In this document: piece by piece, positions 1-64,000 of the stretch
Layout of the letters: the number at the start of each line of letters is the position of its first letter
Position numbering within the stretch: the stretch's first letter is position 1
Virus record (IMG/VR): IMGVR_UViG_3300047678_000169
Location: 16,239 to 80,238 of that record
DNA: 64,000 nt
DNA from: a virus
Reading direction: 5' to 3' (one strand)
The notes under the pieces: generated by a model
What the model was told of the DNA's origin: nothing
The model's database searches: none
The model's input: only the letters and a program-made list of their open reading frames with translations
Made by a program: the position numbers and the translations under genes

Positions 1-563
1 GCATCATGTCCACCAATGGCCAAGAAATCTTCCTTGCTAATCAGCCAAGGAGCAAAGATACCTCTGCTTGTAACATCCTTTGACTTGAGTTGTTCTTCAT
101 CTACAAATTTATCAAAATCTAATTGTTTAAATTCGTTGTATTCTTTACCAAACGGTTTCAATATCTTTTCCTTCCCAGGACCATAGATTCCTTCTGGCTC
201 AATACGTGTAGCACAGACGACTTTCTTTGGAGCCCAGTGTTTGATTAGGTTCTCCAAATAGTTTTTTCCACATATCATGTCTGAGTGAAAAATAGTCACC
301 AATGGGGTTGTAGCCAAATTTATTCCAATATCATATGTTATGGTATGGCCCATGATGTTTCCGCTATCATTCCTCCAACGACGAAGATTTGGGTCAGTAT
401 CATGTTTATCAGCAATCCATGTCCAACTTCCATCGGAACTACCATCATCGAGAATGACTATCTTTACGGATGGATAGTATTTTCTTAGGCTAGCATAGGC
501 GAGCTTCGTATATTCAATGGTGTTATACGAAGGAATAATAACTGTTACATCTTCTGTGGTCAT
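1..563 (-). CDS. Glycosyltransferase family 2 (runs off the window start)
   Basis: Translated by hand, not in the ORF track: MTTEDVTVIIPSYNTIEYTKLAYASLRKYYPSVKIVILDDGSSDG..., later IFHSDM; GT-A fold motifs. Confidence 0.85.
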   Translation of the reverse strand, partial: MTTEDVTVIIPSYNTIEYTKLAYASLRKYYPSVKIVILDDGSSDGSWTWIADKHDTDPNLRRWRNDSGNIMGHTITYDIGINLATTPLVTIFHSDMICGKNYLENLIKHWAPKKVVCATRIEPEGIYGPGKEKILKPFGKEYNEFKQLDFDKFVDEEQLKSKDVTSRGIFAPWLISKEDFLAIGGHD

Positions 564-757
564 TTCTTTGGTGGATAAAATGCTAATTCTTGATTTGGTA
601 ATTGTGTATAACCTTTATCTAACATTTCTTGAATTCGTTCACCCGGTTTTCCACTGATTAGGCAATAAACGACTATTGAATCATTCATTAGGTCTATCAT
701 CTTTTGTCTTCTACCACACATGAGGAATATTGATGTATTCGATTTCGGTTTCTCCAT
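560..757 (-). CDS. Small hypothetical protein
   Basis: Fills the operon gap; 4-nt overlap with the downstream gene start. Confidence 0.45.
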   Translation of the reverse strand: MEKPKSNTSIFLMCGRRQKMIDLMNDSIVVYCLISGKPGERIQEMLDKGYTQLPNQELAFYPPKK

Positions 758-1154
758 ACTTGTTCTTTGTAACTTTCATTTGAACATTGACGAGATACTT
801 ACTTTCTCTTTCTTTTGAGCGCTTCCAAAATTCTTGATAGTGTTTAACATCTTCTTGGAGGTCATATGGGTATCCAAGAATCTTTCTACGAAATGCCTTC
901 ATAATGATTCCACTCATGTCATCGGCATGTTCAATACCAATGGAGTTGAACCACTGTTTTAATGGACTTCCTGACCACAAGCCCCATGAATTACGCATGT
1001 TCATACCTGTAGTGAAGTGAAACTGAGCCATGTCAGCAGTTTTGAGCTTTTCTCTATCCTCATTGGTCAAACGAGCCTCAAGGTAAGCTATAGCCTCATC
1101 TAAATTCTTTGGTATATTATCAGTTAACATATTGAATTCCCGGTTTTTTAGCAT
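711..1154 (-). CDS. DUF6794-like hypothetical protein (start probably MLTDN near 1130)
   Basis: IPKNLDEA...HFTTGMNMRNSWGLW...HADDMSGII motif. Confidence 0.65.
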   Translation of the reverse strand: MLKNREFNMLTDNIPKNLDEAIAYLEARLTNEDREKLKTADMAQFHFTTGMNMRNSWGLWSGSPLKQWFNSIGIEHADDMSGIIMKAFRRKILGYPYDLQEDVKHYQEFWKRSKERESKYLVNVQMKVTKNKYGETEIEYINIPHVW

Positions 1155-1431
1155 ATCTGATTATCGGTCTTGGGTCATTGAATACACCGTCTTCCTCTAC
1201 CCAAGCTGGAATGAAAAATTCCCACACCACAATTTGATGTTTGTTGTTTTTAATAAAATTGACGGCAGCTTCTTCATGTTGAAAAACATGAGCCCTACAT
1301 ACAGCTGGAAGACCATTTATCGTATCAATTTTCATAGTTTCCCAATTAACCCTAGTTGCAGGATAGTTCGTGTATACGATTCCATCTATACCGTCTAACA
1401 AATGAAATAGCGTTCTCTTAGGGTGTTCCAT
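1120..1431 (-). CDS. Hypothetical protein
   Basis: Overlaps its neighbours in the operon. Confidence 0.55.
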   Translation of the reverse strand: MEHPKRTLFHLLDGIDGIVYTNYPATRVNWETMKIDTINGLPAVCRAHVFQHEEAAVNFIKNNKHQIVVWEFFIPAWVEEDGVFNDPRPIIRYAKKPGIQYVN

Positions 1432-2299
1432 ATAGTTCTCTAAACCTCTGTTTGAGTGTTGGGGTTAGCTTCACAAAACCGACCTCATCTTCGGTAAACA
1501 TTTCTCCCCATTTCTTCATCCACTTAGTATGATTGTCAGCCTCAGCTTTAACTTGCCTTGGGTGTCTAGTAGTTAGGTCGTCACCCCTAAAAATGCTTCC
1601 TCTGGCTCCGAAATGATAGACAACAGCTTGATTGGTTGTGGCGAATTCATAGCCCATGCACATCATACGGATGGTAAGGTCGTGGTCTTCATACGAAGCA
1701 GGAGCGAACAGTGGGTCATTGCCGCCTGTTTTGAGAAAGTCTTCTGTCTTTCCGAAATAAGATACTCCCTCCAGTTTTCTGTGCATGTGCGGTTCGTTTG
1801 CTACAACAAAGTCGCTTGACCAGTTTCTAAACTCCAGCCAGTCGAAGTTGTGGTGGAACTCTCCAAAAGCCTCCTTCGGAACCACAATTGTTCCAGGTCG
1901 AGACGTTTGATATGGCCCAAAAATGTTTGGTTCGATTCTTGTAGCACTAACGAAATATGGAACGCCGTGATTGAGAAGGCACGTTTGATAACATTCAATT
2001 AACGCCTTGTCGTAGTTCCTACCAATATACATGTCTGAATGTATCAGATTGAAATATTCCGTCCTAACTTGCTTTATCGCTTCATTGACTCCACCGCCAA
2101 TTCCTTTTGGAACATCGTTGTATTCTATGAGAGAATGAATGTCAGACCTGCTCAACAACCAATCGGCAGTTTCTTTGTCATTTTCGACATACACGATAAT
2201 TGGAGCATTCTTGTTGAAAGCGTTTGAACGTATGGAATCGATTGCCAACTTTAGATAATCTAAGTTCCTGTGAGTGTTAATTATCCATGTATAATTCAT
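1418..2299 (-). CDS. Glycosyltransferase family 2
   Basis: IINTHRN...LIHSDM...YEDHDL...VYHF; GT-A motifs. Confidence 0.85.
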   Translation of the reverse strand: MNYTWIINTHRNLDYLKLAIDSIRSNAFNKNAPIIVYVENDKETADWLLSRSDIHSLIEYNDVPKGIGGGVNEAIKQVRTEYFNLIHSDMYIGRNYDKALIECYQTCLLNHGVPYFVSATRIEPNIFGPYQTSRPGTIVVPKEAFGEFHHNFDWLEFRNWSSDFVVANEPHMHRKLEGVSYFGKTEDFLKTGGNDPLFAPASYEDHDLTIRMMCMGYEFATTNQAVVYHFGARGSIFRGDDLTTRHPRQVKAEADNHTKWMKKWGEMFTEDEVGFVKLTPTLKQRFRELYGTP

Positions 2300-3092
2300 G
2301 TTCGTATTCCTTCACTTTGTTAGAAGCCTCTATTGGAGATTGATAGTATCCAAGGCATTTTCTTTTTCTGTTTTCGTAAATATAAGCAAGAAATTTTTTT
2401 CTCTTTGTTATAAAATAAACCCCTCTATAACCTGAAATTCCAACCGGCTTCGCTAGAGACATTTTTCTTCTTGTTTGTTTACTAAAAATTCTTCCCATTA
2501 GAGATTTTGAAATATTCTTATTTTGTAAAATTGAGTGTTTTCTGTTTTTTTGAAATTCGGACATCCTTTTTCTTGTGATAATTGAGCAAATTCTGCCGGC
2601 AGCAGACCTTGACATTTTTTGTTTTGTTTTGTTCGTGTGGTTCTTTCCGAACATTGGATGATTTTTTCCGCTTAAGGCCATTGATAGTTTTTTCTTTGTA
2701 AAATCACTGACTTCGTAGTTATCACCTCCAGTTGTCAAATTATATCCAAATTCATTCTTACCGTGAAAGGTATTGAACATTTTGATATACTTTACCTCCA
2801 AACTATTCAACTCCTCCAAACAATCGGATGCATCAATGACATAACATTTGAAATTTTCTGGTCTTTTTCTCAATTTACTTTGAAAAAGAAATGCTTCATC
2901 ATAAATCAAATGGCCCTTGGTTCTGTAAAATATACGATTTCTTGTTTGTCCAATATAAACAGGAATATTGTTTTCCGTCCAAAGATATATTACATTTGAT
3001 AGATTACACCCAACACATTCGTTGTAAAATCCATCATAACAAATTGGGTATATATTATCAAACATTTTTGTATTTCTTTGCTTTAGTATCAA
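2277..3092 (-). CDS. GIY-YIG homing endonuclease with NUMOD3 repeats and AP2-like C-terminus
   Basis: VIYL..PVYIGQT, LEVKYI, GYNLTTGG, NHPMFGKNHT, SGYRGV. Confidence 0.85.
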   Translation of the reverse strand: MILKQRNTKMFDNIYPICYDGFYNECVGCNLSNVIYLWTENNIPVYIGQTRNRIFYRTKGHLIYDEAFLFQSKLRKRPENFKCYVIDASDCLEELNSLEVKYIKMFNTFHGKNEFGYNLTTGGDNYEVSDFTKKKLSMALSGKNHPMFGKNHTNKTKQKMSRSAAGRICSIITRKRMSEFQKNRKHSILQNKNISKSLMGRIFSKQTRRKMSLAKPVGISGYRGVYFITKRKKFLAYIYENRKRKCLGYYQSPIEASNKVKEYEHELYMDN

Positions 3093-3366
3093 TGTGTGAA
3101 ATCAACTCATTGAAGAAAATGATGGCGCTTTCGTCTGCTGCTCCTTCAAATTTGAGGCATCCACTCTCCCACGATAGAGTTGCAATTTTTCCAGTTTTTG
3201 GGTCGTGGAATGAAATTATTGGAAAATTGCTCACAGTTAATAGCCACGGAGTTAACCCAATGGAGTTGACTTTAAATTCTCCAAACGGAGTTTCTTCTAT
3301 AAATTCTAATGGGAGTTCTAATTGTTCTCCGGACACCTCTAAAGGTAATTCAAATTGTTCTTTCAT
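3058..3366 (-). CDS. Hypothetical protein
   Basis: ORF in operon context; repeated QxELPLE motif. Confidence 0.5.
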   Translation of the reverse strand: MKEQFELPLEVSGEQLELPLEFIEETPFGEFKVNSIGLTPWLLTVSNFPIISFHDPKTGKIATLSWESGCLKFEGAADESAIIFFNELISHIDTKAKKYKNV

Positions 3367-3367
3367 A

Positions 3368-3823
3368 TCATTTCAGTTGTTTAAGCCACTTGTTAAAATT
3401 CAAATCCCATTCACCGAGAGGTATTCTGGTTTCTGGTCTGTTTTGATATTCTTTCAGTTTTATTTTTACTTCCGGTCTATTTGCTGGATTATTTTTGCCT
3501 GTCAATCCGTAAAAATGATTGTTGGTGCCCATCTTTGAAATAGATACTTTCTTTCTCATTTCCTCCGACACATTTCTTATTCTACAACAACAAGAATTAC
3601 AGTTTTTTCCTTTAAGTGTTTTATATTGAGAAAGAAAGCATAATTTAATTTTTCCGCACGTTGGGCATCTTTTTACCCACTTTCTTATTTTTCCAATATC
3701 TATCCATTCGTTCCCCGTTGAGTCTATTTTTGTGTTTAGAATGATATCTCCTAGCTCTAGCACGTTGGAGTTCAAGCAATTCTTCTTTAGTTCTATGTAA
3801 TTTTCTTCTTCCCATACGTTCAT
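3368..3823 (-). CDS. Homing-endonuclease-related protein (Zn finger plus NUMOD3-like; no nuclease domain evident)
   Basis: CPTC/CNSC, EEMRKKVSISKMGTNNHFYG; late-type promoter upstream. Confidence 0.6.
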   Translation of the reverse strand: MNVWEEENYIELKKNCLNSNVLELGDIILNTKIDSTGNEWIDIGKIRKWVKRCPTCGKIKLCFLSQYKTLKGKNCNSCCCRIRNVSEEMRKKVSISKMGTNNHFYGLTGKNNPANRPEVKIKLKEYQNRPETRIPLGEWDLNFNKWLKQLK

Positions 3824-3845
3824 TTCCTATAAATATATCGTCACA

Positions 3846-4643
3846 TCATAAATCGTCACGGAATACATAACTTTCTGCTTTTTTTCGTAGTTCTAAATAA
3901 TCTTTTGTTCTTTTTATAACGGCGTGAAAAAATTCTGACTGACCGGCTTCTGCCTTTTGACAATATTCTTGAATGTTTATTCCAGCCACGCCTTTTTTCA
4001 CTGTCATTGAATTGTGATGAATAACACTTACGAGGTCACTCACTTTTATTTTCCAACCCCTGTCTTGGCATGTCAAAGCAAACAAAAAATCTATACCAAA
4101 TCCCATTATCAAACTTGGGTGTATTTCTTTTATCTCTTCAAGGAGTCTTTTCGAAATCAATGGGCATTGAAAATCTATGAACGGAACTTCTCTTGTCACC
4201 TTCCCATAACCATGCATAGTTTTCCAATGACATTGTTTGTTTGGTTCTACATTATAAAAGCTTGGAGATATGAGGTCGCATTGTGGATTTATTTGATAAT
4301 TTTCCGGGTCTTCTTTCCTATTAAATGTAAGACCAAACATCTCTGCTCTTAACACTCTGACAAAATTATATCCGTGAATTGTAAGGTCGTTGTTCAAAAA
4401 CAACATTGAATCGTATGTTGGGTCATCGATTACCATCTGCATCGCAGCATTGAATCCGCCGCCGAAGTAAACGTTCTTTTCAATTCGATGGGTTGTGTGC
4501 TTACTTGTTCCTTCGGAGGAAGAGCCATTATCAAATACCATCAAGTCATAATCATCTCGCTCATATGGCTTGAGCGACTCAAACAACATATCTGTGTAAT
4601 CAGGTAGGTTGTGATTCAGTATTATTGCGGCTGACTTTTTCAT
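3846..4643 (-). CDS. Glycosyltransferase family 2
   Basis: IILNHN..VFDNGS..FGGGFN..FLNND. Confidence 0.85.
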   Translation of the reverse strand: MKKSAAIILNHNLPDYTDMLFESLKPYERDDYDLMVFDNGSSSEGTSKHTTHRIEKNVYFGGGFNAAMQMVIDDPTYDSMLFLNNDLTIHGYNFVRVLRAEMFGLTFNRKEDPENYQINPQCDLISPSFYNVEPNKQCHWKTMHGYGKVTREVPFIDFQCPLISKRLLEEIKEIHPSLIMGFGIDFLFALTCQDRGWKIKVSDLVSVIHHNSMTVKKGVAGINIQEYCQKAEAGQSEFFHAVIKRTKDYLELRKKAESYVFRDDL

Positions 4644-5058
4644 GTAGTTCGCTATTTGATGGGATTAAAATTCCGAAGTCCTCGAATATAATATTCGATT
4701 CCACAAATATGTAGTGGTCTTCTGGATAAGTCAATTCAAAATATAACTCCAACTCATGTTCGGTGTCGGCTCTGACATGTTTTATATTACCTGTTCGTGT
4801 ATTCTTACACTCCCACAGCTGCTTCTTCTTGGCGACTATTTTATAGTCTCCGTTTTTATAAACTTCCGTTAGATGATACCAGAACAATGGAGCGAATGTA
4901 AAAGTGACATACCTAAATAACATGGTAAAATCATTGACAGCTCCGATTTGAGCCATTTTTAAAATACCATAAATGGATGTGGCACACACTAAGAGAGATA
5001 GATAGAACGCTAAAACTGAAAAGAAGTAAGCGGGTTTATTTCGTTTTGATATAATCAT
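4600..5058 (-). CDS. Membrane protein, 2 TM
   Basis: Two hydrophobic N-terminal segments. Confidence 0.55.
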   Translation of the reverse strand: MIISKRNKPAYFFSVLAFYLSLLVCATSIYGILKMAQIGAVNDFTMLFRYVTFTFAPLFWYHLTEVYKNGDYKIVAKKKQLWECKNTRTGNIKHVRADTEHELELYFELTYPEDHYIFVESNIIFEDFGILIPSNSELHEKVSRNNTESQPT

Positions 5059-5695
5059 TTGATTTAAGGGGCCAAGGTGTTACTAAGTCAAATTTATCCT
5101 CATCATTTAAATTCAATTCAACAATTTGACAATTTTTTGAGTTACCGAGATTGTGAAATTCATCAACTGTCCAATGCAACCATCGCATCAAAAGGACTCT
5201 CATAGCGTATCCATGTGTAACAATAAGAACGTTCTCAGGAAAATCTTCTTTCTTGAAGTCTCTATAAATTGTTTCTAAAAATCCAGTCATTCGGTCATAC
5301 ACATCAGCTCCAGATTCACCATCGGGAATTCTATAGAAGAAGTGTCCATATGCTTGTCTTTCCTTATCTATCGCAGAGTGCTCCTCCGCGACTCCCAAGT
5401 GACCCCACTCTTGTTCACGTAATCTTGGGTCTTCCTTGACAAAATCAACATTATCAGAATCGATATTGACCGACATGTTTCTCCATGTTTCCTTCGTTCT
5501 TAAAAATGGGGAAACATAAACTCCAAGCTTCTCCCAGCTAATTTGGTCGGAAATATACTTACCAGCCTTTAGAGATTGGTCAATGCCAAGCTCTGTCAAA
5601 GGAATCTTCCAATCTGGAATAACTGCGTGAACGTTTAGGTCGGCATTGGCAGTTGATTGCCCATGTCTGATGATAAAGATTCTCTTTGGCTTCAT
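5036..5695 (-). CDS. Histidine phosphatase (phosphoglycerate mutase family)
   Basis: RHGQS, SPFLRT, LREQEWG, GES, VTHG. Confidence 0.9.
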   Translation of the reverse strand: MKPKRIFIIRHGQSTANADLNVHAVIPDWKIPLTELGIDQSLKAGKYISDQISWEKLGVYVSPFLRTKETWRNMSVNIDSDNVDFVKEDPRLREQEWGHLGVAEEHSAIDKERQAYGHFFYRIPDGESGADVYDRMTGFLETIYRDFKKEDFPENVLIVTHGYAMRVLLMRWLHWTVDEFHNLGNSKNCQIVELNLNDEDKFDLVTPWPLKSNDYIKTK

Positions 5696-7041
5696 ACTTC
5701 GTCTTCGAAAAAGTCTACTTCTGGCTTTGGTTGGTGGTTATAGAAATCCAAACATTTTTGATTAACCATAATCTTGCTTGGATGAAATTTAGTCAATCGA
5801 AGAGAGCCGAGGTTGCGGACTCGACTTAGAGCTACATACACCTGCCCCGCGGCAAATGCTTCATTGATGTTGATTTCAGCGCGGTCGAGTGTCTGTCCCT
5901 GCGACTTGTGGACAGTCAATGCCCAAGCCAACTTGAGAGGAATTTGTTTACGTGAGGCAACAATGGTTGGCTTCATGTTGCCCAAACCATCGTCCTCAAT
6001 CTGTCGTAGTTCCCACTTTTGGGGTTCGATTGATTGAGTCAACCCATCGGCAAATTTTACTGTTACAAACTCAGGATACATTTCGGTGACAATACCAACG
6101 CTTCCATTGACCAATTTCAATTCAACGTCAAGATTCTTGAGAAGCATGACTTGAGCACCAACCTTCAACTCCAATGTAGAAGGTGCTCGGCAGTTCTTAT
6201 CGAAGAATTTTGTCCACTGTTCGCCACCTTCATCGGAACAGTAGTAATGTCGTGAAGCTCCTTCGATTTTATTGAGCTCTTTTTGGTTGAATTCATCTAC
6301 GTCAACGTTTTTACAAAACAATTTTACCGGCACAATACCATCTGTGGGGAAGTCACGGCCAATACAATCGTCGAGAATGTCGAAGTTTTTACACTCACCC
6401 TTTCTCACTTCGTTGAGAAATTCAGCAAATTCTGGTTCGTCATGCTGACGAACAATCTCTGTTAGATGAACAGTGGAAACTCGAGCGTCCTTCCACGCTT
6501 GAGATTCGAAAGCAAAAACTTCCCTTTCAAATCTTTCAAATACAGGAGGAAGCTGGAGAAAGTCTCCGACAAAAATTACTTGAATACCACCAAACGGCTT
6601 TCCGTTATTACGGATAAATTGGCAGACAATATCAAGCTTTTCTACCAAGTCAGCTTTAGCCATTGAAATTTCGTCAATGATTAGAACCTTGGAACTCTTG
6701 ATTCGATTGCTGGCCTTTCGATTGGACGACGCCTTCTCCAACAGAGCCATACCATTTTCATCCGCTAATCCCATTCCAGACCAAGAATGAATGGTGATTC
6801 CGCTGATGTTAATGGCCGCGACTCCTGTAGTAGCGGTCTTACCATAGAATATCTCCATTTCATCTAGGAACTTGATGAGCAACATCATACAGTATGTCTT
6901 GCCCGTTCCTGCAGGGCCTGTCAAGAAGATATTTTTCTTGTCAAAAAATCTGACGAAGAACTCTTTTTGTAGCTTGGTTAGTTCCTTCCATTCAGGCCTT
7001 TGCTTGAATATAGAAAGTAATGAACGATTTACAGACGCCAT
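5692..7041 (-). CDS. Pif1-family SF1B DNA helicase
   Basis: GPAGTGKT, IIDEISM, PFGGIQVIFVGDFLQLPPV, LAWALTVHKSQGQTL, YVALSR. Confidence 0.95.
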   Translation of the reverse strand: MASVNRSLLSIFKQRPEWKELTKLQKEFFVRFFDKKNIFLTGPAGTGKTYCMMLLIKFLDEMEIFYGKTATTGVAAINISGITIHSWSGMGLADENGMALLEKASSNRKASNRIKSSKVLIIDEISMAKADLVEKLDIVCQFIRNNGKPFGGIQVIFVGDFLQLPPVFERFEREVFAFESQAWKDARVSTVHLTEIVRQHDEPEFAEFLNEVRKGECKNFDILDDCIGRDFPTDGIVPVKLFCKNVDVDEFNQKELNKIEGASRHYYCSDEGGEQWTKFFDKNCRAPSTLELKVGAQVMLLKNLDVELKLVNGSVGIVTEMYPEFVTVKFADGLTQSIEPQKWELRQIEDDGLGNMKPTIVASRKQIPLKLAWALTVHKSQGQTLDRAEININEAFAAGQVYVALSRVRNLGSLRLTKFHPSKIMVNQKCLDFYNHQPKPEVDFFEDEV

Positions 7042-7047
7042 ATCATG

Positions 7048-7075
7048 AGACTACACAGCTCATCACCAAAGTCAA
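7048..7075 (-). promoter_or_regulatory. Sigma70-type promoter for the helicase (leaderless spacing)
   Basis: TTGACT-N16-TAGTCT-N6-ATG. Confidence 0.65.
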
Positions 7076-7098
7076 TGATAGACTAATTAAAATAAGTC

Positions 7099-7413
7099 TC
7101 AATAATCCGTTCGTTTCAATCGGTCAATTTCGGCTGCTATCAAAGCGCCGGCCTTAGCCAATTCTTTAATTCTTTCATCCACCGTTGGTCTAGCGCCAGG
7201 CTTCCACCACGAAACATCCCAAGGCCAACGATAAGTTCTACCTACGGTTAGGTCATACCCCATTCCTTTAACATAAACGTTCGAGCAAGCAGCATAACAT
7301 GCCGCTGCTTCAGCCAATTGTCCGTCTGTATATTGGTCGTCTCTATTTGAATCAAAGCCTTCTTCGTTGACTTGTCTTTCTCTCTCTTGTGTGATAATTT
7401 CGATGCCTGTCAT
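7099..7413 (-). CDS. Conserved phage hypothetical protein
   Basis: ERERQ..EG...DD...LA.AA.CY...WPW...WWKP...AGALIAAEIDRL motif, common in phages. Confidence 0.7.
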   Translation of the reverse strand: MTGIEIITQERERQVNEEGFDSNRDDQYTDGQLAEAAACYAACSNVYVKGMGYDLTVGRTYRWPWDVSWWKPGARPTVDERIKELAKAGALIAAEIDRLKRTDY

Positions 7414-7416
7414 AAA

Positions 7417-8226
7417 TTAATAGTGTAAAGGTGCTCCCCAATTACTCTGCATAACGATTCCGCTGAATACTTGGGCCAAATGCTCTTCTTTGTATCCGAG
7501 TCTCTTAAATTCTTCGTATTGAGGCTTGTAATGGAAGAATTTGAACATCGGTTCGATTGGGTGAATTGGAATTGCACCACTTACCAACAACCATTCTCCA
7601 TACCAAGAGAATTCAGATGGAACAGTCTTGATAAGGTCTTCAAACTTCAATCCATTTGGCTCAAGATAGTTTACTTCAAGAGATTTCCAAACGATACCAC
7701 TCCAAATGATAGGACCTGGTCCAAAATCATAGAATCGTCCTTTGCGGTCAAATACATCCATGACCTTTTGGCGACATTCCTTGAAACTTCCATACGGGTC
7801 GAATCCAAGAACCGAAGTTTTGTTACATGTCCAAGTGAACAAATCTTTTTGCTCATGCATCACTGTGTATGGAATATCACTGGTTCCTTCCACGATAAAA
7901 TCGCTGACGTAAAATGGTCGGATAAAATATGAGTCACTGTCAATCATGACGTAGTTGGCACACAGACCAAGCTTCCAAAAGCTGCTCTTGACAATCTGTT
8001 GGGTTGTCCATGATTCGGCTTGAGAGTGGTCGTAGATGGATTCATCTTCAACTAAAATGTAGCCAGTGGTTCCCAATGAATGCTTGAATATTTCTATATC
8101 TGCTTTTGGAACTGAAATGTAGAATGGAATATTATCGTTGTTGTATTTGAAGATAGAATCGAGCAACACTTTAGCTCTTGAAACGTCTCCACGATATGAC
8201 TTACAGTATAGAACAATATTTTTCAT
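7417..8226 (-). CDS. Putative glycosyltransferase (DUF6492-like)
   Basis: WTTQQIVK, YVMIDSD (DxD), SEFSWYG. Confidence 0.7.
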   Translation of the reverse strand: MKNIVLYCKSYRGDVSRAKVLLDSIFKYNNDNIPFYISVPKADIEIFKHSLGTTGYILVEDESIYDHSQAESWTTQQIVKSSFWKLGLCANYVMIDSDSYFIRPFYVSDFIVEGTSDIPYTVMHEQKDLFTWTCNKTSVLGFDPYGSFKECRQKVMDVFDRKGRFYDFGPGPIIWSGIVWKSLEVNYLEPNGLKFEDLIKTVPSEFSWYGEWLLVSGAIPIHPIEPMFKFFHYKPQYEEFKRLGYKEEHLAQVFSGIVMQSNWGAPLHY

Positions 8227-8927
8227 GTGCGAGGGAGCCAGTAGGTGTGGGTAAAATTGGTATCTTCTTGTAACATATTAAGATATTCGAGCTGAGTCAA
8301 TTCTTTTTCGTCCAGACTGTATATTTTATAGTTTATAGAATCGGGATATTCCGCCAGTGAATTAACTTGAAAACCGTAGCCCGGCAGAAATTTATTATGT
8401 CCCTCAATGAATATTATTGGTCGGTATGCTTCTATAACTTGTAAGGCTCCATTCAACACGGAAATTTCATACCCCTCCACATCAATTTTTATTACATCAG
8501 GACAAATGTTGTTCATTCGACAAAAATCATCGATTTTCATCAAAACAATTTTATCATTTCCTGGCAAAGACAATGCATGAAAATCATCCGAATTAAAATT
8601 AGCAATTCCGGTCTTGTCACCAACCAACATTTTTTGAGGATATATTTTCTTATCCTTATTAGCTAAATATAACTGTGTATAATGTGGCTGTTGAATGTGG
8701 CTTGGTTCAATGGCATAGCTTTCTCTCTTGTCATCTGCAAATAACAGACTGAATATTCCTAGTGCGGAGCCAACGTCAATTAAACACTTACAATTAGCCG
8801 TTTCTCTTAAAAACGCTTTCATTTCTTTGTTTTCTACAGAACCTTTGCTCAAACATCCATTGATGTTGTCAACATACGCATAACCGTATGGAACTTCAAA
8901 TGATTTTCCTTCAAACGAAGTTTTCAC
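8223..8927 (-). CDS. FkbM-family methyltransferase
   Basis: IDVGSALG, AIEP, IKIDVEGYE. Confidence 0.9.
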   Translation of the reverse strand: MKTSFEGKSFEVPYGYAYVDNINGCLSKGSVENKEMKAFLRETANCKCLIDVGSALGIFSLLFADDKRESYAIEPSHIQQPHYTQLYLANKDKKIYPQKMLVGDKTGIANFNSDDFHALSLPGNDKIVLMKIDDFCRMNNICPDVIKIDVEGYEISVLNGALQVIEAYRPIIFIEGHNKFLPGYGFQVNSLAEYPDSINYKIYSLDEKELTQLEYLNMLQEDTNFTHTYWLPRT

Positions 8928-9748
8928 AAACCCAATTCCTCTTTAAAATTATCAAATAACCAAGCAGTAACATCATTTCTGAATTTTACATCGCCCGTGA
9001 TATGAACCACGTTGGTTATGTCTTTGAAGGAAGTTTTGGGGTCTAATTTGCGACCCAATGCGTCAATCTGGCCGTCAAATAGAGTCCTTAACGTGTAATC
9101 CATGACATTGAACGAACGCGGTAGCAATGTGACAGGAAACTTGTTGTCTCTTACTGTAAAATTGAGAATGGTTTGGTCATCGGTAAAATCAGGAGATTTA
9201 TTAACTTCACACCACTTTTTATATTCTCTATGAAAAAATTCATATACCTCGTCCAAAGCCTTCTTATGTTTTTTACTGTATATGACCATACCACCATTGA
9301 TGTAATTTTCCCAAGAAACATCGGTTACTGTTGGAAACCAGTTTTCTCTAACCATTCTTATTGAACGGTTGAGTGCCGGTGCATATCCTCCGTCTGGACA
9401 ACCCCCGAAGTTGCCATCAACCATCTTGAAAAAATCTGGCGCCCAAGGCATAATGAATGTATCCCAATCAACCGCACATACTTGTTCAAATTCAATCTTG
9501 TTTTTCTCAAGTGCGTCTATAATCTTCATTCGCTGAAAGATTCCTGGAACCTTAGCTTGGTCTTCAAATTCCGTTTCAAGAAATATGAATTGATAACCAT
9601 GTTTTTCACACCACGCGTGCCACGAATAAGCGCATCTTTGAACAAATGGTTGATGTGGGGGCGTGGTTGGGCCACGCATTGCAGTCATACACACTACGTT
9701 TTTCATATTGGCATCTCCTTGAAAGTTCTTATCCAAGCCCATCTCCAC
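8924..9748 (-). CDS. Glycosyltransferase (GT8/GT34-like); true start probably near 9706
   Basis: VDWDT, YINGG, DDQTILN, VVHITG. Confidence 0.8.
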   Translation of the reverse strand: MEMGLDKNFQGDANMKNVVCMTAMRGPTTPPHQPFVQRCAYSWHAWCEKHGYQFIFLETEFEDQAKVPGIFQRMKIIDALEKNKIEFEQVCAVDWDTFIMPWAPDFFKMVDGNFGGCPDGGYAPALNRSIRMVRENWFPTVTDVSWENYINGGMVIYSKKHKKALDEVYEFFHREYKKWCEVNKSPDFTDDQTILNFTVRDNKFPVTLLPRSFNVMDYTLRTLFDGQIDALGRKLDPKTSFKDITNVVHITGDVKFRNDVTAWLFDNFKEELGL

Positions 9749-10476
9749 AACTGTGCAATACTTTTATTATGTTTATCTTCTTCTGTCAAAGTTCTTCCCT
9801 TAGAGAATGTATTTCCATTCATCCTCTGTGATTGTAATTTTTTATGTTCTTCCGTCCAAGTTTTACCAAGAGAATATTTGTTACCTATAGCGCTTTTACT
9901 AAGCTTTTGTTTGTGTTCATCGGAAAGTTTTTTTCCAAGAGTAGCGGTGTTTCCCATTTTTGCTATTGATAATTTCTTCCTATATTCATCAGATTTCATC
10001 ATTGTCTGGAATTTTTCACTGTTCTTCATTCCATTAGATATTTTCTTCAATGTCTCTTTACAGACATTTGATGGGCTGTCCCCAGCTCCATAACAATTAT
10101 ATCCATTATGAACCGAATCTTTTTTATTTATCCAAAAATTTTCTCTACCTTTCAACCCAATTAAATTTGGTCGCTGTTCAAGTATATGAAAAACAAAATT
10201 TTCTATTCCATGCTTCATAATGGCTCTATAAAGTTTCCACTGTTTTGAAAATTTCAATTTCTTATAGTCTCCCCACCGTTTATGTATGTTCTTGCTCCTT
10301 CCAACATACCATTTATCAGGCTTGATTTTATTTTGTATTCCATACACACCAATGATTTCAGTCTTTAGATGCCCAATATCGTTGCATTTGAATTTTTTTA
10401 TATCGTTCTTTATTTCGAGCGTAGTGTTCTCTTTTCCACCGTTTTTCAGCCTCTTGTTTTTCTTTAGTAGATTCAT
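9703..10476 (-). CDS. GIY-YIG homing endonuclease with NUMOD3 repeats
   Basis: GVYGIQN..WYVGRS..RW, ENFWI, GYN; repeated EHKQKLS motifs. Confidence 0.85.
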   Translation of the reverse strand: MNLLKKNKRLKNGGKENTTLEIKNDIKKFKCNDIGHLKTEIIGVYGIQNKIKPDKWYVGRSKNIHKRWGDYKKLKFSKQWKLYRAIMKHGIENFVFHILEQRPNLIGLKGRENFWINKKDSVHNGYNCYGAGDSPSNVCKETLKKISNGMKNSEKFQTMMKSDEYRKKLSIAKMGNTATLGKKLSDEHKQKLSKSAIGNKYSLGKTWTEEHKKLQSQRMNGNTFSKGRTLTEEDKHNKSIAQLWRWAWIRTFKEMPI

Positions 10477-10495
10477 ATATTTTTTTTCGTCCCAT
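10358..10495 (-). CDS. 45-aa basic MGRK microprotein overlapping the endonuclease start
   Basis: MGRKKIYESTKEKQEAEKRWKREHYARNKERYKKIQMQRYWASKD; TACTTAT promoter just upstream; similar peptide at 30113-30265. Confidence 0.6.
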   Translation of the reverse strand: MGRKKIYESTKEKQEAEKRWKREHYARNKERYKKIQMQRYWASKD

Positions 10496-10541
10496 TGTGG
10501 CGTCCTCTATAAGTATATAACTCTAAATAAAAAACTCTAAA

Positions 10542-11429
10542 TTATTGAACTATTTCTAACATTTCTTTTACAACGGATTTGGTTGTAAGATTCTTTCTCG
10601 TGTGGTCTAACAATTGATTGACGGTATCTTTATACCAATTCATATCTATTTTTGCGCTAGCAACTACCTCGTTGGATTTCAATATCAATTCCTTTGGAAA
10701 TTTCATCATTGTTTCTGGAGGACATTTTTCCAAGTCCGGAAAATATGGTATGCAGCCGTTCATAAGGATTTCTAGGTGTCTAAGCGTGTCCCACCCCCCC
10801 TTTTTGAAAGTCAAGCCAAAATATGATTTCTGATAGTCTTCGAAGTAAGGTTTCTCCTCATCGAAAATGTATGTTTCCAACTTTCCAGGTTGAACAGTTC
10901 CCCAATCTTGGGATTTCTCTGGAACAGAAGACAATACTTTTTCTTCTGGTATACAGAAATTAATAGGATGTAATCTATCAGTTGGAGAAGTATTCAATTC
11001 ACGTTTGAAAAGGTGACCGCCAACATCAATAAGACTATAATCAATTCCCTGATGGTCTTCTCCGTCGATGAAAATAATCTTACCCTTGTTGTAGACTTTC
11101 AATACTTCTTGTATGTAATCTTGACAACGAGTGATTGAGCCATAAACAACGTAATCAAAATACTTGGAACGAATTTTATCGACCAAATCTATTCTTAGAG
11201 AGTCGTCTATGTCTTCAAACGTTCCATACAACGTAAATCCTCTTCCATAGCTTCTACCTTGGTCTGGAACTCTCTCAGTCCAATACTGCTCCTTGTCTTT
11301 TTTATACATATGCCAAATTTTATTAGCATCAATTACATCAGCTCCAAAAAGAGAGCGCAGACCGTGAAACACCATGTCCGATTGAAAATCTGGTAAATCT
11401 CCCTTAGCTATGAATAGAATTTTCATCAT
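10542..11429 (-). CDS. Putative glycosyltransferase (GT-B-like)
   Basis: FIDGED, YFGLTFKKGGWDTLRHLEILMNGCIPYF; glycan-island context. Confidence 0.7.
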   Translation of the reverse strand: MMKILFIAKGDLPDFQSDMVFHGLRSLFGADVIDANKIWHMYKKDKEQYWTERVPDQGRSYGRGFTLYGTFEDIDDSLRIDLVDKIRSKYFDYVVYGSITRCQDYIQEVLKVYNKGKIIFIDGEDHQGIDYSLIDVGGHLFKRELNTSPTDRLHPINFCIPEEKVLSSVPEKSQDWGTVQPGKLETYIFDEEKPYFEDYQKSYFGLTFKKGGWDTLRHLEILMNGCIPYFPDLEKCPPETMMKFPKELILKSNEVVASAKIDMNWYKDTVNQLLDHTRKNLTTKSVVKEMLEIVQ

Positions 11430-12154
11430 TATATTATGGCTCTACCATGTGGTTTTGTCAATGAGAATTTAATATCATCTCTCACGGCCAAAGAAATTTG
11501 TCTAGCTGAAAAATAAGTGGCCAAGATATTCTCAGCGTTTTCAAAGTGGTGTGAATTTAGGTTGGTCACAAACCTTGGAACATATAGAAAACATTCACAA
11601 GCAGCAGTCATAACGTCCGGCCTTCCCCAAAATATTTGGTCAATGATTCCCATGTGGCCGGTTCTTACGATTAGATTTCCAATTTCAATGTCTTTGATAC
11701 TTGGTTCGACAATATCTTGAACAAGTTCCGTGTCGAATCGGAGCCTAACTACAGCATCATAGGTTGTTCCAGTTTCTGCTGAATAAACAATTCTCAGATG
11801 GTCAGCATCATATATCTTTCGAAACATCGAATTGTTTTGAGACAGTTGAGAACCATTTCTGGTTACTATACCCTTCCATTTGGTTTCTAATCTATTTACA
11901 GAACCATCGGTAGCTCTCTCGATGTGGAAATTTCCATGAACTGGCTTGTAGGTGGATAAAAGCCTATCGGTTACGTCGCTAAATTCAAGAGGCGTTGTTG
12001 CATGATGAACGAATTGGACGCCCACGCCACTCTCCACCCAACTGGATAAGAATACATCGCAATCATACTTATCCAACAAAAATTGTTTCAATGCTGGATA
12101 GGTTAATTTGTCCCCATCACGTAAATGACCAGATATACAGACAGCTATTTTCAT
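11429..12154 (-). CDS. Putative glycosyltransferase-like protein
   Basis: MKIAVCISGHLR...YDAVVRLRFD...DQIFWG, a pattern common in glycan loci. Confidence 0.6.
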   Translation of the reverse strand: MKIAVCISGHLRDGDKLTYPALKQFLLDKYDCDVFLSSWVESGVGVQFVHHATTPLEFSDVTDRLLSTYKPVHGNFHIERATDGSVNRLETKWKGIVTRNGSQLSQNNSMFRKIYDADHLRIVYSAETGTTYDAVVRLRFDTELVQDIVEPSIKDIEIGNLIVRTGHMGIIDQIFWGRPDVMTAACECFLYVPRFVTNLNSHHFENAENILATYFSARQISLAVRDDIKFSLTKPHGRAII

Positions 12155-12648
12155 TGTAAATCTTTCTTGAGTTGTTCAACGTTTTTAGAGCATATTCCAT
12201 ATGCTTTCTTCATTTCTTCTCTAGACCACCCATTCTCCTCAGGCATTACTAATACACTTCTTGGTAAAGCAAATTTATAAGGATTGTTAACATGTGTCCA
12301 AACATAAGCTCGGCTGGTGATGGTATAGTCATCCTCTTGATGCCAAAAATAATGCATAGGATTGAATGTAGCCGTCAACCATCTTGGACACGATGAAAGG
12401 ACGCTCAAAGCATCAATGTTCTTACAATGGAGCCACAACCCATCCTTGAATATGAAATCACTTGGAACTTCATATTCAGGTTTGTCATGTCCTAAGAACC
12501 ACTTACCATCGATATATCGAATATCAACCTCGACATCATATCCGAGCATCAAAGCAAAGTTGACCCTTTCTGGATGATTTTCTAATCCAGAATTTGGCCC
12601 GGCTATCAATGCTCTGTGTGCGATTAATTTCAAGACTTGATTCCCCAT
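12151..12648 (-). CDS. Glycerophosphodiester phosphodiesterase-like (PLC-like) protein
   Basis: IAHRA, ENHP, DVEVDI, LGHD, WLHCKN, YFWHQ, GICS. Confidence 0.8.
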   Translation of the reverse strand: MGNQVLKLIAHRALIAGPNSGLENHPERVNFALMLGYDVEVDIRYIDGKWFLGHDKPEYEVPSDFIFKDGLWLHCKNIDALSVLSSCPRWLTATFNPMHYFWHQEDDYTITSRAYVWTHVNNPYKFALPRSVLVMPEENGWSREEMKKAYGICSKNVEQLKKDLQ

Positions 12649-13835
12649 TTGTTCACAGCAATACCATATTCCATTCCATATGCCTTATCGATAGATTGTC
12701 TGATGGCTCTTGCTCCGGCAACCGTTCCCATTGGGTGTCCGTGAATGGCTCCCCCAACGTTTGCCATATAATCTACTCCAAATCGTTTGTTGATACCTTC
12801 AATCAATCCGGCGTGCATACCACAGCTCAAAGCTGGGACTACGTTTCCATCACGAAGAACCTTTAAGGTCTTTTGCAAATCTTCTTCTGATTCGCTCATA
12901 TATCCACCCCACATTCCTGAATGGATTGTGTCAGCTCCCATCAAGGCAGCTAGCTGACAGATAATATCCCAAGCGATGCTGAAGCGGTGTGATTTGTCGG
13001 TGAATACTTTGTCGCCACTCTTTTGAAAGTGAAGATACAACGGGAGGTCCAATCTTCTAACTGAATTATATGCTCCAAGACCACACCAAACATTCAAGTG
13101 AATACCATTGCCACCAGCATCAGCAACAAATTTGGCTCTGTCCAAGATAGCGTGTGGGTCAGCATTGATGGCGGTGCAATAGACCACCTTGCGGCTTTGA
13201 TTGTTGAGCCAATTTGAAATCAATGGAACTCTTTCCTTTAAAGAACACACCGATGGGTTGGATAGAATTTCGTCTTCTTTGATAAAATCTACTCCACCAT
13301 CAACCAACTCCTTTACCATTTCCAATAGAATCTTTGGAGAAATTCCAGTTTTTGGTTTGATGATAGCTCCAAACAGAGGCTTGTCATATTGGCCTGTGTA
13401 GTTTCTCATTCCGGAGAAACCGTATTTTGGTCCTTTAAAATGCTTCTTGACGTTATCAGGAATATCTAAACCAATCAAACGACAGCCTTGAATTATGTCA
13501 ATATCCATTTGTCCTCCCATTAGTTGACACAATAGGTGAGAAATACCATCATCTTCCCAATCGGTGTTTGCTACTGGAAATCCAATTCTAATGTCTCCAT
13601 GTGTCTTCTTTCGTAGGTCATCTTCAGTAAATTCGGTTATAACAATACACGAATGATTTTCAAATAATTCATCTGTTTCGTGAATGCTACGCACGTTTGG
13701 ATTACCAACACTCTGACCAATGGCTAGGTTCCATGCTGCGTCTCTAAGATTTGAGTCGAGCGTAGAACGCAATTGATACGTGGCAATTACATAATCGTTC
13801 TGATTAACATCTGTCAGTGGTTTAAATAACTTCAT
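12630..13835 (-). CDS. RuBisCO-like protein (form IV, RLP)
   Basis: FKGPKYG, GAIIKPKTG, GGVDFIKEDE, DTIHSG, PALSCG, GGAIHGHPMGTVAGARA; lacks E60, N123, H294 and K334 equivalents of true RuBisCO. Confidence 0.92.
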   Translation of the reverse strand: MKLFKPLTDVNQNDYVIATYQLRSTLDSNLRDAAWNLAIGQSVGNPNVRSIHETDELFENHSCIVITEFTEDDLRKKTHGDIRIGFPVANTDWEDDGISHLLCQLMGGQMDIDIIQGCRLIGLDIPDNVKKHFKGPKYGFSGMRNYTGQYDKPLFGAIIKPKTGISPKILLEMVKELVDGGVDFIKEDEILSNPSVCSLKERVPLISNWLNNQSRKVVYCTAINADPHAILDRAKFVADAGGNGIHLNVWCGLGAYNSVRRLDLPLYLHFQKSGDKVFTDKSHRFSIAWDIICQLAALMGADTIHSGMWGGYMSESEEDLQKTLKVLRDGNVVPALSCGMHAGLIEGINKRFGVDYMANVGGAIHGHPMGTVAGARAIRQSIDKAYGMEYGIAVNKWGIKS

Positions 13836-14145
13836 ATTTGTCGTTTGGTAGTGAGGGTGATTTGATGCACAAAACTTTACAGTCTTCGTGAAAAATTGGG
13901 TCGGCTACTTCACCAGCATCAATGGTGAATATGTCGCCTTTGGATAATAGCGTTCCACATATCGTCATACTTCCTTCTAAGAGGACGTTATGTTCAATAG
14001 CTACTTTGTGATAATGCTTGGGCCATTTTTCGTCCTTCTTATGGGTAAGAACACCAATTTCAACGTAGTCAGTCTTCCATATCGAAGGATTGAAATTTCC
14101 AACGAACCAACCACGATGCATATCACTTAATTTAAGAACTTTCAT
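13822..14145 (-). CDS. Cupin-fold protein
   Basis: GWFVGNF, HYHK..IEH metal-binding motif, PSLPNDKY. Confidence 0.8.
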   Translation of the reverse strand: MKVLKLSDMHRGWFVGNFNPSIWKTDYVEIGVLTHKKDEKWPKHYHKVAIEHNVLLEGSMTICGTLLSKGDIFTIDAGEVADPIFHEDCKVLCIKSPSLPNDKYEVI

Positions 14146-14897
14146 TTTGAATTCTCAAGTTCTACAAACTTAGCTAAATCTTCGGGAGTTCCGACAGCGT
14201 GATGTTGTTCATTTGGGATGTGATATACACCAACGGAAACTCCTCTATTTATAAGATAGTTGTATGTTGGGCCAACGTAATACTCTCCATTTGGTGCGGT
14301 ATCTTTCAAACGAATCATTTCTTCGGCTGAAGACACAAAATCCCTTCCTTGTTTCCAATAATGAATTCCGTTGAGGGAGATGTTGCTAATAACCTTTTTC
14401 TCCTTTACCTCCACAACATATCCCGACCTATCCAACTTAGCATAACTGTTCTTTGGAGTTTCTGAAAAGTATGTGACGATTGTTCCTGAATTGTATCTAG
14501 CATTGTGTAGAAATAAATCAGAATTCCACCACATTACTTGGTCACAATTTGCCACTACTAACTCTTCATTGTTGTCGATTTTGTCCTTAAATAACAAAAC
14601 AGAAGACGCCGGGCCAGCGGTTACATAATCGATTTCAACAAACTCAGCATTTGGAAGTATTGAATGAACCACACTCTTGAGCTTGGAAGTGTATGCGTCC
14701 TTTCTGACAACGAAATGATACTTGCCAGGCAGATTCAATGACTTGATTGCCTTAACAATCATTGGTTCTCCATTAATGTCAATTAGTGGCTTTGGGATAG
14801 AATATCCTGCGTCAGCGAAACGTGAGCCGATTCCGGCCATTGGTATTACGATGTTCATACTTGCTTTGGTGGGTATTTGTGCTTCACTTGATTCCAA
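14142..14897 (-). CDS. Sugar/polyol-phosphate nucleotidyltransferase; start probably MNIVIPM near 14858
   Basis: IPMAGIGSRF..GY..PKPLI, NCDQ, EKKVIS, GEYYV, GTPEDL. Confidence 0.9.
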   Translation of the reverse strand: MESSEAQIPTKASMNIVIPMAGIGSRFADAGYSIPKPLIDINGEPMIVKAIKSLNLPGKYHFVVRKDAYTSKLKSVVHSILPNAEFVEIDYVTAGPASSVLLFKDKIDNNEELVVANCDQVMWWNSDLFLHNARYNSGTIVTYFSETPKNSYAKLDRSGYVVEVKEKKVISNISLNGIHYWKQGRDFVSSAEEMIRLKDTAPNGEYYVGPTYNYLINRGVSVGVYHIPNEQHHAVGTPEDLAKFVELENSK

Positions 14898-15595
14898 TAG
14901 TTAATCCAAGATGCTGCTGGTGGGTGGAGTTTGTGATAGAATAATTCATCATCTGGTAAATTGTTGTAGTCCATATACCATCCGTAGTGATGTGCCTGAT
15001 ACAAACCACCAGTTCTGATGGAATTGGTGGAATAGGCTCCGTGAAAATTTGGGCGATTGAGGGCGAATGTCGTGTCGATAGTGGCACGATAAACATCTGG
15101 CTTCAGTGGTTCTTTCCAAAAAGTTGATTCATGAACGAGGACTTGTTCTTTGAGGGGATAGTGGTCTGGCAAATCATCAAGCTTCAATCCAAAACCAACC
15201 TTGTCAGGATTGAATTCTTGCATGATGTTGTAGAAATGCTCTAAGAAATTCTCAGGACAGTCTTTTGCTGGAATTACATCATTGTCGGTTAAAACATTAT
15301 AACTTCCCGTAAACATGGCTCCAAGATAGGTTCTTTCAAACACCAAAGGTCCAGATTCTCCATGTTCAAATCGATGAACGGTGAACATCTTACCATCATA
15401 CGCCTTTAAAAAATCAAGAAGAGGTTGATAGGTAGAACCACAGTCAGCTATATGGAGATTCTTATACCCTCTACTTGTCAATGCTTCCAATTGTTGAACC
15501 ATACAGTTCAATCGATTGTGACAGACAATGATAATGGGAATTTCTTTGAAGTTCATGTAAGAATATCGAAGTGTAATCCATTTTCTTTCTCCCAT
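14855..15595 (-). CDS. Glycosyltransferase family 2-like
   Basis: IIIVCHNR, IADCGSTY, VLTDND, IDTTFAL. Confidence 0.8.
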   Translation of the reverse strand: MGERKWITLRYSYMNFKEIPIIIVCHNRLNCMVQQLEALTSRGYKNLHIADCGSTYQPLLDFLKAYDGKMFTVHRFEHGESGPLVFERTYLGAMFTGSYNVLTDNDVIPAKDCPENFLEHFYNIMQEFNPDKVGFGLKLDDLPDHYPLKEQVLVHESTFWKEPLKPDVYRATIDTTFALNRPNFHGAYSTNSIRTGGLYQAHHYGWYMDYNNLPDDELFYHKLHPPAASWINYWNQVKHKYPPKQV

Positions 15596-16362
15596 TCCTT
15601 TGTGGTGATATTCAAATCAACAGGAGAAAAATGGCTTACACCATGTTTGACATAAGGATATAAACCAAAACGGGAAGAAAGCCAAGGAAAAACTACTTCT
15701 CCATACCATCTATTTTTGATGCGTGTCTTAAAATAAGAATCTGGAGCTTTTTTTAGAAACCAAGACACAACGCTACCTTTGATAACATAAAAAGTCTCAA
15801 CGTAAGACCAATTAACATGAGTATATTTTAGTTCGTCAAAAGGTATGTTCTGAACGATTGGCATTTCTCCGTGGTCGAACTCTAAATGGTCAAGAGTCTT
15901 CCATTGAGTATGTCCGTCAGCCGATTGGCCAACCCCATAATGTCCATAGACACCGATGGAAGGATTTCTATCCAACAGTGCTTCAATTTCTGTTCTTTTG
16001 GATAGAAATTCATTGAGATAGTATTCGAATCTATCCTGACGGTCATTTACTCCACCTTTGGTATGGGCGAACCACACGTTCTTATATGGTTCCTTTGTCC
16101 TCATTCTCATTGCTTTTAAGGCAGCTTGAGTTCCAGATGCGTCTGACTCACAATATAATTCCCTCGGCACCACTGATACCACAAGATTTTGGTGTTTGGA
16201 GCTCAATATTTTGTTATAGACTTCATTGCAAGTGTCTGGATTGATTCCTACGAATACATCAGCATCGGCGAAAGTGGTTTCCAATACCTCTAACCACCTA
16301 TCAATCATCCAAGCTTTGGAAGAGTTGAAAATAGAAACGGAAAATACGACAGCAGATTTCAT
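15553..16362 (-). CDS. Glycan-locus hypothetical protein (GT-like)
   Basis: VWFAHTKG motif; context. Confidence 0.55.
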   Translation of the reverse strand: MKSAVVFSVSIFNSSKAWMIDRWLEVLETTFADADVFVGINPDTCNEVYNKILSSKHQNLVVSVVPRELYCESDASGTQAALKAMRMRTKEPYKNVWFAHTKGGVNDRQDRFEYYLNEFLSKRTEIEALLDRNPSIGVYGHYGVGQSADGHTQWKTLDHLEFDHGEMPIVQNIPFDELKYTHVNWSYVETFYVIKGSVVSWFLKKAPDSYFKTRIKNRWYGEVVFPWLSSRFGLYPYVKHGVSHFSPVDLNITTKEWEKENGLHFDILT

Positions 16363-17297
16363 TGAATGTGGTGTTTTAAGTCTTCAACCGAAGCAGCTAT
16401 TCCAGCATCCATTTCAAATATTGGGCTCCATCCGGTATCTATCCACAATTTGTAATTGCTGATGTGGGTGCTTTTAACGTCCCAATCTGGAGGTTTACAA
16501 TATTCGATTGTAATTTCCGTATTTGTTTCTTTGGATACTTGCCTAATAATATCGTTTATAGAGTAAGACCTTCCGCTACATACATTGTAGGTTCCGACCA
16601 AATCATCTTCAAGAATAGCCTCAATGGCTCGAATAAAATCTAAGTAATAGATAAAATCTTTGGTCGCCCTGCCATCTCCCCAGATTCTTAAAGTTTCATG
16701 TTTAATGGCTGCTTGTATAACCATTGGTATGATGCCCTGTATTTGATTTCTACCATTTGGAATGTATTTTCCATATGGATTGGTAATTCTCAAATTCAAA
16801 TGGTCCGGAGCTTGAGACACTATTCTTTCAGCAAATAGTTTTGCTTGAGCATACCAACCAATCGGATTCATATATGTCAGAGATTCATCTTTCTGGACAT
16901 ATAGTTCAGACCCATCGGGAAAAATTGTTCTAGCAATTGCTTCGCCATAAACGGCACCGGTGGAAAAGAATACAAGTTTGGTTCCACTTTCGGTGGCGTG
17001 TTGAGTTAACAATCTGACATTGTGATAATCCTCTGAGGTGTTCCAAGGACTTCTTTTCATTTCGGCTATCGATGGAACGGTGGTCCATGATAAATGAAAC
17101 ACATAATCAGATTTTTTTAGATAATCGGAGTTGAACAATAGTTTAACATCTTCATAACCTTTGCCGGGCGTCCTTGAAAAAAGAGTGACTTCATATTTCT
17201 GTGGGTCGAGATATGATTTGATTAGTGTTGCTAGGCGGCCACGGCCACCTGTAACAAATACTCTCTTCTTTCTTTCAGCCATGTTAGTATTTAACAA
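16359..17297 (-). CDS. NAD-dependent epimerase/dehydratase
   Basis: VTGGRGRLA, STGAVYG, YAQAK (YxxxK), NPYG, WGDG..TKDFIY. Confidence 0.92.
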   Translation of the reverse strand: MLNTNMAERKKRVFVTGGRGRLATLIKSYLDPQKYEVTLFSRTPGKGYEDVKLLFNSDYLKKSDYVFHLSWTTVPSIAEMKRSPWNTSEDYHNVRLLTQHATESGTKLVFFSTGAVYGEAIARTIFPDGSELYVQKDESLTYMNPIGWYAQAKLFAERIVSQAPDHLNLRITNPYGKYIPNGRNQIQGIIPMVIQAAIKHETLRIWGDGRATKDFIYYLDFIRAIEAILEDDLVGTYNVCSGRSYSINDIIRQVSKETNTEITIEYCKPPDWDVKSTHISNYKLWIDTGWSPIFEMDAGIAASVEDLKHHIQ

Positions 17298-17886
17298 TCT
17301 TTACCAATTTGTCGTTGTTGAAGAATTCTACGCTCTTTATGTTTTCAGATACAAATTTATTCTCTTCGTAAGATAGATGTGGGCTAGCAAATGAATTGGT
17401 TGTTTCCCAATTTCTCAACAAGAAGTCGGTTCTCTCAGCAGCTGGATACAAGGGACAGGTGTGAAGGTCTTCGATGAAATAAATTCCTCCAGACTTCAAG
17501 GCCTTCAATAGAACAAAGAGGCTGACCTGTTGGTGTGGCATTTGGTGTGCTCCATCATCAACGATGAAATCAAGAGGTTCCATATCAGGAATCATACTAT
17601 TCAAGTGCTCTCTATTGGTTTGGTCTAGAATATAGACCTTTTCACAAATACTCTTGTCAAAGAATGAAGAACAATCATTAATATCCATTCCCCAGAGCTT
17701 CATTTCTGGATTATATTCTTTCCACATTCTCAAAGAATCTCCATGCCAAATCCCAATTTCAAGAAGTTTGACTGGGCCTTCACTTGGGACATATTTCTCA
17801 TACGTCAATGTATAGGAATGTTTTTCAAACCATTCCGTTCCTTTGTCTGCGTGGTGCTTGTTAGCAATTTCTGTTAAATTTCTCAT
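17284..17886 (-). CDS. Class I SAM-dependent (sugar O-)methyltransferase
   Basis: DKG...HSY, LLEIG, DQT, IVDDGAH, GGIYFIED. Confidence 0.85.
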   Translation of the reverse strand: MRNLTEIANKHHADKGTEWFEKHSYTLTYEKYVPSEGPVKLLEIGIWHGDSLRMWKEYNPEMKLWGMDINDCSSFFDKSICEKVYILDQTNREHLNSMIPDMEPLDFIVDDGAHQMPHQQVSLFVLLKALKSGGIYFIEDLHTCPLYPAAERTDFLLRNWETTNSFASPHLSYEENKFVSENIKSVEFFNNDKLVKIVKY

Positions 17887-18617
17887 GTTAGTAGTATTGT
17901 GTAGTAGTCTTGAGTTTTTCTCATATAGTCGTCAGTCACTTCTGAGCCTGTGGATGGACCAGAAACAATGAGTCCTCTTAAATAATGTGACCTTAATTCA
18001 ATCAAGTGTTCGATGTTTTCTTGAAAGTTTGGCATCATTGGTGGATGGATGGATAATAGAGTTGGAGGAATCTCATTCCTCAAGAATATAGATTTAGCTA
18101 CAGCATATTCCCCACCCTCAATATCAATCTTTACAAAGTTAATATTACCAGCTTCTTCAATTATAGAACTGACATAATCATCTAAGGTCATACACTCCGT
18201 TTCAAATGATAGCTCAGGCCTGAAATTTCCAACTCTTGTTACACTTTCTCCAAGTCTATTGTCGGAGCCCAACGTCATCTTTCCTTTGTAATCAGATAGA
18301 GCAAATTGATTCACTATGATGTTGGTGAATCCATTTAATGCTATGTTCTTGAACAGTTCTTCTTGAGCAACTGGGTCTGGTTCAAAGCAGTGAACTTTCT
18401 TGGCTAGTTGGGAGCCGTATAAGACGGTTGGACCTATCCACGCCCCAATGTCCAGATAACTTCTGTCTTTTACCAAGTGTTCATCAAAAATCTTATAAAT
18501 TTCCGATTCCCATCCGGAGTTTCCCCAAAATGGTCCGTTCGGAGTTCCTTCTGTAACATTAAATGTGAGATTGTTTCTTTTTACGTTCATAGGCCCATAT
18601 TTTCTTTTTGTGACCAA
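17883..18617 (-). CDS. FkbM-family methyltransferase
   Basis: LDIGAWIG, FEPDP, KIDIEGGE. Confidence 0.9.
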   Translation of the reverse strand: MVTKRKYGPMNVKRNNLTFNVTEGTPNGPFWGNSGWESEIYKIFDEHLVKDRSYLDIGAWIGPTVLYGSQLAKKVHCFEPDPVAQEELFKNIALNGFTNIIVNQFALSDYKGKMTLGSDNRLGESVTRVGNFRPELSFETECMTLDDYVSSIIEEAGNINFVKIDIEGGEYAVAKSIFLRNEIPPTLLSIHPPMMPNFQENIEHLIELRSHYLRGLIVSGPSTGSEVTDDYMRKTQDYYTILLT

Positions 18618-19282
18618 TTCTTCAAATAGAATTCGTTTTGTTTTGTTTGTCTTTCGATGGTCTTATCGTGTATCAGAGAGAAATTAACATCAATTGGCAA
18701 TTCCGCAACAACCTTGGCTCCGGAGATTCTTTCATGTAGCTTTCTCTCCCACTTAATATCAGATGTATTTCTATAGATTCTGCCCTGTTTGTCTCCTGAG
18801 TTCCAGTTGATAATTGGTAGACCAGGAAACTCTTCCAAGAACGATACATGCCACCCCCATCTTTTAGCATCGGCCTCGGTCAAACCTCTGACAATATTAA
18901 CTCTTGGAACCCTATACAACTCTACAGATGGATTCGATTCCAATATCTCATGTATGTTCTCAATCAAAAAATCAGAAGGATATTCGTCAGCGTCTATTTG
19001 AAATACCCAACGATTTTTACAGTTGAGGGTTCCGAAGTTTTTATGTGCTCCAAAATCCCCATCTAAGTTGTGCTTGATTACTCTTCCCAATTTGGAAGAT
19101 GTGCTGAACAATGGGTGGAAAGCCAGTATCTTCTTAGTCTCTTCATTTGTTGAATTATCATCAACAATGATGATTTCATCGTCGGTGTTAGCAACGGTGT
19201 GATATAGTTTTTCAAGAAGCCGACTCAATTCGTCGGCTTCGTTGTGAACCGTTATCAAGTAAGAGATACTTGACTTAGCCAT
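18587..19282 (-). CDS. Glycosyltransferase family 2
   Basis: ITVHNE, VDDNS, FQIDADE, LHE. Confidence 0.88.
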   Translation of the reverse strand: MAKSSISYLITVHNEADELSRLLEKLYHTVANTDDEIIIVDDNSTNEETKKILAFHPLFSTSSKLGRVIKHNLDGDFGAHKNFGTLNCKNRWVFQIDADEYPSDFLIENIHEILESNPSVELYRVPRVNIVRGLTEADAKRWGWHVSFLEEFPGLPIINWNSGDKQGRIYRNTSDIKWERKLHERISGAKVVAELPIDVNFSLIHDKTIERQTKQNEFYLKNWSQKENMGL

Positions 19283-19285
19283 GAA

Positions 19286-20902
19286 TTACATTCCTTCTTG
19301 TGGAATCTGCTGTTGAATTTGCTCGGCCTCATCTTCAATGTCAGCAATCATACATTCGGTGGTCAATAATAGACCAGCGATGGATGCAGCGTTTTGAAGA
19401 GCGGTGCGCGTGACCTTTGTTGGGTCAACAACTCCGGAAACAACCAAGTCTTGATAAACATCGGTTGCGACATTGTAACCGTAATTTCCCGTGTTCTTCA
19501 ACACTTCACTTACTACAACGTCTCCACTCTTTCCTGCATTTGAACACAGCATCTTGATTGGGTGTTCGATGGCTCTACGAACAATTTGAGCTCCAATTTG
19601 TTCATCGCCTTCTAACTTGAGAGCGTCAATAACCGAAGCACATCTCAATAGAGCAACTCCTCCACCCGGAACAATTCCCTCTTCAACTGCGGCACGTGTT
19701 GCGTGCAAGGCATCTTCAACACGGTCTTTCTTTTCTTTCATTTCGGATTCGGTGGCTGCGCCCGTGTGGACAACTGCAACTCCGCCAGTTAGTTTGGCAA
19801 GGCGTTCTTGAAGCTTCTCACGCTCGAAGTCAGAAGTCGATTTCTCAATTTCATTCTTAATGAGCTTAATACGAACTTCAATGGCAGCTGGTTTGCCCGT
19901 TCCGCCGATGATGGTGGTGCTATCCTTTGTTACAATAATCTTCTTAGCCTGACCCAAATCAGCAAAGGTTAATTTGTCAAGATTGAGCCCAAGCTCAGAG
20001 GTAATCAATTTTGCTCCAGTGATGGTCGCAATGTCCTCGAGGGTAGCACGGCGTCTATCACCAAATCCAGGTGCCTTAACAGCACATGAAACGAAAGCTC
20101 CACGAACTCTGTTTACAACCATAAAGGCGAGAGCATCACCCTCAACATCTTCAGCTATAACAAGGAGCTTCTTTCCCATCTTAGCAATTTCTGTAAAGAA
20201 TTTGGCCAATGGGGCTATGGTGGTGAGCTTCTTTTCGATAACCAGAACCAAAGCGTCATCAAGAACAGCTTGTTGGGTTTCTTGGTCTGCAAAATAAGCG
20301 GAAATGAATCCCTTATCGAACTGCATACCCTCAACGACCTCAAGAGTCGTATCCATTGAGCTAGCTTCTTCAACGGTGATTGTTCCATCCTTACCAACCT
20401 TATCCATGGCGTCGGCAATAATGTTACCAATTGAGGTATCCCAGTTGGCGGAGACGGTGGCGACCTGGCGAATCTCTTCGCTGCTGCTTACCTTTTTAGA
20501 GATTTTGGCTAATTCTGCTACAGCAGCTACTACAGCCTTGTCGATACCACGCTTCAAATACACCGGATTTGCGCCAGCGGCTACGGTCTTTAGACCTTCA
20601 CGATAGATTGCGGATGCAAGAACCGTTGCGGTGGTTGTTCCGTCTCCGGCCAAATCGTTGGTCTTGGAAGCAACTTCTTTTACCATTTGAGCACCCATGT
20701 TCTCAAACTTATCTTTGAGTTGAATAGACTTAGCAACCGTAACTCCGTCTTTGGTAATCAATGGAGAACCAAATCCACGTTCGATGGCGACATTGCGACC
20801 CTTGGGCCCCAATGTTACACTGACCGCATTTGATAGGGTTGTTACTCCAGCCAAGATTTTATTTCTGGCCTCTGCACTAAATAGGATTTCTTTTGATTTC
20901 AT
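19286..20902 (-). CDS. groEL: Chaperonin GroEL
   Basis: [37 protein letters not shown]; lacks the GGM tail. Confidence 0.98.
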
Positions 20903-20904
20903 AA

Positions 20905-21198
20905 TTATTTCTCGACTCCGAGGATTTCTTCGATGTGTAGAAGATAGTGTTTGGCACCATCAACCTTAAATTCATTTCTTAGGTTCTTAGGAACAATAGC
21001 GGTAGCCTCAGGAACAAGCTCTTCTGGAACTTGAACGTCCTTGGTTCCCTTACCGACAGCTATTACAACGGCTCTATTGAGTCCATCAACTGCTGTAGGT
21101 GGTATGTAAAGTTCAAAATCACCTGATTTTGTGGTTTCTTCGGCCTCAACAAGTCTTACTAAGACCATGTTGCCAAGTGGAATTATTGTTTTGCTCAT
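20905..21198 (-). CDS. groES: Co-chaperonin GroES
   Basis: [24 protein letters not shown]; adjacent to groEL. Confidence 0.9.
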
Positions 21199-22484
21199 AG
21201 TTTTTCGATTTTCTTAAATTTAGGTAATACCAACTGAACTTTCTTTTCAAAGACTGGTAAATGTTTTTCTATAACTTCAATCAACAACTTGTTACCAGCC
21301 TCAAGGGTGAACTTTTCAGAATTCTCAAGTCGGAGTTTTTCCGCATTTGGGACGTAGTTGATGTAATTTTCAAATACATCATTCATCTTACCAGCTGCGA
21401 CACTGTAGTTTACGGTATACCAGTTTCCTTCTTTGACAATCCATTCATTGACTGCTGAATCGGGTATGTTGGTCAATGTTCCAGGCAACAATACCGCTAA
21501 GGTCTTTGGTAAAAAGTCCAATTGACCTGACCAACCAGAAGCAATTACTGGCTTGCCACTCAACGATGCTTCTAGTAGAGGGCGACCAAATCCTTCTCCG
21601 TGAGTAAAGCAAACGTGTGCTTTTACCTTTGGGTGATTGTATAGTCGATTCATTTCTTCAAGGCTTAGGTCGCCATGAACAAGATAGACGTTTGGTAAGT
21701 TTCCTTCCAATCCATGACGGGCACGATTAATCTTCTTCAAGATTTCATCCTTATCCATTTGAGAGAAATTGGCTCCAGAAGTCTTTAGAATCAATGCCGG
21801 TGCGTTCTTTTTATTCTTAAACACTTCACTGAACACCTTGACCAACATTCCAATATCCTTGCGGTCGGCTCCCAAGTCTCCTTGTAGCCAGTGACCAACC
21901 ATCAAGAAACCAAATGTCTCTGGAATACTATTCATCATTTGGTCAATCGCAGGATTTTCCTTTTGGGTCTTTTTAAAGATGGATGTGTTCACCCCTTCAA
22001 ATGCCACTTCGATTGGCTTGTTGAGAGCAACAGCCTCTTGGCGGCCGTCTGGATGGGTTCTTGTAAATGAAGCCTTAACAAATACATCCTTTGCAAATTT
22101 AGAAGGGACGATGTTAAGATTCATTCTGTTCAAACCATCAATCCATTCAGCCTTCGGTAAGGTTGTTTCAATACCGGCGGTGATACCAATGTTGAATTTA
22201 CCCATTGCTTGAAATTCATTTGGTATGGATACCTGAACGAATAGTTCTGGCTGAGTGGTGATAGGTGCTGTAGCAATTGCTGCTCTAATCAAAGCGCTGT
22301 TTGGGTCTTCGTCCGTGTCCAAAGCAGTGTTTGGACAAGCCCCCCAACGCATAGGAATGATTTTCAAATCAAACTTTCCCCAGTTGATGAGTGCGATGCA
22401 TATCTGCCTCATGTGGTCCCCATACCCGCTCCGAGATTGGACGGGTCCCTGTATTACACAAATTGGTTTTATTTCTTGATTCAT
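21195..22484 (-). CDS. Glycosyltransferase family 4 (GT-B)
   Basis: SRSGYG, RKD, GEGFGRPLLEA..GKPVIAS. Confidence 0.88.
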   Translation of the reverse strand: MNQEIKPICVIQGPVQSRSGYGDHMRQICIALINWGKFDLKIIPMRWGACPNTALDTDEDPNSALIRAAIATAPITTQPELFVQVSIPNEFQAMGKFNIGITAGIETTLPKAEWIDGLNRMNLNIVPSKFAKDVFVKASFTRTHPDGRQEAVALNKPIEVAFEGVNTSIFKKTQKENPAIDQMMNSIPETFGFLMVGHWLQGDLGADRKDIGMLVKVFSEVFKNKKNAPALILKTSGANFSQMDKDEILKKINRARHGLEGNLPNVYLVHGDLSLEEMNRLYNHPKVKAHVCFTHGEGFGRPLLEASLSGKPVIASGWSGQLDFLPKTLAVLLPGTLTNIPDSAVNEWIVKEGNWYTVNYSVAAGKMNDVFENYINYVPNAEKLRLENSEKFTLEAGNKLLIEVIEKHLPVFEKKVQLVLPKFKKIEKL

Positions 22485-23278
22485 AGGTCTAAATTGGTTT
22501 CTGTGATTATCTTGTAAGACATTTCATTTGTCAAACAATATTGTTGTGCGGCTTTTGTTTTTGCCATAATCTTTGGTTGTTTTAGTAAATTTGTAGGCTT
22601 GACTTCGTGTATCTCTGTTTGATTTATTAAGAAGTCTGGGACATAATATCTATTGACGTTCGTGGTTGGGTCAAAGTATTGAATGTGGACACCATGTTTC
22701 TTAGTCCATTTGATTCCGGAAAAGTCCATGATTTCCATGTATTTTTTCTCGTAGGAGCTTTCATAATACTCTTTGGTTCCGTCTGGCTTCTTGTGCCAAC
22801 CCTTAACGAAGCGATGTTGATTTTTGAGAGTTCCATTGGCTAATTTTCGGGAAATGGTTTCTGATACTTTTTGTCCAAGAGCTTTATAGTCGGTTTTTCT
22901 TTTTGATAAATCGATTTCTCCATTATCATACATCCTCTGTATTATTATGGAGTTTTTCTTTGATAGTTTTTGTAATCGTTTGTCTGTTTTCTTAGATTTT
23001 CCCGTTGCCCAAGGTTCTCCAAAATTATATCCATTGCCCGGTTTTGCTAATTGAGGATGTGTGTCCTTTGTCAGACCATTGTTCCAACTGCCTCCATGAT
23101 TTTTTGACCATTTACAAAATCCACGCTTAGCGTTTTCTCTCCTTTCTTCAAGCCGTCTGGGGTCTGAATTGGAACACTTCTTGCTACAGTATTTAGCAAT
23201 GTCTTTACGATAGGTTCCGACGTAAAATGTGGAGCTACATACCTCACAATGTTTTTGAATTGGTTCTTTTCTTTTCAT
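22481..23278 (-). CDS. Free-standing endonuclease, TnsA-like PD-(D/E)xK with Zn finger
   Basis: CEVC/YCSKKC, ESSYE, YYVPDF, EVKP. Confidence 0.8.
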   Translation of the reverse strand: MKRKEPIQKHCEVCSSTFYVGTYRKDIAKYCSKKCSNSDPRRLEERRENAKRGFCKWSKNHGGSWNNGLTKDTHPQLAKPGNGYNFGEPWATGKSKKTDKRLQKLSKKNSIIIQRMYDNGEIDLSKRKTDYKALGQKVSETISRKLANGTLKNQHRFVKGWHKKPDGTKEYYESSYEKKYMEIMDFSGIKWTKKHGVHIQYFDPTTNVNRYYVPDFLINQTEIHEVKPTNLLKQPKIMAKTKAAQQYCLTNEMSYKIITETNLDL

Positions 23279-23414
23279 TTTCTATTTCCTTTATGAGTAT
23301 GGTTTCGGCCCAACTGGATATCTTCAAACTATTGACCCTGCAATAGTTCTTGATAATCTCATATGATGGTGAGTTTATCGGAAGAGTCTTTTTTGGTGAT
23401 TTTGTCATACCCAT
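23244..23414 (-). CDS. Small ribbon-helix-helix-like protein upstream of the endonuclease
   Basis: Hand translation MGMTKSPKKTLPINSPSYEIIKNYCRVNSLKISSWAETILIKEIENEKKRTNSKTL; late promoter overlaps the start. Confidence 0.55.
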   Translation of the reverse strand: MGMTKSPKKTLPINSPSYEIIKNYCRVNSLKISSWAETILIKEIENEKKRTNSKTL

Positions 23415-23466
23415 AAGTATATAGAAAGTGTAGAAAAGTGTATTTATTTACACTTTTCTTAAGATA

Positions 23467-23658
23467 TTAAGGTGCCGTTCCTGGAGTGTTCTGTGCTTCT
23501 TGTTCTTCAATGATTGCGTGAATTTCGTTCTCTACATCGTTGATACGGTCTTTGAAATCGACGTTAGCAGCTTTCTTCTCATTCTTGATTTCGGAGAGTT
23601 GCTTTGTCAATTCATATACCTTTGTCTTTGCTTCGTCTTTAGTTAGTGGCTTTGCCAT
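23467..23658 (-). CDS. Small coiled-coil protein
   Basis: Helical, charged 63-aa ORF. Confidence 0.6.
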   Translation of the reverse strand: MAKPLTKDEAKTKVYELTKQLSEIKNEKKAANVDFKDRINDVENEIHAIIEEQEAQNTPGTAP

Positions 23659-23675
23659 AGTTTTGTTGGGTTAGA

Positions 23676-25175
23676 TTATTTGTTAAATTTTGATAATACT
23701 TTGTCTTTGTCGATTGGAGGAATTATGAATCCAAGATTATTGTCTGGCATCTGATGACCTACGTATTCGTCATGGCGGTGAAGATTAAACTTCTCTCTTC
23801 CCTTCCAGTTGACCATCATTGAATCGAGTCCTTCAATCATTTTGTTACACATGTTTCCGGAGTTCAATCCTCCAATTCCATTAGCGTATTCACGACCAAG
23901 TGCTCCATATTCGGTTCTTTTCTCATGACCAACGCTATACCAATACATCAATGCTTCAGCAGCATCTTCCCAGCGAGCATAGTCTGCCAAGATGTAAGGA
24001 GTTGGAATTGAACCCTGTAAGAGTCTAGCGCCTGGATAAATTGGCGTTACCCACTTACCATGCTTTTGGTATCTACCATCGTGGTTACTTCCCCATGTAG
24101 TATCAAATTCAACGAGCTTTCCAGATTCGTCTTGGAAACCACATTGGTCTTGAAGACCTCCGGTAACAGTTACAATGATTGGAGTTCCTGCCATGAGACT
24201 TTCAGCTGTTCCCAATCCAAATCCTTCATTGTCAGAAAGATTGATGGTAACATCAGCCAAATTATACAAGATGTTCATTTCTGCTGGACCATACTTTCCA
24301 TTACTGAATAGAACATCATAGTTCGGACACAGCGCTTCCTTACATGCAATCAAATCGGTTCCAGCATCTTCGACTGGGTTAGTGTGAAGTAAAAATACAC
24401 ACTTAGCAGCTTCTTCCTTTGGAAGATTGTCACAGAAGGCTCGGTAAGCGAGCATAATGGACGATGTTTGTTTACGACGAATATTTCTACTGTTGTAAAG
24501 AACAACATATTTGTAATCCTTCTTAAAGAGGGATTTCTTCATTGCAGCCACCTTGGCCAAATCAGCTTCGGAAGTCAATGGACGAAATACGTCGGGATTG
24601 ATTCCGTGTGGGACATAAGTAACTGTGGTCGGCTTGTTATATGTGGTTCCCAAGATGCTCTTAACAATGTTTTCAGTTTGTTTGCTGATACATCCAATCC
24701 AATCACAGCTTTGATAGAATGGGCGATTATACATTGGGTATGGTAGGTCGTCCCAAATTGAATAGAATCCAATTGGAACCTTTTGACGAACTTCACGTTC
24801 AATTCCATATAGCCAAATCCAGAAACGTGGGTCAGTGAAGTGGAGAATAGCGTCTGGCTTTTCCAAGCCCATTACTTCATTCAAGATTTCAGGGCTTCCA
24901 TATCCATCGACTGGATAGAGTTGAACATATGGGTCAACGATGCCGGTTTCTACCTTTGTAGCATCATTGAGGTTCATGACCCTACCCTTTTCAGGATGTT
25001 GAACAGCTCCGGCGATTTGTGCCCAATTATATTTGTGAGCGGTTCCCATTACGAATTCTCTGGCCATCGTTGCGATGCCTGAGTGCATTCTTAGGTCGTC
25101 ACAGAGAAGCAAAATCTTTTTGCGTTGTTCCTTTGGTAAGTATCCTTCACGTTGTCCGATAATAGAGAATGACAT
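23676..25175 (-). CDS. Glycosyltransferase family 4 (GT-B)
   Basis: HSGIA, VPHG, RNIRRK, NEGFGL..AES..AGTPII. Confidence 0.9.
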   Translation of the reverse strand: MSFSIIGQREGYLPKEQRKKILLLCDDLRMHSGIATMAREFVMGTAHKYNWAQIAGAVQHPEKGRVMNLNDATKVETGIVDPYVQLYPVDGYGSPEILNEVMGLEKPDAILHFTDPRFWIWLYGIEREVRQKVPIGFYSIWDDLPYPMYNRPFYQSCDWIGCISKQTENIVKSILGTTYNKPTTVTYVPHGINPDVFRPLTSEADLAKVAAMKKSLFKKDYKYVVLYNSRNIRRKQTSSIMLAYRAFCDNLPKEEAAKCVFLLHTNPVEDAGTDLIACKEALCPNYDVLFSNGKYGPAEMNILYNLADVTINLSDNEGFGLGTAESLMAGTPIIVTVTGGLQDQCGFQDESGKLVEFDTTWGSNHDGRYQKHGKWVTPIYPGARLLQGSIPTPYILADYARWEDAAEALMYWYSVGHEKRTEYGALGREYANGIGGLNSGNMCNKMIEGLDSMMVNWKGREKFNLHRHDEYVGHQMPDNNLGFIIPPIDKDKVLSKFNK

Positions 25176-25217
25176 AATGTAACTGTGTTAGTATGGAGTG
25201 TTTTAAGTGTTTGTCAA

Positions 25218-25427
25218 TTAGAATGATGAGCCGCTCGCTTGAAGGTCGGTTGTTTTATCGACCTGCGTGCGGAATGCTTCATTGTTGACATACAGATAAA
25301 CACAACGATTGACCAATTTCTGTAGAGACATTCCGTTTCCGACTGATAGATGCTTGAATGCATCATACTTGTCCTTGAATACGTGAACGCTCGTGAAAGA
25401 GGTTTGGTGGTTTCCTTTGAGTCTCAT
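25218..25427 (-). CDS. Small ribbon-helix-helix-like protein
   Basis: TSVHV..YDAFK...SLQKLVNR pattern. Confidence 0.6.
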   Translation of the reverse strand: MRLKGNHQTSFTSVHVFKDKYDAFKHLSVGNGMSLQKLVNRCVYLYVNNEAFRTQVDKTTDLQASGSSF

Positions 25428-25542
25428 AAATTTCCTTGGTTAGTTTACATTCATATATATGGATGTATAACGGAAATAATCGCTCAAAAGCGATTTTCTA
25501 TCTTCTTATATACCACTCTAAAAATAAGGATATTTTAATCCG

Positions 25543-26160
25543 TTATTTATTTAATGAGGACTCAATCTTTTCTTTATATTTAGTCGGAAACCCAATCATG
25601 ACCTTGGTAAAGGTCTTTCCTTTGATTTCTCTCTTATAATGAAATTCATCAACAGGAATTATAGTTTTTCCAGGCAAAAATTGTGGGACCTCGGACACAG
25701 GAACCTTCTTCCACCCCATTCTATTCGCCATTGCTTCGGCAGCACCGGACACTTCAGCGTATGTTCTCTTCAATAACAAATCGTCTTTAATGATGCGTAT
25801 TAAGTCAATAAGACCTTGTGTTGGTTTCGAACCTTCTCGACCAGACGATGCTCCCATGACTCTTTTCAAACCAAATTCAGTTCTTTGAACAATAGCAATG
25901 GCTACAACATCTTTACCTCTCCTTGACATTTTCCAAAACATGTCTGGGTCATTGGCTAATTTAATCAATTCATCACGCATGCCTTGTTCAGTTTCAATTC
26001 CCTTGTATCCGCCGGCATAACGGTAAGATTTGACCATTAATGGAAGCACTTGGTCAACAAACTTGAGCTTCTCTTGAGTGGTTCTCGCGTTGAGAACATG
26101 CTCTTTCAAGACCTCTTGAACAGATTCTATAATAAGTTTTCTAATATCTGAGCGATTCAC
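25543..26160 (-). CDS. Hypothetical protein (late promoter)
   Basis: 205-aa ORF directly after a TATTTAT motif. Confidence 0.65.
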   Translation of the reverse strand: MNRSDIRKLIIESVQEVLKEHVLNARTTQEKLKFVDQVLPLMVKSYRYAGGYKGIETEQGMRDELIKLANDPDMFWKMSRRGKDVVAIAIVQRTEFGLKRVMGASSGREGSKPTQGLIDLIRIIKDDLLLKRTYAEVSGAAEAMANRMGWKKVPVSEVPQFLPGKTIIPVDEFHYKREIKGKTFTKVMIGFPTKYKEKIESSLNK

Positions 26161-26184
26161 TTAAATAAATATAGAACAACTCTC

Positions 26185-27282
26185 TTATCCTTCCTTTCCG
26201 TCGCAATATTTTTCACCCGTCACTGTATTTACCATGTCCTTGAAAGAACAATATTTGCAGTTCTTTTTGGCTTTTCCGGGATTCTTACCAAATGGAGACT
26301 CCTTGTTGTATTCTCCGTGGGCATCAAAACACTCATTGATAAAGTCTAAGAAAGACTCTTCAACCATTTTCAAGCTCATTTTTCCATCGGGAGGAGCAAC
26401 ACGTTGAATTCTCTGTTGTGGGAATGCCAAATCTTCGTATAAGCGCCTCTTCAAGATAATGAATTCAACTTCAATGTCACTCAAAGGTGTCTTATAGACT
26501 TGATTGTAGAATCTCTTGTATAGCAAAAGTTGGTCGAGCTTTGTTCGGTCAGCCTTTTGATACTTGTTCCAACCAAACGTAGAAGTTTTGAAGTCCAAAA
26601 TGCGAATCTTTCCGGTGGATTTCTCTCTCAATACAATGTCAAGAAATCCCTTGTAAATGATAGTTCCGCCGCGGATGGGAATGTTGAGAGGAAGTTCGAT
26701 ACCAACAATTTCGTAAATTTTAGATGGAAAATGTTTACTTCTCACGGAATGAGATACAAAGTAATCGATGATATTTTTACCATCAACTCTAAATTCTTCA
26801 ATTTCAACATCAATGAATTCACTTGGGAGCTCTACGTGCTCTCTATTTTCAGAAAGAGCTTTCTTTTTCTCTTCCTCTCTTCCCTTAGTCTCTTTTTCTC
26901 GTATCGTCTTAATTTCTTTGTCATATTCTGTGTTGAACTGACCAACGCAATCAATAGCTTCAGCTTCGATTGCTCCTTTGGTGTAAAGGACATTTAAGAA
27001 ATTTTGTAAAACCGTATGTATAGCCTTACCAAAGGCTGTGTTGATGGAGTCGTCCCAGGTTGAGAGCTTGTCCATATATGACAATTTCCATTGAAACGGA
27101 CATTTTAGCCACATTGCATATTGACTAAAACTCACCGTTTTAGGCTTCTTCGCTGTTGGGTCTTTTTGTGGTGTGGTTGGAGGAACAACTGAAACGTCTA
27201 TTGCCTTTAGAGCCACTTCATCACCAACAATAAAAAAATCTTCCATTTCTACAATTACAACAGATTTTTTTACCACTGTCAA
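26185..27282 (-). CDS. PD-(D/E)xK nuclease, RecB/Cas4-like; start probably MEDFF near 27246
   Basis: SFSQ..CP, FGKAIH, GFLD, LDFKTS, QLLLY, CKYCSF..C. Confidence 0.88.
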   Translation of the reverse strand: MTVVKKSVVIVEMEDFFIVGDEVALKAIDVSVVPPTTPQKDPTAKKPKTVSFSQYAMWLKCPFQWKLSYMDKLSTWDDSINTAFGKAIHTVLQNFLNVLYTKGAIEAEAIDCVGQFNTEYDKEIKTIREKETKGREEEKKKALSENREHVELPSEFIDVEIEEFRVDGKNIIDYFVSHSVRSKHFPSKIYEIVGIELPLNIPIRGGTIIYKGFLDIVLREKSTGKIRILDFKTSTFGWNKYQKADRTKLDQLLLYKRFYNQVYKTPLSDIEVEFIILKRRLYEDLAFPQQRIQRVAPPDGKMSLKMVEESFLDFINECFDAHGEYNKESPFGKNPGKAKKNCKYCSFKDMVNTVTGEKYCDGKEG

Positions 27283-27329
27283 CAGATTTTGATTGGCGTT
27301 AACGCATTTTGGCCGATACTTATTCTAAT

Positions 27330-27701
27330 ATGCAAATCGAAGCAATCACTCTTATTATAGGAAGCCTCGCATCAATCCTTACTGCTCTGGTCAGCTATAT
27401 CGCCGGAAAAAAGAAGGCAACAAGCACAGACTTTGATGTTCTAATCAAGGCCAACGAACAATTTCGTTCTGAAATCAGAAATGAACTTGCCCAAGCTCGT
27501 CAAACAATCGAAGAATTGAGACAAGCCATGAAAGATAAAGACAAGGAAGTTTCGGATTTGCAGAACTCTGTTAACGATTTACAAACTGAAATCGTTGAAA
27601 AAGACAGAAGAATTAGTGACCTTAAAATTGATTTGATGAAAAAAGATATTAGGGTATCTGAGTTGGCAGCTAGACTCACGATGCTTGACAAGCAATCATA
27701 A
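27330..27701 (+). CDS. N-terminal TM plus coiled-coil protein
   Basis: Hydrophobic ITLIIGSLASILTALVSYI, then heptad repeats; TACTTAT promoter 6 nt upstream of ATG 27330. Confidence 0.75.
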   Translation: MQIEAITLIIGSLASILTALVSYIAGKKKATSTDFDVLIKANEQFRSEIRNELAQARQTIEELRQAMKDKDKEVSDLQNSVNDLQTEIVEKDRRISDLKIDLMKKDIRVSELAARLTMLDKQS

Positions 27702-28150
27702 TGAATGGGCTCCTACATTTTGGAGAAGACTTAAAGAAGTTTTATAGAGACAAAATAGCCTGTCATTGGCCGGCTAAGCCAGATTCATTGTCCACAGATA
27801 AGTCTATTCTCAGAGGACTGAAAAAGAGCGAAATTCCAGCCATCTTAGCTACACAGGTCAAAGATGAACTTCCGATTATTATATTTTCCAATGAAGCACA
27901 TGAAAAATTGACCGGCTATTCAATGGAAGAATTGATTGGAAAGTCCACCAATATATTCTATGGAAAAAATACCGATAAACATTCTCTCAAAGACCTTATT
28001 GAGAATCTAAAAGAGAATGGATTCTGGACCGGCAAGTTAGTCTGTTATGATAAGCGTGGTAAAGAATGTTTGATTTCTTTTAATATCATAACCATCCTTG
28101 TAAATAACAAACGATACCACATAGCTTACAAGAAGAGGTTGACGAAATGA
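27701..28150 (+). CDS. Stand-alone PAS-domain protein
   Basis: IIFSNEAHEKLTGYSMEELIGK...WTGKLVCYDKRG. Confidence 0.85.
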   Translation: MNGLLHFGEDLKKFYRDKIACHWPAKPDSLSTDKSILRGLKKSEIPAILATQVKDELPIIIFSNEAHEKLTGYSMEELIGKSTNIFYGKNTDKHSLKDLIENLKENGFWTGKLVCYDKRGKECLISFNIITILVNNKRYHIAYKKRLTK

Positions 28151-28521
28151 ACATATTGTATGTTGAAGATGATAGGTTAATATCTGAACTAGCCAAATAT
28201 ATTTTCGTTGAGCTAGACCACACGGTTATTTTTTGTCAAACTATCCAATCTGCCAAGAGCGTCATAGAAAACGAAGGCTCTAAAATTGATTTGATATTTT
28301 TGGATTTGTTATTGCCAGACGGAAGCGGCATAGATATTTTAGATTTTATGGAATCCTCTCATTCAGAGATTCCGGTTATTGTTATTTCTGGTAAGATTGA
28401 TAGTTATAGGGAAAGATTAAATGAACATCTCAGTAAAAAGACTGTGATGGGTGTTTATTCAAAACCTCCGTGTTATGATTCCATAGTATCGGACATGAAC
28501 ACATTATTTTGCAAGAAATGA
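28147..28521 (+). CDS. Single-domain response regulator (CheY-like receiver)
   Basis: YVEDD, FLDLLLPDGSG, VIVISG, SKP. Confidence 0.9.
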   Translation: MNILYVEDDRLISELAKYIFVELDHTVIFCQTIQSAKSVIENEGSKIDLIFLDLLLPDGSGIDILDFMESSHSEIPVIVISGKIDSYRERLNEHLSKKTVMGVYSKPPCYDSIVSDMNTLFCKK

Positions 28522-28979
28522 ATAAACCAACTCCCTTCTCACATCTTCTACAGAAAAAAGGCATTCTAAAAAATTTTTCTATTGCGAAAACCGTTCCTCA
28601 CAAGGAAATAGAAGCTCTCAAGGAAAAAGTCAGAGCATCAACCAAATCTGAGGAAGAATATAACAAGGTATTTGAGCAAGAAATGATTCGTGTTGGGAAC
28701 ATGCACGATGTATCCAATCCGATTCCTGGCATCATCTATGATGAGCAGAAGAAGGGGCGCTCCGCTAAACTTCTGAAACACATGCTTGAAGTTTCTAAGA
28801 AACTAAAGGCTCAAAACTTTACCAAAGCTGAGATGTGCTTCTTTATAGTATCATTGATAAGTGCTCTGGGACTCACCAAAGAAGATTTCTCTGGAACGGA
28901 TTTTACTGACTTTGGCTTGAAGCCAAGGAAAAAGCCTCCAGAAGACGAACAATACGACGATGGATATAGTAAGGATTAA
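28518..28979 (+). CDS. Hypothetical protein
   Basis: ATG overlaps the stop codon of the REC gene. Confidence 0.65.
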   Translation: MNKPTPFSHLLQKKGILKNFSIAKTVPHKEIEALKEKVRASTKSEEEYNKVFEQEMIRVGNMHDVSNPIPGIIYDEQKKGRSAKLLKHMLEVSKKLKAQNFTKAEMCFFIVSLISALGLTKEDFSGTDFTDFGLKPRKKPPEDEQYDDGYSKD

Positions 28980-29650
28980 GCAAGCTTCATCTCTTCGATG
29001 AACTTGCTTACGTGTCTGTTCAATTCGGTATCATTTACCAAATCATCAGACTTAACATGTTCCCACTCTACTCTATAAGAAGCTAGAGCCTTTATTTTTG
29101 GGTCGTTGAGAGCTTCATGGTCATTTGCTGGTTGAACAAACTTAAATTCGTTCGCTCCAACAACATCAACGTCTCCTCGTGAGGTTCTCTGTGTATATGG
29201 AAATGGAACAATCTCATAGCGACTGACATGAACCACTACACCGTGCCAGTCTTCCGTTACCCAATGAATTTCATCCTTGGGATAGTGAGCATAACGAATG
29301 TCGGTGATGATGGCGTAATCAGCATCAATCTTTTCTAAATTTGATTGGACAATGTTAATCCAATATTTTCCACCGGTTCTTTTTCGTTGAGCATCACCAT
29401 ACCAAACTAAGAACGGACGAATCAAGTTCTTTTCTTCGGTAATTTGGGTAAAGGCGGAGAATCCAAAATTCTTCTTACAGAATTCATCACAATCAGCCTT
29501 CAAAGCGTCTGCCAATGCAAACTTGATAACCGACTTATTTTTTGCAATAAGCTGGTTCATTAAAATGAGAGCGAAGGTGTCTTTTCCGCTACGGGCAACT
29601 CCCGCTATTCCTATAATAAGTGGTTTATGTGATGCCTGCATATTTTTCAA
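28976..29650 (-). CDS. Deoxynucleoside monophosphate kinase (T4 gp1-like)
   Basis: IIGIAGVARSGKDT, ALADALK, ITDIRY. Confidence 0.85.
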   Translation of the reverse strand: MKNMQASHKPLIIGIAGVARSGKDTFALILMNQLIAKNKSVIKFALADALKADCDEFCKKNFGFSAFTQITEEKNLIRPFLVWYGDAQRKRTGGKYWINIVQSNLEKIDADYAIITDIRYAHYPKDEIHWVTEDWHGVVVHVSRYEIVPFPYTQRTSRGDVDVVGANEFKFVQPANDHEALNDPKIKALASYRVEWEHVKSDDLVNDTELNRHVSKFIEEMKLA

Positions 29651-30101
29651 ATTTATCTTTGTATTTTTCTACAAATCGGATTTCTCCGTTTAGATATTTA
29701 TCCTTTAGGATAGATGAGTTTGGCTCAATGTCAATCAGTTTATACTCTAAACCATTTTCTATACAGAATTTTTCGCCCACTTCTTTTTTTAGTTTTACCA
29801 ACAGAGTTTCCCATAACTTCTTGGGCTTTACTTCTATCAACGAATTCCCAACTAAGAAATCGGGCTGATATGTTCTGTCTGTTCCATCATAACTTTTGTA
29901 TGGTATTCTATACTTTTGGGCGCTTTCGCATGATAGACCTTTTCCCTCTACTTCTGTTATAAAGTATTGCAATTCTCTAAGGCTTCTAAAGTGATGACCT
30001 TTATACCAATTGGCCCACCCGTTGCCAGAACCATTTGGAGAAGGTTTTCCATACATCGGATTTTTCTTTCCCACTCTTCCAAAATGACTTCGCCAAATCA
30101 A
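29625..30101 (-). CDS. TnsA-like PD-(D/E)xK endonuclease (possibly 5'-truncated)
   Basis: NPMYGKP, FRSLRE, RTYQPDF, EVKP. Confidence 0.75.
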   Translation of the reverse strand: MIWRSHFGRVGKKNPMYGKPSPNGSGNGWANWYKGHHFRSLRELQYFITEVEGKGLSCESAQKYRIPYKSYDGTDRTYQPDFLVGNSLIEVKPKKLWETLLVKLKKEVGEKFCIENGLEYKLIDIEPNSSILKDKYLNGEIRFVEKYKDKFEKYAGIT

Positions 30102-30112
30102 CTAACTTTACA

Positions 30113-30265
30113 TCAGTTATTTTCTGCTTCTTTCTTGAGTTTTTCATATGCGGTTCTCCGTTTTTTGTTTACCGCATCACGATTTTTTCGGTAATACTCA
30201 ATCGCACGAATGCGTTTTTCCTCAAGTATTTGCTTGTATGTTTTGTTGTGTGATTTGCGGCCCAT
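30113..30265 (-). CDS. 50-aa basic MGRK microprotein upstream of the endonuclease
   Basis: MGRKSHNKTYKQILEEKRIRAIEYYRKNRDAVNKKRRTAYEKLKKEAENN; TATTTAT promoter. Confidence 0.6.
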   Translation of the reverse strand: MGRKSHNKTYKQILEEKRIRAIEYYRKNRDAVNKKRRTAYEKLKKEAENN

Positions 30266-30323
30266 ATGAATAAATATAAACTATAAACGAAAAGCGACGA
30301 TTTATTACTTATTATATAATATT

Positions 30324-30797
30324 CTATTCATGCCCAATCAACTTTTCCATTTCTTTTTCGGTATAACCAAACAAAGAAACAATTTGCTTTATCTGTTCTT
30401 CGGTCATTAAAGAAAGATACTCTGTTACGTTTCTTTCACTCTCCATGAAGTATCCTTTCATTAGTCCAATCAATTCTTTAGTATGCTCCTTTGACTTGGA
30501 ATTCTTAATATAAGGATAGTAGGCTCGACCTTTGGGAACAATGGCGATGCAGCACTGATAAAATAGTTCTGGGTCAAGAGTCTGATATTTTTGAATCTCA
30601 TTGACCAATTCTATTAGATTTGGCTGCATACTCAAGAATCGACAAATCATATAATTACTCCAACTCTTTCTGTCAGCATCAGTCAAGTTTTTGAAATAAG
30701 CAGGGTCTTGCTTTTCTCTAATGTGATTGATGTGGTCAAACAAGCCCTTGGCTTTGACTCCAACCGTTCCGGTGACTGTAGATTTCTTTTTAGGCAT
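30324..30797 (-). CDS. Clamp loader small subunit (T4 gp62-like)
   Basis: LFDHINHI...YMICRFLSM...VNEIQ...YYPYIK. Confidence 0.75.
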   Translation of the reverse strand: MPKKKSTVTGTVGVKAKGLFDHINHIREKQDPAYFKNLTDADRKSWSNYMICRFLSMQPNLIELVNEIQKYQTLDPELFYQCCIAIVPKGRAYYPYIKNSKSKEHTKELIGLMKGYFMESERNVTEYLSLMTEEQIKQIVSLFGYTEKEMEKLIGHE

Positions 30798-31587
30798 TTA
30801 ATTTTCTCTTTTTACATACCAATCCAATATAACCATCATTTCTGCCGTTTGTCGATTCAATTAGATATTTTTCCTGAACAATTCCAATTATTTCTTCGTA
30901 GGTCGGTATTTCGATAAATTGTCCGTATAGAGTCATATACCTTCTTTCAATCGGCAGTTTAACATCAGTTTGTATATTGAACATCAACATTCCTTCTTCT
31001 GAAAGAAGGGTGTAAGCATCATCGAAAAACTTCAATCGTTGTTTGGGAGATAGATGTTGAAGAACATTGGAGCTAAATACTATGTTGAACTTGCCAGCAT
31101 TCTCTGAAACATATTCGGGAGGAATGTGTCCCTCAGAGGTGCATTTTTTAACATCTGGTGTTTTTGGAACAACGTCAAATCCTACATAATTGAACATAGT
31201 GGTTGCTTCAACATAATTTCGAAGAGAACCATAGCCAGGCCCAAGCTCCAACAGCGATAGATTGTAGTGTCGGAACTCGTCTATCCAATTTATAAGACCC
31301 ACACTACGAGCAATTCTCAAATTCATACGATTTCCACTCATATGATTGTAAGCAACTGTAGTTCCGTTATCGACGGCATTTGCTACACAATCGGTGCTAA
31401 ACAAATCCTCACACACTTTCCAAAAATCTTCCGAATTGATTACGTCTGGATGAAGAAGCTTCAAATCCTCTTCTGTTGGAATCCATGTTTTGGCTCTCCA
31501 AGCAGCAAGCCAGTCCTTATAAACTTCCAATGAGGTAATTTTGAAGTGTTCGGTGATTATCTTTTTTATTTCGTCGTAGGTTTTCAT
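30790..31587 (-). CDS. Class I SAM-dependent methyltransferase
   Basis: LLELGPGYG, FD, SSNVLQH. Confidence 0.8.
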   Translation of the reverse strand: MKTYDEIKKIITEHFKITSLEVYKDWLAAWRAKTWIPTEEDLKLLHPDVINSEDFWKVCEDLFSTDCVANAVDNGTTVAYNHMSGNRMNLRIARSVGLINWIDEFRHYNLSLLELGPGYGSLRNYVEATTMFNYVGFDVVPKTPDVKKCTSEGHIPPEYVSENAGKFNIVFSSNVLQHLSPKQRLKFFDDAYTLLSEEGMLMFNIQTDVKLPIERRYMTLYGQFIEIPTYEEIIGIVQEKYLIESTNGRNDGYIGLVCKKRKLNA

Positions 31588-31832
31588 TTTTGCAATACTA
31601 AAACTTTTTTGTCATACGGAATGAACGCTTCATAACCAAGTTTTGAACGAGCGTTTATCCAATTACCTTTTGAATTCTTTACACTCGCAATCTTTTTCAA
31701 AGGTTCGGTGTCGTCTATACCACTAGAAGTAAGTCTTGGGCGACGATTGAAAAATTCTTGTCCAATTGGTAAAGAGGAAAATTCAATATTTTTGAACTCT
31801 CTATCATCATATGCGTTTAAGTCATAGGTCAT
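31584..31832 (-). CDS. Hypothetical protein
   Basis: Operonic ORF. Confidence 0.55.
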   Translation of the reverse strand: MTYDLNAYDDREFKNIEFSSLPIGQEFFNRRPRLTSSGIDDTEPLKKIASVKNSKGNWINARSKLGYEAFIPYDKKVLVLQK

Positions 31833-31835
31833 AAA

Positions 31836-32266
31836 TTAAGCTTTTTCTTTAGCGGTATCTTCTTTTTGAGATTTCTTTTCAACTACAGGCCTCTTTACTT
31901 TAAATTCTGGTTCATTCCACGCAGTCTGTGTATATTTTCTCTCAGGCCTCGATGAAGTTTGTTGACGGACAATCTTTTGCCCATGAATTGAAACGGTGTC
32001 CTTTAAAGCCGTGATGGTCTTTGTCATTCTTTTCATTTCATCATTGTGCTCTTTATGAGCCCCCACCAATCTCTTTGTTGTCTCTTCGTTTCTTTTTAAA
32101 TCAATTTCAAGTTGAACAATTTGAGCTTGTCTGTTTACATCTTGATTTCTAAAATAAACAACAATAACCGTTAAGCCAATATAGACAACCCAAAAGTTGT
32201 CTCTCCAATAAGCCATTGCCAAAGGAACTAAAAAAACCGTCGCTAGCCAAGTCAGATTTATACGCA
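31836..32266 (-). CDS. Membrane protein (2 TM plus coiled coil)
   Basis: MRINLTWLATVFLVPLAMAYW...; start placed downstream of the terminator. Confidence 0.6.
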
Positions 32267-32267
32267 T

Positions 32268-32301
32268 AAAAAAAGGATACCCAAACATATCGGGTATCCT
32301 T
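32268..32301 (-). terminator. Intrinsic terminator
   Basis: AAGGATACCC-loop-GGGTATCC followed by a T-run. Confidence 0.75.
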
Positions 32302-32317
32302 GTGATGGTCAAGTCAA

Positions 32318-32983
32318 TTAAACTCTAGCCTTGTGCTCTCTAATTTCCCTCACGTTGGTCATGAAGGGAACCCAAGAGGGGTGATGTGCAACGTCAATGG
32401 TAGAACTTAACGGAACACTCTTTGGAGAAACTGGCTTACGGATTAACTTTAAGCCAGCCTGGTCAGGAGTCTTGTCAGCCTTTTTAGAGTTGACGTTCTT
32501 CTCAGCCCAAACCATGTTTTCAAAGGTGTTCTTTCCACCCTGAGCACGAGGAATAACGTGGTCGATGTTACCTTCGCTCTTACCAATTAACTTTCCGGTG
32601 TATTGACACACTCCACCGTCACGGCGCCGAATAGCATCCTTGGTAGGGCGCGGAGTAATCAAAGGCATCTTAGAGAAATTGGTTTGAACAATGACACGAG
32701 GAGCACGGATTTCCATGTGGCCAGTGTGGATAACCAAATCGTAGGAACGAATCGGAAGCTTGACCCACTCATCCCAAGTAACAGGGTTGGCGTAAATCAT
32801 GTTGCTGTAATCAACTTCGCCGGTGGCGGCATCGACCTCAAACTCTTGGTCAATAGCCATCGCTGGCGGATTCTCACCGTCCTTTCCACCAAGCATTGCG
32901 ACAAGGGCTTCCTTGACGTTCTTGGGTGAAATAGGTTGCCATAGTGCGTTTAACACTAAGACTGGTTGATTTAATACGTTCAT
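32318..32983 (-). CDS. HNH endonuclease (McrA-like)
   Basis: VLVLN..WQ, RD.GVCQYTG, NIDHVIPRAQGG, NSKKAD. Confidence 0.9.
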   Translation of the reverse strand: MNVLNQPVLVLNALWQPISPKNVKEALVAMLGGKDGENPPAMAIDQEFEVDAATGEVDYSNMIYANPVTWDEWVKLPIRSYDLVIHTGHMEIRAPRVIVQTNFSKMPLITPRPTKDAIRRRDGGVCQYTGKLIGKSEGNIDHVIPRAQGGKNTFENMVWAEKNVNSKKADKTPDQAGLKLIRKPVSPKSVPLSSTIDVAHHPSWVPFMTNVREIREHKARV

Positions 32984-32990
32984 AGATGTA

Positions 32991-33018
32991 ACATTAGGTT
33001 GTTTTTATAAAAAGTCAA
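32991..33018 (-). promoter_or_regulatory. Sigma70-type promoter
   Basis: TTGACT-N16-TAATGT-N7-ATG. Confidence 0.65.
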
Positions 33019-33122
33019 GGTTTAGTTTGTCTTTTATAAGTTGTTGATTTGCAACCACCTGTAAACTGGCTGAGTTTTAAATCGTCTGTCTAATACGCTT
33101 AAATGACTGACAATAAATATCA

Positions 33123-33638
33123 TCAGATATGCGGATTCTTCTCGACGATGTATTTTTCTGTTTTTCTTAGCAGATTGATAATGTCGGGAAGATTTGGTAA
33201 CACTATCATTTCAATTCCCTTTGTATAAGAAAGCATAAGCTCGTAGATTTTAGCTTCGCTATCATCTTGCATAACCGCTTTGTTTCCGTCTGTAGTGACA
33301 ATTCTTTTTACTCCCTTTTGGAGTATCATTCTCAAACACCTGTGACATGGGCGGCCGGTGACATACATTGTGGAACCAACAATGTCTTGGAAACTACCAT
33401 TGTATGCCAGCAGGCAATTTTCTTCTGCGTGAAGTAGGTGGGCATATTTGGCTGGTCGTTCCAATGGAATCAAAGAGTCATCAGAGCCTTTGATTGGACC
33501 GTTGTAGCCAGTAGATAACACCTTGTTTTCGGAACTGACAAGAACCGCTCCACATTTGGTGGATGGGTCTGGACTACGTTGTGCCACTAAGAAGCACATC
33601 GTCAAAAAATAATCATCATACTCAATCTTATCACTCAT
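33123..33638 (-). CDS. dCMP deaminase
   Basis: RSPDPSTKCGA, TGYNG, HAEEN, PCHRC. Confidence 0.93.
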   Translation of the reverse strand: MSDKIEYDDYFLTMCFLVAQRSPDPSTKCGAVLVSSENKVLSTGYNGPIKGSDDSLIPLERPAKYAHLLHAEENCLLAYNGSFQDIVGSTMYVTGRPCHRCLRMILQKGVKRIVTTDGNKAVMQDDSEAKIYELMLSYTKGIEMIVLPNLPDIINLLRKTEKYIVEKNPHI

Positions 33639-33879
33639 ACTGTTGTTTTTCTGTAATTGGAAGTTGGGAAAATGGAATAACAAATCTGGACTCACAGTGC
33701 CTACATGTTGCTAGGCCTGATTGATATACTCTAACCACCGAATCATTTTTGTTACATGAATCGCAATGCCATTTCTCTTTATCTCGCACCAAGTATAAGA
33801 AAGATGGGGTCGGCTTTTGGTGTGGGTATATTCCCACACACCAAAATGACGCTAGAGAGCAAATTACGTTCATTAACAA
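33631..33879 (-). CDS. Small Zn-ribbon protein
   Basis: CDSC...CRHC. Confidence 0.5.
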   Translation of the reverse strand: MLMNVICSLASFWCVGIYPHQKPTPSFLYLVRDKEKWHCDSCNKNDSVVRVYQSGLATCRHCESRFVIPFSQLPITEKQQYE

Positions 33880-33906
33880 AAAACCTCCGATTTTAAGCCG
33901 GAGGTC
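33878..33906 (-). terminator. Intrinsic terminator
   Basis: ACCTCCGG-loop-TCGGAGGT TTTTT. Confidence 0.7.
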
Positions 33907-33935
33907 TTCGGTGTTTAACCAAAAATTCGAGCTTA

Positions 33936-34142
33936 TTAGGCGAGAACCTTACGAAGTGTTGCAACTTGGCGTCCATCAAGACGAATCTTGGTGAATTCAT
34001 TCGTCTCAGGATTTACTCCAGAGAGAGTGAGATAGGTTGCTTCGCTCTTCGTGTTTGCCTTCGATAGATAGGCAACGAAGTTTTCTTGATTAACGTAAAC
34101 GGAAGTCTTGCGTCCGTTGTGGGTAGTGCGGGTCTTTGTCAT
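33936..34142 (-). CDS. Small hypothetical protein
   Basis: AAGGA RBS; followed by a terminator. Confidence 0.7.
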   Translation of the reverse strand: MTKTRTTHNGRKTSVYVNQENFVAYLSKANTKSEATYLTLSGVNPETNEFTKIRLDGRQVATLRKVLA

Positions 34143-34170
34143 AGTATTTTTATTCCTTATATTAGGAGTA

Positions 34171-35136
34171 TTAAGATGCCATTTTGTAACCGATAAGGCT
34201 GTTTGTCAACGTTTTTTCGTGTATAATAATCGCTTTCTCTTTACCTTTGAACTCAAACTCTAAGTGAAGCTTCTTTTTATACAGTCGATATTCCCAAGAA
34301 TCTCTCCAAGGAGAAATGGCATGGGCGCGGGAAACTTTGTCCTTCTCATGGTCAGAATAATGAAATAAAGGAGTAATTTTTTTAGGCCAAGTAGAAACAC
34401 AAACTTTAAGAGCGGTCATTGCATCGTATCCATCAGGATTTAAAGCATGATGGAGATTGTCATAGGTGATAGGAATTTTTCTCTTGGAAAAAATGTAATT
34501 TTGAAGAGCCTTAACTGACCAACTATTTTTCTTGTCTTCATTTTCAAGAACCAAACGAAGTCTGACTGAATCTGGCAATGAATCGTATTCGTGAATGAAT
34601 CTATCAGCAATTTTTTGAAGTGTTTCGTGTCCGCCACCCAAGAAGCAATTCAAATGAATGTTGATAGGAGCTTGGTAAGACCTTGGAAGTTCGAGTAAAT
34701 CCATAATGAACCCATGTTGAATTAATTCACGGCGAGCCGACTCACGAACATGGTCTTTTTCGGAAGCTAAGACAACAAATTGGTCAGGATGCATACTACA
34801 ACGCATATCGCTACCAATCATGAAATAACCAATAGATGCAGCAGCCTTCTTAATTTTATCAGCATCTTTCAAGTCCTCAAGTTGGTATTGAACTTGAGGA
34901 TGGGTCATCAACGGAAACACGTTACTTCCAATTCTATAATTCCAACCGTGGTTAGAACAAGTCAAGATGTGCTGTTTGATAGCCTTCATGTTGGCTAGAG
35001 CTCGTTCTGACAATGCTTCCATTGCTTTTGCTTTGCCAAGTTTGACGTATTGTGAATACGTCATGGTTTTAAACTTACACCCCTTATCTTGAAGGCCGGT
35101 GTGGATGCAGCAAAGAGACGGTTTATGTTGAATCAT
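34171..35136 (-). CDS. uvsE: UV damage endonuclease
   Basis: YRIGSNVFP, SMHPDQF, LENED, YDNLHH, FHYS, RAH. Confidence 0.92.
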   Translation of the reverse strand: MIQHKPSLCCIHTGLQDKGCKFKTMTYSQYVKLGKAKAMEALSERALANMKAIKQHILTCSNHGWNYRIGSNVFPLMTHPQVQYQLEDLKDADKIKKAAASIGYFMIGSDMRCSMHPDQFVVLASEKDHVRESARRELIQHGFIMDLLELPRSYQAPINIHLNCFLGGGHETLQKIADRFIHEYDSLPDSVRLRLVLENEDKKNSWSVKALQNYIFSKRKIPITYDNLHHALNPDGYDAMTALKVCVSTWPKKITPLFHYSDHEKDKVSRAHAISPWRDSWEYRLYKKKLHLEFEFKGKEKAIIIHEKTLTNSLIGYKMAS

Positions 35137-35142
35137 TGTTAC

Positions 35143-35170
35143 ATATTATAGTAACAATCATTCGTGTCAA
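35143..35170 (-). promoter_or_regulatory. Sigma70-type promoter for uvsE (leaderless spacing)
   Basis: TTGACA-N16-TAATAT-N6-ATG. Confidence 0.7.
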
Positions 35171-36219
35171 CGCATTTTTCTTCTTATAAAAACAAACCCA
35201 ATGGACACGGCTATAAAAATAGCTCCATAGGTTGAAGGTTCTGGCACCGGACGAGAAACTTGTGCTCCAAATCCCATAAAATCCATGTTTCCATACCCAG
35301 CAGAATCGGTATTTGTTGGATAGTAGGTGGCATTGTTCCAATTGACCAATTGTGTTCCCGTTGTAGCAGTAACATCACCAGCCATCAGTGAATATCCGTA
35401 AATAGTTTGTCCAGGACTCAATCCTAAATCTGCCATACGAATCAAAATACCCACAAGATATAAATCGTTTGCTCCCAAGGTTCCTGAATTCGTATCCACT
35501 GTTGCTACTGTTTGATTTGTATTGTTTGTGGGGCTTGTGTAAAGATTGTCTCCAAACGTTGTGGTTGAACGAAGATATGTTCCATTGGTTCCGTCAGGCG
35601 TTCCCACAGGCCCACCAAATGAATCGGATGCAACTAACAATCCACTGTTGGCATATGCAGTTGGTGTTCCTGCTCCATCAACTGATGTATAAGCTGCGAT
35701 GCGGAAGCCGTCGCCGAAGTTATTTTGGTTTTCCAAATCAAAAAATACCAATGCATCGTTGGCTTGAACAGTATATCCCCCACTAAAATAAAAATCCATT
35801 CTTTCAATGTTGGTGTTCTGTGCGCTGGTTCCGTTTGCAAATGGATTTCTGATTCCTTGGCTTAAATCACCACTCAACATAACTTCTGAAAGAGTTGGAG
35901 TTGTATCTCCAGCTCCTATAACTTGATTGGGGGAACCGAGAGAGTTGTATTGATAAAATACCGTAGAGTTATTTGGGCTTGTTGTTCCCGTGTTTCTTCT
36001 GAAAAATACATTGTCGGCGACCGGACCAGTAAATTGATAATCTCCTAGTGTCGTATTGATTGTCGATACTACTGAAGTCTGATTCAAGTATCTAATTTCA
36101 TCGACGTTTCTGTTGGCTCCATTTGATGAAACGCCATACGTCACACTGTTGACTGCCACTTGTCCGAAGCAAGATGACACCAATAATAGGAGAAAAATGA
36201 GTTTTTTGTAGGGGTTCAT
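35167..36219 (-). CDS. Secreted PEP-CTERM sorting-domain protein
   Basis: N-terminal signal peptide; C-terminal VPEPSTY, TM helix, RRKMR. Confidence 0.9.
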   Translation of the reverse strand: MNPYKKLIFLLLLVSSCFGQVAVNSVTYGVSSNGANRNVDEIRYLNQTSVVSTINTTLGDYQFTGPVADNVFFRRNTGTTSPNNSTVFYQYNSLGSPNQVIGAGDTTPTLSEVMLSGDLSQGIRNPFANGTSAQNTNIERMDFYFSGGYTVQANDALVFFDLENQNNFGDGFRIAAYTSVDGAGTPTAYANSGLLVASDSFGGPVGTPDGTNGTYLRSTTTFGDNLYTSPTNNTNQTVATVDTNSGTLGANDLYLVGILIRMADLGLSPGQTIYGYSLMAGDVTATTGTQLVNWNNATYYPTNTDSAGYGNMDFMGFGAQVSRPVPEPSTYGAIFIAVSIGFVFIRRKMR

Positions 36220-36234
36220 ACCTATAAGTATTGT

Positions 36235-37053
36235 TTAGGGTATAATAAATCCACTTGGGTCGTATTTACAAGGAGCTTTTATCCATTTTTCACAATACAC
36301 ATCCTTTGGGTCAGCGTGGACCAGTAATTCTGGCCCAAACCAAACTTCTGGAGCTATTACAACCTTATTTGGATTGTCTGATAGCCACGCTCCCCACCAA
36401 GTAAATGTAGAATTAGATATAGCAAAATGATGACACAAAGATAACAGCCACAAAGCCTCATGTCGAATGTAATCCACATAAACTACGTTAGAAAAATGTA
36501 AATTTTGTTTACACCATTCAACATCGTCACTCACAATAAAAATGAAATCACTCTGAGGCAACATTTCTTTGACCATGTAAAGGTAATCCTTTGATACAAC
36601 AGGATGCCTGTTTGGAAATGTTAAGAAATCTCCTCTTCTGACAACGATGGCGGATGTGATTCCTTGTTTTAGTTGGGGATATTCTTGATACACTTTGGTT
36701 AAAAACTCTTCCGTAGGACCGTAGAGAGATTTTATCTCATTGGCATACTCTTTGAAAAATTTTTCGCTTTCAAAGTATCCCCTAAATACCGTGGGTTTTG
36801 TATCGTGTGGAGTCAACAACGTATAATGATGTGGGCTTTGAATGTAATGATATGAGTCGTCATTTTCTGGAGACCTATCAATGGTAAATTCAAGTTTCCT
36901 AAACACTGTAGAGTAATAATCGCTTACAGATGTATCATGTTTTGGTAAAATCAACTGTCGATTGTGACGAATTGATTGGGCATAGACATTTGCAATTTGA
37001 AACATCTGGTTTCCAAGTCTTCCTGTCATTCTACATGTTACAAAGTTGTTCAC
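36235..37053 (-). CDS. Alpha-1,2-fucosyltransferase-like (GT11)
   Basis: GRLGNQMFQ, VRRGD, SDDVEWC, SNSTFTWWGAWL. Confidence 0.92.
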   Translation of the reverse strand: MNNFVTCRMTGRLGNQMFQIANVYAQSIRHNRQLILPKHDTSVSDYYSTVFRKLEFTIDRSPENDDSYHYIQSPHHYTLLTPHDTKPTVFRGYFESEKFFKEYANEIKSLYGPTEEFLTKVYQEYPQLKQGITSAIVVRRGDFLTFPNRHPVVSKDYLYMVKEMLPQSDFIFIVSDDVEWCKQNLHFSNVVYVDYIRHEALWLLSLCHHFAISNSTFTWWGAWLSDNPNKVVIAPEVWFGPELLVHADPKDVYCEKWIKAPCKYDPSGFIIP

Positions 37054-37715
37054 ACTATTCTAAATTTGTTATAAGAGCCATTCCATATATCGTGGGTAAT
37101 AGCGTTTCCCGTTATATCAATATCAGATTCTCCTTCACGTTGAATTACTGACATAGGATGGACAAAGTATTTATTGAAATAGGTTCTATCACCAATCCAT
37201 CCATCATAGATACAATCAGTGTATGGTCTAAAAGTCAATAATTCATCGATACATTTACTGTTTATTCCTACAGCATGGAACGTTAAAACAATGTTCGGCT
37301 TCAAAAGATTTTCAGACACTCTTTTTACTTCTCCGTCTATTATCAATCCTCCAAAATAAAGAAAATCCCAATCTGGAAATTCTGAAATTTGGTCTAATGC
37401 TTTTTCTACATTTTCAAGACCATTTTCACAAAACATCATGTCATCTTCACAGACCAACACTCTGTCATAGCCTTCTTCTTTTATCTTTAAAAATGTGTTG
37501 TGAAAGGCTTTGCTACAGCAATCTCCTTTCCAAACTGTTTCATTTTCGCTTGGCTTGTTTTCTTTCGCTGTTTCTATATCATCTACACCTGGAATTCTTT
37601 CAAAGAAAGAAGAGAGGCCAATTCTTGAAACTTCATTTTCAAATAGCTTCTTTCTTTCTGGTCTCTTATCAAGATTTATGTAATATCCCTTTTGAAAAAA
37701 CTCGTCAATCTTCAC
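37050..37715 (-). CDS. Glycosyltransferase family 25
   Basis: YINLDKRPER, VLVCEDD, WDFLYFGG. Confidence 0.88.
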   Translation of the reverse strand: MKIDEFFQKGYYINLDKRPERKKLFENEVSRIGLSSFFERIPGVDDIETAKENKPSENETVWKGDCCSKAFHNTFLKIKEEGYDRVLVCEDDMMFCENGLENVEKALDQISEFPDWDFLYFGGLIIDGEVKRVSENLLKPNIVLTFHAVGINSKCIDELLTFRPYTDCIYDGWIGDRTYFNKYFVHPMSVIQREGESDIDITGNAITHDIWNGSYNKFRIV

Positions 37716-37722
37716 TGTAAAT

Positions 37723-38127
37723 TGGTGGACCTGCGGGGAGTTGAACCCCGGTGTTTCATAAATTGCTCATCAGACATATACAAGCGTTAACACGGTGGAT
37801 ATGATTGTGGTTAGTAGTGTGCTCCACAAAAATTAGAGTCAGTAGTTTCTTCGTTGTTACAGTCTCACTTTCTCACAACGAACATATCAGCAGAGGTTGA
37901 CGTATTGACCCACTTATCTGCGTGGTGGAATACGGACTGCTCAGTTTATTAAGCAGCGACAGCCATAGCGGCTCCAACGTTCTTCGCCTTGCGGAGAAGT
38001 GTTAGAACATTTAGCTTAGCAAGATTTCTCTTAGCATTTAGTTTTTGTAATCAGGATTATGCAGGATGTTTACCACCTGCGCTTGCGTTCCGAGCTCAAC
38101 CCATAAAGTCGAATCCTGGACAGGCCC
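37723..38127 (-). ncRNA. ssrA: tmRNA
   Basis: 5' GGGCCUG..GGAUUCGAC; 3' T arm plus CAGGUCC-A-CCA with G3.U70; tag ORF 38035-37949 (AKRNLAKLNVLTLLRKAKNVGAAMAVAA) after the UAAAU resume context. Confidence 0.93.
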
Positions 38128-38329
38128 AAAAATAAACAGACGGTAGATGTGTGTGGCTTTCCAGTTCGGCGGAGGCTTCCTATTCCGTGACTTCGGGTTT
38201 TGTTCAAAAAGAACTTTCCTACTATTGTGTCGTTGGAAAACGCTACGTATAACATAAGTGGCAGTGTAATCTCTACTCATATCTGCTCCGTTAGGAGTTT
38301 ATCCGTCTGCTATAAAATTGTTTAGTATC

Positions 38330-38372
38330 AAAGAACTGTCTATAAATATAGTCCGTTTTATTGATAAGTCAA
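38330..38372 (-). promoter_or_regulatory. Composite sigma70/late promoter with boxA-like element, upstream of the ncRNA and tmRNA
   Basis: TTGACT-N16-TATATT overlapping TATTTAT, then GACAGTTCTTTGA; 16-nt identity with 47954-47969. Confidence 0.6.
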
Positions 38373-38379
38373 CTATATT

Positions 38380-39753
38380 TTATCTATCCGATTCAATATA
38401 AATTCTATTAACATCTATCCCAACGGTTCCGACGGTCGTATTTGTAGCGCCGTTTCCTATTACTACCTGAGGACCAAGAAATACCGTGGATGTTGGGAGA
38501 TTGTTTGTTATACTCGAATTTATCAACGTTGTCGCAAGAGAACCAGAACCATTGTCTTGCATATCTACTCTGAAATAAACTGTTGAATCATTTGGTTTTG
38601 CATACATATAAACGTCAAAGACACTTCCTCCGTTGATGACCGAGCCACTTATTGCTGTCGAATAAGTTCCTACGGTATCTCTCGAAATAAATGATAGAGA
38701 ACTTCCCGAATCAAATGAAGCTTTCCACAATCCGATTGTGTTATTTTGCATTGTATCTGACGATACTACTTCTGCAGTTCCGGGAGTCATACCACAAAAA
38801 ATTCTAGAACCGGATGCCCAAGCAGCAATTCCAAATCTAGCGAAGAAAAACCAGCCACCCAAACCAGAAGAATTTCCTCTCCAAAATTGAGGGCTTCCGG
38901 CGGCCGTGCAAATTATTCCCATTGATTGATTTTGTGTCGTGGCCGCATTGACATGCCTTGTTCTTTTTAGAGAATTCAATAAAACAGGAACAGTAGATGT
39001 TGGCGTCGGTGTAGATACTGTTCCTGCGCTTCCGCCTTTTGCCCATGTTGTTCCAAAACCAAGAGTGACGGTAGTTCCACTTGAGGGTGTATAAAATATT
39101 TGTGTGTTTCCAAATAATGCTGGTTGAAATGGAGTGTCGATTCCTGATGGACCGACCCATTTTGGCAACATTCTTCCTGAAACATTTTTTGAATATATTC
39201 TTAAGTTATTAGAAGATGAACCTGCCGGCTCATTTGTTATTCCATTCAATATTATACTTGTGTCAGTTCCATTTAATCCGAATTCATTGGCACTTTTATC
39301 CCAAGTGATATTAGAATCTCCACCGATTATATTTCCTCCGTCATTAAATTGAATGGATTTATCTGTTCCCGATGCAATTAATCCCATTCCTGTCAAAACA
39401 TTTCCATTTGAATCAAGAACATTCCATCCAGAATCCCATACAAATTGCATTGTATATCCACCCAAAAGATTTATTTTAATTAATTCTACCGATGTAGTTC
39501 CGTCAAAATGTTGAGCTGTAATCACGTTTGGACCGGTTGATGTATTTCTAATACTGATAAATTTGGCCTGTCTTTGCGTCGACCCGGCTGGCGACCCGAT
39601 TATAGTTGTTGTGGTTGCTGACGAAACAATAGTATTTGTTCTTCCGGGAGTGAACGTTGATGTAGTTTGGTCGGCCCAGCTTGCTTGGATATTAATACTA
39701 GCCGTGGTTGTGGTGACTATTCTGATAATGTCTGATGTGGATGTTAGTAACAT
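38380..39753 (-). CDS. Virion structural / tail-fibre-like protein
   Basis: G/S/T-rich beta protein containing the IQFNDGG..GGDS phage fibre motif. Confidence 0.7.
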   Translation of the reverse strand: MLLTSTSDIIRIVTTTTASINIQASWADQTTSTFTPGRTNTIVSSATTTTIIGSPAGSTQRQAKFISIRNTSTGPNVITAQHFDGTTSVELIKINLLGGYTMQFVWDSGWNVLDSNGNVLTGMGLIASGTDKSIQFNDGGNIIGGDSNITWDKSANEFGLNGTDTSIILNGITNEPAGSSSNNLRIYSKNVSGRMLPKWVGPSGIDTPFQPALFGNTQIFYTPSSGTTVTLGFGTTWAKGGSAGTVSTPTPTSTVPVLLNSLKRTRHVNAATTQNQSMGIICTAAGSPQFWRGNSSGLGGWFFFARFGIAAWASGSRIFCGMTPGTAEVVSSDTMQNNTIGLWKASFDSGSSLSFISRDTVGTYSTAISGSVINGGSVFDVYMYAKPNDSTVYFRVDMQDNGSGSLATTLINSSITNNLPTSTVFLGPQVVIGNGATNTTVGTVGIDVNRIYIESDR

Positions 39754-39765
39754 ATGTTAATCTTT

Positions 39766-40980
39766 TTAAAAACCTATTGATGTGATTGAAAATACTTGTG
39801 CCTGACTTAGGCCGCTTCCCACCGCAGCGGGAGCCCACGATGCAGATACCGCGAATGACGCGGTGGCTTGAATACTGGAACTTAAAGACAAATTTATCGT
39901 AGCATTGGTAGTAGGATTAGTTACGCTGGCTATAATTCCACTGGCCGATACAATTGATATAGAAGATACTCCACCACCTACACCACCAGGTGCCCAAGAC
40001 GCACTGACAGCAAACTGAGACCACGATGCAGTTCCAAACAGTGAGCCGGTGATTTGTGGACTGTTAACAATTGAAGAAGTTATCTGCGTGCTGTTAAACG
40101 AACTTGATAGAGCTACGAGCCTGTTTGAAAATGAAGCAGAGGTTGTTGCTACTGCTATATTTGTTACTGTGAAAGATGAACTTAATGGTGCTATCGAAGC
40201 ACTCAAAGCCTGCAATGAACCGGATACAATTATTAGGCTTGAGCTTACTGGTATAACTGAGGAGCTGTTCGTGTTTACGACTGTGGTTAGAGCCACGACA
40301 GTTGTAGTAAACGATGAACTTGTTGCCGTGGCGCTTGTAGAAAATGAACTTGATAGCGTTCCAAGTCTCGTTGAGAAGGATGCTGATGAAACGACGAAAG
40401 AAGATGATACGGCAGTTAGCGACGTATTGGTTGCGACATTTGTAACAGTCAACGAAGAGCTTAATGGTGCAATCGATGCGCTTAGAGCTTGCAATGAACC
40501 AGAAAAAATAATCAAACTGGAACTGACAGGAATTAACGACGAACTGTTTGTGTTGACAGTAGAAGTCAAGGCTACAATAGTCGTCGTCAAAGATGAACTT
40601 AGTGGAGCAATTGATGCACTTAGAGACTGAAGCGAGCTTGAGATTACAATCAAACTCGAGCTAACAGGAATCAACGAAGAGCTATTCGTGCTGACCGTTG
40701 ATGTGAGGGATACAATTGTCGTAGTAAATGAAGAGCTGTTCGTGGTATCCGATGTTGCGAATGATGAAGAATATGTCAGTGCGTTTAAGGCGAACGATGC
40801 CGTTGTTGCCATAGACGATGTTCCAAAGCCAGGAGTTATTCCCGCTGCCGATTCCGCCTGCACTCTTAATTGATTGTTTGCATCTAAAAATAAGCTAGAC
40901 GTTGTTACGCCATCTGCGTTCATCAACGAGAGAACCGGGCCGTTTTTTTGGTCAAATAGAATTTCTGAAATATTGCTCAT
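39766..40980 (-). CDS. Ser/Thr-rich repetitive virion protein
   Basis: Repeats TNSSSLIPVSSSL / LSASIAPLSSS, ITGSLFGTASW; shares modules with 40977-44732. Confidence 0.75.
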   Translation of the reverse strand: MSNISEILFDQKNGPVLSLMNADGVTTSSLFLDANNQLRVQAESAAGITPGFGTSSMATTASFALNALTYSSSFATSDTTNSSSFTTTIVSLTSTVSTNSSSLIPVSSSLIVISSSLQSLSASIAPLSSSLTTTIVALTSTVNTNSSSLIPVSSSLIIFSGSLQALSASIAPLSSSLTVTNVATNTSLTAVSSSFVVSSASFSTRLGTLSSSFSTSATATSSSFTTTVVALTTVVNTNSSSVIPVSSSLIIVSGSLQALSASIAPLSSSFTVTNIAVATTSASFSNRLVALSSSFNSTQITSSIVNSPQITGSLFGTASWSQFAVSASWAPGGVGGGVSSISIVSASGIIASVTNPTTNATINLSLSSSIQATASFAVSASWAPAAVGSGLSQAQVFSITSIGF

Positions 40981-43900
40981 AGCTTACTTATAAGTATTGA
41001 AACCGATGGTTTTGAGTGTGAAGTTGCAATAGAAGGTGGCGGTATAACCTGCATGGAACCACTATTTCCAGCGAATTCAGCTCTGAGAGCGGAGCCTGAT
41101 AGAACAGGAATTATCACCTTTGAAACTAATGGCTGAGGAACGTTGTTGGCCGTGAATGAGAAAGCAGAATAACTTCCTGATATTTCAAGATTATCAAGAA
41201 CCAATCTTGTTGCTCCGACCAAAGTTCCGCTGCCTGTCTTTTGCATGTAGGTAGTTAAAGTAACTTCATATAATCCACCCAAAGAACATGTGAATTGTCC
41301 AGATGATGTTGAATGTGTCCATGCCGGAGAAGGAGTTAAAATATTGCTGAAATTAATTTCGTTAAACGTATTGACAGACAGAACAGACTGTGAGCCAGTT
41401 CCAATTGCTGTGTAAAATCCGGATGCTGTTGCGTTTGCTGCCCATGAGGCTGTTCCAAACAAAGAACCTGTTATTTGTGAACTGTTGATGAATGAACTTG
41501 TAACTTGTGTGCTATTGAATGAGCCAGAGAGTGCAACGAGTCTACTTGAGAAAGAGGCTGAAGAATTTACAAAAGAACTTGATACAGTAAGTAAGCTTCC
41601 ACTGTCAGCCAATTCCCTTGCTGTAAATGATGCAGAAGTGGCCTGGTAAGATGAGGATAACGCTAATAGACTTCCTGAGTCAGCCAATTCTTTTGCAGTG
41701 AAGGATGCGGATGTTGTCTGATAGGATGACGACAGTGCCAACAAACTTCCGCTATTTGTAAATATCCTTGTGCTAAATGATGCAGAAGATGCAACAAAAG
41801 ATGCCGATACTGACAGTAGACTTGAACTATTCGTAGTGACATTTGAAGTCAAATTACTTATAGTAGAAGTTAAAGATGAACTATAAGATAAAGCATTTGA
41901 AGAGAAAGATGCTGTTCCATCCAAGCTACCACTGAAGGAACTTGTAACGTCAGTTGGAGTTATTCTACCCAAAGTAAGTGTTATCGATGGAGTAGTAGTT
42001 GCGTTTTGAACCGTTCCACTTACGCCGTTTGCCGTAGCAACGGACACCGATGTTACTGAGCCTGTTGCAGACGTTCCTGCTGTTGGTGCCCAAGACGCAG
42101 AAATTGCATTTACCGACCACGACGCAGTTCCAAATAAAGAACCGGTAATATTTCCTGAAAATGATGATGTTACGTCCGTTGGAACTATTCTACCAAGGGT
42201 TACTGTTATAGCGGGCGTTGTTGTTGCATTTTGAACGGTTCCACTAACTCCGTTTGATGTATTAACAGATACATTGGTTACTGAGCCGGTAGCCGATGTT
42301 CCCGATGTTGGTGCCCACGATGCCGAAATTGAATTTTGTGCCCAAGAGGATGTCCCGAATACTGAACCAGTTATTTGAGTGATTAGAGCAGATGATGCTG
42401 TTATTGATGTTGATACAGACAGTGAACCACTCAAAATTGTTATGTAGGAACTACTGAATGTTGCGATTGCTGACAAAGTATTTTGTGCTGTTCCGGTTGG
42501 CCCAACAGGAGCAATTTTGATTATAACACTTCCTCCGCCACCAAGTCCAGTTCCTCTACTTCCAGCCAACACAAAGTCTCTTCCCTGCGTATCGGATGTT
42601 CCGGCAACAACGCTTTGCATAGACATTGTTTGCGGAACAGCGGCCGCTGCATCAGCATTTCCGAACTGTAGATTTCCCGCTCCTGGACTTGTGATTACAG
42701 TGTCGGCGCTTGCATTTGCGTCAGCCAATCCTGTAATAAATCCATATCCATAATTTCCTCTTTGAATTACAAAACCTTTGCTATTAGAAATTCCGATGAC
42801 TCCATTACTTGCTCCAGCGGAACAACCAATTATCAATAATCCGTTTAAATCTTGTCCACCGAGATATATTACAGCGTTTCCTCCGGCACTCGTTCTTTCA
42901 ACTCTAAATATTCCTGTCGGGTCCGCTTTTGATGAAATTGCAGCTTCTGCCGAATATGAAGATGTTCCAAATACGCTTCCTGTTATTTGAGAGCCTGAAA
43001 TTATTGAACCAGTAATTTGTGAACTATTAAACGAAGATGATAGTGCCACTAACCTACTTGAGAACGAAGCGCTCGATACAACTAAGGAAGATGATACCAA
43101 TAATAAACTTCCTGAATCTGCTAATTCTTTTTCTGTGAAAGACGCGGAAGTTGTTTGGTAAGACGAGGAAAGTGATAATAGAGAGGCAGAGGTCGTTAGT
43201 AAACTTCCACTGTCTGTAAAGATTCTTGTGCTGAATGAAGCAGATGAAGCGACATAAGATGAAGACAGTGCCAACAAACTTCCAGAATCAGCCAGTTCTT
43301 TAGCTGTGAATGATGCAGAAGATGCCAAATAAGAAGCCGAAAGAGCTAATAAACTACCACTATCTTTAAACACCCTTGTGCTAAACGAAGCTGAAGAAAC
43401 AACGTAAGATGAAGAAAGCGTCAACAAACTTCCAGAATCAGCCAACTCTTTTGAGGTAAATGAAGCAGATGTTGTTTGATACGAAGAAGACAGAGCCAAC
43501 AAACTCGAACTATTCGTAGTAACGTTTGCGGTCAAACTACTGATGGTCGTTGTAAACGAAGCACTGTTGGTTGTATCGCTAGTGCTAAATGATGAAGAAT
43601 ATGTTTGGGCGTTTTGAGAGAATGATGCGGTTCCAAACAACGAACCTGTAAATTGTGAGCCGGAAATTATTGAACCCGTAATTTGTCCGGTTGAAATTGA
43701 TGTTGGAGTTATTGCTCCTAACGTTATAGAAATCGCCGGGGCCGTTGTCGAATTAGCAACAGTTCCACTTACTCCAGCGTTTGTGGTTACGCTTACGCTT
43801 GTTACAGAGCCTGTGGTTGTTGTTCCTGATGTAGGAGCCCACGATGCCGATACTGAATTTTGTGCCCATGACGCAGTTCCAAACAATGAACCGGTTATTT

Positions 43901-44732
43901 GTGGACTGTTAACAACAGAAGCGGTTATTTGAACTGTGGACAATGAGGTATTCAACGCTCCAATTATATTGGAGAATGATGCCGATGCCACTACAAGATT
44001 GGTCAGTCCCGTTCCAGCTGATGCGCTTAGTGAATTAACAGTGGAATTGAAAGATGCACTATTCCCTGTTATTTGAACAGATAAAGAACTTGATAAAGGA
44101 GCTATTGAAGCACTAACAGATTGAACTGAGCCTGATACAATGACTAAGCTTGAACTTATTGGTATTAACGAAGAACTGTTTGTATTGACAGTTGATGTCA
44201 GTGTTACAATCGTTGTAGAAAAAGATGAACTGATGGTCGTATCAGTTGCGCTAAGCGACGATGAATAAGACTGTGCGTTTAAAGCAAAAGAAGAGGTAAC
44301 TGAATTCTGTGACCAGGATGATGTTCCAAATAAAGAACTTGTTGGTGAAAGACCGGCACTTGGGGCCCACGACGCTGATATAGAATTTCTCGACCAAGAA
44401 GCTGTATCAATATAAGAAGCCGTTTGAGCCTGTAGGCTGTTTAAAGAAAGTCCAGCTATTACAGCGTAGGACGCAGTATCACTGACACTTGCTATTACCG
44501 AATATGAGGCACTTACAGCCAATTGTGCTTTGATAGCATAAGAGGCTGTTGAGACAGACATTGAGCTTGTCTGGGAACTAGCCAGAAGCGAACTTGATGG
44601 TGTATAACTGAACACCATGTTTCCAACTCCGTCCAAAACATAAGAATTAGAGCCAGTGTCTAATCTCTGTAGGATATTTTGGTAACTTTCAGAGACATGT
44701 TGGAGAGTTAAGTCTTTATCAGGAAAATTCAT
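40977..44732 (-). CDS. 1251-aa Ser/Thr-rich tail-fibre-like protein
   Basis: Repeats GSLFGTASW, ~25-aa LLALSSSYxxxSASFTxKELADSGS, and GSVTSVSV...GVSGTV; C-terminal beta domain. Confidence 0.8.
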   Translation of the reverse strand: MNFPDKDLTLQHVSESYQNILQRLDTGSNSYVLDGVGNMVFSYTPSSSLLASSQTSSMSVSTASYAIKAQLAVSASYSVIASVSDTASYAVIAGLSLNSLQAQTASYIDTASWSRNSISASWAPSAGLSPTSSLFGTSSWSQNSVTSSFALNAQSYSSSLSATDTTISSSFSTTIVTLTSTVNTNSSSLIPISSSLVIVSGSVQSVSASIAPLSSSLSVQITGNSASFNSTVNSLSASAGTGLTNLVVASASFSNIIGALNTSLSTVQITASVVNSPQITGSLFGTASWAQNSVSASWAPTSGTTTTGSVTSVSVTTNAGVSGTVANSTTAPAISITLGAITPTSISTGQITGSIISGSQFTGSLFGTASFSQNAQTYSSSFSTSDTTNSASFTTTISSLTANVTTNSSSLLALSSSYQTTSASFTSKELADSGSLLTLSSSYVVSSASFSTRVFKDSGSLLALSASYLASSASFTAKELADSGSLLALSSSYVASSASFSTRIFTDSGSLLTTSASLLSLSSSYQTTSASFTEKELADSGSLLLVSSSLVVSSASFSSRLVALSSSFNSSQITGSIISGSQITGSVFGTSSYSAEAAISSKADPTGIFRVERTSAGGNAVIYLGGQDLNGLLIIGCSAGASNGVIGISNSKGFVIQRGNYGYGFITGLADANASADTVITSPGAGNLQFGNADAAAAVPQTMSMQSVVAGTSDTQGRDFVLAGSRGTGLGGGGSVIIKIAPVGPTGTAQNTLSAIATFSSSYITILSGSLSVSTSITASSALITQITGSVFGTSSWAQNSISASWAPTSGTSATGSVTNVSVNTSNGVSGTVQNATTTPAITVTLGRIVPTDVTSSFSGNITGSLFGTASWSVNAISASWAPTAGTSATGSVTSVSVATANGVSGTVQNATTTPSITLTLGRITPTDVTSSFSGSLDGTASFSSNALSYSSSLTSTISNLTSNVTTNSSSLLSVSASFVASSASFSTRIFTNSGSLLALSSSYQTTSASFTAKELADSGSLLALSSSYQATSASFTARELADSGSLLTVSSSFVNSSASFSSRLVALSGSFNSTQVTSSFINSSQITGSLFGTASWAANATASGFYTAIGTGSQSVLSVNTFNEINFSNILTPSPAWTHSTSSGQFTCSLGGLYEVTLTTYMQKTGSGTLVGATRLVLDNLEISGSYSAFSFTANNVPQPLVSKVIIPVLSGSALRAEFAGNSGSMQVIPPPSIATSHSKPSVSILISKL

Positions 44733-44785
44733 TTGGGACGGCTATATATATGAATTGAATCAGTGATTTGACACCGATTCATCCA

Positions 44786-45400
44786 TCACTTGATTTTTTT
44801 AAGGAATTGACGAGAAATAGCTTCTCTTTTTCCAATCAATTCACCGTTAACCTTAAAGTATTCTCCCAAAAGCTCTTTTAATACTTCTTTCGTCAATGTC
44901 TTTTTTGTGATACCAACACGTTCACATATAGAAACTAATTCATCAGAAGGAGATTGCTTTTGATTTGAAATTTTAACAACGTGTTTTTCCTTCAATGGTT
45001 TCGTTTCTTTTGATAAATCCGTTTTTTCGATGGTTTGTGCAGGACCTTTTGCCACCACCACTTCAACCAATGGCTTTTTGTCTTCTTTCTTCTGTTCTTG
45101 AACTACAACTTTCATGGATGTGTGTTCTTCAACTATGAAATCGGATTCCCAAGGTTTAAAATAAACATCTTCCACAATAATTTCAAGATGCATTTTTCCT
45201 GTTGTATTTTCTTCCATGATTCCCTTCAATTTTTTGATTGGGATTATGCACTTATCACCTTCAATGGTTCCTTTGAAAACTAAGTTGAGCCCCTCAGATT
45301 CTACAATCAAACGAGCAATTGAATTTTTCAACGAGGCGTTCTTAACTGAAACATCAGCTGAGAAATTTTCGTTTTTGTCTGTGTATAAAGTGTAGGACAT
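44786..45400 (-). CDS. Hypothetical (probably virion) protein
   Basis: 204-aa ORF in a late operon. Confidence 0.65.
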   Translation of the reverse strand: MSYTLYTDKNENFSADVSVKNASLKNSIARLIVESEGLNLVFKGTIEGDKCIIPIKKLKGIMEENTTGKMHLEIIVEDVYFKPWESDFIVEEHTSMKVVVQEQKKEDKKPLVEVVVAKGPAQTIEKTDLSKETKPLKEKHVVKISNQKQSPSDELVSICERVGITKKTLTKEVLKELLGEYFKVNGELIGKREAISRQFLKKIK

Positions 45401-45404
45401 GGGC

Positions 45405-45830
45405 TTATGTGGTTACGCTGAGCTTTGCTTCTGTGAGTCGATTGATTTCAAATTTTATTTTCTTAACATTGAAGAAAATATTATTTTCTTCTCTGGTTTC
45501 TTTTTTTTGGGAAAAATGTTCGGTTCCAACAATGCAAATCAGTTCAATAGTCTTTTTCTTTTTTACTTTTCTCAATTGAACTGGCTCAACTGATGGAATA
45601 ACTTCGGGAATATTTCCCATTGCCAAGTTCCAACCATCTTCTGTAGAAGGAACTGATGGGGTTGGTGGAATCGGTTGTTGAGTTCCCCAGGTGTCTTGAA
45701 AACAAACCCAAGTTTCGCTGATTTGGCTCCATATGTCGGAGTTGGTTGCTCTTTTGCCGACCTCGCTCCATGTGGCCTTAACAGAAGACCACGTATCGCT
45801 AAAATTACTCCATGTGAGGTTGCATGACAT
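45405..45830 (-). CDS. Hypothetical protein with periodic Trp repeats
   Basis: TWSNFSDTWSSVKATWSE; start placed at the ATG 7 nt after TATTTAT. Confidence 0.6.
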   Translation of the reverse strand: MSCNLTWSNFSDTWSSVKATWSEVGKRATNSDIWSQISETWVCFQDTWGTQQPIPPTPSVPSTEDGWNLAMGNIPEVIPSVEPVQLRKVKKKKTIELICIVGTEHFSQKKETREENNIFFNVKKIKFEINRLTEAKLSVTT

Positions 45831-45897
45831 ATTGACTATAAATATAGGTTTTTTCCTCAATTAAACCTTGGGAGACAGATTTATTTGGCGATGGGCA

Positions 45898-45932
45898 CAA
45901 AAAAAGAGCGGAGAAAAAATCTCCGCTCCTTT
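45898..45932 (-). terminator. Intrinsic terminator
   Basis: GAGCGGAGA-loop-TCTCCGCTC followed by a T-run. Confidence 0.8.
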
Positions 45933-45946
45933 CAAGGGGTCGCTAC

Positions 45947-46057
45947 TTAGACTTCACGGTAAGTAAGCCTTTGGCGAGTCTGGTCTTTGACCGTAATCAC
46001 CACAAGGCCTATTACGGCGAACCAAGCAACAGCCATTGCTAATGTATCAGCTATCAT
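45947..46057 (-). CDS. 36-aa single-TM peptide
   Basis: MIADTLAMAVAWFAVIGLVVITVKDQTRQRLTYREV, followed by a terminator. Confidence 0.55.
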   Translation of the reverse strand: MIADTLAMAVAWFAVIGLVVITVKDQTRQRLTYREV

Positions 46058-46224
46058 TTGTTTTCTTATGGTTAAGGCGTCCACCTTTTTCAAGGCTTCC
46101 GCAGTTTATATTAAAGTGTATCATTCGATTGTGTCTCTTAAATACACCGTAAAGTTGTAAAAGTTGCTAGTAAAATACTAACTACTTGATGTTACGCTAC
46201 TTACGTAGGAAATATCATTCCTTT

Positions 46225-46485
46225 TTAACGGGCATCATACGTAGGACCAGGCGGACAGTCCTTTTCCATCTGAATCTTGAAGCAATGAACCAAGGCGTCC
46301 AAATTAGACAGGTCTAGGACGCGAATTGCATGTTCAATATCTTTGTAACTTACTAAGGAATAGTAAGAACCGAAATCACCGTCATCGACGTAGATTTGCA
46401 CAAGTTCCTTCTGTTCATTGATTTGAATCCGTCCACCAAGTATAGTGCCGGCCTCTTCAATATCGAGTGAGTCTAAGGTTATCAT
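46225..46485 (-). CDS. Hypothetical protein, paralog of 46619-46861
   Basis: Shared DGDFGSY, AL..C and PPGP. Confidence 0.7.
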   Translation of the reverse strand: MITLDSLDIEEAGTILGGRIQINEQKELVQIYVDDGDFGSYYSLVSYKDIEHAIRVLDLSNLDALVHCFKIQMEKDCPPGPTYDAR

Positions 46486-46523
46486 TTGACCGCTACGCTA
46501 CTCAATTCTATAAAATTAGTCAA

Positions 46524-46555
46524 CAAAAAAGACGACTCTTTTGGAATCGTCTTTT
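46524..46555 (-). terminator. Intrinsic terminator
   Basis: AAAGACGATTC-loop-GAGTCGTCTTTTTT. Confidence 0.7.
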
Positions 46556-46618
46556 AAGGCAATGGAGGGCCAACTATACGTTACGAAATCGTAACTATAA
46601 TTGTAAAAATTGTATATA

Positions 46619-46861
46619 TTACCTCGGACCGGGAGGAGAATTGAGTCTCATAGCCTCTTTTACACAATATAATAAGGCTCCGAAATCGTCAGTTTTTCTA
46701 TCAACCATCGCTTTTTTAACTTGGTCGTAGGTGACGGTTGCCAAGTAACTTCCAAAGTCACCATCTTCATACCGTAGATTGAATCTGCTACGTTCTTTGT
46801 CGTCGGCTATATCAATGTGAAGCTGTGTTGAGATTGTTACTATGTGGGTTGGATTTAACAT
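46619..46861 (-). CDS. Hypothetical protein, paralog of 46225-46485
   Basis: Shared motifs; TTGACA-N16-TAGGAT-N6-ATG promoter at 46868-46895. Confidence 0.7.
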   Translation of the reverse strand: MLNPTHIVTISTQLHIDIADDKERSRFNLRYEDGDFGSYLATVTYDQVKKAMVDRKTDDFGALLYCVKEAMRLNSPPGPR

Positions 46862-46931
46862 TCCACCATCCTACAGGAGTTAATAATACTGTCAATCTCA
46901 ATAATTTCGTTCAAATCCTATGGTTTGAACC

Positions 46932-47575
46932 TATTTAATTTACAAGATAACTAACAAGCTAAATAACAAAATTTACGTTGGAAAGCATAAGACCGTTGAT
47001 ATCAACGACGACTATTTTGGTTCAGGTTTACTATTGAGTAGAGCGATTGAAAAACATGGAAAAGAAAACTTCACAAAAGAAATTCTCTTTGAGTGCAAAT
47101 CAGAAAAAGAAATGAATCAAAAAGAGGCCGATATTGTTAATGAAGATTTTGTTGCTCGGGACGATACTTACAATTTAGTATTAGGAGGAACCGGTGGATG
47201 GAACTGTGTTATGGAAAACAAGTTATTTCTAACGGACAAGTTTTATCTATCTTCTGCGTCAAATTGGGAAATTGGAAGAAAAAATTAGAGGAATTTATGT
47301 TAGACAAAGAATTTCGAGAAAAGTTTTCAAAGAAAATTTCAAATGGACTAAAAAAATTGTATGAGGGTTCTATTCATCCGTGGATAGGAAGAACTCACAA
47401 TACATCTTCGAAAAAGAAAATGAGTGAGGCCAAGAAAGGAAAATACAACGGAAACAAAAATCCGTCGTTCGGAACAATTTGGATAAATAATGGTTCTCAA
47501 TCTATGAAAATCAAAAAGACAGAACAAATTCCTCAAGGCTACAAAAAAGGTCGGCTCACTAAAATGTTATCTTAA
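46932..47575 (+). pseudogene. Seg-like GIY-YIG homing endonuclease, start lost and frameshifted
   Basis: YLIYKITNKLNNKIYVGKHKT is identical to 61483-62127; no usable start; one-base loss in the A-run near 47281. Confidence 0.8.
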
Positions 47576-47582
47576 TGAGCCG

Positions 47583-47656
47583 GGGTGCAGGTCCGGCGTC
47601 TGAATCCGTTGTTCTTGGTTATGAGCCAAACGAGTTACCACATACTCTACCCTGCA
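47583..47656 (-). tRNA. tRNA-fMet-like (CAU), degenerate T arm
   Basis: UGCAGGG..GGCU CAU AACC; T loop and 3' end decayed. Confidence 0.55.
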
Positions 47657-47664
47657 AAATAAAA

Positions 47665-47737
47665 TGGAGCGGCGTTCTTGGAACGACCAGAACCTTCGAC
47701 CTGGAAGGCCGACGTGCGAACAATACACCAACACCGC
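47665..47737 (-). tRNA. tRNA-Gly (UCC), aberrant T arm
   Basis: GCGGUGU/ACGCCGC-U-CCA; CU UCC AG loop. Confidence 0.6.
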
Positions 47738-47953
47738 ATAATTTGTGGACATGTTTATTACCTTTTACGGCGTATTCAATGACCACAATCAAAAATCGAT
47801 TTAACCTTTTACGTAAGGGGTTGTCTTCTCACCTAATGTTTTGGAGCTATTGAGACTCCGAACTTGGCGCTCCCTAAACTACTCGCCAGAGCAACTTTCA
47901 ATAATCCTACTGGCTTTCGCGGTGAGTTGAACTAAACCGACTTTCAAACTTTT

Positions 47954-47996
47954 AAAGAACTGTCTATAACTATGTCACAATGATACGAATTGTCAA
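47954..47996 (-). promoter_or_regulatory. Sigma70 promoter plus boxA-like element
   Basis: TTGACA-N16-CATAGT, then GACAGTTCTTTAAAA. Confidence 0.6.
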
Positions 47997-48120
47997 CATA
48001 TAATTAGTTTTAGAATTGGGGAATTTTTGTGATATCGGGAGTCCACTCCGACACTTATTCTTCGCCAGCCGTTCCACGCACAGTGGACAACCAGACTTGA
48101 AGACTTCGCTGAATCACAAA

Positions 48121-48211
48121 TGGCGGAAGACTGAGTATTCGAAACTCAACGGCTTTTAAACCGTCAGCCGACTTTCCAGGTCGGTGTTGCCCCCTGGCAA
48201 CTTTACTCTCC
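48121..48211 (-). tRNA. tRNA-Ser (GGA), atypical (6-bp D stem, weak acceptor)
   Basis: CCGAC CU GGA AA GUCGG, long V arm, G73-CCA. Confidence 0.65.
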
Positions 48212-48215
48212 AAAT

Positions 48216-48351
48216 TGGCGGAAATGATTGGATTTACCAACATGCGCACCAAACGTCTTTGGTGTTTAAACAGTATTCTCTTTGGATATTCCTGTCACAT
48301 CCACATCAACCGGATATAGCCTGACTCTTGCGAATCGTTGCTCACATTTCC
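48216..48351 (-). ncRNA. 136-nt tRNA-like RNA with Ser-type acceptor
   Basis: GGAAAUG/CAUUUCC-G-CCA; non-canonical interior. Confidence 0.55.
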
Positions 48352-48354
48352 ATA

Positions 48355-48445
48355 TGGCGGAAGGTAGAGGTCCTGACCCTCAACGCTTTTAAGTTCGTCC
48401 AACAGTTTTCGAAACTGTGTCAATGCCCTGATTGATTTATCTTCC
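48355..48445 (-). tRNA. tRNA-Ser (CGA), 8/4-type
   Basis: GGAAGAUA/UACCUUCC, 4-bp T stem GAGG/CCUC, ACAGU UU CGA AA ACUGU. Confidence 0.75.
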
Positions 48446-49078
48446 ATGTTCTATCTCTAAAATTTTCAAAGGATTTGGATAGTTGACTTCGTTTAAGTCA
48501 GACTTCTCTCCATATCCATCTATTCCGTTCATTTGTGCTAAATCTTTGATTCCTTGTAGGTGTAAGTGTGTAAACCACCCACCATTCTCATGTGGAGAGG
48601 CTAAAACACCAACAGGCGACCCTTTAAGATACTTCTGTCCAATAACAAGCTTTTCAGCTTTCAAATGAGCAAAAATTACAAGGCCATTTTCGGTTTCAAC
48701 AAGGACTCTATCTCCCCAACCTCCGTTTTGGTCTGTATCATGAAATATCTCTTTAACAATGAAATTCAAAGGACAATAAATTGATTTACCGGGCTTCAAG
48801 AAATTAACATCAACTCCGAGATGAATCGATTTCTTTGGGTTAAGATAACTTCCTCTCCAAAGGAAAGAGCGGTCTTCCATGTAGCCGCCATAACTGAAAT
48901 CTATTCTATTTAGGAACGATAGTTTGGCTAGCCACTCTTCACACCTATATGGATTGAGCAGTGGGTTTGGTTCAATGTTCTTGAACTCGACTCTTGCACA
49001 TTCATTTAAATCCAATTCTCCACATTCAACATGTGTGTCGTAATGTAACAATCCATTCATCGTGATATAATTCATCAC
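48437..49078 (-). CDS. M23-family metallopeptidase
   Basis: HLGVDV, FAHL, NGGWFTHLHLQ. Confidence 0.85.
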   Translation of the reverse strand: MMNYITMNGLLHYDTHVECGELDLNECARVEFKNIEPNPLLNPYRCEEWLAKLSFLNRIDFSYGGYMEDRSFLWRGSYLNPKKSIHLGVDVNFLKPGKSIYCPLNFIVKEIFHDTDQNGGWGDRVLVETENGLVIFAHLKAEKLVIGQKYLKGSPVGVLASPHENGGWFTHLHLQGIKDLAQMNGIDGYGEKSDLNEVNYPNPLKILEIEHGR

Positions 49079-49104
49079 TTATTAAGTATTGTCAATCACT
49101 AAAA

Positions 49105-49180
49105 TGGTAGGCCTGGAGGGAATCGAACCCCCATCCAAACGTTCGAAGCGTCTGTTTCTAATCCGTTGAATTACAAGCCC
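49105..49180 (-). tRNA. tRNA-Arg (UCG)
   Basis: Cloverleaf, CU UCG AA loop, CCA. Confidence 0.88.
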
Positions 49181-49408
49181 ACTAAAAGTTTTCTCAAATA
49201 ATACATAACATACAGAAGATGGCAGTTGCTTAGGCTGATTTAGTTCTGCTACCATGTATCTTTTCAGGGAGTCCCTCAATCCATAAGCGGTGGATAATAT
49301 AGCTCCAAGAGGCGCGGTCTAGTTGGCCGTGTTTGAGAAAAGGGCCCTCGCCCACGGGGACGGAGGGGGCCTAGCCGCGGGTGTGTATGTCCGAGTCTAG
49401 GGGATGAT

Positions 49409-49484
49409 TGGTGGGAAACCTCGGGCTCGAACCGAGAACCTTCGCTGTGTAAAAGCGCTGCGCTAACCATTGCGCCAGTCTCCC
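49409..49484 (-). tRNA. tRNA-Val (UAC)
   Basis: Cloverleaf, UU UAC AC loop, CCA. Confidence 0.9.
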
Positions 49485-49492
49485 AAATGCCG

Positions 49493-49933
49493 TTAGGCCA
49501 AAATTTTTCTTAGTTTCATACATTCAATACCATGATAGGATTTTTTCTCACCTGTGGGTTTAAAACCTTCCTTAACAAGATTAGCGTATGAATAAACGTT
49601 CTTCAATCCAACCCAAACATTGACCCTCGAAGCGTTCTTGGCTTCTTTCTTTACATGTTCAATTCTCTGTTTGATTAAAAGTCTTTGTAGTCCATTTCCT
49701 CTGTGCTTTTTCGTGACCACACAGAGTCTCAGTCCCCAAAATCCGTGATAACAGGTGATTCCACCAAATCCGACGATTTCATCATTGAACTTAGCAACAA
49801 ATATACGATGTAAAGACTTTTTAATCTCAGCCGCAGATAAGTGAGTGTATTCACTTTCGTTTGCTATTTTCTCAAGTGTAGGAAGAACTTCTTCCCATTT
49901 GCTTTTTTCTAATTTTTCAATGATGTATTTCAT
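49493..49933 (-). CDS. GNAT acetyltransferase
   Basis: IVGFG, VTKKHRGNGLQ, N..S..NL.K.GF. Confidence 0.85.
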   Translation of the reverse strand: MKYIIEKLEKSKWEEVLPTLEKIANESEYTHLSAAEIKKSLHRIFVAKFNDEIVGFGGITCYHGFWGLRLCVVTKKHRGNGLQRLLIKQRIEHVKKEAKNASRVNVWVGLKNVYSYANLVKEGFKPTGEKKSYHGIECMKLRKILA

Positions 49934-49937
49934 AAAT

Positions 49938-50021
49938 TGGTAGCGAGGGTGGGAGTCGAACCCACATTCCTTTCGGAGACTGATTTTGAGTCAGTTGTGT
50001 CTGCCATTCCACCACCCCGCC
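49938..50021 (-). tRNA. tRNA-Leu (CAA), canonical
   Basis: Long V-arm hairpin, CU CAA AA loop. Confidence 0.92.
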
Positions 50022-50025
50022 ATAA

Positions 50026-50208
50026 TTACTGTTTAAATTCCTTATTCCAGCGACTCAACATTTCAGTTGTAGCATCAGAAGCTTTCTTCTGAGTCCATTT
50101 GTCAACTTCTTTGTCGATTAGTTCTTTAGGATACATTCTACCACGCTGCTTCGCAGTATAGTGTTGGAATTTTCCTTTGACTACTGGTAATTTGTTTTCT
50201 TCTGTCAT
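50026..50208 (-). CDS. Small hypothetical protein
   Basis: 60-aa ORF filling an inter-tRNA gap. Confidence 0.55.
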   Translation of the reverse strand: MTEENKLPVVKGKFQHYTAKQRGRMYPKELIDKEVDKWTQKKASDATTEMLSRWNKEFKQ

Positions 50209-50292
50209 AAATTGGTGCTGTCTTTCTCGCCGTCACCGGTCTGAGGAACGGCGTTTCAATGCCTGCTCAGTGTCGTATTCGGTTTACGCTAG

Positions 50293-50378
50293 TGGTAGCC
50301 AAGGTGGGATTCGGACCCACAAGGACATCGCATTCTAAGTGCGGCGGTTCTTCCAATTTCCCTTTCGTCCACTTGGCC
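50293..50378 (-). tRNA. tRNA-Leu (UAG), non-canonical split-variable-arm form
   Basis: GGAC-GAAA insertion after U8; GUCC in the short variable region. Confidence 0.8.
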
Positions 50379-50386
50379 ATAAATTC

Positions 50387-50797
50387 TTAAAAAAGAGGCT
50401 TCTTTTTTTCTTCTTTGCCTTTTTTGATTTGTTCTTTTGTTGGTTTTGGAGCTTCTTTAGTTTTCCAAGCTAAATGTTGGTAAGCATATGCCAAATTGCA
50501 AATTGGGCAATCTTCCGAATCTTTTTCTCCATGTCTTGCTGGCTTTAAATCTTTTGTAACAGAGCCAAATCCAGCATTGCAACAATTGTTTCCACAACAA
50601 GGACAACGAACAAACATACATTGGCACAAACCACAATAGTCCCATGTGAACATGAAAACTCTTTTTTCTTTCCAGTCTTTGTGCCATCCATTTTTCTTAG
50701 AGCCAATTTCTTGCTCTCCACCTTTCATATAGGTTGGGTCAAAAATTTGCTTAAATGGTTTATATTTAAATTTTCGCATATAGCACATTGACTTCAA
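50387..50797 (-). CDS. Cys-rich Zn-binding hypothetical protein
   Basis: CGLC, CPCCGNNCC, CPIC. Confidence 0.65.
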   Translation of the reverse strand: MKSMCYMRKFKYKPFKQIFDPTYMKGGEQEIGSKKNGWHKDWKEKRVFMFTWDYCGLCQCMFVRCPCCGNNCCNAGFGSVTKDLKPARHGEKDSEDCPICNLAYAYQHLAWKTKEAPKPTKEQIKKGKEEKKKPLF

Positions 50798-51057
50798 TAC
50801 TGATTTTAGTCAAGATATAAAATAGACCCACTTTTTATTAATGTTGGTGGGAATCATTATTATCATTACCGTCTGTTACGACAAGTAGTGTTAACAATAA
50901 CAACACGATTGTCGCTTGTATCATAAAATTTTGAATCAGGCCCGTCTCAGTTGTGAACGCTCAAGAAGAGCGAACCTTTAACCTGTGGTCAGACTGAATC
51001 GCGTTTTTCAGCCCAAATATACGAATCTACACGTAAGCTGGTTCGGTCTAATTCAAA

Positions 51058-51136
51058 TGGTGGGAAGTCAGCGAATCGAACGCTGTTATTTCGCTCTTCA
51101 GGCGAACGCTGAAATGACCACACTAGCTCACTTCCC
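51058..51136 (-). tRNA. tRNA-Phe (GAA)
   Basis: UUCGC CU GAA GA GCGAA, CCA. Confidence 0.85.
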
Positions 51137-51719
51137 AATATCACGCCACATTGTTTCCAACGTGTTCAAGCATTCATTCACTGTTTTCCAGTCGATGTTG
51201 CTCTTTAAATTGTTTATTACCCAATTCTTTTGGCTTTTCGAACCAATTGGATAAACCCATCTCTTCTTTCCAGCAGATTCCCCTTGATAAACTGCGTTGG
51301 TTGCCTTGTAGATGGCTCCCGTGTGATGGCTTGAATCTGAATATGTTAAAATCACTTTTATTTCTGGAAATTTTGTTCCCACATAATCATTACACTTGGA
51401 TATTGAATACCAGCTAAATTTTTCTTGGAATCCTTTGGAAGAATAGCTTCATCATCAACCAAGAACAATCTTTTCAATTCAAGAATGTCTCTATTGGAAA
51501 CTTCAACACCATTTTTGAAAATTGCCTTGTAAGCCGTGAAGGCTATTGGAGAACCATAAATAACAGTTCCTACCATCACACCATTATAGAAGATACCCAT
51601 GTAAATCTTTGCCGCACTTGGGTAATCTCCAAGATAATGCTTCGTAACAAAGTCTTTCACAGAGTTTCTATCAACTTCCTTGAAAGAAACAGCCTGGGGT
51701 CTAAAAACTCATTAATCAT
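51128..51719 (-). pseudogene. Mom-like adenine-modification acetyltransferase with two frameshifts
   Basis: KHYL, GTVIYGSP, ELKRL, TYSD..HTGAIYKATN..YQG are spread over three frames. Confidence 0.75.
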
Positions 51720-51750
51720 GAGTATAAATATAACGAAATCGTATATAAAA

Positions 51751-51836
51751 TGGTAGCCGTGGTGGGATTCGAACCCACAGAGGATAAGACGTTTTAAGTG
51801 TCTCGGTTGTAGCCAATTTCCCTAATCCACACGGCC
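51751..51836 (-). tRNA. tRNA-Leu (UAA), non-canonical split-variable-arm form
   Basis: GGAU-UA insertion after U8; AUCC in the variable region. Confidence 0.8.
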
Positions 51837-51901
51837 AAAAATTATATTCTTCTTTTCTTCCATCCAGTTTCGATAGAAAGGGTTTTTGAAACTATTTTAA
51901 G

Positions 51902-51987
51902 TGGTGGGCATAAGAAGATTCGAACTTCCAAGGACTACGCATTTTGAATACGTCGCTTCTACCAATTTCGCTCTCGTCCACATGCCC
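51902..51987 (-). tRNA. tRNA-Leu (CAA), non-canonical split-variable-arm form
   Basis: GGAC-GAGA insertion after U8; GUCC in the variable region. Confidence 0.8.
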
Positions 51988-51992
51988 AAAAA

Positions 51993-52646
51993 TCAAAGAT
52001 GTTCCAATTTGGATTGAACTTTCTTAATGTCCATCTTATGAAGCTTGAAAAATGCTATCATCGAAGCTGGAGCCAAAAATGTCATGTATTGGTCAGGAAC
52101 AATTGATGTCAACTGAACCAATGCGTTCTTTAGAGCTTCATTCTGAATGAAGTTCGGTAAATTTTTGAGAAGAATGATTAGAACCATCAACACAATCGGC
52201 CAAATTCCTTTGGACATTAATGGATTGTAGCTCTTCACAATGGAACTGAATCTAGCATTGTGTATCTTCATCAATTTAACTGGAATTGATGGGTGTAAAA
52301 TCAAAATTTGCTTGAATACTTCTTGATTGAAAATTGCGACCTTCATTGGAGTTATCGAAACGATAGAAGCACTTCTTGGTGTTCCTGACAATAGCGACCC
52401 TTCTCCAATCAAATCATGAGGCTTGAGGATAATCTTGGCCGGTTTTCCAGCTTTCAATACTTGAGCCTTTCCCTCTAAAACGAGATACATTGAGTCTCCG
52501 GTGTCTCCTTCAACAATGAAGGTGACGCCAGTGGAATATTCTTTGATTTCACACAATGCCGCAACCTTTTTTAAGGTGGGATGTGGAACGTCTGAGAAAA
52601 GAAATCCTTTACTCAATTCGTCTGGAGTAGTGGTCAATTTTGGCAT
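51993..52646 (-). CDS. Cyclic-nucleotide-binding domain protein with C-terminal TM segments
   Basis: EGDTGDSMYLVLEG, GEGSLL...PRSAS phosphate-binding cassette; no HTH. Confidence 0.88.
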   Translation of the reverse strand: MPKLTTTPDELSKGFLFSDVPHPTLKKVAALCEIKEYSTGVTFIVEGDTGDSMYLVLEGKAQVLKAGKPAKIILKPHDLIGEGSLLSGTPRSASIVSITPMKVAIFNQEVFKQILILHPSIPVKLMKIHNARFSSIVKSYNPLMSKGIWPIVLMVLIILLKNLPNFIQNEALKNALVQLTSIVPDQYMTFLAPASMIAFFKLHKMDIKKVQSKLEHL

Positions 52647-52697
52647 ATGACATAAGTATAATATATGCTATTGTAACTTCAATCCATTTTAAAAAAT

Positions 52698-52844
52698 TGG
52701 TGAGAACGCTGGAATCGAACCAGTTTTTCAGCACGTTTCAAGACTTACAATGAGTTTCTTCAAGCCTGTTCGAATTATGAGTCCGAGGATTTCGAAGCGT
52801 TTCAAATTGCTATCGCTGATGTATTACCAACCTACTCCATTCTC
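52698..52844 (-). ncRNA. 147-nt tRNA-like RNA with an expanded anticodon arm containing a CAU stem-loop
   Basis: Intact acceptor, D and T arms and CCA; ~70 extra nt inside UCAGC/GCUGA. Confidence 0.65.
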
Positions 52845-52848
52845 AAAT

Positions 52849-52933
52849 TGGTGCGGATAGAGGGACTCGAACCCCCAAGCCTTTCGGCACATGCACCTCA
52901 AGCATGCGTGTCTACCAATTCCACCATATCCGC
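52849..52933 (-). tRNA. tRNA-Leu (GAG), canonical
   Basis: Cloverleaf with V arm. Confidence 0.93.
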
Positions 52934-52945
52934 AAAGAGAAACCG

Positions 52946-53167
52946 TTAGGCTTCCCAGTTAAACCTCATATCACCATAGCTTGATGGACAGTAGCAATAC
53001 TCGTCTCCATGCCCGCCATGACAACCGATGTAATCGTGGTCATACTTAACCTTGGAAAAATCAGTGACTCCTTGTTCAAGCAATTGCTTCAACACATCTG
53101 CCAAAGTCTGTCCTTCGGTCAAGTAAATTGCTCCACGCTTAATTTCCTTGATGTTTTTCTTTTTCAT
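52946..53167 (-). CDS. Small hypothetical protein
   Basis: GGAG RBS; 73 aa. Confidence 0.6.
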   Translation of the reverse strand: MKKKNIKEIKRGAIYLTEGQTLADVLKQLLEQGVTDFSKVKYDHDYIGCHGGHGDEYCYCPSSYGDMRFNWEA

Positions 53168-53211
53168 AGTTGTTTGTCTCCTTCTCTTACAATATTAGAG
53201 CGAGCATTCAA

Positions 53212-53391
53212 CTAATCAAATTCTTCTACAGTTGGAGCGTGTTTTTTAAATTTACGTCTCCTTCCGTTTATATGTCCACACACTTCACATTTAACTCCTG
53301 GAACTACCCAGTTTCCATCGCAGCCGTGACAGTATCCTCTACTACGTTTTGGTATCTGTGATTTTCTACGATTGATATGTGATGTTTTCAT
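53212..53391 (-). CDS. Small basic Zn-ribbon protein (start MKTSH)
   Basis: CHGC...CEVC; the longer track ORF would overlap tRNA-Thr. Confidence 0.55.
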   Translation of the reverse strand: MKTSHINRRKSQIPKRSRGYCHGCDGNWVVPGVKCEVCGHINGRRRKFKKHAPTVEEFD

Positions 53392-53394
53392 AAA

Positions 53395-53470
53395 TGGAGC
53401 TCCTAATTGGAATCGAACCAATTTCCCCATCATTACCAATGACGAATTCACCCATATGAACTTTAGGAGC
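53395..53470 (-). tRNA. tRNA-Thr (GGU)
   Basis: GCUCCUA acceptor, UU GGU AA loop. Confidence 0.85.
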
Positions 53471-53598
53471 AAAAATTTTGTAATAATGATAATCCCCTTC
53501 ACCAAATTTCTCTGGTTGAGGCCAAGACACACCTGTTATCATCCCTCTTGGTCGTTAACTGCAAATCGAACTAGTATAATCCACAGTTCTATTACAAA

Positions 53599-53684
53599 TG
53601 GTGCAAAGGACTGGATTCGAACCAGCGAAGCCTTACGGCGAAAGCTTATGAAACTCCCTGTTTTAGCCACTTACCTACCCTTGC
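53599..53684 (-). tRNA. CAU-anticodon tRNA with a long variable arm (identity uncertain)
   Basis: UU CAU AA loop; V arm GCC-GUAA-GGC; A73. Confidence 0.75.
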
Positions 53685-53695
53685 GTTAAATTAAT

Positions 53696-54028
53696 CAGAG
53701 AAGCTATAGCCGATGTTCTGTCCAGAACCGAAGTCCCTGACCTTACATTTCTCTATGAGACGTAAATTTTGCCTCATTCCAAGCTTTTCGCCGGGATGCC
53801 CCTACCTTAGTATGCAAACGAGCGACTCACGCTCTCTACAATTTTTGGGTTACTGCGGATGATGTGGTATTAACGAACCGCTTGTGTCCGAGAACCATAG
53901 ACCCTCCTGATTTGGACTCAGGCACTATGGCGGTTGGATGATACAGCATTGTTCTCCCAGCTACGAGTCGAGCAGCATCGAACTTCCTCTATGGTTTTCT
54001 TTCCCACAGCGTAAGGTCGCTTACTCTG
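53696..54028 (-). ncRNA. rnpB: RNase P RNA
   Basis: GAGGAAGUUCGAUG (CR I) and ACAGAACAUCGGCUAUA (CR V) form P4; P2 GACCUUAC/GUAAGGUC; P1 CAGAG/CUCUG. Confidence 0.88.
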
Positions 54029-54032
54029 AAAA

Positions 54033-54124
54033 TGGTAGGCGTAGCTGGACTTGAACCAGCACTCGGCACCTATCAGGTGCGCCAGGTTTATAAAACCTGC
54101 GGTGCTACATTACACAATACGCCC
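54033..54124 (-). tRNA. tRNA-Ile (UAU) with a long variable arm
   Basis: CAGGU UU UAU AA ACCUG; V arm GCAC-CUGAUAG-GUGC. Confidence 0.8.
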
Positions 54125-54129
54125 ACAAA

Positions 54130-54203
54130 TGGCTGGGATAGAAGGAATCGAACCTCCACTAAAGCTTTCAGAGAGCCCTGCGCTACCACTACGCCATATC
54201 CCA
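54130..54203 (-). tRNA. tRNA-Gln (CUG)
   Basis: UGGGAUA acceptor, CU CUG AA loop, G73. Confidence 0.88.
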
Positions 54204-54215
54204 ATAAATTCAATG

Positions 54216-54290
54216 TGGCTGCCCCCCAGCGAATCGAACGCTGATAAACCGAGTCAAAGTCGGCGATAATAACCGTTATATGAGAGAGCA
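54216..54290 (-). tRNA. tRNA-Gln (UUG)
   Basis: CU UUG AC loop, G73-CCA. Confidence 0.85.
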
Positions 54291-55088
54291 ATGTTTCTTA
54301 ATCTTCGGAACAACGATATGGTGTTCACGGCAAATTTCTTTTAAACGATTTGCACTTACACCATACAATTTTCCCAATTTTCGTAGAGAAGTTTTTGTTA
54401 CTTCGTCGGAAAGTTTTTTGAGGGAGTCGTCGTTCCATTTAATTTTTTGATTCCGTTTTTGTAGAGGAATGTTGACAACAAGTAACCCACAGATTTTTCT
54501 CAACTGGTGTTGGGTTATTCCGTGTTTTTTCTTAATGTCACTACAAGTTAACGTTAAACAATCTTGTCTAAATTCATCGGAGTCAAACCTATCTATGTAG
54601 ACTTTGTTCAACTTTAGATTAGAAGACTTCCCAGCGTATGTCGCTGTTTGTGAATGGCAATTTGGACACAAAAAACACAAATTTTCTATACGATTGTCTC
54701 TGTGGTTTCCGTTTTTATGTTCTAGCTGTAAAACTATAAGCTTGTTTCTCCATTCCGTTGTCAGTCCACATTCACATTTATACGGAACCAAATTAAACCT
54801 CAATATTAAGTTCTTTACTGTATTTGTGTTGGTATTACTATTCTCAACAAATACACTCTTACTCGCTTCATACAACGACCATTGACGATGTGTAAACTTT
54901 TTTCCCTTGTTTGATTTCAAATGCTCGGAATTTATTTTTAAAAATTCAATTCTTCTTTTAAGCGTCTTGTTATTAGCTCCCCTCGGTGGGAGGCCACATT
55001 TAATCAATACATCGGAATAAGATTTAGATTCCAGAACTATCTTTGTAAATTCTATATCACTTGTTTCGTAAATTCTACTGGTTTTCAT
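54276..55088 (-). CDS. HNH homing endonuclease
   Basis: CECG..W..LQLEHKNGNHRDNRIENLCFLCPNCHSQT; start MKTSR after TACTTAT. Confidence 0.88.
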   Translation of the reverse strand: MKTSRIYETSDIEFTKIVLESKSYSDVLIKCGLPPRGANNKTLKRRIEFLKINSEHLKSNKGKKFTHRQWSLYEASKSVFVENSNTNTNTVKNLILRFNLVPYKCECGLTTEWRNKLIVLQLEHKNGNHRDNRIENLCFLCPNCHSQTATYAGKSSNLKLNKVYIDRFDSDEFRQDCLTLTCSDIKKKHGITQHQLRKICGLLVVNIPLQKRNQKIKWNDDSLKKLSDEVTKTSLRKLGKLYGVSANRLKEICREHHIVVPKIKKHCSLI

Positions 55089-55162
55089 ACGCTTATAAGT
55101 ATGTAACGGAAGAACCAAAACGTAAATTATTTTACGCTTCCATTACACAATCGGGGAGCGTA

Positions 55163-55795
55163 TCAATTCAATTCTCTTGGGTCAATTGGCTGGCCTGGTC
55201 GTTTGTCTCCAAACAACTTGCAAAATGTGAAGTAAGCCTTCACTGCAACTGGCCACCAGAACCATGTAACTACTTGAGTATTCTCAACAATAAGTTTACG
55301 GTCTGTATCAAACCCTCTAACAAAAATTGGACCACCATTTGGGTTCTTACAGTTGATGAACTTAAATCTTCTGGTTGGTGGGCGACCTGTGTGAATAGCG
55401 TAGTCTCCCATGAGAACATCGTTGATTTCACAATTTTCAAAAGTAACATCACGAACACCAGCTTTCATGCCAATGTCACAAGTTTTGTTCATTGTAAATC
55501 CCTTGGTCTTCTTTCTAGTTCCATCATTCAAAAACTTACAGTCTTTGAAATAAATGTCTCCTCCACGAACCATATCGAAGGCTCGTTCTGCACCATTCTT
55601 GAATATGCAATTTTCAAAACGAAGATTGAATTTGAAGGAGGCTTTGAATCCCCATTCACCTGTCTTACCGTCAAATGTGCAGTTGGTATAAAGTGTATCG
55701 TCTGATACAGCTCCGTATGCTAAGGAATCCTTACCGAAGGTCTGTGGTTGGTCAAAAATTTGTCCGTCAATAGTTGTTGTAAAGCTCATAACCAT
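55163..55795 (-). CDS. Right-handed beta-helix (pectate-lyase-like) protein
   Basis: Repeated xFxNCxF coils. Confidence 0.65.
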   Translation of the reverse strand: MVMSFTTTIDGQIFDQPQTFGKDSLAYGAVSDDTLYTNCTFDGKTGEWGFKASFKFNLRFENCIFKNGAERAFDMVRGGDIYFKDCKFLNDGTRKKTKGFTMNKTCDIGMKAGVRDVTFENCEINDVLMGDYAIHTGRPPTRRFKFINCKNPNGGPIFVRGFDTDRKLIVENTQVVTWFWWPVAVKAYFTFCKLFGDKRPGQPIDPRELN

Positions 55796-55819
55796 AATTA
55801 TGAGTTATAACAAGTAAAA

Positions 55820-55895
55820 TGGAGCCCTCTGCTGGATTCGAACCAGCCTTTCAAGTTTACGAAACTTGCACATTCGCCATATATGTTTAGAGGGC
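55820..55895 (-). tRNA. tRNA-Thr (CGU)
   Basis: UU CGU AA loop, CCA. Confidence 0.85.
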
Positions 55896-55901
55896 GTAAA
55901 T

Positions 55902-55976
55902 TGGTGGTTCCGATGGGACTCGAACCCATAACCTGTCGCTTAAGAGGCGAAAGCTCTACCATTGAGCTACAAAACC
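55902..55976 (-). tRNA. tRNA-Lys (CUU)
   Basis: CU CUU AA loop. Confidence 0.88.
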
Positions 55977-56044
55977 ATATTTTGAACAAGAGGCATCAGA
56001 CTTGCGCTATGGACTTATTTACTGAAATTGTGCATTATTCAAAT

Positions 56045-56607
56045 TGGTGGACTAGTCGGTTATCACCCGAACACGCGATTTAGCTGGATTGCATTACTGG
56101 TTAATCGCCATCGTAGCCCGTAAATAGTGGACGTTCGGGACTCGAACCCGTATCTCTCTCCTCATCTGTCTTCACATCGGAAAGCGTGTTGCCATATCTT
56201 GGCGGAAGTTGCCTCTACACCAGACGCCCATAAATTAGTGACAAATCAGGCAGAATCGAACTGCCGCCCTATTTGATTCTGCACCAGCAGAAATAGCGGA
56301 ATCGAACCGCCCGAATCCTCATCGAGAGGATGTGCTACCATTACACCATGTTTTGTCAAAGTGGTGCGTTCGGAAGGAATCGAACCTTCGCCTGCTTACG
56401 CTGGTTACGCGTCGCCCTTCCAACATGGGCCTTGATACAAGTGCTTACCGCCTTCGAAGAGCAGAGTCACGTTCAACCATTTCCGCCACAAACGCAAATT
56501 GGTGAGTTACAGGAGGATTTGGCACCTCCACGAAGTTATTCCGCCGCTAACGGCAATGCTATTACCTTCGACCCCTTAAAGGCTGCGTCTTCTTCCGCCA
56601 TACACTC
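56045..56607 (-). ncRNA. Run of five aberrant tRNA-like RNAs (56045-56119, 56126-56229, 56237-56357, 56362-56495, 56500-56607)
   Basis: Each has paired ends and a T-arm-like hairpin but a non-canonical interior. Confidence 0.6.
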
Positions 56608-56679
56608 ATAAATTAGCTCCGAAATTTTTATCATCATGCGTCGGATTTACAGACATTACAGCCTGAGCGCTCTCTAAAA

Positions 56680-56755
56680 TGGTGGACCATAGGGGGTTCG
56701 AACCCCTGACCTCTTCACTGCCAGCGAAACGCTCTACCAACTGAGCTAACAGCCC
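56680..56755 (-). tRNA. tRNA-Ala (GGC)
   Basis: G3.U70, CU GGC AG loop. Confidence 0.92.
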
Positions 56756-56766
56756 ACAAAATGATT

Positions 56767-56841
56767 TGGTGTTCGTGGTCGAATTCGAATCGACAATACA
56801 ACCTTCGGAGGGTCGTGTGATATCCATTTCACTACACAAAC
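56767..56841 (-). tRNA. tRNA-Arg (CCG)
   Basis: CU CCG AA loop, A20. Confidence 0.85.
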
Positions 56842-56966
56842 AAAAGAGACGCTTCCGTTGTGCCGAAGCGTTAGCCATCTATTCCATAAGGTATAGAAGT
56901 TTCCGGGGATTTTTACGACGGTTTCCTCCTTGTCGGTTAATCGTGAACTCCATGTTCACAACTAAT

Positions 56967-57042
56967 TGGTGGTCACACTGGGACTCGAACCCAGAACTTC
57001 GCCTTCGCGGGACGGTATGATAATCCATTTCACTATGCAACC
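56967..57042 (-). tRNA. tRNA-Arg (GCG)
   Basis: CC GCG AA loop (C33), CCA. Confidence 0.75.
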
Positions 57043-57046
57043 AAAA

Positions 57047-57136
57047 TGGCGGAAAGGGTGGGAATCGAACCCACGAACCCGTTTAAGGATTAGAAATTTT
57101 CAAGATTTCCGCAATAGACCGCTCTGCCACCTTTCC
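57047..57136 (-). tRNA. tRNA-Ser (UGA), canonical
   Basis: Long V arm, G73. Confidence 0.92.
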
Positions 57137-57320
57137 ATCTTCATATAACCTAACAAAATCTTTTCCATACTTTGTTTCCGTGTATTCTATATATGGTTTT
57201 ATCTCATTCCCGGAACGCTTTCAGCTGCCGCCTACTAACGGACTCATCCCCTGTGTATAGAGGACAATGATGTGCTCCGACCTTTTTTGATGTATAGCTG
57301 CCACAGACAGCGATAAATAA

Positions 57321-57408
57321 TGGCGGAAAATGAGGGATTCGAACCCCCGGAGCCTTTCGACTCGGTTCTTTAGCAAAGAACTGCCATAAACCACTCGACC
57401 AATTTTCC
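57321..57408 (-). tRNA. tRNA-Ser (GCU), canonical
   Basis: Long V arm, G73. Confidence 0.92.
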
Positions 57409-57631
57409 GTAAATTAATTCGTAGTCAAGTTGCCCCACAACTACCCACCTTTAGCGCTTCAGAATAGGTTAAGTCTGAATCTGCGCCAAACTACTGAACC
57501 AGCAGCAACGCTGGACTTCGTTTAACACCCGCAAAGGGTGCCGGCCTCATTTGTCACTACGAAATAGTTTTGCCTTGCGATTGACCACTTATATGAAGCG
57601 TCCTTCAAAGGATACCAATGCACCGGAAAAG

Positions 57632-57722
57632 TGGCGGAAGATTGAGTATTCGAAACTCACCCGACTTTCATCGAGCAATCTGTTTAGCAAACAGTTCCAG
57701 CACCCTGACTGGTTAATCTTCC
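57632..57722 (-). tRNA. tRNA-Ser (GCU), 8/4-compatible
   Basis: GGAAGAUU/AAUCUUCC, AA linker, GAGU-UUCGAAU-ACUC. Confidence 0.78.
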
Positions 57723-57727
57723 ATAAA

Positions 57728-57792
57728 TGGTGGTCAAAATAGGAGTCGAACCTAAAGGATTTCTCTTATACAAAGATTTCCGCCACTTGACC
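57728..57792 (-). ncRNA. 65-nt Leu-like mini-tRNA without an anticodon arm
   Basis: GGUCAAG/UUUGACC-A-CCA plus T arm. Confidence 0.55.
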
Positions 57793-57796
57793 AAAA

Positions 57797-57871
57797 TGGT
57801 GGCCCGAGTGGGATTTGAACCCACAACCGTTCGACTATCAATCGAGTGCTCTAACATTGAGCTATCAGGCC
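57797..57871 (-). tRNA. tRNA-Ile (GAU)
   Basis: UU GAU AG loop. Confidence 0.88.
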
Positions 57872-57881
57872 GTAAATTATT

Positions 57882-57996
57882 TGGTGGACTAGGTGGGAAT
57901 CGAACCCACGTTTTCCGCTAGCGGAAGGACATTCCCACATCCCGTAATGGTGGAATGTATCGGAATCGAACCGATTATTTCTCCATAGACTAGCCC
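57882..57996 (-). ncRNA. Twin Ala-identity mini-tRNAs with swapped acceptor strands
   Basis: Two T arms and two ACCA ends; the acceptor strands pair only across the two units, both with G3.U70. Confidence 0.7.
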
Positions 57997-58001
57997 ACAA
58001 A

Positions 58002-58151
58002 TGGAGCCGATGATGGGAGTCTAACCTAGCAGATGAATTAGCTAACTTTGTCCAACTAATCAACATGTATTTTCATTGGGAGCTACCATTCCTTTCTACG
58101 ACATTTTCTTCAACTTAGAAAGTTGATGCTCTATCCTTGAGCTACACCGGC
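58002..58151 (-). tRNA. 150-nt tRNA-Arg (UCU)-like RNA with a large variable-region domain
   Basis: Normal acceptor, D and anticodon arms; ~75-nt insert. Confidence 0.7.
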
Positions 58152-58230
58152 ATAAATTATTTGGTCTGACTTGAGGGAAACACCAGACAGCACCCGATTT
58201 TTTCAACTCTCCTATTGTAGTGGCAAAAAT

Positions 58231-58305
58231 TGGTGGACCCAGAGGGAATCGAACCCTCACTTAATCGTTGCGAACGATATGTGCTACCATTATCACTATG
58301 AGCCC
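58231..58305 (-). tRNA. tRNA-Ala (CGC)
   Basis: G3.U70, UU CGC AA loop. Confidence 0.88.
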
Positions 58306-58412
58306 GAACCTGAGATTCATCACCGTTAACCGGCGCTAGGAATTGCCTCAGGCATGTTATCATCCGAAGGCCATCACTAAATTTTCATTAGGAGAGGACG
58401 TTTTTCGGAGAG

Positions 58413-58504
58413 TGGCGGAAGACTGAGTATTCGAAACTCAAGCGGGTTTAACACCGCTCTCACGACTTTCCAAGTCGGTCTAGAACCTATCTAGTTAATC
58501 TTCC
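58413..58504 (-). tRNA. tRNA-Ser (GGA), 8/4-compatible
   Basis: GGAAGAUU/AGUCUUCC, AA linker, 5-bp D stem. Confidence 0.78.
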
Positions 58505-58509
58505 AAAAG

Positions 58510-58587
58510 TGGCGGGATGTAAGAGGTTTGAACTCTCGACCTTCGCAGTGACAGTGCGACGCTCTAAACCAACTGAGCTAACACCCC
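58510..58587 (-). tRNA. tRNA-Asp (GUC)
   Basis: CU GUC AC loop, G73. Confidence 0.92.
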
Positions 58588-58672
58588 AAAATAGTTTAAC
58601 GTTCCGAAGTTTTAGTTCAGACGGCGTGATTTCTACACGCTTGATACAGCTCCGTTAATTGTCTGTATGGAA

Positions 58673-58749
58673 AGGAGTCCGTTGAGGGAATCGAACCCAC
58701 ATAACTGCCTTTTGCAGAGGCTGCCATAACCATTCTGGCCCACACGGAC
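58673..58749 (-). tRNA. tRNA-Cys (GCA), slightly atypical
   Basis: CU GCA AA loop, U73; ends in CCU. Confidence 0.72.
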
Positions 58750-58753
58750 GAAA

Positions 58754-59044
58754 TTATTTATCTACGTAGTTCATTTTGAACTCGTATTTCTTTTCAATCT
58801 TGGTTTCAGTCTTATCTGATTTGATTGATTCGATTTTATTTGATTGAATCATATCAACTCCTCCTTGAACACCAGTATAAATTCCAACTAAAAATAAAAT
58901 TGCGGTCATCATTTGTAGAACCACTTGAGTTTCTACTGTTTTGAAAGCCGCCAACATGAAGATGACATTTAAATTCAATAGAGCTACCCCAATGACCAAT
59001 GCTTTCTTACTATGACGAAGTTTTTGTCCGTGAGAAGGTGTCAT
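58754..59044 (-). CDS. 2-TM membrane protein (holin-like topology)
   Basis: Two hydrophobic helices and a charged C-terminal tail. Confidence 0.6.
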   Translation of the reverse strand: MTPSHGQKLRHSKKALVIGVALLNLNVIFMLAAFKTVETQVVLQMMTAILFLVGIYTGVQGGVDMIQSNKIESIKSDKTETKIEKKYEFKMNYVDK

Positions 59045-59163
59045 TTTACATCCTCCACATATTGAGGGACTGGAAATTCCTTACTCTTCTCAACAGGAAC
59101 CGTTTGGCATCCAACGGAGAACAATAAAGTCAAAAATAATAGTGTGTATAGTATCTTTTTCAT
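59041..59163 (-). CDS. 40-aa lipoprotein
   Basis: MKKILYTLLFLTLLFSVG-CQTVPVEKSKEFPVPQYVEDVK; ATGA overlap with the next gene. Confidence 0.65.
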   Translation of the reverse strand: MKKILYTLLFLTLLFSVGCQTVPVEKSKEFPVPQYVEDVK

Positions 59164-59164
59164 A

Positions 59165-59584
59165 TTAGAATCTAATCATCCAACAGCTCAATTTTTCTGA
59201 GCTTGAAAGTTTTGTTTCTTGTCCGTTTTGAGGTTCGATTGTCATTAATCCTTTTTCGGTCACTGCCATATTGATAGCATGACCACTTTTCATGGACTCA
59301 TTGTAATAGAAAAGTTCGCCTATAGCAATTCCTTCTTCTTTTCTTCCACTCTTAACGTGACACATTTGAGAAAAAACATAATAAGTTGATGCAAAGTTAT
59401 CACAATCCCATTTAGCTCTCCACTCACTTAGTTGATGTTCTTTCAACCAACCTTGATAAAATTCATAAAACTGACCTGTCAAATAACTCGTCGTAGGTCT
59501 AGCATAAGAACCATCACTGATAAACAGTTTTGCGTTCTTAAAGCCGGCCTCAATTATGAGTTTTTGAATGTCGTCTGTATTCAT
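59165..59584 (-). CDS. Transglutaminase/papain-like Cys peptidase domain protein
   Basis: WDCDNFA, GHAIN, IEPQ triad pattern. Confidence 0.7.
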   Translation of the reverse strand: MNTDDIQKLIIEAGFKNAKLFISDGSYARPTTSYLTGQFYEFYQGWLKEHQLSEWRAKWDCDNFASTYYVFSQMCHVKSGRKEEGIAIGELFYYNESMKSGHAINMAVTEKGLMTIEPQNGQETKLSSSEKLSCWMIRF

Positions 59585-59615
59585 TTGTTATAAATATAAT
59601 ACATACGAACGAAAA

Positions 59616-59691
59616 TGGTGCACAGTGAGGGACTCGAACCCCCGATGAACAGTATGTAACACTGCCGATTTAGCCGCTAATCTAACTATGC
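59616..59691 (-). tRNA. tRNA-Val (UAC)
   Basis: GU UAC AU loop, CCA. Confidence 0.82.
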
Positions 59692-59742
59692 GTAACTCCC
59701 CTTGTGAAAGACAAAGGGAGGTTGGTTTCTAACTTGTATTCG

Positions 59743-60099
59743 TTAAGCCTTGTCGGTTACATAAACCGGAAGGACAACCTTGACTGAGACAGCCTTTCCG
59801 TCACGAATTGCTGGAGTAAATCTCCACTGAGCAATCGCTTCGGACAGAACTGCCACGAGCTTTGGGTCAGCCTTAGAATCGGTCTTGAGACTTTCTACTA
59901 AGCCTGACGAATTTACCACGAACTCAAATGTCAATTTCGTATTTGCGAATTCGCTGTCAACAATTGGTGAAACTACTTTCACAACGGTTGGAACGGTTTC
60001 GCTTTTAGAAGCGAGTTTGATATAAGCCTCTTCACCAGTTGAAGCGTAAGCTGCAACAGCGGTGAGTAGACCAATGACTAGGATTTTTACTATTTTCAT
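59743..60099 (-). CDS. Secreted stand-alone TonB C-terminal domain protein
   Basis: Signal peptide; FVVNSSGLV...AIAQWRFTPAIRDGKAVSVKVVLP. Confidence 0.85.
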   Translation of the reverse strand: MKIVKILVIGLLTAVAAYASTGEEAYIKLASKSETVPTVVKVVSPIVDSEFANTKLTFEFVVNSSGLVESLKTDSKADPKLVAVLSEAIAQWRFTPAIRDGKAVSVKVVLPVYVTDKA

Positions 60100-60182
60100 A
60101 TGTTAGTTTCTGATTTATGGTTAATTCCATGTCTTTTGAACATGAACACATTCCTAATCATCGAGCCTCATAACTAACAAAA

Positions 60183-60256
60183 TGGCCGGGCCAGAGGGAT
60201 TCACACCCCCATCTTCACCGTAAATGGTGGAGTTCTAAATGTTAAACTACAGCCCG
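60183..60256 (-). tRNA. Degenerate tRNA (6-nt anticodon loop)
   Basis: Acceptor and CCA intact; no D-loop GG; altered T loop. Confidence 0.5.
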
Positions 60257-60260
60257 AAAA

Positions 60261-60336
60261 TGGTCAGTATGATAGGACTCGAACCTACATGTTCTCCTGT
60301 CCGAGAGGAGTCGCCAGCCTTTGGCACCACATACTG
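60261..60336 (-). tRNA. tRNA-Pro (CGG)
   Basis: C1-G72, CU CGG AC loop. Confidence 0.8.
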
Positions 60337-60350
60337 ATAAACTAAGAAAT

Positions 60351-60770
60351 AGGCTTTCGCTGTGGTTATCGACTTCCACTTCTGAGGCTTCAAATGCGAT
60401 GTGCGGGTTGCCTCCGTGTTACCAAGTAAGTCTACTTCCCCTATCCTTTATGATATTATGTCGTGTTCAACTCTTGTTGTCTGTTCGGCCCTGTCTTTCG
60501 ACTCCCCGACTCACGGTTTTTATGGTTGCCCATCGCATTGTTACGCGAAGAACCTACTAACGACCTTTACATATATTCTCAGTTACCTTGACTTACCATC
60601 ATACACTAAACGAAATGGGTGTAAGTAGAGGTCGTTAACTCTCTTGGTGAGGGGAATGACCCGTTCACAACACTTGTCAACTTACAAATTGTCAGAGACT
60701 TTTAAGTAATTAGGAGAGTCACTGTATCAACTCCAGTTCTTGTTTTTAATCGCACTGAACCACGGCGCCT
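60351..60770 (-). ncRNA. ~420-nt unidentified structured RNA
   Basis: Closing helix plus 8-9 bp internal long-range helices; no credible ORF. Confidence 0.6.
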
Positions 60771-60772
60771 TA

Positions 60773-60848
60773 TGGCTGCCTCGGCACGGTTCGAACGTGC
60801 GACCCGAAAATTAACAGTTTTCTGCTCTACCAACTGAGCTACGAGGCA
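60773..60848 (-). tRNA. tRNA-Asn (GUU)
   Basis: U1-A72, CU GUU AA loop, G73. Confidence 0.92.
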
Positions 60849-60874
60849 ATACTTAAACTCTTTCTTTGATAAAT

Positions 60875-60951
60875 TGGAGGGAAGGGGTGGATTTGAACCA
60901 CCGAATCTTTCGATTAACAATCGAGCGCTTTAACCGCTTAGCTACCGACCC
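60875..60951 (-). tRNA. tRNA-Asn (GUU), atypical acceptor
   Basis: UU GUU AA loop; mismatched acceptor, U73. Confidence 0.7.
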
Positions 60952-61105
60952 ACGAAAATTTATGCAACGTGTATTGTTCTGCGCCAGTGTTAAGGTGCAC
61001 CTGACCTGGTCGGAGACGTTTTACATTTTGCGGGAAAAACCGCTGCTACAGTCCTGTCGAACTGGGTCGTCACAAAGGTCAGCCGCTAAGCCAACCAAAT
61101 TAAAT

Positions 61106-61247
61106 TGGTAGAAACGATGGGAATCTCACCCTAGCCATGTTGTTGTCCGTATCAGACTTTAGTGCACTTATTTTCTGACGTAATCAACTCATTTGCGACA
61201 TATCGGCAGCGTAAGATGCTGCTGTTCTTTACTTAAACTACATTTCT
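61106..61247 (-). tRNA. 142-nt tRNA-Lys (CUU)-like RNA with a large variable-region domain
   Basis: GCAGC AU CUU AC GCUGC; insert shares motifs with 58002-58151. Confidence 0.65.
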
Positions 61248-61308
61248 ATAAAGTGGGCCAGATTTGTGTCGTCTTTCAGACAGGCTTGGCTGGCGGAGCC
61301 TCTCTTAG

Positions 61309-61385
61309 TGGTGGAACAGGTGGGACTCGAACCCACAACCTTGTCTTTAGGAAAGACCTGCGCTGTCCAGTTGCGCCACAATTCC
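61309..61385 (-). tRNA. tRNA-Arg (CCU)
   Basis: UU CCU AA loop, A20. Confidence 0.88.
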
Positions 61386-61391
61386 ATAAAC

Positions 61392-61476
61392 TGGCAGGAG
61401 AGGAGCGACTCGAACGCTCAATGTCTTACGACGGCAGTTTTGGAGACTGCTGCAATACCAATTATGCGACTCACCT
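61392..61476 (-). tRNA. tRNA-Trp (CCA) with a long variable arm
   Basis: CU CCA AA loop, G73, V arm GUC-GUAA-GAC. Confidence 0.82.
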
Positions 61477-61482
61477 ATAAAA

Positions 61483-62127
61483 TTATACTCTTCCTTTTCT
61501 GAATCCTCTTGGGAGCGAATCGGTTTTTAGAACTAACTTGCTAACAAGTCCGTTGGTAATCCAATGTTTTCCAAACGACGGATTTTTCTTACCGTCAAAC
61601 ATTCCTTGTTTTGCATCGCTCATTTTCTTTTTTGTTTCTTCTGAATGTTCTTTTCCTTGGAATGGATTTCCGTTTATAGACTGATATAACAGACTTCTAT
61701 TTGATAGTTTTTGAGTAAATTCTATTCTAAATTGTTCGTCGGTTTTATATTTATCCCACAATTTATTCGCCGCTGCCTTACCCATTTTTGTGTAGTGTTC
61801 TTTGGAACGATTTACTTTGTTTCCATTTTTTCCAGTTGAATTGATGTAATCATACCCACCATTTCCTCCTAATTTGATGTTGTATGTGTCATCTCTGGCA
61901 ATAAATTCTTCATCAACTATGTCGGTTTCTTTTTGGTTCATTTCTTCTTCCGTATTACACTCAAAAAGCAACTCTTTGACAAAGTGTTCTTTTCCATGTT
62001 TCTCTACTGCCCGACCAAGCAAAACTCCAGAGCCAAAATACTCATCGTCTTTGTTTTCAGTTTTGTGTTTTCCGACGTAAATTTTATTGTTCAGTTTATT
62101 GGTAATTTTGTAAATCAAGTAGTGCAT
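61483..62127 (-). CDS. Seg-like GIY-YIG homing endonuclease
   Basis: YLIYKITN..IYVGKH..YFGSG, YNIKLGG, NUMOD3 HSEETKKKMS. Confidence 0.9.
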   Translation of the reverse strand: MHYLIYKITNKLNNKIYVGKHKTENKDDEYFGSGVLLGRAVEKHGKEHFVKELLFECNTEEEMNQKETDIVDEEFIARDDTYNIKLGGNGGYDYINSTGKNGNKVNRSKEHYTKMGKAAANKLWDKYKTDEQFRIEFTQKLSNRSLLYQSINGNPFQGKEHSEETKKKMSDAKQGMFDGKKNPSFGKHWITNGLVSKLVLKTDSLPRGFRKGRV

Positions 62128-62181
62128 ACCAATAAGTATTAGTTCAATACTTCAAATCGAACCAACTTGGACTTATTATAA

Positions 62182-62268
62182 TGGGGTGATTAACGGGATT
62201 TGAACCCGCACGGATTTCTCCGCTAGATTCACAGTCTAGCGCGTCTAGCCAATTTCGCCATAACCACC
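62182..62268 (-). tRNA. tRNA-His (GUG) with a Leu-like D arm and long variable arm
   Basis: G-1/C73, CU GUG AA loop, V arm CGGA-GAAA-UCCG. Confidence 0.82.
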
Positions 62269-62273
62269 ATAAA

Positions 62274-62352
62274 TGGTCGGCCCGGTCAGATTTGAACTGA
62301 CATTATTCTTCGCCCCAAACGAAGCGCCATGACCAGATTAGGCGACGGACCG
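62274..62352 (-). tRNA. tRNA-Pro (UGG)
   Basis: UU UGG GG loop. Confidence 0.9.
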
Positions 62353-62467
62353 ATAAACTGTTCTAACACTACATACATATCATGAAGTGTCAATAAAATT
62401 GCGACGTGATAAGGTATTTCGTCACCACCAAGGGGCCACCCTCATTTCACCTTGTCAGGAATGGTAA

Positions 62468-63013
62468 TCAAAGTTGTTCTTTGAGTTTCGTAAATCTTTT
62501 ATAATTTCCGCCTTTTGGCGTTAATCCCACTTTGATGAGAGCCTGTCTTATTGACGACGAATTTTTTAGAGCTTCAATCGCTTCATTGTCAGTAACTCTT
62601 TTACAAGAACGTTTATTTCGACCTCTCCAAGTCGGAGTAATGCTATGACAGTTTGGACAAATTGCTATGTAATTTTCTCTCGTGTAGTTGTCGTGATTTC
62701 CGTCAACGTGGTCAAGTTCTAAAGCCAATCTGTGACCCAGCCACTCAGTCAATTTACACTTTCCACATGCTCCACCTTGTTCTTCTATACATCTATCTCT
62801 CTTCTTCCACAAAGTCAGAGAATCAAAGTCAGCTGACAATAACTTTTGTTTCCAAGTATCTTTTACTTTTTCTATTCTCTTGGTTTCGGTTTTTTGTCTT
62901 GACGATGCTATCTTTGTTTTGTATTCCAAATATTTCTTTGGGTCAGATTTTAGATTATCTAGCCAAGTATAATAACCACTTCTTATTTTATCTTTTGTTT
63001 CTTGAGTGTGCAT
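62468..63013 (-). CDS. HNH homing endonuclease
   Basis: CGKC..WLG..LELDHVDGNHDNYTREN..ICPNCHS. Confidence 0.88.
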   Translation of the reverse strand: MHTQETKDKIRSGYYTWLDNLKSDPKKYLEYKTKIASSRQKTETKRIEKVKDTWKQKLLSADFDSLTLWKKRDRCIEEQGGACGKCKLTEWLGHRLALELDHVDGNHDNYTRENYIAICPNCHSITPTWRGRNKRSCKRVTDNEAIEALKNSSSIRQALIKVGLTPKGGNYKRFTKLKEQL

Positions 63014-63076
63014 GTTAAACTATCATTTTCAGTTTCATATAAATATATGACAGTTAGATGAAAACACAAGAAAATA

Positions 63077-63160
63077 TGGTGGTGTCGGTGGGACTCGAAC
63101 CCACGATGTTTGTATTTCGGCTTAAAAGGCCGAACCAATCGCCGCTATGGGGACGACACC
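63077..63160 (-). tRNA. tRNA-Lys (UUU) with an extended variable region
   Basis: CU UUU AA loop; 12-nt V region. Confidence 0.8.
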
Positions 63161-63286
63161 ATATAAAATGGGCTCGTATCGCAGAGCACCGATGCCGTCA
63201 TCAGTAAGCGTCCGTCTTTCACGGAAGGAGAATCAGTTGGATTCTCCGGATTGGATTGTTCATTTGAACCCAACCTCAGTTGTAAT

Positions 63287-63373
63287 TGGTGCTCCGGGAG
63301 CGACTCGAACCCCCGTTGGTTATTACACATCGGCTTAAAAGGCTAAACTATTCGCCGCTATAGGAACCGAAGC
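63287..63373 (-). tRNA. tRNA-Lys (UUU) with an extended variable region
   Basis: CU UUU AA loop; 15-nt V region. Confidence 0.72.
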
Positions 63374-63384
63374 AAAATCTAAAA

Positions 63385-63459
63385 TGGTGGACCTGAAGGG
63401 AATCGAACCCTTACCTGTTGAATGCAAATCAACTGTGCTGCCATTATCACTACAAGCCC
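63385..63459 (-). tRNA. tRNA-Ala (UGC)
   Basis: G3.U70, UU UGC AU loop. Confidence 0.9.
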
Positions 63460-63956
63460 AAATATTTTTTATCCCATTCTTCAATCTTATAAAAGAAACA
63501 AACTTCTCAGCCATCTTGGCGGTAAGTGTGAAATTTGAGAATATTCTAAAAACGCATCCGCTTTAAACTTTCACCATCAAGACCCAAAAGAAAAAGAATA
63601 TAAATTGGATATTCGTAGTTGTTCTAATTTATCTTGGAAAACTCTACTATCAGAAGTTTCAAAATGTAGATTACTTTGTGCAAATTGTCATATAGAAATT
63701 CATCATCCAAACGGATATGAATCTTAAAAAATGTTTTGTCCTTCGACGTTATCCGACTTCATCGGAGCAGATATTTTCAAGTTACTGCGAGTTTTAAACC
63801 TTCTTGAATAAGGCGCTAACGGTTACTGAACAAATTGAAAAATTGGGATTATTTTGGTCGGCCCACGAAGGAATATTACTCTTCGCTTGTTGCCTGATTG
63901 TTTTCCCGAAGAATCGCACGTGTTGGACTCCTTTCGGGCGTCTGGCGATTACTATT

Positions 63957-64000
63957 TGGTGGTTGTGGTGGGACTCGAACCCACCTGAGCTTGCATGTCG
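63957..64000 (-). tRNA. tRNA, probably Val (GAC), cut by the window edge
   Basis: 3' half with T arm and CCA; GAC lies at the edge. Confidence 0.6.

Follow-up and report, generated by a model that had tools for sequence, protein, structure and literature searches.

In a conserved cassette centred on a nucleotidyltransferase (NT), the RuBisCO-like protein (RLP) described here probably provides the NT, encoded beside it, with an unusual ketose or polyol phosphate to activate for glycan decoration. The constant neighbourhood of RLP and NT, together with the fusions found in phages, bacteria and archaea, suggests a putative glycan-building role for the RuBisCO fold.

The occurrence of RLPs in phages had already been published. 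'Form IV-like' RuBisCO-related proteins are reported from phages and Beckwithbacteria (Jaffe, Castelle, Dupont & Banfield 2019, Mol Biol Evol; PMC6389311), and the accessible portion of that paper describes the phage RLPs, from IMG/VR and large phage contigs, as highly divergent from other RLPs, with catalytic residues partly conserved and no function assigned. The RLP studied here most likely belongs to this group, by its phage location and divergence. The same portion of the paper makes no mention of a linkage to an NT, a cupin or a miniature GDPD-fold protein, of fusions, or of cellular homologues beyond Beckwithbacteria.

A cassette within a longer array of glycan genes

The stretch of DNA analysed (the window; 64,000 nt) comes from a large uncultured phage of a moss metagenome. 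Only two sequencing runs are listed as containing it, both of moss-metagenome DNA and possibly its source; no RNA run is among them. It is a jumbo-phage fragment with a CheckV completeness of 29% in the IMG/VR record, and the contig carries 33 tRNAs and one tmRNA as well as PHROG matches to a helicase, an exonuclease and an endonuclease; these features identify it as viral, not cellular. The RLP gene lies in a series of four overlapping minus-strand genes encoding, in order, the NT, a cupin, the RLP and a GDPD-like phosphodiesterase (mini-GDPD), with reading frames as first described and overlaps of 4, 14 and 19 nt between consecutive genes (Table 1). The linkage of these four genes stands, but the module is longer than the four-gene unit originally proposed, as genes for a DUF7796-like and a GT-B-like protein are translationally coupled downstream, the former overlapping the mini-GDPD gene by 4 nt and having one base in common with the latter. 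Upstream of the NT gene, a tightly packed array occupies the same strand (14855..19282), and the GT2, GT-B, SDR and methyltransferase genes in the window bear out the earlier placement of the cassette in a glycosyltransferase island. A promoter and terminator scan found neither element more commonly than in shuffled sequence (38 versus 37.7 promoters and 11 versus 10.5 terminators), so the limits of the operon are drawn from gene overlaps only. The NT is likely to start at the ATG at 14858 rather than at the TTG at 14897; at this ATG, the start codon and the stop codon of the upstream gene overlap as ATGA, and NT homologues align only from residue 14-16 of the longer ORF onward.

Table 1. Genes of the cassette and its surroundings, with window coordinates
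Feature	Coordinates	Strand	Evidence or remark
Nucleotidyltransferase (NT), GlmU/RmlA/HddC-like fold	14142..14858	-	PF12804, phrog_3980, PDB 4evw; ORF extendable to TTG at 14897
Cupin, 107 aa, single domain	13822..14145	-	phrog_24762, AF2 model, Foldseek
RuBisCO-like protein (RLP), 401 aa, NT-linked clade	12630..13835	-	PF00016, active-site map, tree
Miniature GDPD-fold phosphodiesterase, 165 aa	12151..12648	-	phrog_34507, AF2 model, invariant motifs
DUF7796-like 'capsular polysaccharide biosynthesis' protein, candidate transferase	11429..12154	-	phrog_13607, Atlas
GT-B-like putative glycosyltransferase, 295 aa	10542..11429	-	Atlas structural neighbours
Unknown protein, upstream array	14855-15595	-	
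Unknown protein, upstream array	15553-16362	-	
SDR epimerase/dehydratase, upstream array	16359-17297	-	
Methyltransferase, upstream array	17284-17886	-	
Methyltransferase, upstream array	17883-18617	-	
GT2, upstream array	18587-19282	-	

The RLP retains the metal site and has lost residues of carboxylating RuBisCO

With 136.1 bits against PF00016 (RuBisCO_large; E 2e-39, gathering score 30.1 bits), the RLP is a member of the RuBisCO large-subunit superfamily. Active-site residues were mapped by HMMER alignment to PDB 8dht and in an alignment of 103 sequences. Retained are K160 and K162 (equivalent to K175 and K177) and K186, D188 and E189 (K201, D203 and E204), that is, the Mg/carbamate site, as well as H305 (H327) and G361/G362 (G403/G404). 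Replaced are E60 by G40, N123 by G108, H294 by Q271, R295 by K272 and K334 by Y312/M313. These calls agree with those originally made for this protein, with the correction that H327 is Q in 42 of 81 viral relatives. Replacement of E60, N123, H294 and K334 (by G, G, Q and Y/M) extends to all 103 clade members, among which Q271, Y312 and C338 form an invariant active-site signature. Residues of the distal phosphate site vary (K or S at R295, D or A at H298, H or Q at H327), and the resulting K/D/H and S/A/Q subtypes showed no correlation with the presence of the cupin. The residue set of carboxylating RuBisCO (forms I-III) is thus incomplete, and with 179.5 bits the protein falls short of the rubisco_III cut-off of 497; on the sequence, the loss of E60, N123, H294 and K334 rules out carboxylation, in keeping with the initial assignment to the non-carboxylating members of the superfamily.

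Scores against NCBIfam models range from 110 to 180 bits and reach none of the cut-offs (409-700), including those for MtnW/YkrW (NF007095, 162.6 versus 409 bits; TIGR03332, 125.8 versus 513.6) and OiaX (150.4 versus 700). Among solved structures, 2oej and 2zvi are some of the nearest (E ~1e-34 to 1e-27). The RLP query matched 3,029 database clusters at E <= 0.001, the best 120 being 61-94% identical, and relatives are encoded at 256 IMG/VR loci; among INPHARED phages, neither a tblastn match to the RLP nor a megablast match to the cassette region was found.

In a tree whose reference set held no named YkrW, IV-Photo, form II or form III sequences, the NT-linked RLPs form a single clade (SH-aLRT 100), distinct from the sampled sequences of form I and of the OiaX-like and DeepYkrW-like kinds. 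Five alphaproteobacterial proteins of the OiaX-like kind (410-431 bits) and ten further alphaproteobacterial RLPs of 362-463 aa each form a clade of their own with support of 100, and the phage RLP falls outside both. For the ten short proteins we infer the label 'DeepYkrW-like', with no named reference in the tree; PRK09549 is the best NCBIfam model for the seven of them that were run. The RLP therefore belongs to no characterised RLP group tested, by score or by tree, as had been anticipated.

Comparison with characterised RLPs shows what the fold can accommodate. The DeepYkrW RLP of R. rubrum, a 5-methylthioribulose-1-phosphate isomerase, is likewise a non-carboxylating RLP paired with a small cupin (a cupin methylsulfurylase, in the MTA-isoprenoid shunt) and uses a pentulose phosphate as substrate; the two are likely to share an enolisation mechanism at the Mg/carbamate site. 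In contrast to it, the phage RLP lies in a separate clade with the Q271/Y312/C338 signature, has an obligate NT linkage, and is surrounded by biosynthetic glycan genes instead of sulfur salvage genes. MtnW/YkrW, a 2,3-diketo-5-methylthiopentyl-1-phosphate enolase, shares the fold but differs from the RLP in score and in its methionine-salvage neighbours. OiaX, the 3-oxo-isoapionate-4-phosphate decarboxylase of apiose catabolism (IV-NonPhoto), is an RLP that acts on a branched sugar-acid phosphate, which indicates that the RuBisCO fold can take unusual sugar phosphates; its context is catabolic, however, and its clade is a different one.

Proteins encoded with the RLP

The NT exceeds the cut-off of PF12804 (NTP_transf_3; 29.8 versus 27 bits), matches phrog_3980 (E 6e-57) and PDB 4evw (E 4.6e-16), and contains the N-terminal G-x-G-x-R loop as MAGIGSRF. 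It scores far below the cut-offs of all NCBIfam equivalogs and is no equivalog of LicC, TarI or IspD; by HMM it is nearest to the anomeric sugar-1-phosphate NTs GlmU, RmlA and HddC.

The cupin stays under the Cupin_2 cut-off (16.7 versus 27.2 bits) and matches phrog_24762 (E 2e-31). Its fold is backed by an AF2 model (pLDDT 96.8) with 182 Foldseek matches at E <= 0.001, all of those listed being cupin-fold proteins; archaeal phosphomannose isomerases of minimal size rank first (7zvm/7zvy, E 6e-6, rmsd 2.3 A over 88 columns). Residues H35, E39, H44, H46 and E51 are conserved, and a sequence search against the PDB matched neither R. rubrum cupins nor those of methionine salvage.

The mini-GDPD matches phrog_34507 (E 1.5e-24), with no Pfam match at E up to 10 (PF03009 included) and no PDB sequence match. 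Its AF2 model (pLDDT 91.7) aligns with GDPD 1o1z at Z 10.7 over 153 residues, and each of its best 22 VIA matches is a GDPD, PLD or SMase D (Z 8.1-10.7). Across 36 homologues the motifs HR..EN..ExD..GHD do not vary (H11, R12, E23, N24, E40, D42 and H54). The model supports assignment of a predicted GDPD fold, comprising a TIM barrel, catalytic His/Arg, metal-binding Glu/Asp and a second His. With its 165 aa, it is an unusually small barrel.

The DUF7796-like protein, a match to phrog_13607, resembles DUF7796 and capsular clusters (Atlas feature score 0.98, TM 0.8), and the structural neighbours of the GT-B-like protein in the Atlas carry Glyco_trans_1_2, RXYLT1_C or GT47 (TM 0.70-0.79). Membership of the DUF7796-like family in LicD was considered and rejected (hhalign probability 0.4% against the Legionella LicD), and hhalign found no relation to a WavE-like neighbour. 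The phage record contains no LicD and no GDPD Pfam match.

RLP and NT are linked across phages and cells

RLP and NT occur together at 77 of 80 viral loci, and in cells they are adjacent at 39 of 42 loci, the exceptions being short or truncated contigs; the cellular loci span SAR11, Legionellaceae, Azospirillum, Verrucomicrobia and DPANN archaea. The mini-GDPD (69/80 viral loci) and the cupin (57/80) are less constant, as are the DUF7796-like family (37/80, often in multiple copies) and the GT-B-like protein (15/80). Natural fusions join RLP, NT and cupin (P0125, P0126) or RLP and a GT-B-like homologue (P0127). The conserved core is RLP plus NT, with cupin and mini-GDPD as accessories missing from many loci; of the linkage that the initial annotation expected to be conserved, the RLP-NT pair holds and the complete set of four does not.

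The NT family has other partners. Its fusion partners are DHBP synthase (RibB) in Synechococcus phage S-SKS1 (PF00926, E 5e-65), a methyltransferase and, most commonly, beta-phosphoglucomutase-like HAD domains (S-CAM9 and many metagenomic proteins); the fused NTs nest within the RLP-linked NT clade. Cultured cyanophages possess the NT and mini-GDPD, in some cases with cupin and DUF7796, without an RLP, which suggests that the RLP fills a variable supply slot. RibB and RLP are not simple alternatives, since they co-occur in loci L012 and L065.

In cells, the surroundings point to glycans. A LicD phosphotransferase and an ABC-2 exporter adjoin RLP-NT in four Legionellaceae genomes, a complete Pelagibacter genome has GT9, a CMP-sugar synthetase and a HAD-NT in the RLP neighbourhood, and Azospirillum has PAPS synthesis genes and GT41; LicD was not found in five DPANN genomes. 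The biosynthetic, glycan-related context first proposed is thus upheld in phages and cells alike, and the product, whether branched-chain or not, and the reaction are wholly what we infer.

A possible route to an activated ketose or polyol phosphate

In the pathway we favour, the RLP would act on a ketose phosphate, the most plausible being a pentulose phosphate out of the pentose-phosphate pool; it would enolise this substrate by means of the retained Mg2+/carbamylated-lysine site and K175 and then isomerise or rearrange it with no addition of CO2. The NT would couple the phosphate ester so formed to an NMP to yield an NDP-linked donor, possibly a CDP-linked one, and transfer of the unit to a glycan of the virion or the host envelope would fall to the DUF7796-like and GT-B-like proteins. 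The cupin, which resembles sugar-phosphate isomerases, and the mini-GDPD, through phosphodiester chemistry, may provide optional tailoring or editing.

A donor linked through a primary phosphate, and hence phospho-sugar or phospho-alditol transfer as with CDP-ribitol or CDP-choline, is slightly favoured over an anomeric NDP-sugar, because all characterised RLP substrates are, to our knowledge, primary phosphate esters, CDP donors are the source of the phospho-alcohols that LicD-family enzymes transfer, and DHBP, made by the ribulose-5-phosphate enzyme RibB, bears a primary phosphate. An activated sugar or polyol phosphate fits both the adjacency of LicD in Legionella and the fusion of NT with RibB in a cyanophage. 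In the LicC/LicD (CDP-choline), TarI/TarJ (CDP-ribitol) and AbpA/AbpB (CDP-xylulose to CDP-arabinitol) pathways, a primary phosphate ester is activated by an NT that shares the fold of the present one, and the unit is then placed on a glycan by a transferase, of the LicD family or another; LicD adjoins RLP-NT in Legionellaceae. We know of no RuBisCO-fold enzyme in any of these pathways. Against this reading, the HMM nearness of the NT to GlmU, RmlA and HddC and its HAD partner favour a classical NDP-sugar, which no RLP chemistry known to us yields, and the LicD adjacency is limited to one lineage.

Alternatives to the proposed route

The order of steps might be reversed, the NT first making an NDP-linked ketose on which RLP and cupin then act as enolase, epimerase or ketoisomerase. 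AbpA, the pneumococcal xylulose-5-phosphate cytidylyltransferase, is a precedent for such an order, small cupins with NDP-ketosugar isomerase activity are known, the fusions run RLP-NT-cupin, and the variability at R295, H298 and H327 would suit a bulky nucleotide at the distal phosphate site. We nevertheless regard this order as unlikely, as we know of no RuBisCO-superfamily enzyme with a nucleotide-linked substrate and the other NT partners, RibB and HAD, act on free sugar phosphates.

Salvage of SAM by-products is improbable. RLP and cupin would here work as in methionine salvage or the MTA-isoprenoid shunt, recycling the methylthio- or 5-deoxy-pentoses that arise from radical-SAM enzymes or from the many methyltransferases of the phage. 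This reading has little probability even with methyltransferases close by and RLP-cupin pairs in Rhodospirillum and Rhodopseudomonas (PMC5893883, PMC4958253). The RLP clade stands apart from DeepYkrW-like RLPs, its MtnW score is well short of the cut-off, MtnA, MtnP and MtnK were not seen among the neighbours, and the cupin has no sequence match to solved methionine-salvage cupins and is missing at many loci where the NT, nearly universal and sometimes fused, is present.

Two further readings are very improbable, and to about the same degree. Transfer of the activated unit to modified bases of the phage genome would accord with the frequency of DNA decoration in jumbo phages and with the NT homologue of Ralstonia phage phiRSL1, which adjoins a gene annotated as HMC glucosyltransferase, but cellular clade members lie in LPS, capsule or exporter clusters, and no base-modifying enzymes such as hydroxymethylases were found adjoining the cassette. 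A catabolic auxiliary module would have the mini-GDPD cleave host glycerophosphodiesters or teichoic-acid-like polymers, RLP and cupin feeding the products to central metabolism; the GDPD fold is mostly hydrolytic, and structural matches include the GDPD domain of the phage K receptor-binding protein, yet the cassette can do without the mini-GDPD, the genes around it encode transferases, methyltransferases and epimerases and no catabolic enzymes, and the NT has no role in catabolism.

A genuine CO2-fixing or form III-type nucleotide-salvage RuBisCO has next to no probability despite the retained metal/carbamate site, K175/K177 and P1 glycines, given the clade-wide replacements, the rubisco_III score and the form III-like gene that DPANN genomes carry in addition to, and separate from, the NT-linked RLP.

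Implications

Characterised RLPs function in sulfur and methionine salvage or in sugar-acid catabolism. This large clade is tied to an NT in the glycan gene clusters of phages, Legionella and DPANN archaea, and of SAR11, which ranks with the most abundant bacteria of the sea. More tentatively, its RLP may catalyse a reaction new to the RuBisCO fold, isomerising or rearranging a ketose phosphate of the pentose-phosphate pool to give the compound from which a nucleotide-activated keto-sugar or alditol phosphate is made for the surface glycans of these organisms. If so, this would be the first biosynthetic, glycan-building role for the RuBisCO superfamily. Several carriers, such as Azospirillum oleiclasticum, are cultured, and the four enzymes are small, with confidently predicted or well-known folds, so the question is directly testable. 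The reaction would be a new activity for one of the best-studied enzyme folds, and it could reveal a new building block of the phage and bacterial surface glycans that shape phage-host recognition.

Organization and viral setting of the RLP cassette

The four genes described as an overlapping cassette in the initial annotation, which encode a nucleotidyltransferase (NT), a cupin, the RuBisCO-like protein (RLP), and a 165-aa protein, do overlap head to tail on the minus strand, and the gene array is gapless on both sides of them. NT probably begins with the ATG at 14858, where its start codon and the stop codon of the upstream gene overlap in an ATGA. Upstream of the cassette reside two genes of unknown function together with genes for an SDR epimerase/dehydratase, two methyltransferases, a GT2 protein, and GroEL. 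The GroEL gene abuts this glycan array, and the order GroEL-GT2-methyltransferase-methyltransferase is common to the window and L001, its closest viral relative.

The phage origin proposed for the contig is upheld by its IMG/VR record, by 33 tRNA genes and a tmRNA gene, and by phage helicase, exonuclease, and endonuclease families. The source record spans 80 kb (CheckV completeness 29%), nearly all genes in the window point one way, and the sequencing runs containing this DNA are exclusively moss metagenomes. Dense tRNA arrays like the one found here are typical of jumbo phages.

Features of the window, including the RLP cassette
Feature	Position	Strand	Remarks
NT	ORF 14142-14897	minus	Pfam NTP_transf_3 barely over cut-off
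Cupin, 107 aa	13822-14145	minus	Pfam Cupin_2 under cut-off
RLP, 401 aa	12630-13835	minus	Pfam RuBisCO_large, E 2e-39
165-aa protein (mini-GDPD)	12151-12648	minus	no Pfam match
DUF7796-like 'capsular' protein	11429-12154		downstream of cassette
GT-B-like protein	10542-11429		downstream of cassette
GIY-YIG/NUMOD3 homing-endonuclease-like	9703-10476		immediately downstream of cassette
GroEL	19286-20902		phrog_5725, E 4e-167; 3 nt from GT2 gene
tmRNA	37723-38127	minus
33 tRNA genes and tmRNA	37723-63459	minus	densely packed, small ORFs between

The model of the 165-aa protein is confident (pLDDT 91.7), and GDPD, PLD, and SMase D enzymes account for all of its top 22 structural matches (Z 8.1-10.7, ~150 residues aligned). 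Moreover, the catalytic motifs HR, EN, ExD, and GHD are invariant across 36 homologs. Judged by its predicted fold, this protein (mini-GDPD) is a genuine GDPD-fold enzyme, unusually compact, which escapes detection by sequence profiles. The structures nearest to the modeled cupin (pLDDT 96.8; conserved residues H35, E39, H44, H46, and E51) are minimal phosphomannose isomerases of Thermococcus. NT scores far below all NCBIfam equivalog cut-offs, and its nearest structure is an uncharacterized Vibrio NDP-sugar pyrophosphorylase (PDB 4evw).

RLP and NT form the conserved core

A search with the RLP returned 3,029 database clusters (E <= 0.001), the best 120 of which share 61-94% identity with the query, and relatives are encoded at 256 IMG/VR loci. 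Among the 80 best of these viral loci, NT adjoins RLP in 77, mini-GDPD is nearby in 69, and the cupin in 57; DUF7796-like genes, often in multiple copies, occur in 37 and an SDR gene in 28. The two recurrent gene orders are NT-cupin-RLP-(methyltransferase)-GDPD and a cupin-less GDPD-NT-RLP. Clade members also occupy 42 cellular loci, whose carriers include a complete Pelagibacter chromosome, three named Legionella species, Azospirillum oleiclasticum, a Verrucomicrobia chromosome, and many DPANN archaea. NT adjoins RLP in 39 of these, the other three being short or truncated contigs, and just some contain the cupin and mini-GDPD. Natural fusions join RLP, NT, and cupin in two proteins, and RLP with a homolog of the GT-B-like protein of the window in one. 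The proposed linkage is therefore conserved, and these counts and Rosetta-stone fusions define RLP and NT as its core, the remaining genes being accessory.

A Methyltransf_24 (CmcI-like) methyltransferase gene lies directly 3′ of RLP in many viral loci, and its product appears to be fused to mini-GDPD in a single ORF and to NT in several metagenomic proteins (L053:9265-10425; database proteins P0156, P0172, and P0205).

Phylogenetic placement and active site of the RLP

Every NCBIfam RuBisCO and RLP model scores the window RLP at 110-180 bits, against cut-offs of 409-700. In a tree that combined 39 members of the clade with 26 alphaproteobacterial proteins of the superfamily, built without named YkrW, IV-Photo, or form II/III sequences, the NT-linked RLPs form a single clade (SH-aLRT 100) apart from every reference group sampled. 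The references were assigned by HMM score to form I, to OiaX-like and DeepYkrW-like types, and to one additional group, ten of the 26 having been run against NCBIfam as representatives. Cellular sequences occupy the deepest branches of the clade, and its crown unites the viral sequences with SAR11 and Verrucomicrobia, a pattern that fits phage capture of the RLP gene from cells. Four of the five tiny DPANN genomes searched (G256, G258, G259, and G260; loci L092, L102, L108, and L123) encode a high-scoring form III-like RuBisCO (210-298 bits) and an NT-linked RLP on separate contigs, and in the fifth (G257, locus L099) just the NT-linked RLP was seen.

Approximately 80 'form IV-like' RLPs from phage contigs and Beckwithbacteria have been reported and placed outside other RLPs, with no function assigned to them (Jaffe et al., 2019; PMC6389311). 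The window RLP is most likely a new member of this published phage group. No paper returned by full-text literature searches connects RLPs with nucleotidyltransferases, cupins, or SAR11 O-chain clusters.

Active-site residues, listed with classical RuBisCO numbering first, were mapped by HMMER alignment to solved RuBisCOs and by a 103-sequence clade alignment. Retained are K175/K177 (K160/K162), the carbamylated lysine and metal ligands K201/D203/E204 (K186/D188/E189), S379, and the P1 glycines G381/G403/G404. Replacements invariant in both viral and cellular members affect E60 (G40), T65/W66 (N45/P46), N123 (G108), H294 (Q271), K334 (Y312), and G380 (C338), and three positions vary: R295 is K or S, H298 is D or A, and H327 is H or Q. 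This map bears out the residues initially called as kept or changed in the window RLP, although H327, present there, is not conserved by the clade as a whole. Judging from these sequences, carboxylation by clade RLPs is excluded, enolization at the Mg/carbamate site is plausible, and Q271, Y312, and C338 are candidate clade-specific catalytic residues. Viral RLPs fall into two subtypes at window positions 272/275/305, K/D/H and S/A/Q, the latter found in viral contigs only; subtype is independent of cupin presence.

NT pairs with alternative partners

Cultured cyanophages carry the NT family and mini-GDPD, sometimes with the cupin and a DUF7796-like gene, and no RLP. In Synechococcus phage S-SKS1 (HQ633071.1), NT is fused to DHBP synthase (RibB; PF00926, E 5e-65), implying a nucleotide-activated, DHBP-derived product in a cultured cyanophage. 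This fusion (L124:7040-8467; NT residues 8-185, DHBP synthase 259-447) is annotated simply as '3,4-dihydroxy-2-butanone 4-phosphate synthase'. The fusion partner of NT in S-CAM9 is, by Pfam, a HAD domain, and in Bellamy and SynMITS9220M01 the NT domain forms part of a 385-aa protein that carries a phosphatase annotation; HAD-NT and methyltransferase-NT fusions are abundant among metagenomic proteins. In the NT tree, the fused forms nest within RLP-linked NTs. Because NT is constant and its partners differ, RLP appears to fill a variable 'substrate supply' slot.

RibB, one alternative occupant of this slot, is a Mg-dependent enediolate enzyme that acts on ribulose-5-phosphate. At two viral loci, L012 and L065, the RLP cassette co-occurs with RibB and a transaldolase/FSA-type aldolase, which points to the pentose-phosphate pool. 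These loci hold the fullest module seen, a single co-directional array (~3.9-13.3 kb) in the order DUF7796, NT, two unknowns, Methyltransf_24 methyltransferase, cupin, RLP, mini-GDPD, unknown, RibB, 325-aa unknown, small protein, and TAL/FSA aldolase.

Cellular glycan contexts and a proposed biosynthetic role

By gene content, the cellular settings of RLP-NT are surface-glycan clusters. The Pelagibacter RLP is accompanied by GT9, a CMP-sugar synthetase, and HAD-NT, and that of Azospirillum by PAPS synthesis genes and GT41. The cultured strain A. oleiclasticum RWY-5-1-1 (L111) carries all four genes (GDPD, RLP, cupin, and NT), flanked on one side by a gene for a 1286-aa Pfam-less protein and on the other by CysD/CysNC (PAPS synthesis) and TPR-GT41, a setting suggestive of a sulfated glycan. 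A gene for a LicD-family phosphotransferase (E 6e-44) adjoins RLP-NT in divergent orientation in four Legionellaceae genomes, with an ABC-2 exporter nearby. Enzymes of the LicD family use CDP donors to transfer phospho-alcohols. Because neither the phage record nor any of five DPANN genomes contains LicD, this clue comes from a single lineage.

The best-supported reading of these data is a biosynthetic module in which RLP would form a non-standard ketose or polyol phosphate, NT would activate it, and neighboring transferases would place the activated unit onto a glycan; the isomerase-like cupin and the phosphodiester chemistry of mini-GDPD could provide optional tailoring. The suggestion that the RLP serves activated-sugar biosynthesis is supported by comparative genomics as regards context and linkage, from which we infer the reaction steps. 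We lean slightly toward a donor joined via a primary phosphate, of the CDP-ribitol/CDP-choline type, because every known RLP substrate is a primary phosphate ester, as is DHBP, and because LicD and the GDPD fold suit phosphodiester chemistry. A classical NDP-sugar donor, which we slightly disfavor, would better explain why NT resembles enzymes that act on sugar-1-phosphates and why it occurs fused to mutase-like HADs. Reversed step order, salvage of a SAM by-product, DNA hypermodification, catabolism, and CO2 fixation were also weighed as rivals to the biosynthetic module, and each was judged less probable. The NT-centered cassette and the biosynthetic role that it implies are undescribed in the literature searched, and comparative genomics strongly supports both.

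Follow-up and report, generated by a model that had tools for sequence, protein, structure and literature searches.

An uncultured jumbo phage carries a one-directional tRNA operon with remodelled tRNAs and an RNase P-like RNA

We analysed 64,000 nucleotides of an uncultured jumbo phage fragment (positions 16,239 to 80,238 of IMG/VR record IMGVR_UViG_3300047678_000169; hereafter, the window) and observed that its last part is a 16.4-kb one-directional operon of about 53 tRNA and tRNA-like genes with its own RNase P-like RNA. The array continues past the contig end and is hence visible only in part; all element counts refer to the minus strand of 47583-64000.

47583..64000 (-): the tRNA operon as visible here, all in one direction: about 53 tRNA or tRNA-like elements, the RNase P-like RNA and ten or more protein genes

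ARAGORN called 33 tRNAs in this interval with default settings and 43 with relaxed settings. The Rfam tRNA model RF00005 gave 35 matches above its gathering score (29 bits) and 4 weaker ones, all confined to 47583-64000 within the 80-kb contig. Our hand-built catalogue holds 53 elements: 24 canonical tRNAs, 16 non-canonical tRNAs with a readable anticodon and 13 orphans, by which we mean giant, mini, twin or anticodon-less elements. The orphans and some non-canonical forms fall under the RF00005 gathering score or are missed by it. A 3' CCA is encoded in 49 of the 53 elements (after two boundary corrections). An earlier note on this DNA had counted more than 40 tRNA or tRNA-like genes, about half of them structurally deviant and most with an encoded CCA, and had proposed comparing program calls with manual ones; the catalogue bears out these counts. 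As marks of a decoder we took, in combination, an anticodon loop of 7 nt with U33, pairing in the acceptor stem, a T arm and CCA at the 3' end. The 24 canonical and 15 of the 16 non-canonical tRNAs have this combination; none of the 13 orphans does, among them the anticodon-less twins and an element with a 6-nt loop (60183-60256). A scan for perfect 7-bp closure before NCCA returned 98 cases, against 36 ± 7 in shuffled sequence, and recovered three 86-nt Leu forms together with seven paired-end elements that are not tRNAs. Three further elements are imperfectly closed at their ends, and the "about ten" extra paired-end segments claimed earlier are thus a fair estimate.

61247-61106, 58151-58002, 57996-57882, 57792-57728, 56495-56362, 52844-52698 and 48351-48216 (-): seven non-tRNA paired-end elements from the closure scan

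Every element lies on the same strand. The spacers between elements are 4-12 nt long and A/T-rich, with at least 5 A/T among the 6 upstream bases in 43 of 53 cases; as had been claimed, most elements are delimited in this way. A terminator-like hairpin lies at the downstream end.

47552..47582 (-): hairpin resembling an intrinsic terminator (14 pairs, then a run of T), immediately 3' of the last tRNA-like element

We found no convincing internal minus-strand terminator within the array, the only one being at its downstream end. With its single strand, short A/T-rich spacers and end-only terminator, the array looks like one transcription unit, a layout that agrees with the earlier description of a polycistronic array. 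Against this reading, promoter-like sites are not enriched (42 versus 36.9 ± 6.2). At least ten protein genes are embedded in it, three of them encoding homing endonucleases, and two protein-gene stop codons fall within the following tRNA.

54276..55118 (-): HNH homing endonuclease gene, with its stop codon inside tRNA-Gln(UUG)
61483..62127 (-): GIY-YIG/NUMOD3 homing endonuclease gene, also embedded in the array
62468..63013 (-): second HNH endonuclease gene, likewise embedded
49493..49933 (-): GNAT acetyltransferase gene, which begins 4 nt past one tRNA and stops 8 nt short of the next
51993..52646 (-): embedded gene for a protein with a cyclic-nucleotide-binding domain

The earlier note was silent on the protein genes (at least ten), on the cut at the contig end and on five spacers that fold like shuffled sequence.

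Three kinds of remodelled tRNA have counterparts in other phages: a helix-X Leu class, 8/4 Ser tRNAs and a long-arm Ile(UAU).

50293..50378 (-): 86-nt tRNA-Leu(UAG), in which a long-range helix GGAC/GUCC replaces the variable-arm hairpin
51751..51836 (-): 86-nt tRNA-Leu(UAA), long-range helix architecture, GGAU/AUCC
51902..51987 (-): 86-nt tRNA-Leu(CAA), long-range helix architecture as in Leu(UAG)
57632..57722 (-): tRNA-Ser(GCU), 8/4 allo-tRNA-like, 8-bp acceptor and 4-bp T stem, homologues in L007
58413..58504 (-): tRNA-Ser(GGA), 8/4 type
48355..48445 (-): tRNA-Ser(CGA), 8/4-like, holding the stop codon of an upstream peptidase-like ORF
48121..48211 (-): Ser(GGA) copy of 8/4-like form, its acceptor stem weakened; possibly a pseudogene
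54033..54124 (-): 92-nt tRNA-Ile(UAU), variable arm long, with GAU in the loop of that arm

Few sequences were available for comparison, some of them almost identical, so that all covariation counts given here, those for the RNase P-like RNA included, represent about 5-6 independent lineages. The helix-X Leu class (11 members on 6 contigs) has 97.8% of cells paired and compensatory changes at 13 of 21 pairs, one extra-helix pair being UA in six members, CG in four and UG in one, and Ile(UAU), present in three phages, keeps its arm in all three with compensatory changes at 11 of 20 pairs. The Ser genes at 57632-57722 and 58413-58504 have the full 8/4 form, with GGAAGAUU/AAUCUUCC (or AGUCUUCC), a GAGU/ACUC T stem and G73; those at 48355-48445 and 48121-48211 match it imperfectly. 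Compared with their counterparts in L007, the 8/4 Ser tRNAs covary in the acceptor stem and the D stem. Anatomy, conservation and covariation are direct observations, and they support the view that these Leu, Ser and Ile forms are conserved, structure-preserving designs shared with other phages and not decayed copies.

A competing explanation, which we consider distinctly improbable, is that the deviant elements are harmless pseudogenes or chimeras, left behind in a rapidly evolving array by tandem duplication, unequal crossing-over and repair driven by homing endonucleases. The three endonuclease genes would fit such a history, as would the acceptor-plus-T-arm modules, which recur more than 24 times in the array, and several copies with mismatched stems or with CUA or CCU instead of CCA. 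Ser 48121-48211, the T stem of Lys 63287-63373 and the 6-nt anticodon loop at 60183-60256 also look damaged. However, the three classes above, together with the RNase P RNA described below, keep their pairing through compensatory changes across phages. The earlier statement that the deviant forms are not simple decay thus holds for helix-X Leu, 8/4 Ser and long-arm Ile(UAU); for the orphans, no homologue was found.

Other non-canonical tRNAs have variable-arm hairpins or enlarged variable regions.

53599..53684 (-): 86-nt CAU tRNA (Met or Ile2), variable-arm hairpin GCC-GUAA-GGC
61392..61476 (-): 85-nt tRNA-Trp, variable-arm hairpin GUC-GUAA-GAC
62182..62267 (-): 86-nt tRNA-His, variable-arm hairpin CGGA-GAAA-UCCG
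63077..63373 (-): two tRNA-Lys(UUU) genes of 84 and 87 nt, enlarged variable regions; acceptor stems differ and both are fully paired

The earlier note had taken deviant forms to sit often beside canonical copies of the same isoacceptor, as decoys or scaffolds. Here, a canonical anticodon is duplicated by just three non-canonical or giant forms (Leu CAA, Ser GCU and Lys CUU). The other non-canonical forms, most with a normal 7-nt anticodon loop, are the only visible readers of their codons; these include AGA, GGA, AAA, AUA, UUA and CUA, among the phage's most used codons (AGA 52%, GGA 53%, AAA 58%, AUA 26%), with the caveats that the array is cut by the contig end, so that canonical copies of these "sole" isoacceptors could lie beyond it, and that relatives carry canonical Arg(UCU). 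In the relative G003 (89% complete), all Leu tRNAs are short non-canonical forms (77-78 nt), and Thr(UGU) and Cys occur solely as long-arm forms. These observations argue against the suggestion that the deviant elements are non-decoding decoys, soaking up host anticodon nucleases or tRNA-binding defence proteins, or scaffolds beside a canonical working set, a role that we regard as possible though unlikely. In its favour are the three repeated anticodons and the 13 orphans without a usable anticodon loop, which mostly have a paired acceptor, T arm and CCA. Phage tRNAs are also known to counter tRNA-targeting defences (PMC10264068), as in the case of T5 tRNA-Lys against PARIS (PMC11464382) and of retron evasion (PMC11555353).

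The orphans and related irregular elements bear on both alternatives.

58002..58151 (-): 150-nt "giant" tRNA-Arg(UCU), whose T arm is altered and preceded by an insert of about 75 nt; Rfam tRNA score 36.2 bits
61106..61247 (-): 142-nt "giant" tRNA-Lys(CUU)-like element, sharing insert motifs and the altered T arm with 58002-58151 when compared by eye
57882..57996 (-): twin anticodon-less mini-elements whose acceptor strands pair crosswise; each stem has G3.U70, A73 and CCA; z -3.4
56045..56495 (-): four consecutive irregular tRNA-like elements: a 134-nt giant, one with two T arms, one of 106 nt and one of 75 nt whose acceptor is of Ala type
52698..52844 (-): 147-nt element closed by an acceptor stem; central domain enlarged, T arm and CCA present
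48216..48351 (-): 136-nt element with several hairpins, closed by a Ser-like acceptor, G73-CCA; z -2.5
57728..57792 (-): mini tRNA-like element of 65 nt; acceptor stem, T arm and CCA present

Ten of the 13 orphans end in CCA (two boundaries corrected), and in 7 of these 10 no more than one of the 7 acceptor pairs is lost; under neutral decay, both features would be expected to erode. The twins can be read either way: their two G3.U70/A73/CCA acceptor stems and stable fold would suit a decoy, and they resemble a crossover product. The internal module common to two giants with unrelated tRNA bodies would fit recombination. No orphan homologue was detectable in 98 loci (~0.68 Mb), which counts against decoys and is consistent with decay. 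About half of the large ORF-free spacers (five) fold no better than shuffles (z -0.6 to +0.6) and have no match in Rfam, again as expected from decay, and no relatives of the large spacers were found. The GOLLD and ROOL models of Rfam had no match in the window even at E<=5; GOLLD is present in the relatives L010 and L015.

The Rfam search that had been proposed left the large spacers without a match and returned a sub-threshold match to the bacterial type B RNase P RNA model (RF00011) inside the array.

53696..54029 (-): compact 334-nt RNase P-like RNA; RF00011, 42.7 bits, E 6.6e-9, model positions 1-365

This RNA sits between two tRNAs, starting 4 nt after Ile(UAU) and ending 11 nt before the CAU tRNA. 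In P1, CAGAG pairs with CTCTG; the P4 strands are AGAGGAAGTTCGATGCT and ACAGAACATCGGCTA; a P19-like hairpin is kept and the specificity domain is reduced. The score is short of the RF00011 gathering score of 97, though the whole model aligned, and all 12 homologous viral loci likewise score below it. The P4 long-range helix (CR-I/CR-V strands AGAGGAAGUUCGAUG and ACAGAACAUCGGCUA) is present, its 8 modelled pairs being invariant and paired in all nine sequences. Across these nine family members, 94.2% of cells are paired, compared to 28-39% with slid partners, and 24 of 48 pairs have a compensatory change (P1 5/8, P2 3/8, P3 4/5, P5 1/4, with a second P5 swap in L044 read by eye). Conserved regions II/III of the specificity domain were not recovered, this being the region left unaligned by the Rfam model; its length ranges from ~10 to ~190 nt across the family. 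At the position aligned with L15 we observed AAGGUAGGGGCA in the window and AAGGUUGGAGCA in relatives; judging from bacterial P RNA, its GGU would pair with the RCCA of a substrate. The 17-nt P4 strand was found in 12 of 15 viral-contig matches, all 12 inside tRNA arrays and most adjoining a tmRNA gene, in 9 of 77 metagenome matches, and in none of 33 matches among 185,579 prokaryote genomes. A literature search returned no paper describing phage RNase P RNAs.

The earlier claim that rnpB lies inside the array is therefore sound in that the RNA is real, conserved and covarying, yet it reaches 42.7 bits against 97. We find it very unlikely that this RNA is a relic without activity, or serves some purpose besides pre-tRNA cleavage, with the host enzyme doing all processing. 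Besides the low score, that idea could draw on the replacement of about 157 specificity-domain consensus positions by about 117 unalignable bases and on the small size of some family members, which are just ~200 nt long in a family of ~200 to ~370 nt. No rnpA gene was found in the window's contig or in two relatives searched either, so that any activity would need a host protein or the RNA alone. However, there is little or no variation in P4, in the J18/2-like stretch AGAGAAAUG or in the 3' ACAGAACAUCGGCUA, whereas the helices flanking them covary, and among the matches found the family is seen only in phage or metagenome tRNA arrays. Moreover, P RNAs consisting of the catalytic domain only, such as the Pyrobaculum type T RNA, are active.

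We consider it reasonably probable that the locus is a jumbo-phage tRNA operon with its own decoder set, cut from long transcripts, in which the remodelled tRNAs are working decoders and the orphans are a mixed group. The array would be transcribed leftwards into a single long RNA or a small number of them, cut at the tRNA-shaped elements, and appears to supply a near-complete phage-owned decoder set. RNase P would make the 5' ends, probably including the phage's own compact RNA, which has kept its catalytic core and has a GGU-containing L15-like stretch that seems suited to encoded-CCA substrates. Since CCA is encoded, trimming within the A/U-rich spacers would be enough to form the 3' ends. 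The same cuts would free the embedded protein genes as mRNAs, in the manner of tRNA punctuation. The 16 anticodon-bearing non-canonical tRNAs (helix-X Leu, 8/4 Ser, long-arm Ile, CAU, Trp, His and Lys) may be working decoders on alternative architectures maintained by selection, and their remodelling may make them poor substrates for host tRNA-targeting nucleases. Among the orphans there may be stable RNAs derived from tRNAs, comparable to T4 species 1 and 2, as well as debris of duplication and endonuclease-driven recombination. Transcription, processing, aminoacylation and any nuclease-evasion role are inferences.

The T4 tRNA cluster is polycistronic, has 8 tRNAs and uses host RNase P; besides tRNAs it gives rise to stable RNAs that do not decode but have tRNA-like ends, and RNase P matures all of them. 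The present array would resemble it as a polycistronic phage cluster with tRNA-like-ended RNAs beside tRNAs (species 1 and 2; rnaC and rnaD in T4), but is much larger, at about 53 elements, encodes a P RNA of its own, and includes protein genes and many remodelled decoders. As in mitochondrial tRNA punctuation, protein genes lie within a few bases of tRNAs or overlap them; here, however, the setting is a bacterial virus, and punctuation is suggested by layout alone. As with the defence-escaping phage tRNAs, the large set could sustain translation once host tRNAs are cut, but the published escapes are changes of the anticodon loop, whereas the changes here are architectural (extra helices and arms). 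Mukai et al. (2017, PMC5389517) reported irregular 8/4 tRNA-Ser from the tRNA clusters of phages that have not been cultured. The four Ser-like genes of the present array can be folded in the same way, with 8-bp acceptor, 4-bp T stem and long variable arm, like members of the "polycistrons of irregular tRNAs" in the available part of that paper; unlike its irregular 8/4 tRNA-His, the tRNA-His of this array has a 7/5 form and a long arm, and helix-X Leu, long-arm class I tRNAs, giants and twins are unmentioned in that part. The type B RNase P RNA of Bacillus subtilis (RF00011) aligns with the phage RNA end to end, in P1-P5, the P4 pseudoknot, the P19-like hairpin, GGUAGGGG and the 3' ACAGAACAU..GGCU. 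In contrast to it, the phage RNA scores below half of the gathering score, has a variant P4 sequence (AAGUUCGAUG) and a reduced specificity domain of highly variable length, and is encoded within phage tRNA arrays with no partner protein gene found. Although different in lineage and setting, it seems comparable to the minimal RNase P RNAs (Pyrobaculum type T and Mycoplasma-size bacterial RNAs; see also PMC3579882), which have likewise lost or shrunk the specificity domain and kept the catalytic domain.

The contig is linear (80,238 bp), with the window as its last 64 kb, and its CheckV completeness of 29% would put the phage genome at roughly 270 kb. We observed that all tRNA-model hits of the contig fall within window 47585-63459, every one on the minus strand, and that a single strong terminator lies at the downstream end of the array.

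Features bounding the array (window coordinates)
63957-64000, minus strand, 3' half of a tRNA interrupted by the contig end
47583-47656, minus strand, final element before the terminator, a weak CAU tRNA-like sequence (22.7 bits) whose 3' end, ACC, merges directly into the terminator stem, so that it has no CCA
37723-38127, tmRNA gene, 10 kb downstream of the array

ARAGORN called 33 tRNAs in the array by default and 43 on the minus strand under relaxed settings, and the Rfam tRNA model gave 35 matches over its gathering score, including ones of 131 and 147 nt. From the tRNA calls, a reading of the minus-strand gaps and a scan for 7-bp closures before NCCA (98 perfect closures observed vs 36 ± 7 in shuffled sequence), we built a catalogue of 53 elements: 24 canonical tRNAs, 16 non-canonical tRNAs with a readable anticodon and 13 orphans, that is, giant, mini, twin or anticodon-less tRNA-like elements. 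Once two boundaries had been corrected, an encoded CCA closed 49 of the 53 elements; directly upstream of 43 lies an A/T-rich hexamer, the spacers are 4-12 nt of A/U, and a repeat finder recovered more than 24 occurrences of a module made up of A/T spacer, CCA, acceptor strand and T arm. These counts bear out the earlier note, which had described more than 40 tRNA or tRNA-like genes, roughly half of them deviant, with an encoded CCA and the same short A/U spacers; its estimate of about ten further ORF-free segments with paired ends was fair (seven perfect closures and three imperfect ones). Standard callers found 33 of about 53 elements and missed about a third, so tRNA counts for large phages may be systematically low.

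Just two public runs contain the stretch, both of them DNA runs of a moss metagenome and perhaps the source of the contig; no RNA run is among the public runs containing it. A megablast search of 50,697 GenBank phages with the array gave zero matches, the 1251-aa protein neighbouring the array had no relatives among viral contigs, and a cyclic-nucleotide-binding protein encoded in the array matched itself alone among 5.8 billion proteins; the phage therefore has no close relative in the collections searched. A promoter scan found no enrichment of promoter-like sites (42 vs 36.9 ± 6.2).

We next compared the deviant tRNAs with those of related uncultured phages, a check that recovered three structurally conserved classes with compensatory changes. 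The first comprises three 86-nt Leu genes (UAG, UAA and CAA) that lack the Leu variable-arm hairpin and instead have extra bases following U8-G9 that pair with a short variable region (GGAC/GUCC or GGAU/AUCC). Eight additional members were found across five other contigs, and in the resulting alignment (n = 11) 97.8% of cells are paired and 13 of 21 pairs show compensatory change; the fourth pair of the extra helix is UA in six members, CG in four and UG in one. The second class consists of four Ser-like genes whose sequences permit an 8-bp acceptor stem together with a 4-bp T stem; in two copies from a related locus (L007), the acceptor and D stems show covariation with those of the window genes. 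The acceptor stem of one Ser copy (48121-48211) is weakened, and this may be a dying gene. Mukai et al. (PMC5389517) reported 8/4 tRNA-Ser genes from phage tRNA clusters. The third class is a long-variable-arm Ile(UAU) tRNA, whose arm is retained in three of three phages with compensatory change in 11 of 20 consensus pairs. In all three (window 54033-54124, L015:7464-7557 and L018:6793-6886, the latter two from related contigs) the arm can be folded so that a 7-nt loop bears GAU at the anticodon positions (CUGAUAG, UAGAUUU and UAGAUGU), the triplet being conserved though the stems differ; mimicry of the major Ile anticodon loop is one possible role of the arm. Long arms also occur on a CAU tRNA that recurs in L015 and on Asn, Thr and Cys tRNAs of G003, a relative that is 89% complete; the arms of the CAU, Trp and His tRNAs have short stems with GUAA or GAAA caps and resemble the arms of the phage's ordinary Leu tRNAs. 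The covariation indicates that these rebuilt-cloverleaf classes are kept by selection in this phage and its uncultured relatives. The earlier view that the deviant forms are not simple decay stood for the three conserved classes.

A second non-canonical Leu type, of 77-78 nt without a long variable arm, occurs as complete sets in related phages, namely L002, L010, L011 (for example, L011:2785-3973), L015 and G003; its architecture is unlike that of the 86-nt class in the window.

To what use such tRNAs might be put was assessed from the anticodon table. The earlier note had taken deviant forms to sit beside canonical copies as decoys or scaffolds, a picture that misfits the table: both forms are present only for Leu(CAA), Ser(GCU) and Lys(CUU). 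For Leu(UAG), Leu(UAA), Ser(GGA), Ser(CGA), Ile(UAU), CAU, Lys(UUU), Arg(UCU), Gly(UCC), Phe, Cys, Trp and His, only a non-canonical or giant form is present, with the limit that the array is cut by the contig end and canonical copies of these isoacceptors may lie beyond it; a canonical Arg(UCU) is present in relatives. The codons that correspond to these forms see heavy use in 59 window ORFs (15,256 codons): AGA makes up 52% of Arg codons, GGA 53% of Gly, AAA 58% of Lys, AUA 26% of Ile, and UUA and UUG together 53% of Leu. In G003, none of the five Leu tRNAs, each of 77-78 nt, has a long arm, and for Thr(UGU) and Cys the long-arm form is the only one present. The simplest reading is that the non-canonical tRNAs would be the phage's working tRNAs. 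If they do decode, the range of tRNA shapes that synthetases, RNase P, EF-Tu and the ribosome are known to tolerate would widen, and the remodelled tRNAs would be natural leads for orthogonal tRNA design.

Some relatives carry a tRNA with the amber-suppressor anticodon CUA (L001:10182-10256, L008:336-410 and L012:1812-1886) and, besides it, three genes for Gln(UUG), a hint that these relatives recode TAG; the window itself showed no suppressor tRNA.

The array also holds an RNase P-like RNA (P RNA). The Rfam type B model aligned over its full length at 53702-54024 (42.7 bits, E = 6.6e-9; gathering score 97), and an outer P1 (CAGAG/CTCTG) extends the RNA to 54029-53696, so that it starts 4 nt past the CCA of Ile(UAU) and ends 11 nt ahead of the CAU tRNA. 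We searched three collections with the 17-nt 5' strand of P4, and matches without the 3' P4 strand were set aside as chance (3 of 15 viral, 68 of 77 metagenome and 33 of 33 prokaryote-genome matches).

Matches to the 17-nt 5' P4 strand
Viral contigs: 15 matches, 12 true homologues, all within tRNA arrays, most beside a tmRNA and two near GOLLD RNA
Metagenome contigs: 77 matches, 9 true homologues
185,579 prokaryote genomes: 33 matches, 0 true homologues

This distribution indicates a phage-borne family. Among nine members, 94.2% of cells are paired, vs 28-39% with slid partners; both sides change in 24 of 48 pairs, and eight P4 pairs are invariant. The length of the specificity domain varies extremely, some members being ~200 nt in total. 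Judged by sequence and pairing, the window RNA is a type B-like variety of phage RNase P RNA with an intact catalytic core, and the proposal that the array carries its own RNase P holds at that level. We did not find rnpA (PF00825) in this contig or two relatives (G000, G002 and G003), two of the three being fragments, and a literature search, too limited to prove novelty, found no paper on a phage RNase P RNA. A phage-encoded P RNA centred on the catalytic domain would be a compact natural ribozyme, and would mean that large phages capture tRNA maturation besides tRNA supply.

The otherwise unalignable specificity regions of the window (53860-53885) and L015 P RNAs have a common hairpin with the loop GUCCAAA, whose stem covaries (CUGA/UCAG vs CCGA/UCGG). 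GOLLD RNA (Rfam RF02032, 203-206 bits) lies at L010:2255-2722 and L015:8285-8748, in tRNA arrays of phages with the same P RNA family.

The orphans differ widely in form, and most fold unconstrained into acceptor-closed multi-hairpins.

Orphan elements of the minus-strand array
58002-58151 and 61106-61247, giants with insert motifs and an altered T arm common to both, by eye
57882-57996, twin elements with crosswise G3.U70 acceptor stems
mini element of 65 nt
acceptor-closed elements of 134, 136 and 147 nt
element with two T arms
copy with a 6-nt anticodon loop

When 25 segments, orphans and spacers alike, were run with nhmmer against 98 loci (0.68 Mb), no homologues emerged beyond tRNA-module similarity; the altered T-arm motif of the giants had 0 matches in viral contigs, and the giants shared no insert with the long tRNA matches of G004, a related phage. 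Those matches, of 123 and 102 nt (L020:700-825 and L020:1748-1852), have a long insert that replaces or extends the anticodon arm and are not homologous to the window giants. T4 species 1 and 2 are stable tRNA-derived RNAs, and the orphans may be RNAs of this kind, a reading weakly favoured by the CCA retained in most and the paired acceptor stem retained in about half. They may also be recombination debris, for which the three homing endonucleases in the array speak. Rfam at E ≤ 5 named no spacer. Six segments are clearly structured (z of -2.5 to -3.8 vs shuffles); five large ORF-free spacers do not exceed dinucleotide shuffles in stability (z of -0.6 to +0.6), among them 60337-60772, proposed as a 420-nt structured RNA (z = -0.46), and these are not counted as RNAs.

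At least ten protein genes, omitted from the earlier note, lie within the array.

Protein products encoded in the array
M23-peptidase-like protein
GNAT acetyltransferase
cyclic-nucleotide-binding protein
beta-helix protein
TonB_C-domain protein
homing endonucleases, two HNH and one GIY-YIG
several small ORFs

Two of these genes terminate within the following tRNA (window 48437-48445 and 54276-54290): the stop TAA of the peptidase-like ORF forms bases 7-9 of Ser(CGA), and that of an HNH ORF lies in the D arm of Gln(UUG). Excision of such a tRNA would yield stop-less mRNAs, and the phage has its own tmRNA. The 614-nt gap at 51137-51750 holds two adjoining, overlapping minus-strand ORFs in different frames (100 and 84 aa), which may be a single gene split by a frameshift. 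Another gap, 52934-53394, holds two small genes, one coding a CxxC...CxxC zinc-ribbon-like peptide, and is therefore not ORF-free RNA.

The observed parts of a processing mechanism are the one-strand orientation, A/U spacers, encoded CCA, downstream terminator and conserved P RNA. We infer that RNase P, as phage P RNA and probably the host holoenzyme, would cut long transcripts at each tRNA-shaped element, with 3' ends trimmed to the encoded CCA. The same cuts would free the protein genes as mRNAs, including the two whose stop codons lie within the next tRNA, and the remodelled tRNAs would decode. Their altered shapes may shield them from tRNA-targeting host nucleases (PMC10264068, PMC11464382, PMC11555353, PMC12445682). 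A bolder reading, which we regard as rather unlikely, is a phage-private translation kit, in which decoders on shapes unrecognised by host tRNA nucleases, and perhaps by processing enzymes, would be paired with a matching P RNA whose reduced specificity domain tolerates these shapes, and with new modes of tRNA identity. Under that reading, the GAU of the Ile(UAU) arm could recruit IleRS to an otherwise poorly charged tRNA, and the anticodon-less twin G3.U70 acceptors could be AlaRS substrates or titrate a host factor.

From the earlier interpretation, an own RNase P and the non-decay of the conserved classes are retained; the anticodon table goes against decoys beside canonical copies. Phage tRNA arrays are usually seen as codon supplements or as spares against host tRNA-cutting nucleases. 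In conclusion, we class the array as a phage tRNA operon, notable for its P RNA family, a new covariation-supported Leu architecture and long-arm class I tRNAs.

Follow-up and report, generated by a model that had tools for sequence, protein, structure and literature searches.

A covarying helix between the U8 connector and the variable region in leucine-type tRNA genes of phages

Three tRNA genes with leucine anticodons in a phage tRNA array lack the usual variable-arm hairpin, and in each of them the bases inserted after U8 are complementary to the short variable region. This pairing, which we call helix X, is conserved and covarying among homologues and is more than chance complementarity. 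We consider it probable (roughly 0.7) that these are real phage leucine-type tRNA genes in which the post-U8 insert pairs with the variable region, and we predict from their sequences that host LeuRS would charge them and that they would decode UUA/UUG and CUA(/CUG). The genes, called A, B and C below, lie on the minus strand of the window, by which we mean the whole 64,000-nucleotide stretch of viral DNA that was analysed.

Anatomy of the three window genes

The minus strand of the window genes was read base by base and cross-checked against the plus strand. This reading bears out, base for base, the original observation of three 86-nt Leu genes without a variable-arm hairpin. In all three genes the acceptor stem has seven of seven pairs, with G1.U72 or G7.U66 wobbles among them, and A73 and an encoded CCA are present. 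All have U8 and a Leu-type D loop (AAUUGG...), in which UUGG provides G18G19. The anticodon arm has a 5-bp stem and a 7-nt loop (CUUAGAA in gene A, CUUAAAA in gene B and UUCAAAA in gene C) with U33 and a purine at position 37; the non-Watson-Crick pairs in its stem are C27.A43 in gene A and A31.C39 in gene B. The T arm is normal with a 5-bp stem, and the T loop reads UUCGAAU in genes B and C and UCCGAAU, with C55, in gene A.

The connector after the acceptor stem consists of U8 plus 6-8 nt, compared to the standard two-nucleotide U8-N9. The bases that follow U8 read GGAC-GAAA in the UAG gene, GGAU-UA in the UAA gene and GGAC-GAGA in the CAA gene, and the corresponding variable regions are U-GUCC-UU, U-AUCC-UCU and A-GUCC-UU. 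The complementarity of insert and variable region noted originally is thus exact in all three genes (GUCC/AUCC/GUCC). With a length of 7-8 nt and no internal pairing or hairpin, the variable region lacks the local stem-loop, over 10 nt long, at positions 44-48 that marks a class II long arm. The D stem has just two Watson-Crick pairs; pair 11-24 is G-C in the UAG and UAA genes and C-G in the CAA gene, and G12.A23 and A13.A22 occur in all three. The D-stem covariation and the shared G12.A23 noted earlier are therefore present, but the mismatch is not special to the fold, since canonical variable-arm tRNA-Leu(UAA) of Solirubrobacterales carry it too, and we rejected a G12.A23 D stem as a hallmark. 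The same array also contains, as had been claimed, canonical Leu(CAA) and Leu(GAG) genes, both with GAAA-capped variable-arm hairpins. Many other tRNA-shaped RNAs in the window array and in related phages deviate from the cloverleaf.

Standard tools largely fail on these genes. ARAGORN reports none of the three, misses nine of ten relatives and mis-bounds the tenth. Against the gathering score of 29 bits for the Rfam tRNA model (RF00005), gene B lies above and genes A and C lie below, with the 5' part misaligned. Leucine codon use in the window is 33% UUG, 21% UUA, 14% CUA and 6% CUG, the four together making up 73%. Standard gene finders thus undercount phage tRNAs and here miss possible decoders for ~73% of phage Leu codons.

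Table. Positions of the helix-X genes, their helix X elements and two comparison genes in the window.
Feature	Position	Strand	Remarks	Covariance model R1 (bits)	Rfam tRNA (bits)	Basis
Helix-X tRNA-Leu(UAG), gene A	50293-50378	-	86 nt including CCA	99.6	24.3	sequence reading
Helix X 5' strand GGAC, gene A	50367-50370	-	right after U8 (50371); partner 50323-50326			
Linker GAAA, gene A	50363-50366	-	next after helix X 5' strand			
Helix X 3' strand GUCC, gene A	50323-50326	-	variable region, between U44 (50327) and UU (50321-50322)			
Helix-X tRNA-Leu(UAA), gene B	51751-51836	-	86 nt including CCA	91.4	40.3	sequence reading
Helix X 5' strand GGAU, gene B	51825-51828	-	after U8 (51829)			
Linker UA, gene B	51823-51824	-				
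Helix X 3' strand AUCC, gene B	51782-51785	-	between U44 (51786) and UCU (51779-51781)			
Helix-X tRNA-Leu(CAA), gene C	51902-51987	-	86 nt including CCA	94.1	24.0	sequence reading
Helix X 5' strand GGAC, gene C	51976-51979	-	after U8 (51980)			
Linker GAGA, gene C	51972-51975	-				
Helix X 3' strand GUCC, gene C	51932-51935	-	between A44 (51936) and UU (51930-51931)			
Canonical class II tRNA-Leu(CAA)	49938-50021	-	variable-arm hairpin UCC-GAAA-GGA; comparison gene			ARAGORN and sequence
Canonical class II tRNA-Leu(GAG)	52849-52933	-	variable-arm hairpin GCC-GAAA-GGC; comparison gene			ARAGORN and sequence

Family extent and covariation of helix X

Homologues were searched for with patterns that left the helix X bases free, covering the D arm only or the D arm and T loop, and then with covariance model R1. 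Among the pattern matches listed, every one with a post-U8 insertion also had the complement; the covariance model recovered all 57 metagenome matches of that kind, and the remaining 33 metagenome pattern matches listed were chance or class I tRNAs. The model gave at least 42 plus at least 81 matches, from which we removed one canonical tRNA, duplicates and anything under 80 nt in length. A covariance model including the extra helix, run on phage and metagenome DNA as originally suggested, has in this way recovered a family of at least 80 distinct helix-X sequences from 53 viral or metagenomic loci (about 50 contigs, several habitats) among the matches listed. All anticodons in the 80 listed sequences are leucine anticodons (UAA in 39, CAA in 26, UAG in 14 and GAG in one). 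The UAG/UAA/CAA trio recurs in the window and in two further genomes, G003 (96% complete) and G004 (100% complete, with terminal repeats). In the two cluster loci scanned in G004, the helix-X genes are the only UUR and CUA tRNAs found by ARAGORN or the model, and GAG is the sole other Leu tRNA listed by ARAGORN. In related phages, Leu tRNAs of class I size that have no variable arm at all adjoin helix-X tRNAs.

The family has so far been found only in phage or metagenomic DNA, among the matches listed. In the cellular genomes searched, the design appears on a single MAG contig, which is syntenic with a phage. Blastn against GenBank phages gave no family match with a relative's gene pair or with window gene A as query, and a 4-kb query matched canonical Leu genes only. 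A scan for GGGU-type relatives returned, beyond G004, chance matches only, and one for an A-U or U-A pair at 11-24 of the D stem returned canonical class II Leu tRNAs and three loci already in the set. The search for sequencing runs containing the window DNA gave two, both of DNA from a moss metagenome that may be its source, and no RNA run.

Helix X varies in sequence and retains its pairing. The listed set contains GGAU/AUCC in 41 sequences, GGAC/GUCC in 16, GGGU/ACCC in two, GGCC/GGCC in two and GGCC/GGUC in one; further versions that are kept paired include GUAGU/ACUAC, GUAUC/GAUAC and GAAC/GUUU, together with G.U and U.G intermediates. Two relatives have entirely different 5-bp versions of helix X. 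The C-G to U-A change seen in the window, originally read as compensatory, is joined in the homologues by these versions and by double changes at three of the four helix pairs (GC/GU/UA/AU at position 2, AU/CG/GC at position 3 and UA/CG/UG/GC at position 4). The different helix types are spread over relatives whose remaining sequence is 64-91% identical. The helix X cells are paired in 99% of cases in alignment A2 and 98% in A3, counts that lean towards the helix because the alignments were fitted to a model containing it. When 3' strands were shuffled among sequences, the observed pairing was reached in none of 10,000 trials, and sliding the 3' partner by 1-3 columns lowered pairing over the whole structure from 97-98% to 35-48%. 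RNAalifold predicts helix X on its own, and all four classical stems covary in the helix-X alignments. With at least 80 distinct homologues and this unaided prediction, the proposal that a long-range helix replaces the variable-arm hairpin in a Leu tRNA is upheld.

About five of the 80 listed sequences are exceptions, with A.C at pair 3 in three, U.U in one and an ambiguous GGAU/UUCU in one. Helix X is short and GGAY/RUCC is found in 85% of listed sequences, single-wobble forms counted, so besides pairing, a contact that depends on the sequence itself could account for some of its conservation. Single-sequence MFE folding recovered helix X for gene A only. The z-scores were not significant, as is usual for tRNAs, and for that reason we counted MFE folding neither for nor against the helix. 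An extended D arm (GGUU...GAUC), proposed by MFE folding for one G004 gene, was rejected as it is not shared by the paralogue.

Proposed fold, leucine identity and competing explanations

In the helix-X family the class II variable-arm hairpin is missing and the U8-N9 connector is expanded to U8 plus 6-8 nt. The first four inserted bases (five in two relatives) pair as a Watson-Crick helix X with the first bases of the variable region, and the rest of a working tRNA is kept, namely the acceptor stem, A73, CCA, U8, D loop, U48, anticodon arm and T arm. In the fold that we propose, one end of helix X would join U8 and U48; the other would join N44 and also G10, the latter through a turn of 2-4 nt, in many cases GNRA-like. 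With both ends tethered to the core, the helix presumably cannot protrude as a free arm and must lie along the D stem. The earlier term "variable-arm helix" is thus apt for a helix of two distant strands but not for a free arm like the canonical one. Reasoning from connectivity, the 4-bp helix X would run antiparallel alongside the 4-layer D stem and fill the space of N9 and the variable loop. U8-A14 and A15-U48 are predicted to stay intact, and the tRNA would retain its L shape.

The identity set of E. coli tRNA-Leu given in PMC6614811 consists of A73, A14, A15-U48, G18G19-U55C56 and U54-A58. In the helix-X family A73 is invariant in alignments A1 and A2, and all A3 helix-X rows listed have a final A. 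The D loops conserve A14 A15 U16 Y17 G18 G19, and the base immediately before the T stem is U in 79 of the 80 listed sequences, which suggests an A15-U48 pair. U54 and A58 are present, and C replaces U55 in gene A of the window and in a few relatives. PMC6614811 also shows that loss of the variable arm is tolerated by bacterial LeuRS and that Streptomyces coelicolor LeuRS charges a natural type I tRNA-Leu(CAA). The bacterial enzyme reads A73 and the core/elbow shape and not the anticodon or the variable arm. A class Ia synthetase (PF00133) was not found in the records G000, G002, G003, G004 and G007, two of which are near-complete, and 14 of 14 control genomes matched; as no phage LeuRS was found in these five records, the host LeuRS would have to charge the helix-X tRNAs. 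It probably does so, and the tRNAs would then decode UUA/UUG and CUA(/CUG) during infection. Fixation of the design could be tolerated drift, enabled by the indifference of LeuRS to the variable arm, or it could reflect an advantage, e.g. resistance to host tRNA-directed enzymes.

If GGAY and RUCC were two single-stranded motifs from one ancestor, their complementarity would be a coincidence. Just two versions account for 57 of the 80 listed sequences, and because these track two subtypes with different linker lengths, a single ancient event could lie behind much of the C-G/U-A signal. The independent paired versions (GGGU/ACCC, GGCC/GGCC, GUAGU/ACUAC, GUAUC/GAUAC and GAAC/GUUU), the single-step G.U and U.G intermediates and the loss of pairing with a slid partner nevertheless make it very improbable that there is no real helix. 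Decay of tRNA-Leu pseudogenes that have lost half of the variable arm would account for the low standard-model scores, the weak D stem and the one T loop with C55. It is hardly credible, however, for at least 80 distinct sequences on some 50 contigs from several habitats in which every stem is kept by compensatory change, and in the complete genome G004 the helix-X genes alone supply UUR and CUA tRNAs in the cluster loci scanned.

The RNAs could also be structured and tRNA-like without decoding leucine, serving as decoys, primers or regulators or being charged with another amino acid. Gene finders reject them, and they sit among many other tRNA-shaped RNAs off the cloverleaf in the array and in related phages. 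What makes this quite unlikely is that the anticodon arms are complete and have U33 and a purine at position 37, that 80 of 80 listed sequences have Leu anticodons that complement the rest of the phage set, and that each of the four classical stems shows the covariation of a functional tRNA. A73 is present in all; other synthetases that accept A73 generally need their own anticodons, and SerRS requires a long arm and G73. As an addition to the helix reading, and as originally suggested, the architecture may protect against host defence: host tRNA nucleases or modifying toxins would act poorly on such a tRNA, while LeuRS still accepts it. [quoted passage not shown] The restriction of the family to phage DNA, in searches that included cellular genomes, fits with this, as does the recurrence of variable-arm loss indicated by the arm-less class-I-sized Leu tRNAs of related phages. 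Against it, the literature searched revealed no nuclease in bacteria that reads the variable arm or is directed at tRNA-Leu, and the single bacterial Schlafen described there cleaves Lys, Met, Val, Phe and Ile tRNAs (class I) in their anticodon arms. Canonical Leu(CAA) and Leu(GAG) are kept beside the variants in the window, and tolerated drift fits the data equally well. We therefore regard a role in defence escape as possible but unlikely.

The departures from the standard tRNA known in nature alter the lengths of stems or remove whole arms. Adding a fifth, non-local helix between the two strands from which the base-triple core is ordinarily made would be a novel way to fold an L-shaped adaptor. 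Helix-X tRNAs would also test directly which parts of the tRNA core are required by LeuRS, RNase P, EF-Tu and the ribosome. If they work, the scaffold could serve orthogonal tRNA engineering; should the fold confer protection from host tRNases, it would represent a new form of counter-defence. It is conceivable, though rather unlikely, that helix-X tRNAs are functional Leu adaptors for host LeuRS, EF-Tu and the ribosome whose five-helix core is a phage-specific escape from host enzymes that read the arm or the base-triple core. In that case a new tRNA fold would have arisen out of phage-host conflict, and a ready-made orthogonal scaffold would exist in nature.

Comparison with known tRNA architectures

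Canonical class II tRNA-Leu resembles the helix-X tRNAs in its Leu anticodons, A73, Leu-type D loop, unpaired 13.22, length of ~86 nt and U48 before the T stem. It has a local variable-arm hairpin, whereas in the helix-X tRNAs one strand of helix X takes the place of that hairpin and the other strand lies between U8 and G10; the D and anticodon arms are enclosed by helix X, whose two ends are both anchored, whereas the canonical arm protrudes. Type I tRNA-Leu, known from mitochondria and as Streptomyces coelicolor tRNA-Leu(CAA) (PMC6614811), is arm-less like the helix-X tRNAs and is charged by bacterial-type LeuRS, so the variable arm is dispensable for Leu identity. Type I tRNA-Leu has a 2-nt connector, a 5-nt variable loop and no extra helix, in contrast to the class II length and fifth helix of the helix-X tRNAs.

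Other natural tRNAs off the cloverleaf include tRNA-Sec (8/5 and 9/4), allo-tRNAs (8/4 and 9/3; PMC5389517) and tRNA-Pyl (PMC7609411), which work in translation; some non-canonical cloverleaf tRNAs described in these sources are phage-borne and some have Leu anticodons. As described there, tRNA-Sec, allo-tRNAs and tRNA-Pyl alter stem lengths or shorten connectors or variable loops and keep four or five local hairpin arms, and in none of them does connector 1 pair with the variable region. The fold was originally noted as not recognised among described allo-tRNA and tRNA-Sec forms, and no helix between post-U8 bases and the variable region is described in the reviews of non-canonical tRNAs or in the other, mostly open-access, literature searched. 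Nuclease-evading phage tRNAs (PMC10264068) are phage-encoded and host-divergent like the helix-X tRNAs, and both are possibly under selection from host tRNA-targeting systems. The nuclease-evading tRNAs carry single-base replacements in the loop or stem of the anticodon arm, whereas in the helix-X tRNAs the topology of the core itself is rebuilt.

Three tRNA-Leu genes with a divided variable arm

Three tRNA-Leu genes were originally predicted to replace the variable arm with an extra helix (helix X), in which bases inserted after U8 pair with a shortened variable region, and reading of the minus strand matches this description exactly. The 5′ part of gene A, tRNA-Leu(UAG), consists of the acceptor strand GGCCAAG, U8, GGAC, GAAA, the D arm GGGA-AAUUGGAAG-AACC and G26, and its 3′ part of the anticodon arm CCGCA-CUUAGAA-UGCGA, U44, GUCC, UU, the T arm GUGGG-UCCGAAU-CCCAC, CUUGGCU, A73 and CCA. 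Genes A, B and C are each 86 nt long, as is ordinary for tRNA-Leu, with the bases of the usual variable-arm hairpin divided between the U8/G10 connector and the short variable region. ARAGORN called none of the three in the window. The Rfam tRNA model, with a cut-off of 29 bits, gives gene B 40.3 bits; genes A and C reach no more than 24 bits because the model takes GGACGAA for the acceptor strand.

The window forms the final 64 kb of a virus record in IMG/VR; the record spans 80 kb, has an estimated completeness of 29% and probably derives from a moss metagenome. A minus-strand array that starts at ~49 kb and extends to the window end holds an RNase-P-like RNA, a tmRNA and upwards of 35 tRNA genes, among them Leu(CAA) and Leu(GAG) genes of canonical form, whose variable arms are capped by GAAA. 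The Ser tRNAs of these arrays retain the long variable arm. Other features of the window and of related sequences are collected in the table.

Coordinates of the helix-X genes and of other features in the window, on related loci (L numbers) and in phage G004
Feature	Position	Strand	Details
Gene A, tRNA-Leu(UAG)	50378 to 50293 (5′ to 3′)	-	Sequence reading
Gene B, anticodon UAA	51836 to 51751	-	GGAU-UA after U8; U-AUCC-UCU ahead of T stem
Gene C, anticodon CAA	51987 to 51902	-	GGAC-GAGA after U8; A-GUCC-UU ahead of T stem
T loop UCCGAAU	50304-50320	-	C instead of near-universal U55 (pseudouridine)
Same T loop, helix-X relatives	L155:1501-1583, L155:1336-1418, L425:1638-1720		
RNase P RNA-like element, inside tRNA array	53702-54024	-	Rfam class B, 42.7 bits, far below gathering score 97
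Phage tmRNA	37723-38127	-	Predicted by ARAGORN
tRNA-like genes, large internal inserts	56365-56495, 58005-58151	-	Rfam tRNA matches, 131 and 147 nt (~36 bits)
Long-armed class I-identity tRNAs, window (Met-type CAU, Ile UAU, Trp, His, Lys)	53599-53684, 54033-54124, 61392-61476, 62182-62267, 63077-63160, 63287-63373	-	
Long-armed class I-identity tRNAs, phage G004 (Lys, Asn, Ala)	L181:1410-1688, L158:508-601		
Class-I-sized Leu tRNAs	L154:1239-1316, L154:1414-1491, L158:1229-1306, L162:1501-1574, L166:1501-1574		Related viral contigs
Contig CAZDRR010000001.1, binned as Candidatus Saccharibacteria	L224 / L311 / L314		Two helix-X tRNAs; syntenic with complete 147-kb phage G004
Phage ORF, RuBisCO large-chain catalytic domain	12630-13835		Pfam, E = 2e-39
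Phage ORF, Cpn60/GroEL	19286-20902		Pfam, E = 4e-74
Phage ORF, PIF1 helicase	5692-7041	-	Pfam, E = 3e-38

Conservation, covariation and predicted fold of helix X

A single compensatory change among three paralogues is weak evidence, and homologues were therefore sought by searches unable to bias the answer. The patterns specified the D arm alone, later the D arm and T loop, left the connector and variable region unconstrained, and were scanned over IMG/VR and JGI/ENA metagenome contigs. Among the matches listed, every tRNA-like sequence with extra bases after U8 also has their complement ahead of the T stem. Of the 90 metagenome matches listed, 57 are insertion-bearing tRNAs with helix X; the remaining 33, class I tRNAs or matches by chance, conceal no insertion-bearing sequence that lacks the helix. 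A covariance model with the extra helix, proposed in the original prediction for searching phage metagenomes, was built from eight sequences (R1) and applied to entire viral records and to loci. Together the two approaches give at least 80 distinct sequences at no fewer than 53 loci.

In two homologue alignments (A2 and A3), made against a model already containing helix X, its four pairs are paired in 98–99% of cells, and three of the four show changes on both sides. The 80 listed sequences include GGAU/AUCC (41), GGAC/GUCC (16), GGGU/ACCC and GGCC/GGCC (two each), GGCC/GGUC and GAAC/GUUU (one each), and two 5-bp helices of unrelated sequence, GUAGU/ACUAC and GUAUC/GAUAC (one each). Single-step intermediates also occur: GGAU/AUUC (six), GGAU/GUCC (three) and GGAU/AUCU (one). 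The exceptions are GGAU/ACCC (three sequences), whose A.C could be a step between A-U and G-C, GGUC/GUCC (one, U.U) and one unclear case. When the 3′ partner is shifted by 1–3 columns, whole-structure pairing falls to 35–48% (A2, A3), and RNAalifold predicts helix X unprompted. The two commonest versions mark subtypes that differ in their linkers (GGAC + 4 nt with UU versus GGAU + 2 nt with UNU), so the bulk C-G/U-A signal may trace to one event. The rarer versions lie in molecules that are elsewhere 64–91% identical to molecules with another version, which implies several independent changes of the helix. The predicted covariation is borne out by these compensatory versions across at least 80 sequences and by shuffling of the 3′ strands among sequences, which reached the observed pairing level in 0 of 10,000 trials; sequence comparison supports the interpretation that helix X replaces the variable arm.

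Helix X is nested rather than a pseudoknot, with the D and anticodon arms inside it. In its first pair, the base that follows U8 is matched with one lying two or three positions ahead of the T stem; in its last pair, the base after N44, one past the anticodon stem, is matched with the base preceding the 2–4-nt linker to G10. Standard tRNAs have U8 and U48 at the top of the D stem, with G10, G26 and N44 at its bottom. Tied to the core at both ends, helix X cannot project like a class II arm. It would instead extend alongside the D stem over its full height, both having four layers; its 3′ strand would follow the usual path of the variable loop and its 5′ strand would take the place of N9. The chain would then reverse direction to enter the D stem; in subtype 1 the linker at this point is usually a GNRA-type turn sequence (GAAA, GAGA or GGAA). 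The connectivity suggests that the molecule is probably an L-shaped tRNA in which a small two-helix bundle replaces the base-triple core.

Leucine identity and occurrence

Covariation in the acceptor, anticodon and T stems matches that of any working tRNA (A2, A3). In A3 (columns 1/102), 47 of 72 distinct sequences begin the acceptor stem with G1.U72, which is unusual in bacterial tRNA-Leu. A73 is invariant in the family and U8 in A2, A14, A15 and G18G19 are conserved, and a U directly precedes the T stem in 79 of the 80 listed sequences. Apart from U8, these are elements of the E. coli tRNA-Leu identity set, given in PMC6614811 as A73, A14, A15-U48, G18G19/U55C56 and U54-A58. All 80 anticodons are leucine anticodons (UAA 39, CAA 26, UAG 14, GAG 1). 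The UAG/UAA/CAA trio of the window recurs in the related genomes G003 (219 kb, 96% complete) and G004 (147 kb, 100% complete, with terminal repeats). ARAGORN lists no further Leu tRNA except GAG in the two scanned cluster loci of G004. UUA, UUG, CUA and CUG make up 73% of the Leu codons in the window. From sequence, the helix-X tRNAs are likely to function as leucine decoders.

No class Ia synthetase was found in five phage records, including two near-complete genomes, by a search that matched 14 of 14 control genomes; charging, if any, would therefore fall to the host LeuRS. This is plausible by analogy. Bacterial LeuRS does not read the anticodon. The single LeuRS of S. coelicolor leucylates a naturally occurring tRNA-Leu(CAA) whose variable loop has 5 nt, and variable-arm base pairs can be deleted from its type II tRNA-Leu with acceptance kept (PMC6614811).

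A scan of cellular genomes with the D-arm and T-loop pattern covered 185,579 species, one genome each. It found the D arm mostly in canonical variable-arm tRNA-Leu(UAA) of Solirubrobacterales; many MAG contigs of this order (L210-L286) have the D arm GCGA...AAGC, including the G12.A23 mismatch common to the phage family. The helix-X fold itself occurred on only one contig, CAZDRR010000001.1 (139 kb), binned with a Saccharibacteria MAG. As it has tRNAs in common with G004, and a coding segment matches a metagenome contig equal in length to G004 (60% identity, 131 residues), this contig is most likely phage DNA, and is either phage sequence binned wrongly or a pointer to the host. In both phyla concerned, with 150 other genomes searched in each, R1 returned nothing past E = 1e-10; the G019 contig was the positive control in the second search. 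Helix-X tRNAs had no blastn match among GenBank phages. Of ten relatives, nine were missed by ARAGORN and one was called with wrong boundaries.

Origin of the fold and known systems

Several class I isoacceptors in these phage arrays have gained long arms; such tRNAs, of 84–94 nt with GNRA-capped extra arms, occur in the window and in G004. Related phages also carry, often directly beside helix-X tRNAs, class-I-sized tRNAs of 74–78 nt with CCA and the Leu anticodons GAG, CAA, UAA and UAG; these have A73, a D loop resembling that of tRNA-Leu and a variable loop of 5 nt. Together these indicate an unusual freedom of tRNA body plan in these phages. To our knowledge, Leu is the sole class II identity whose synthetase can do without the arm. 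Body-plan freedom and an arm-indifferent LeuRS make tolerated drift a sufficient explanation of helix X. Escape from host tRNA-targeting defences, as suggested originally, is attractive but speculative, and one bacterial Schlafen studied cuts the anticodon arms of class I tRNAs. Helix-X tRNAs are of high interest to tRNA biologists and easily testable at the bench.

No prior description of the fold was found in the literature searched, with most subscription journals outside its coverage. The original view that it is not a described allo-tRNA or tRNA-Sec form agrees with this, as neither these nor type I tRNA-Leu and tRNA-Pyl are known to pair the acceptor/D connector with the variable region, unlike helix-X tRNAs. 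The non-canonical cloverleaves of tRNA-Sec, allo-tRNAs and tRNA-Pyl show that translation tolerates changed tRNA bodies. The closest functional precedent is type I tRNA-Leu of S. coelicolor and mitochondria, in which the arm is dispensable, and the class-I-sized phage Leu tRNAs are counterparts of the S. coelicolor form.
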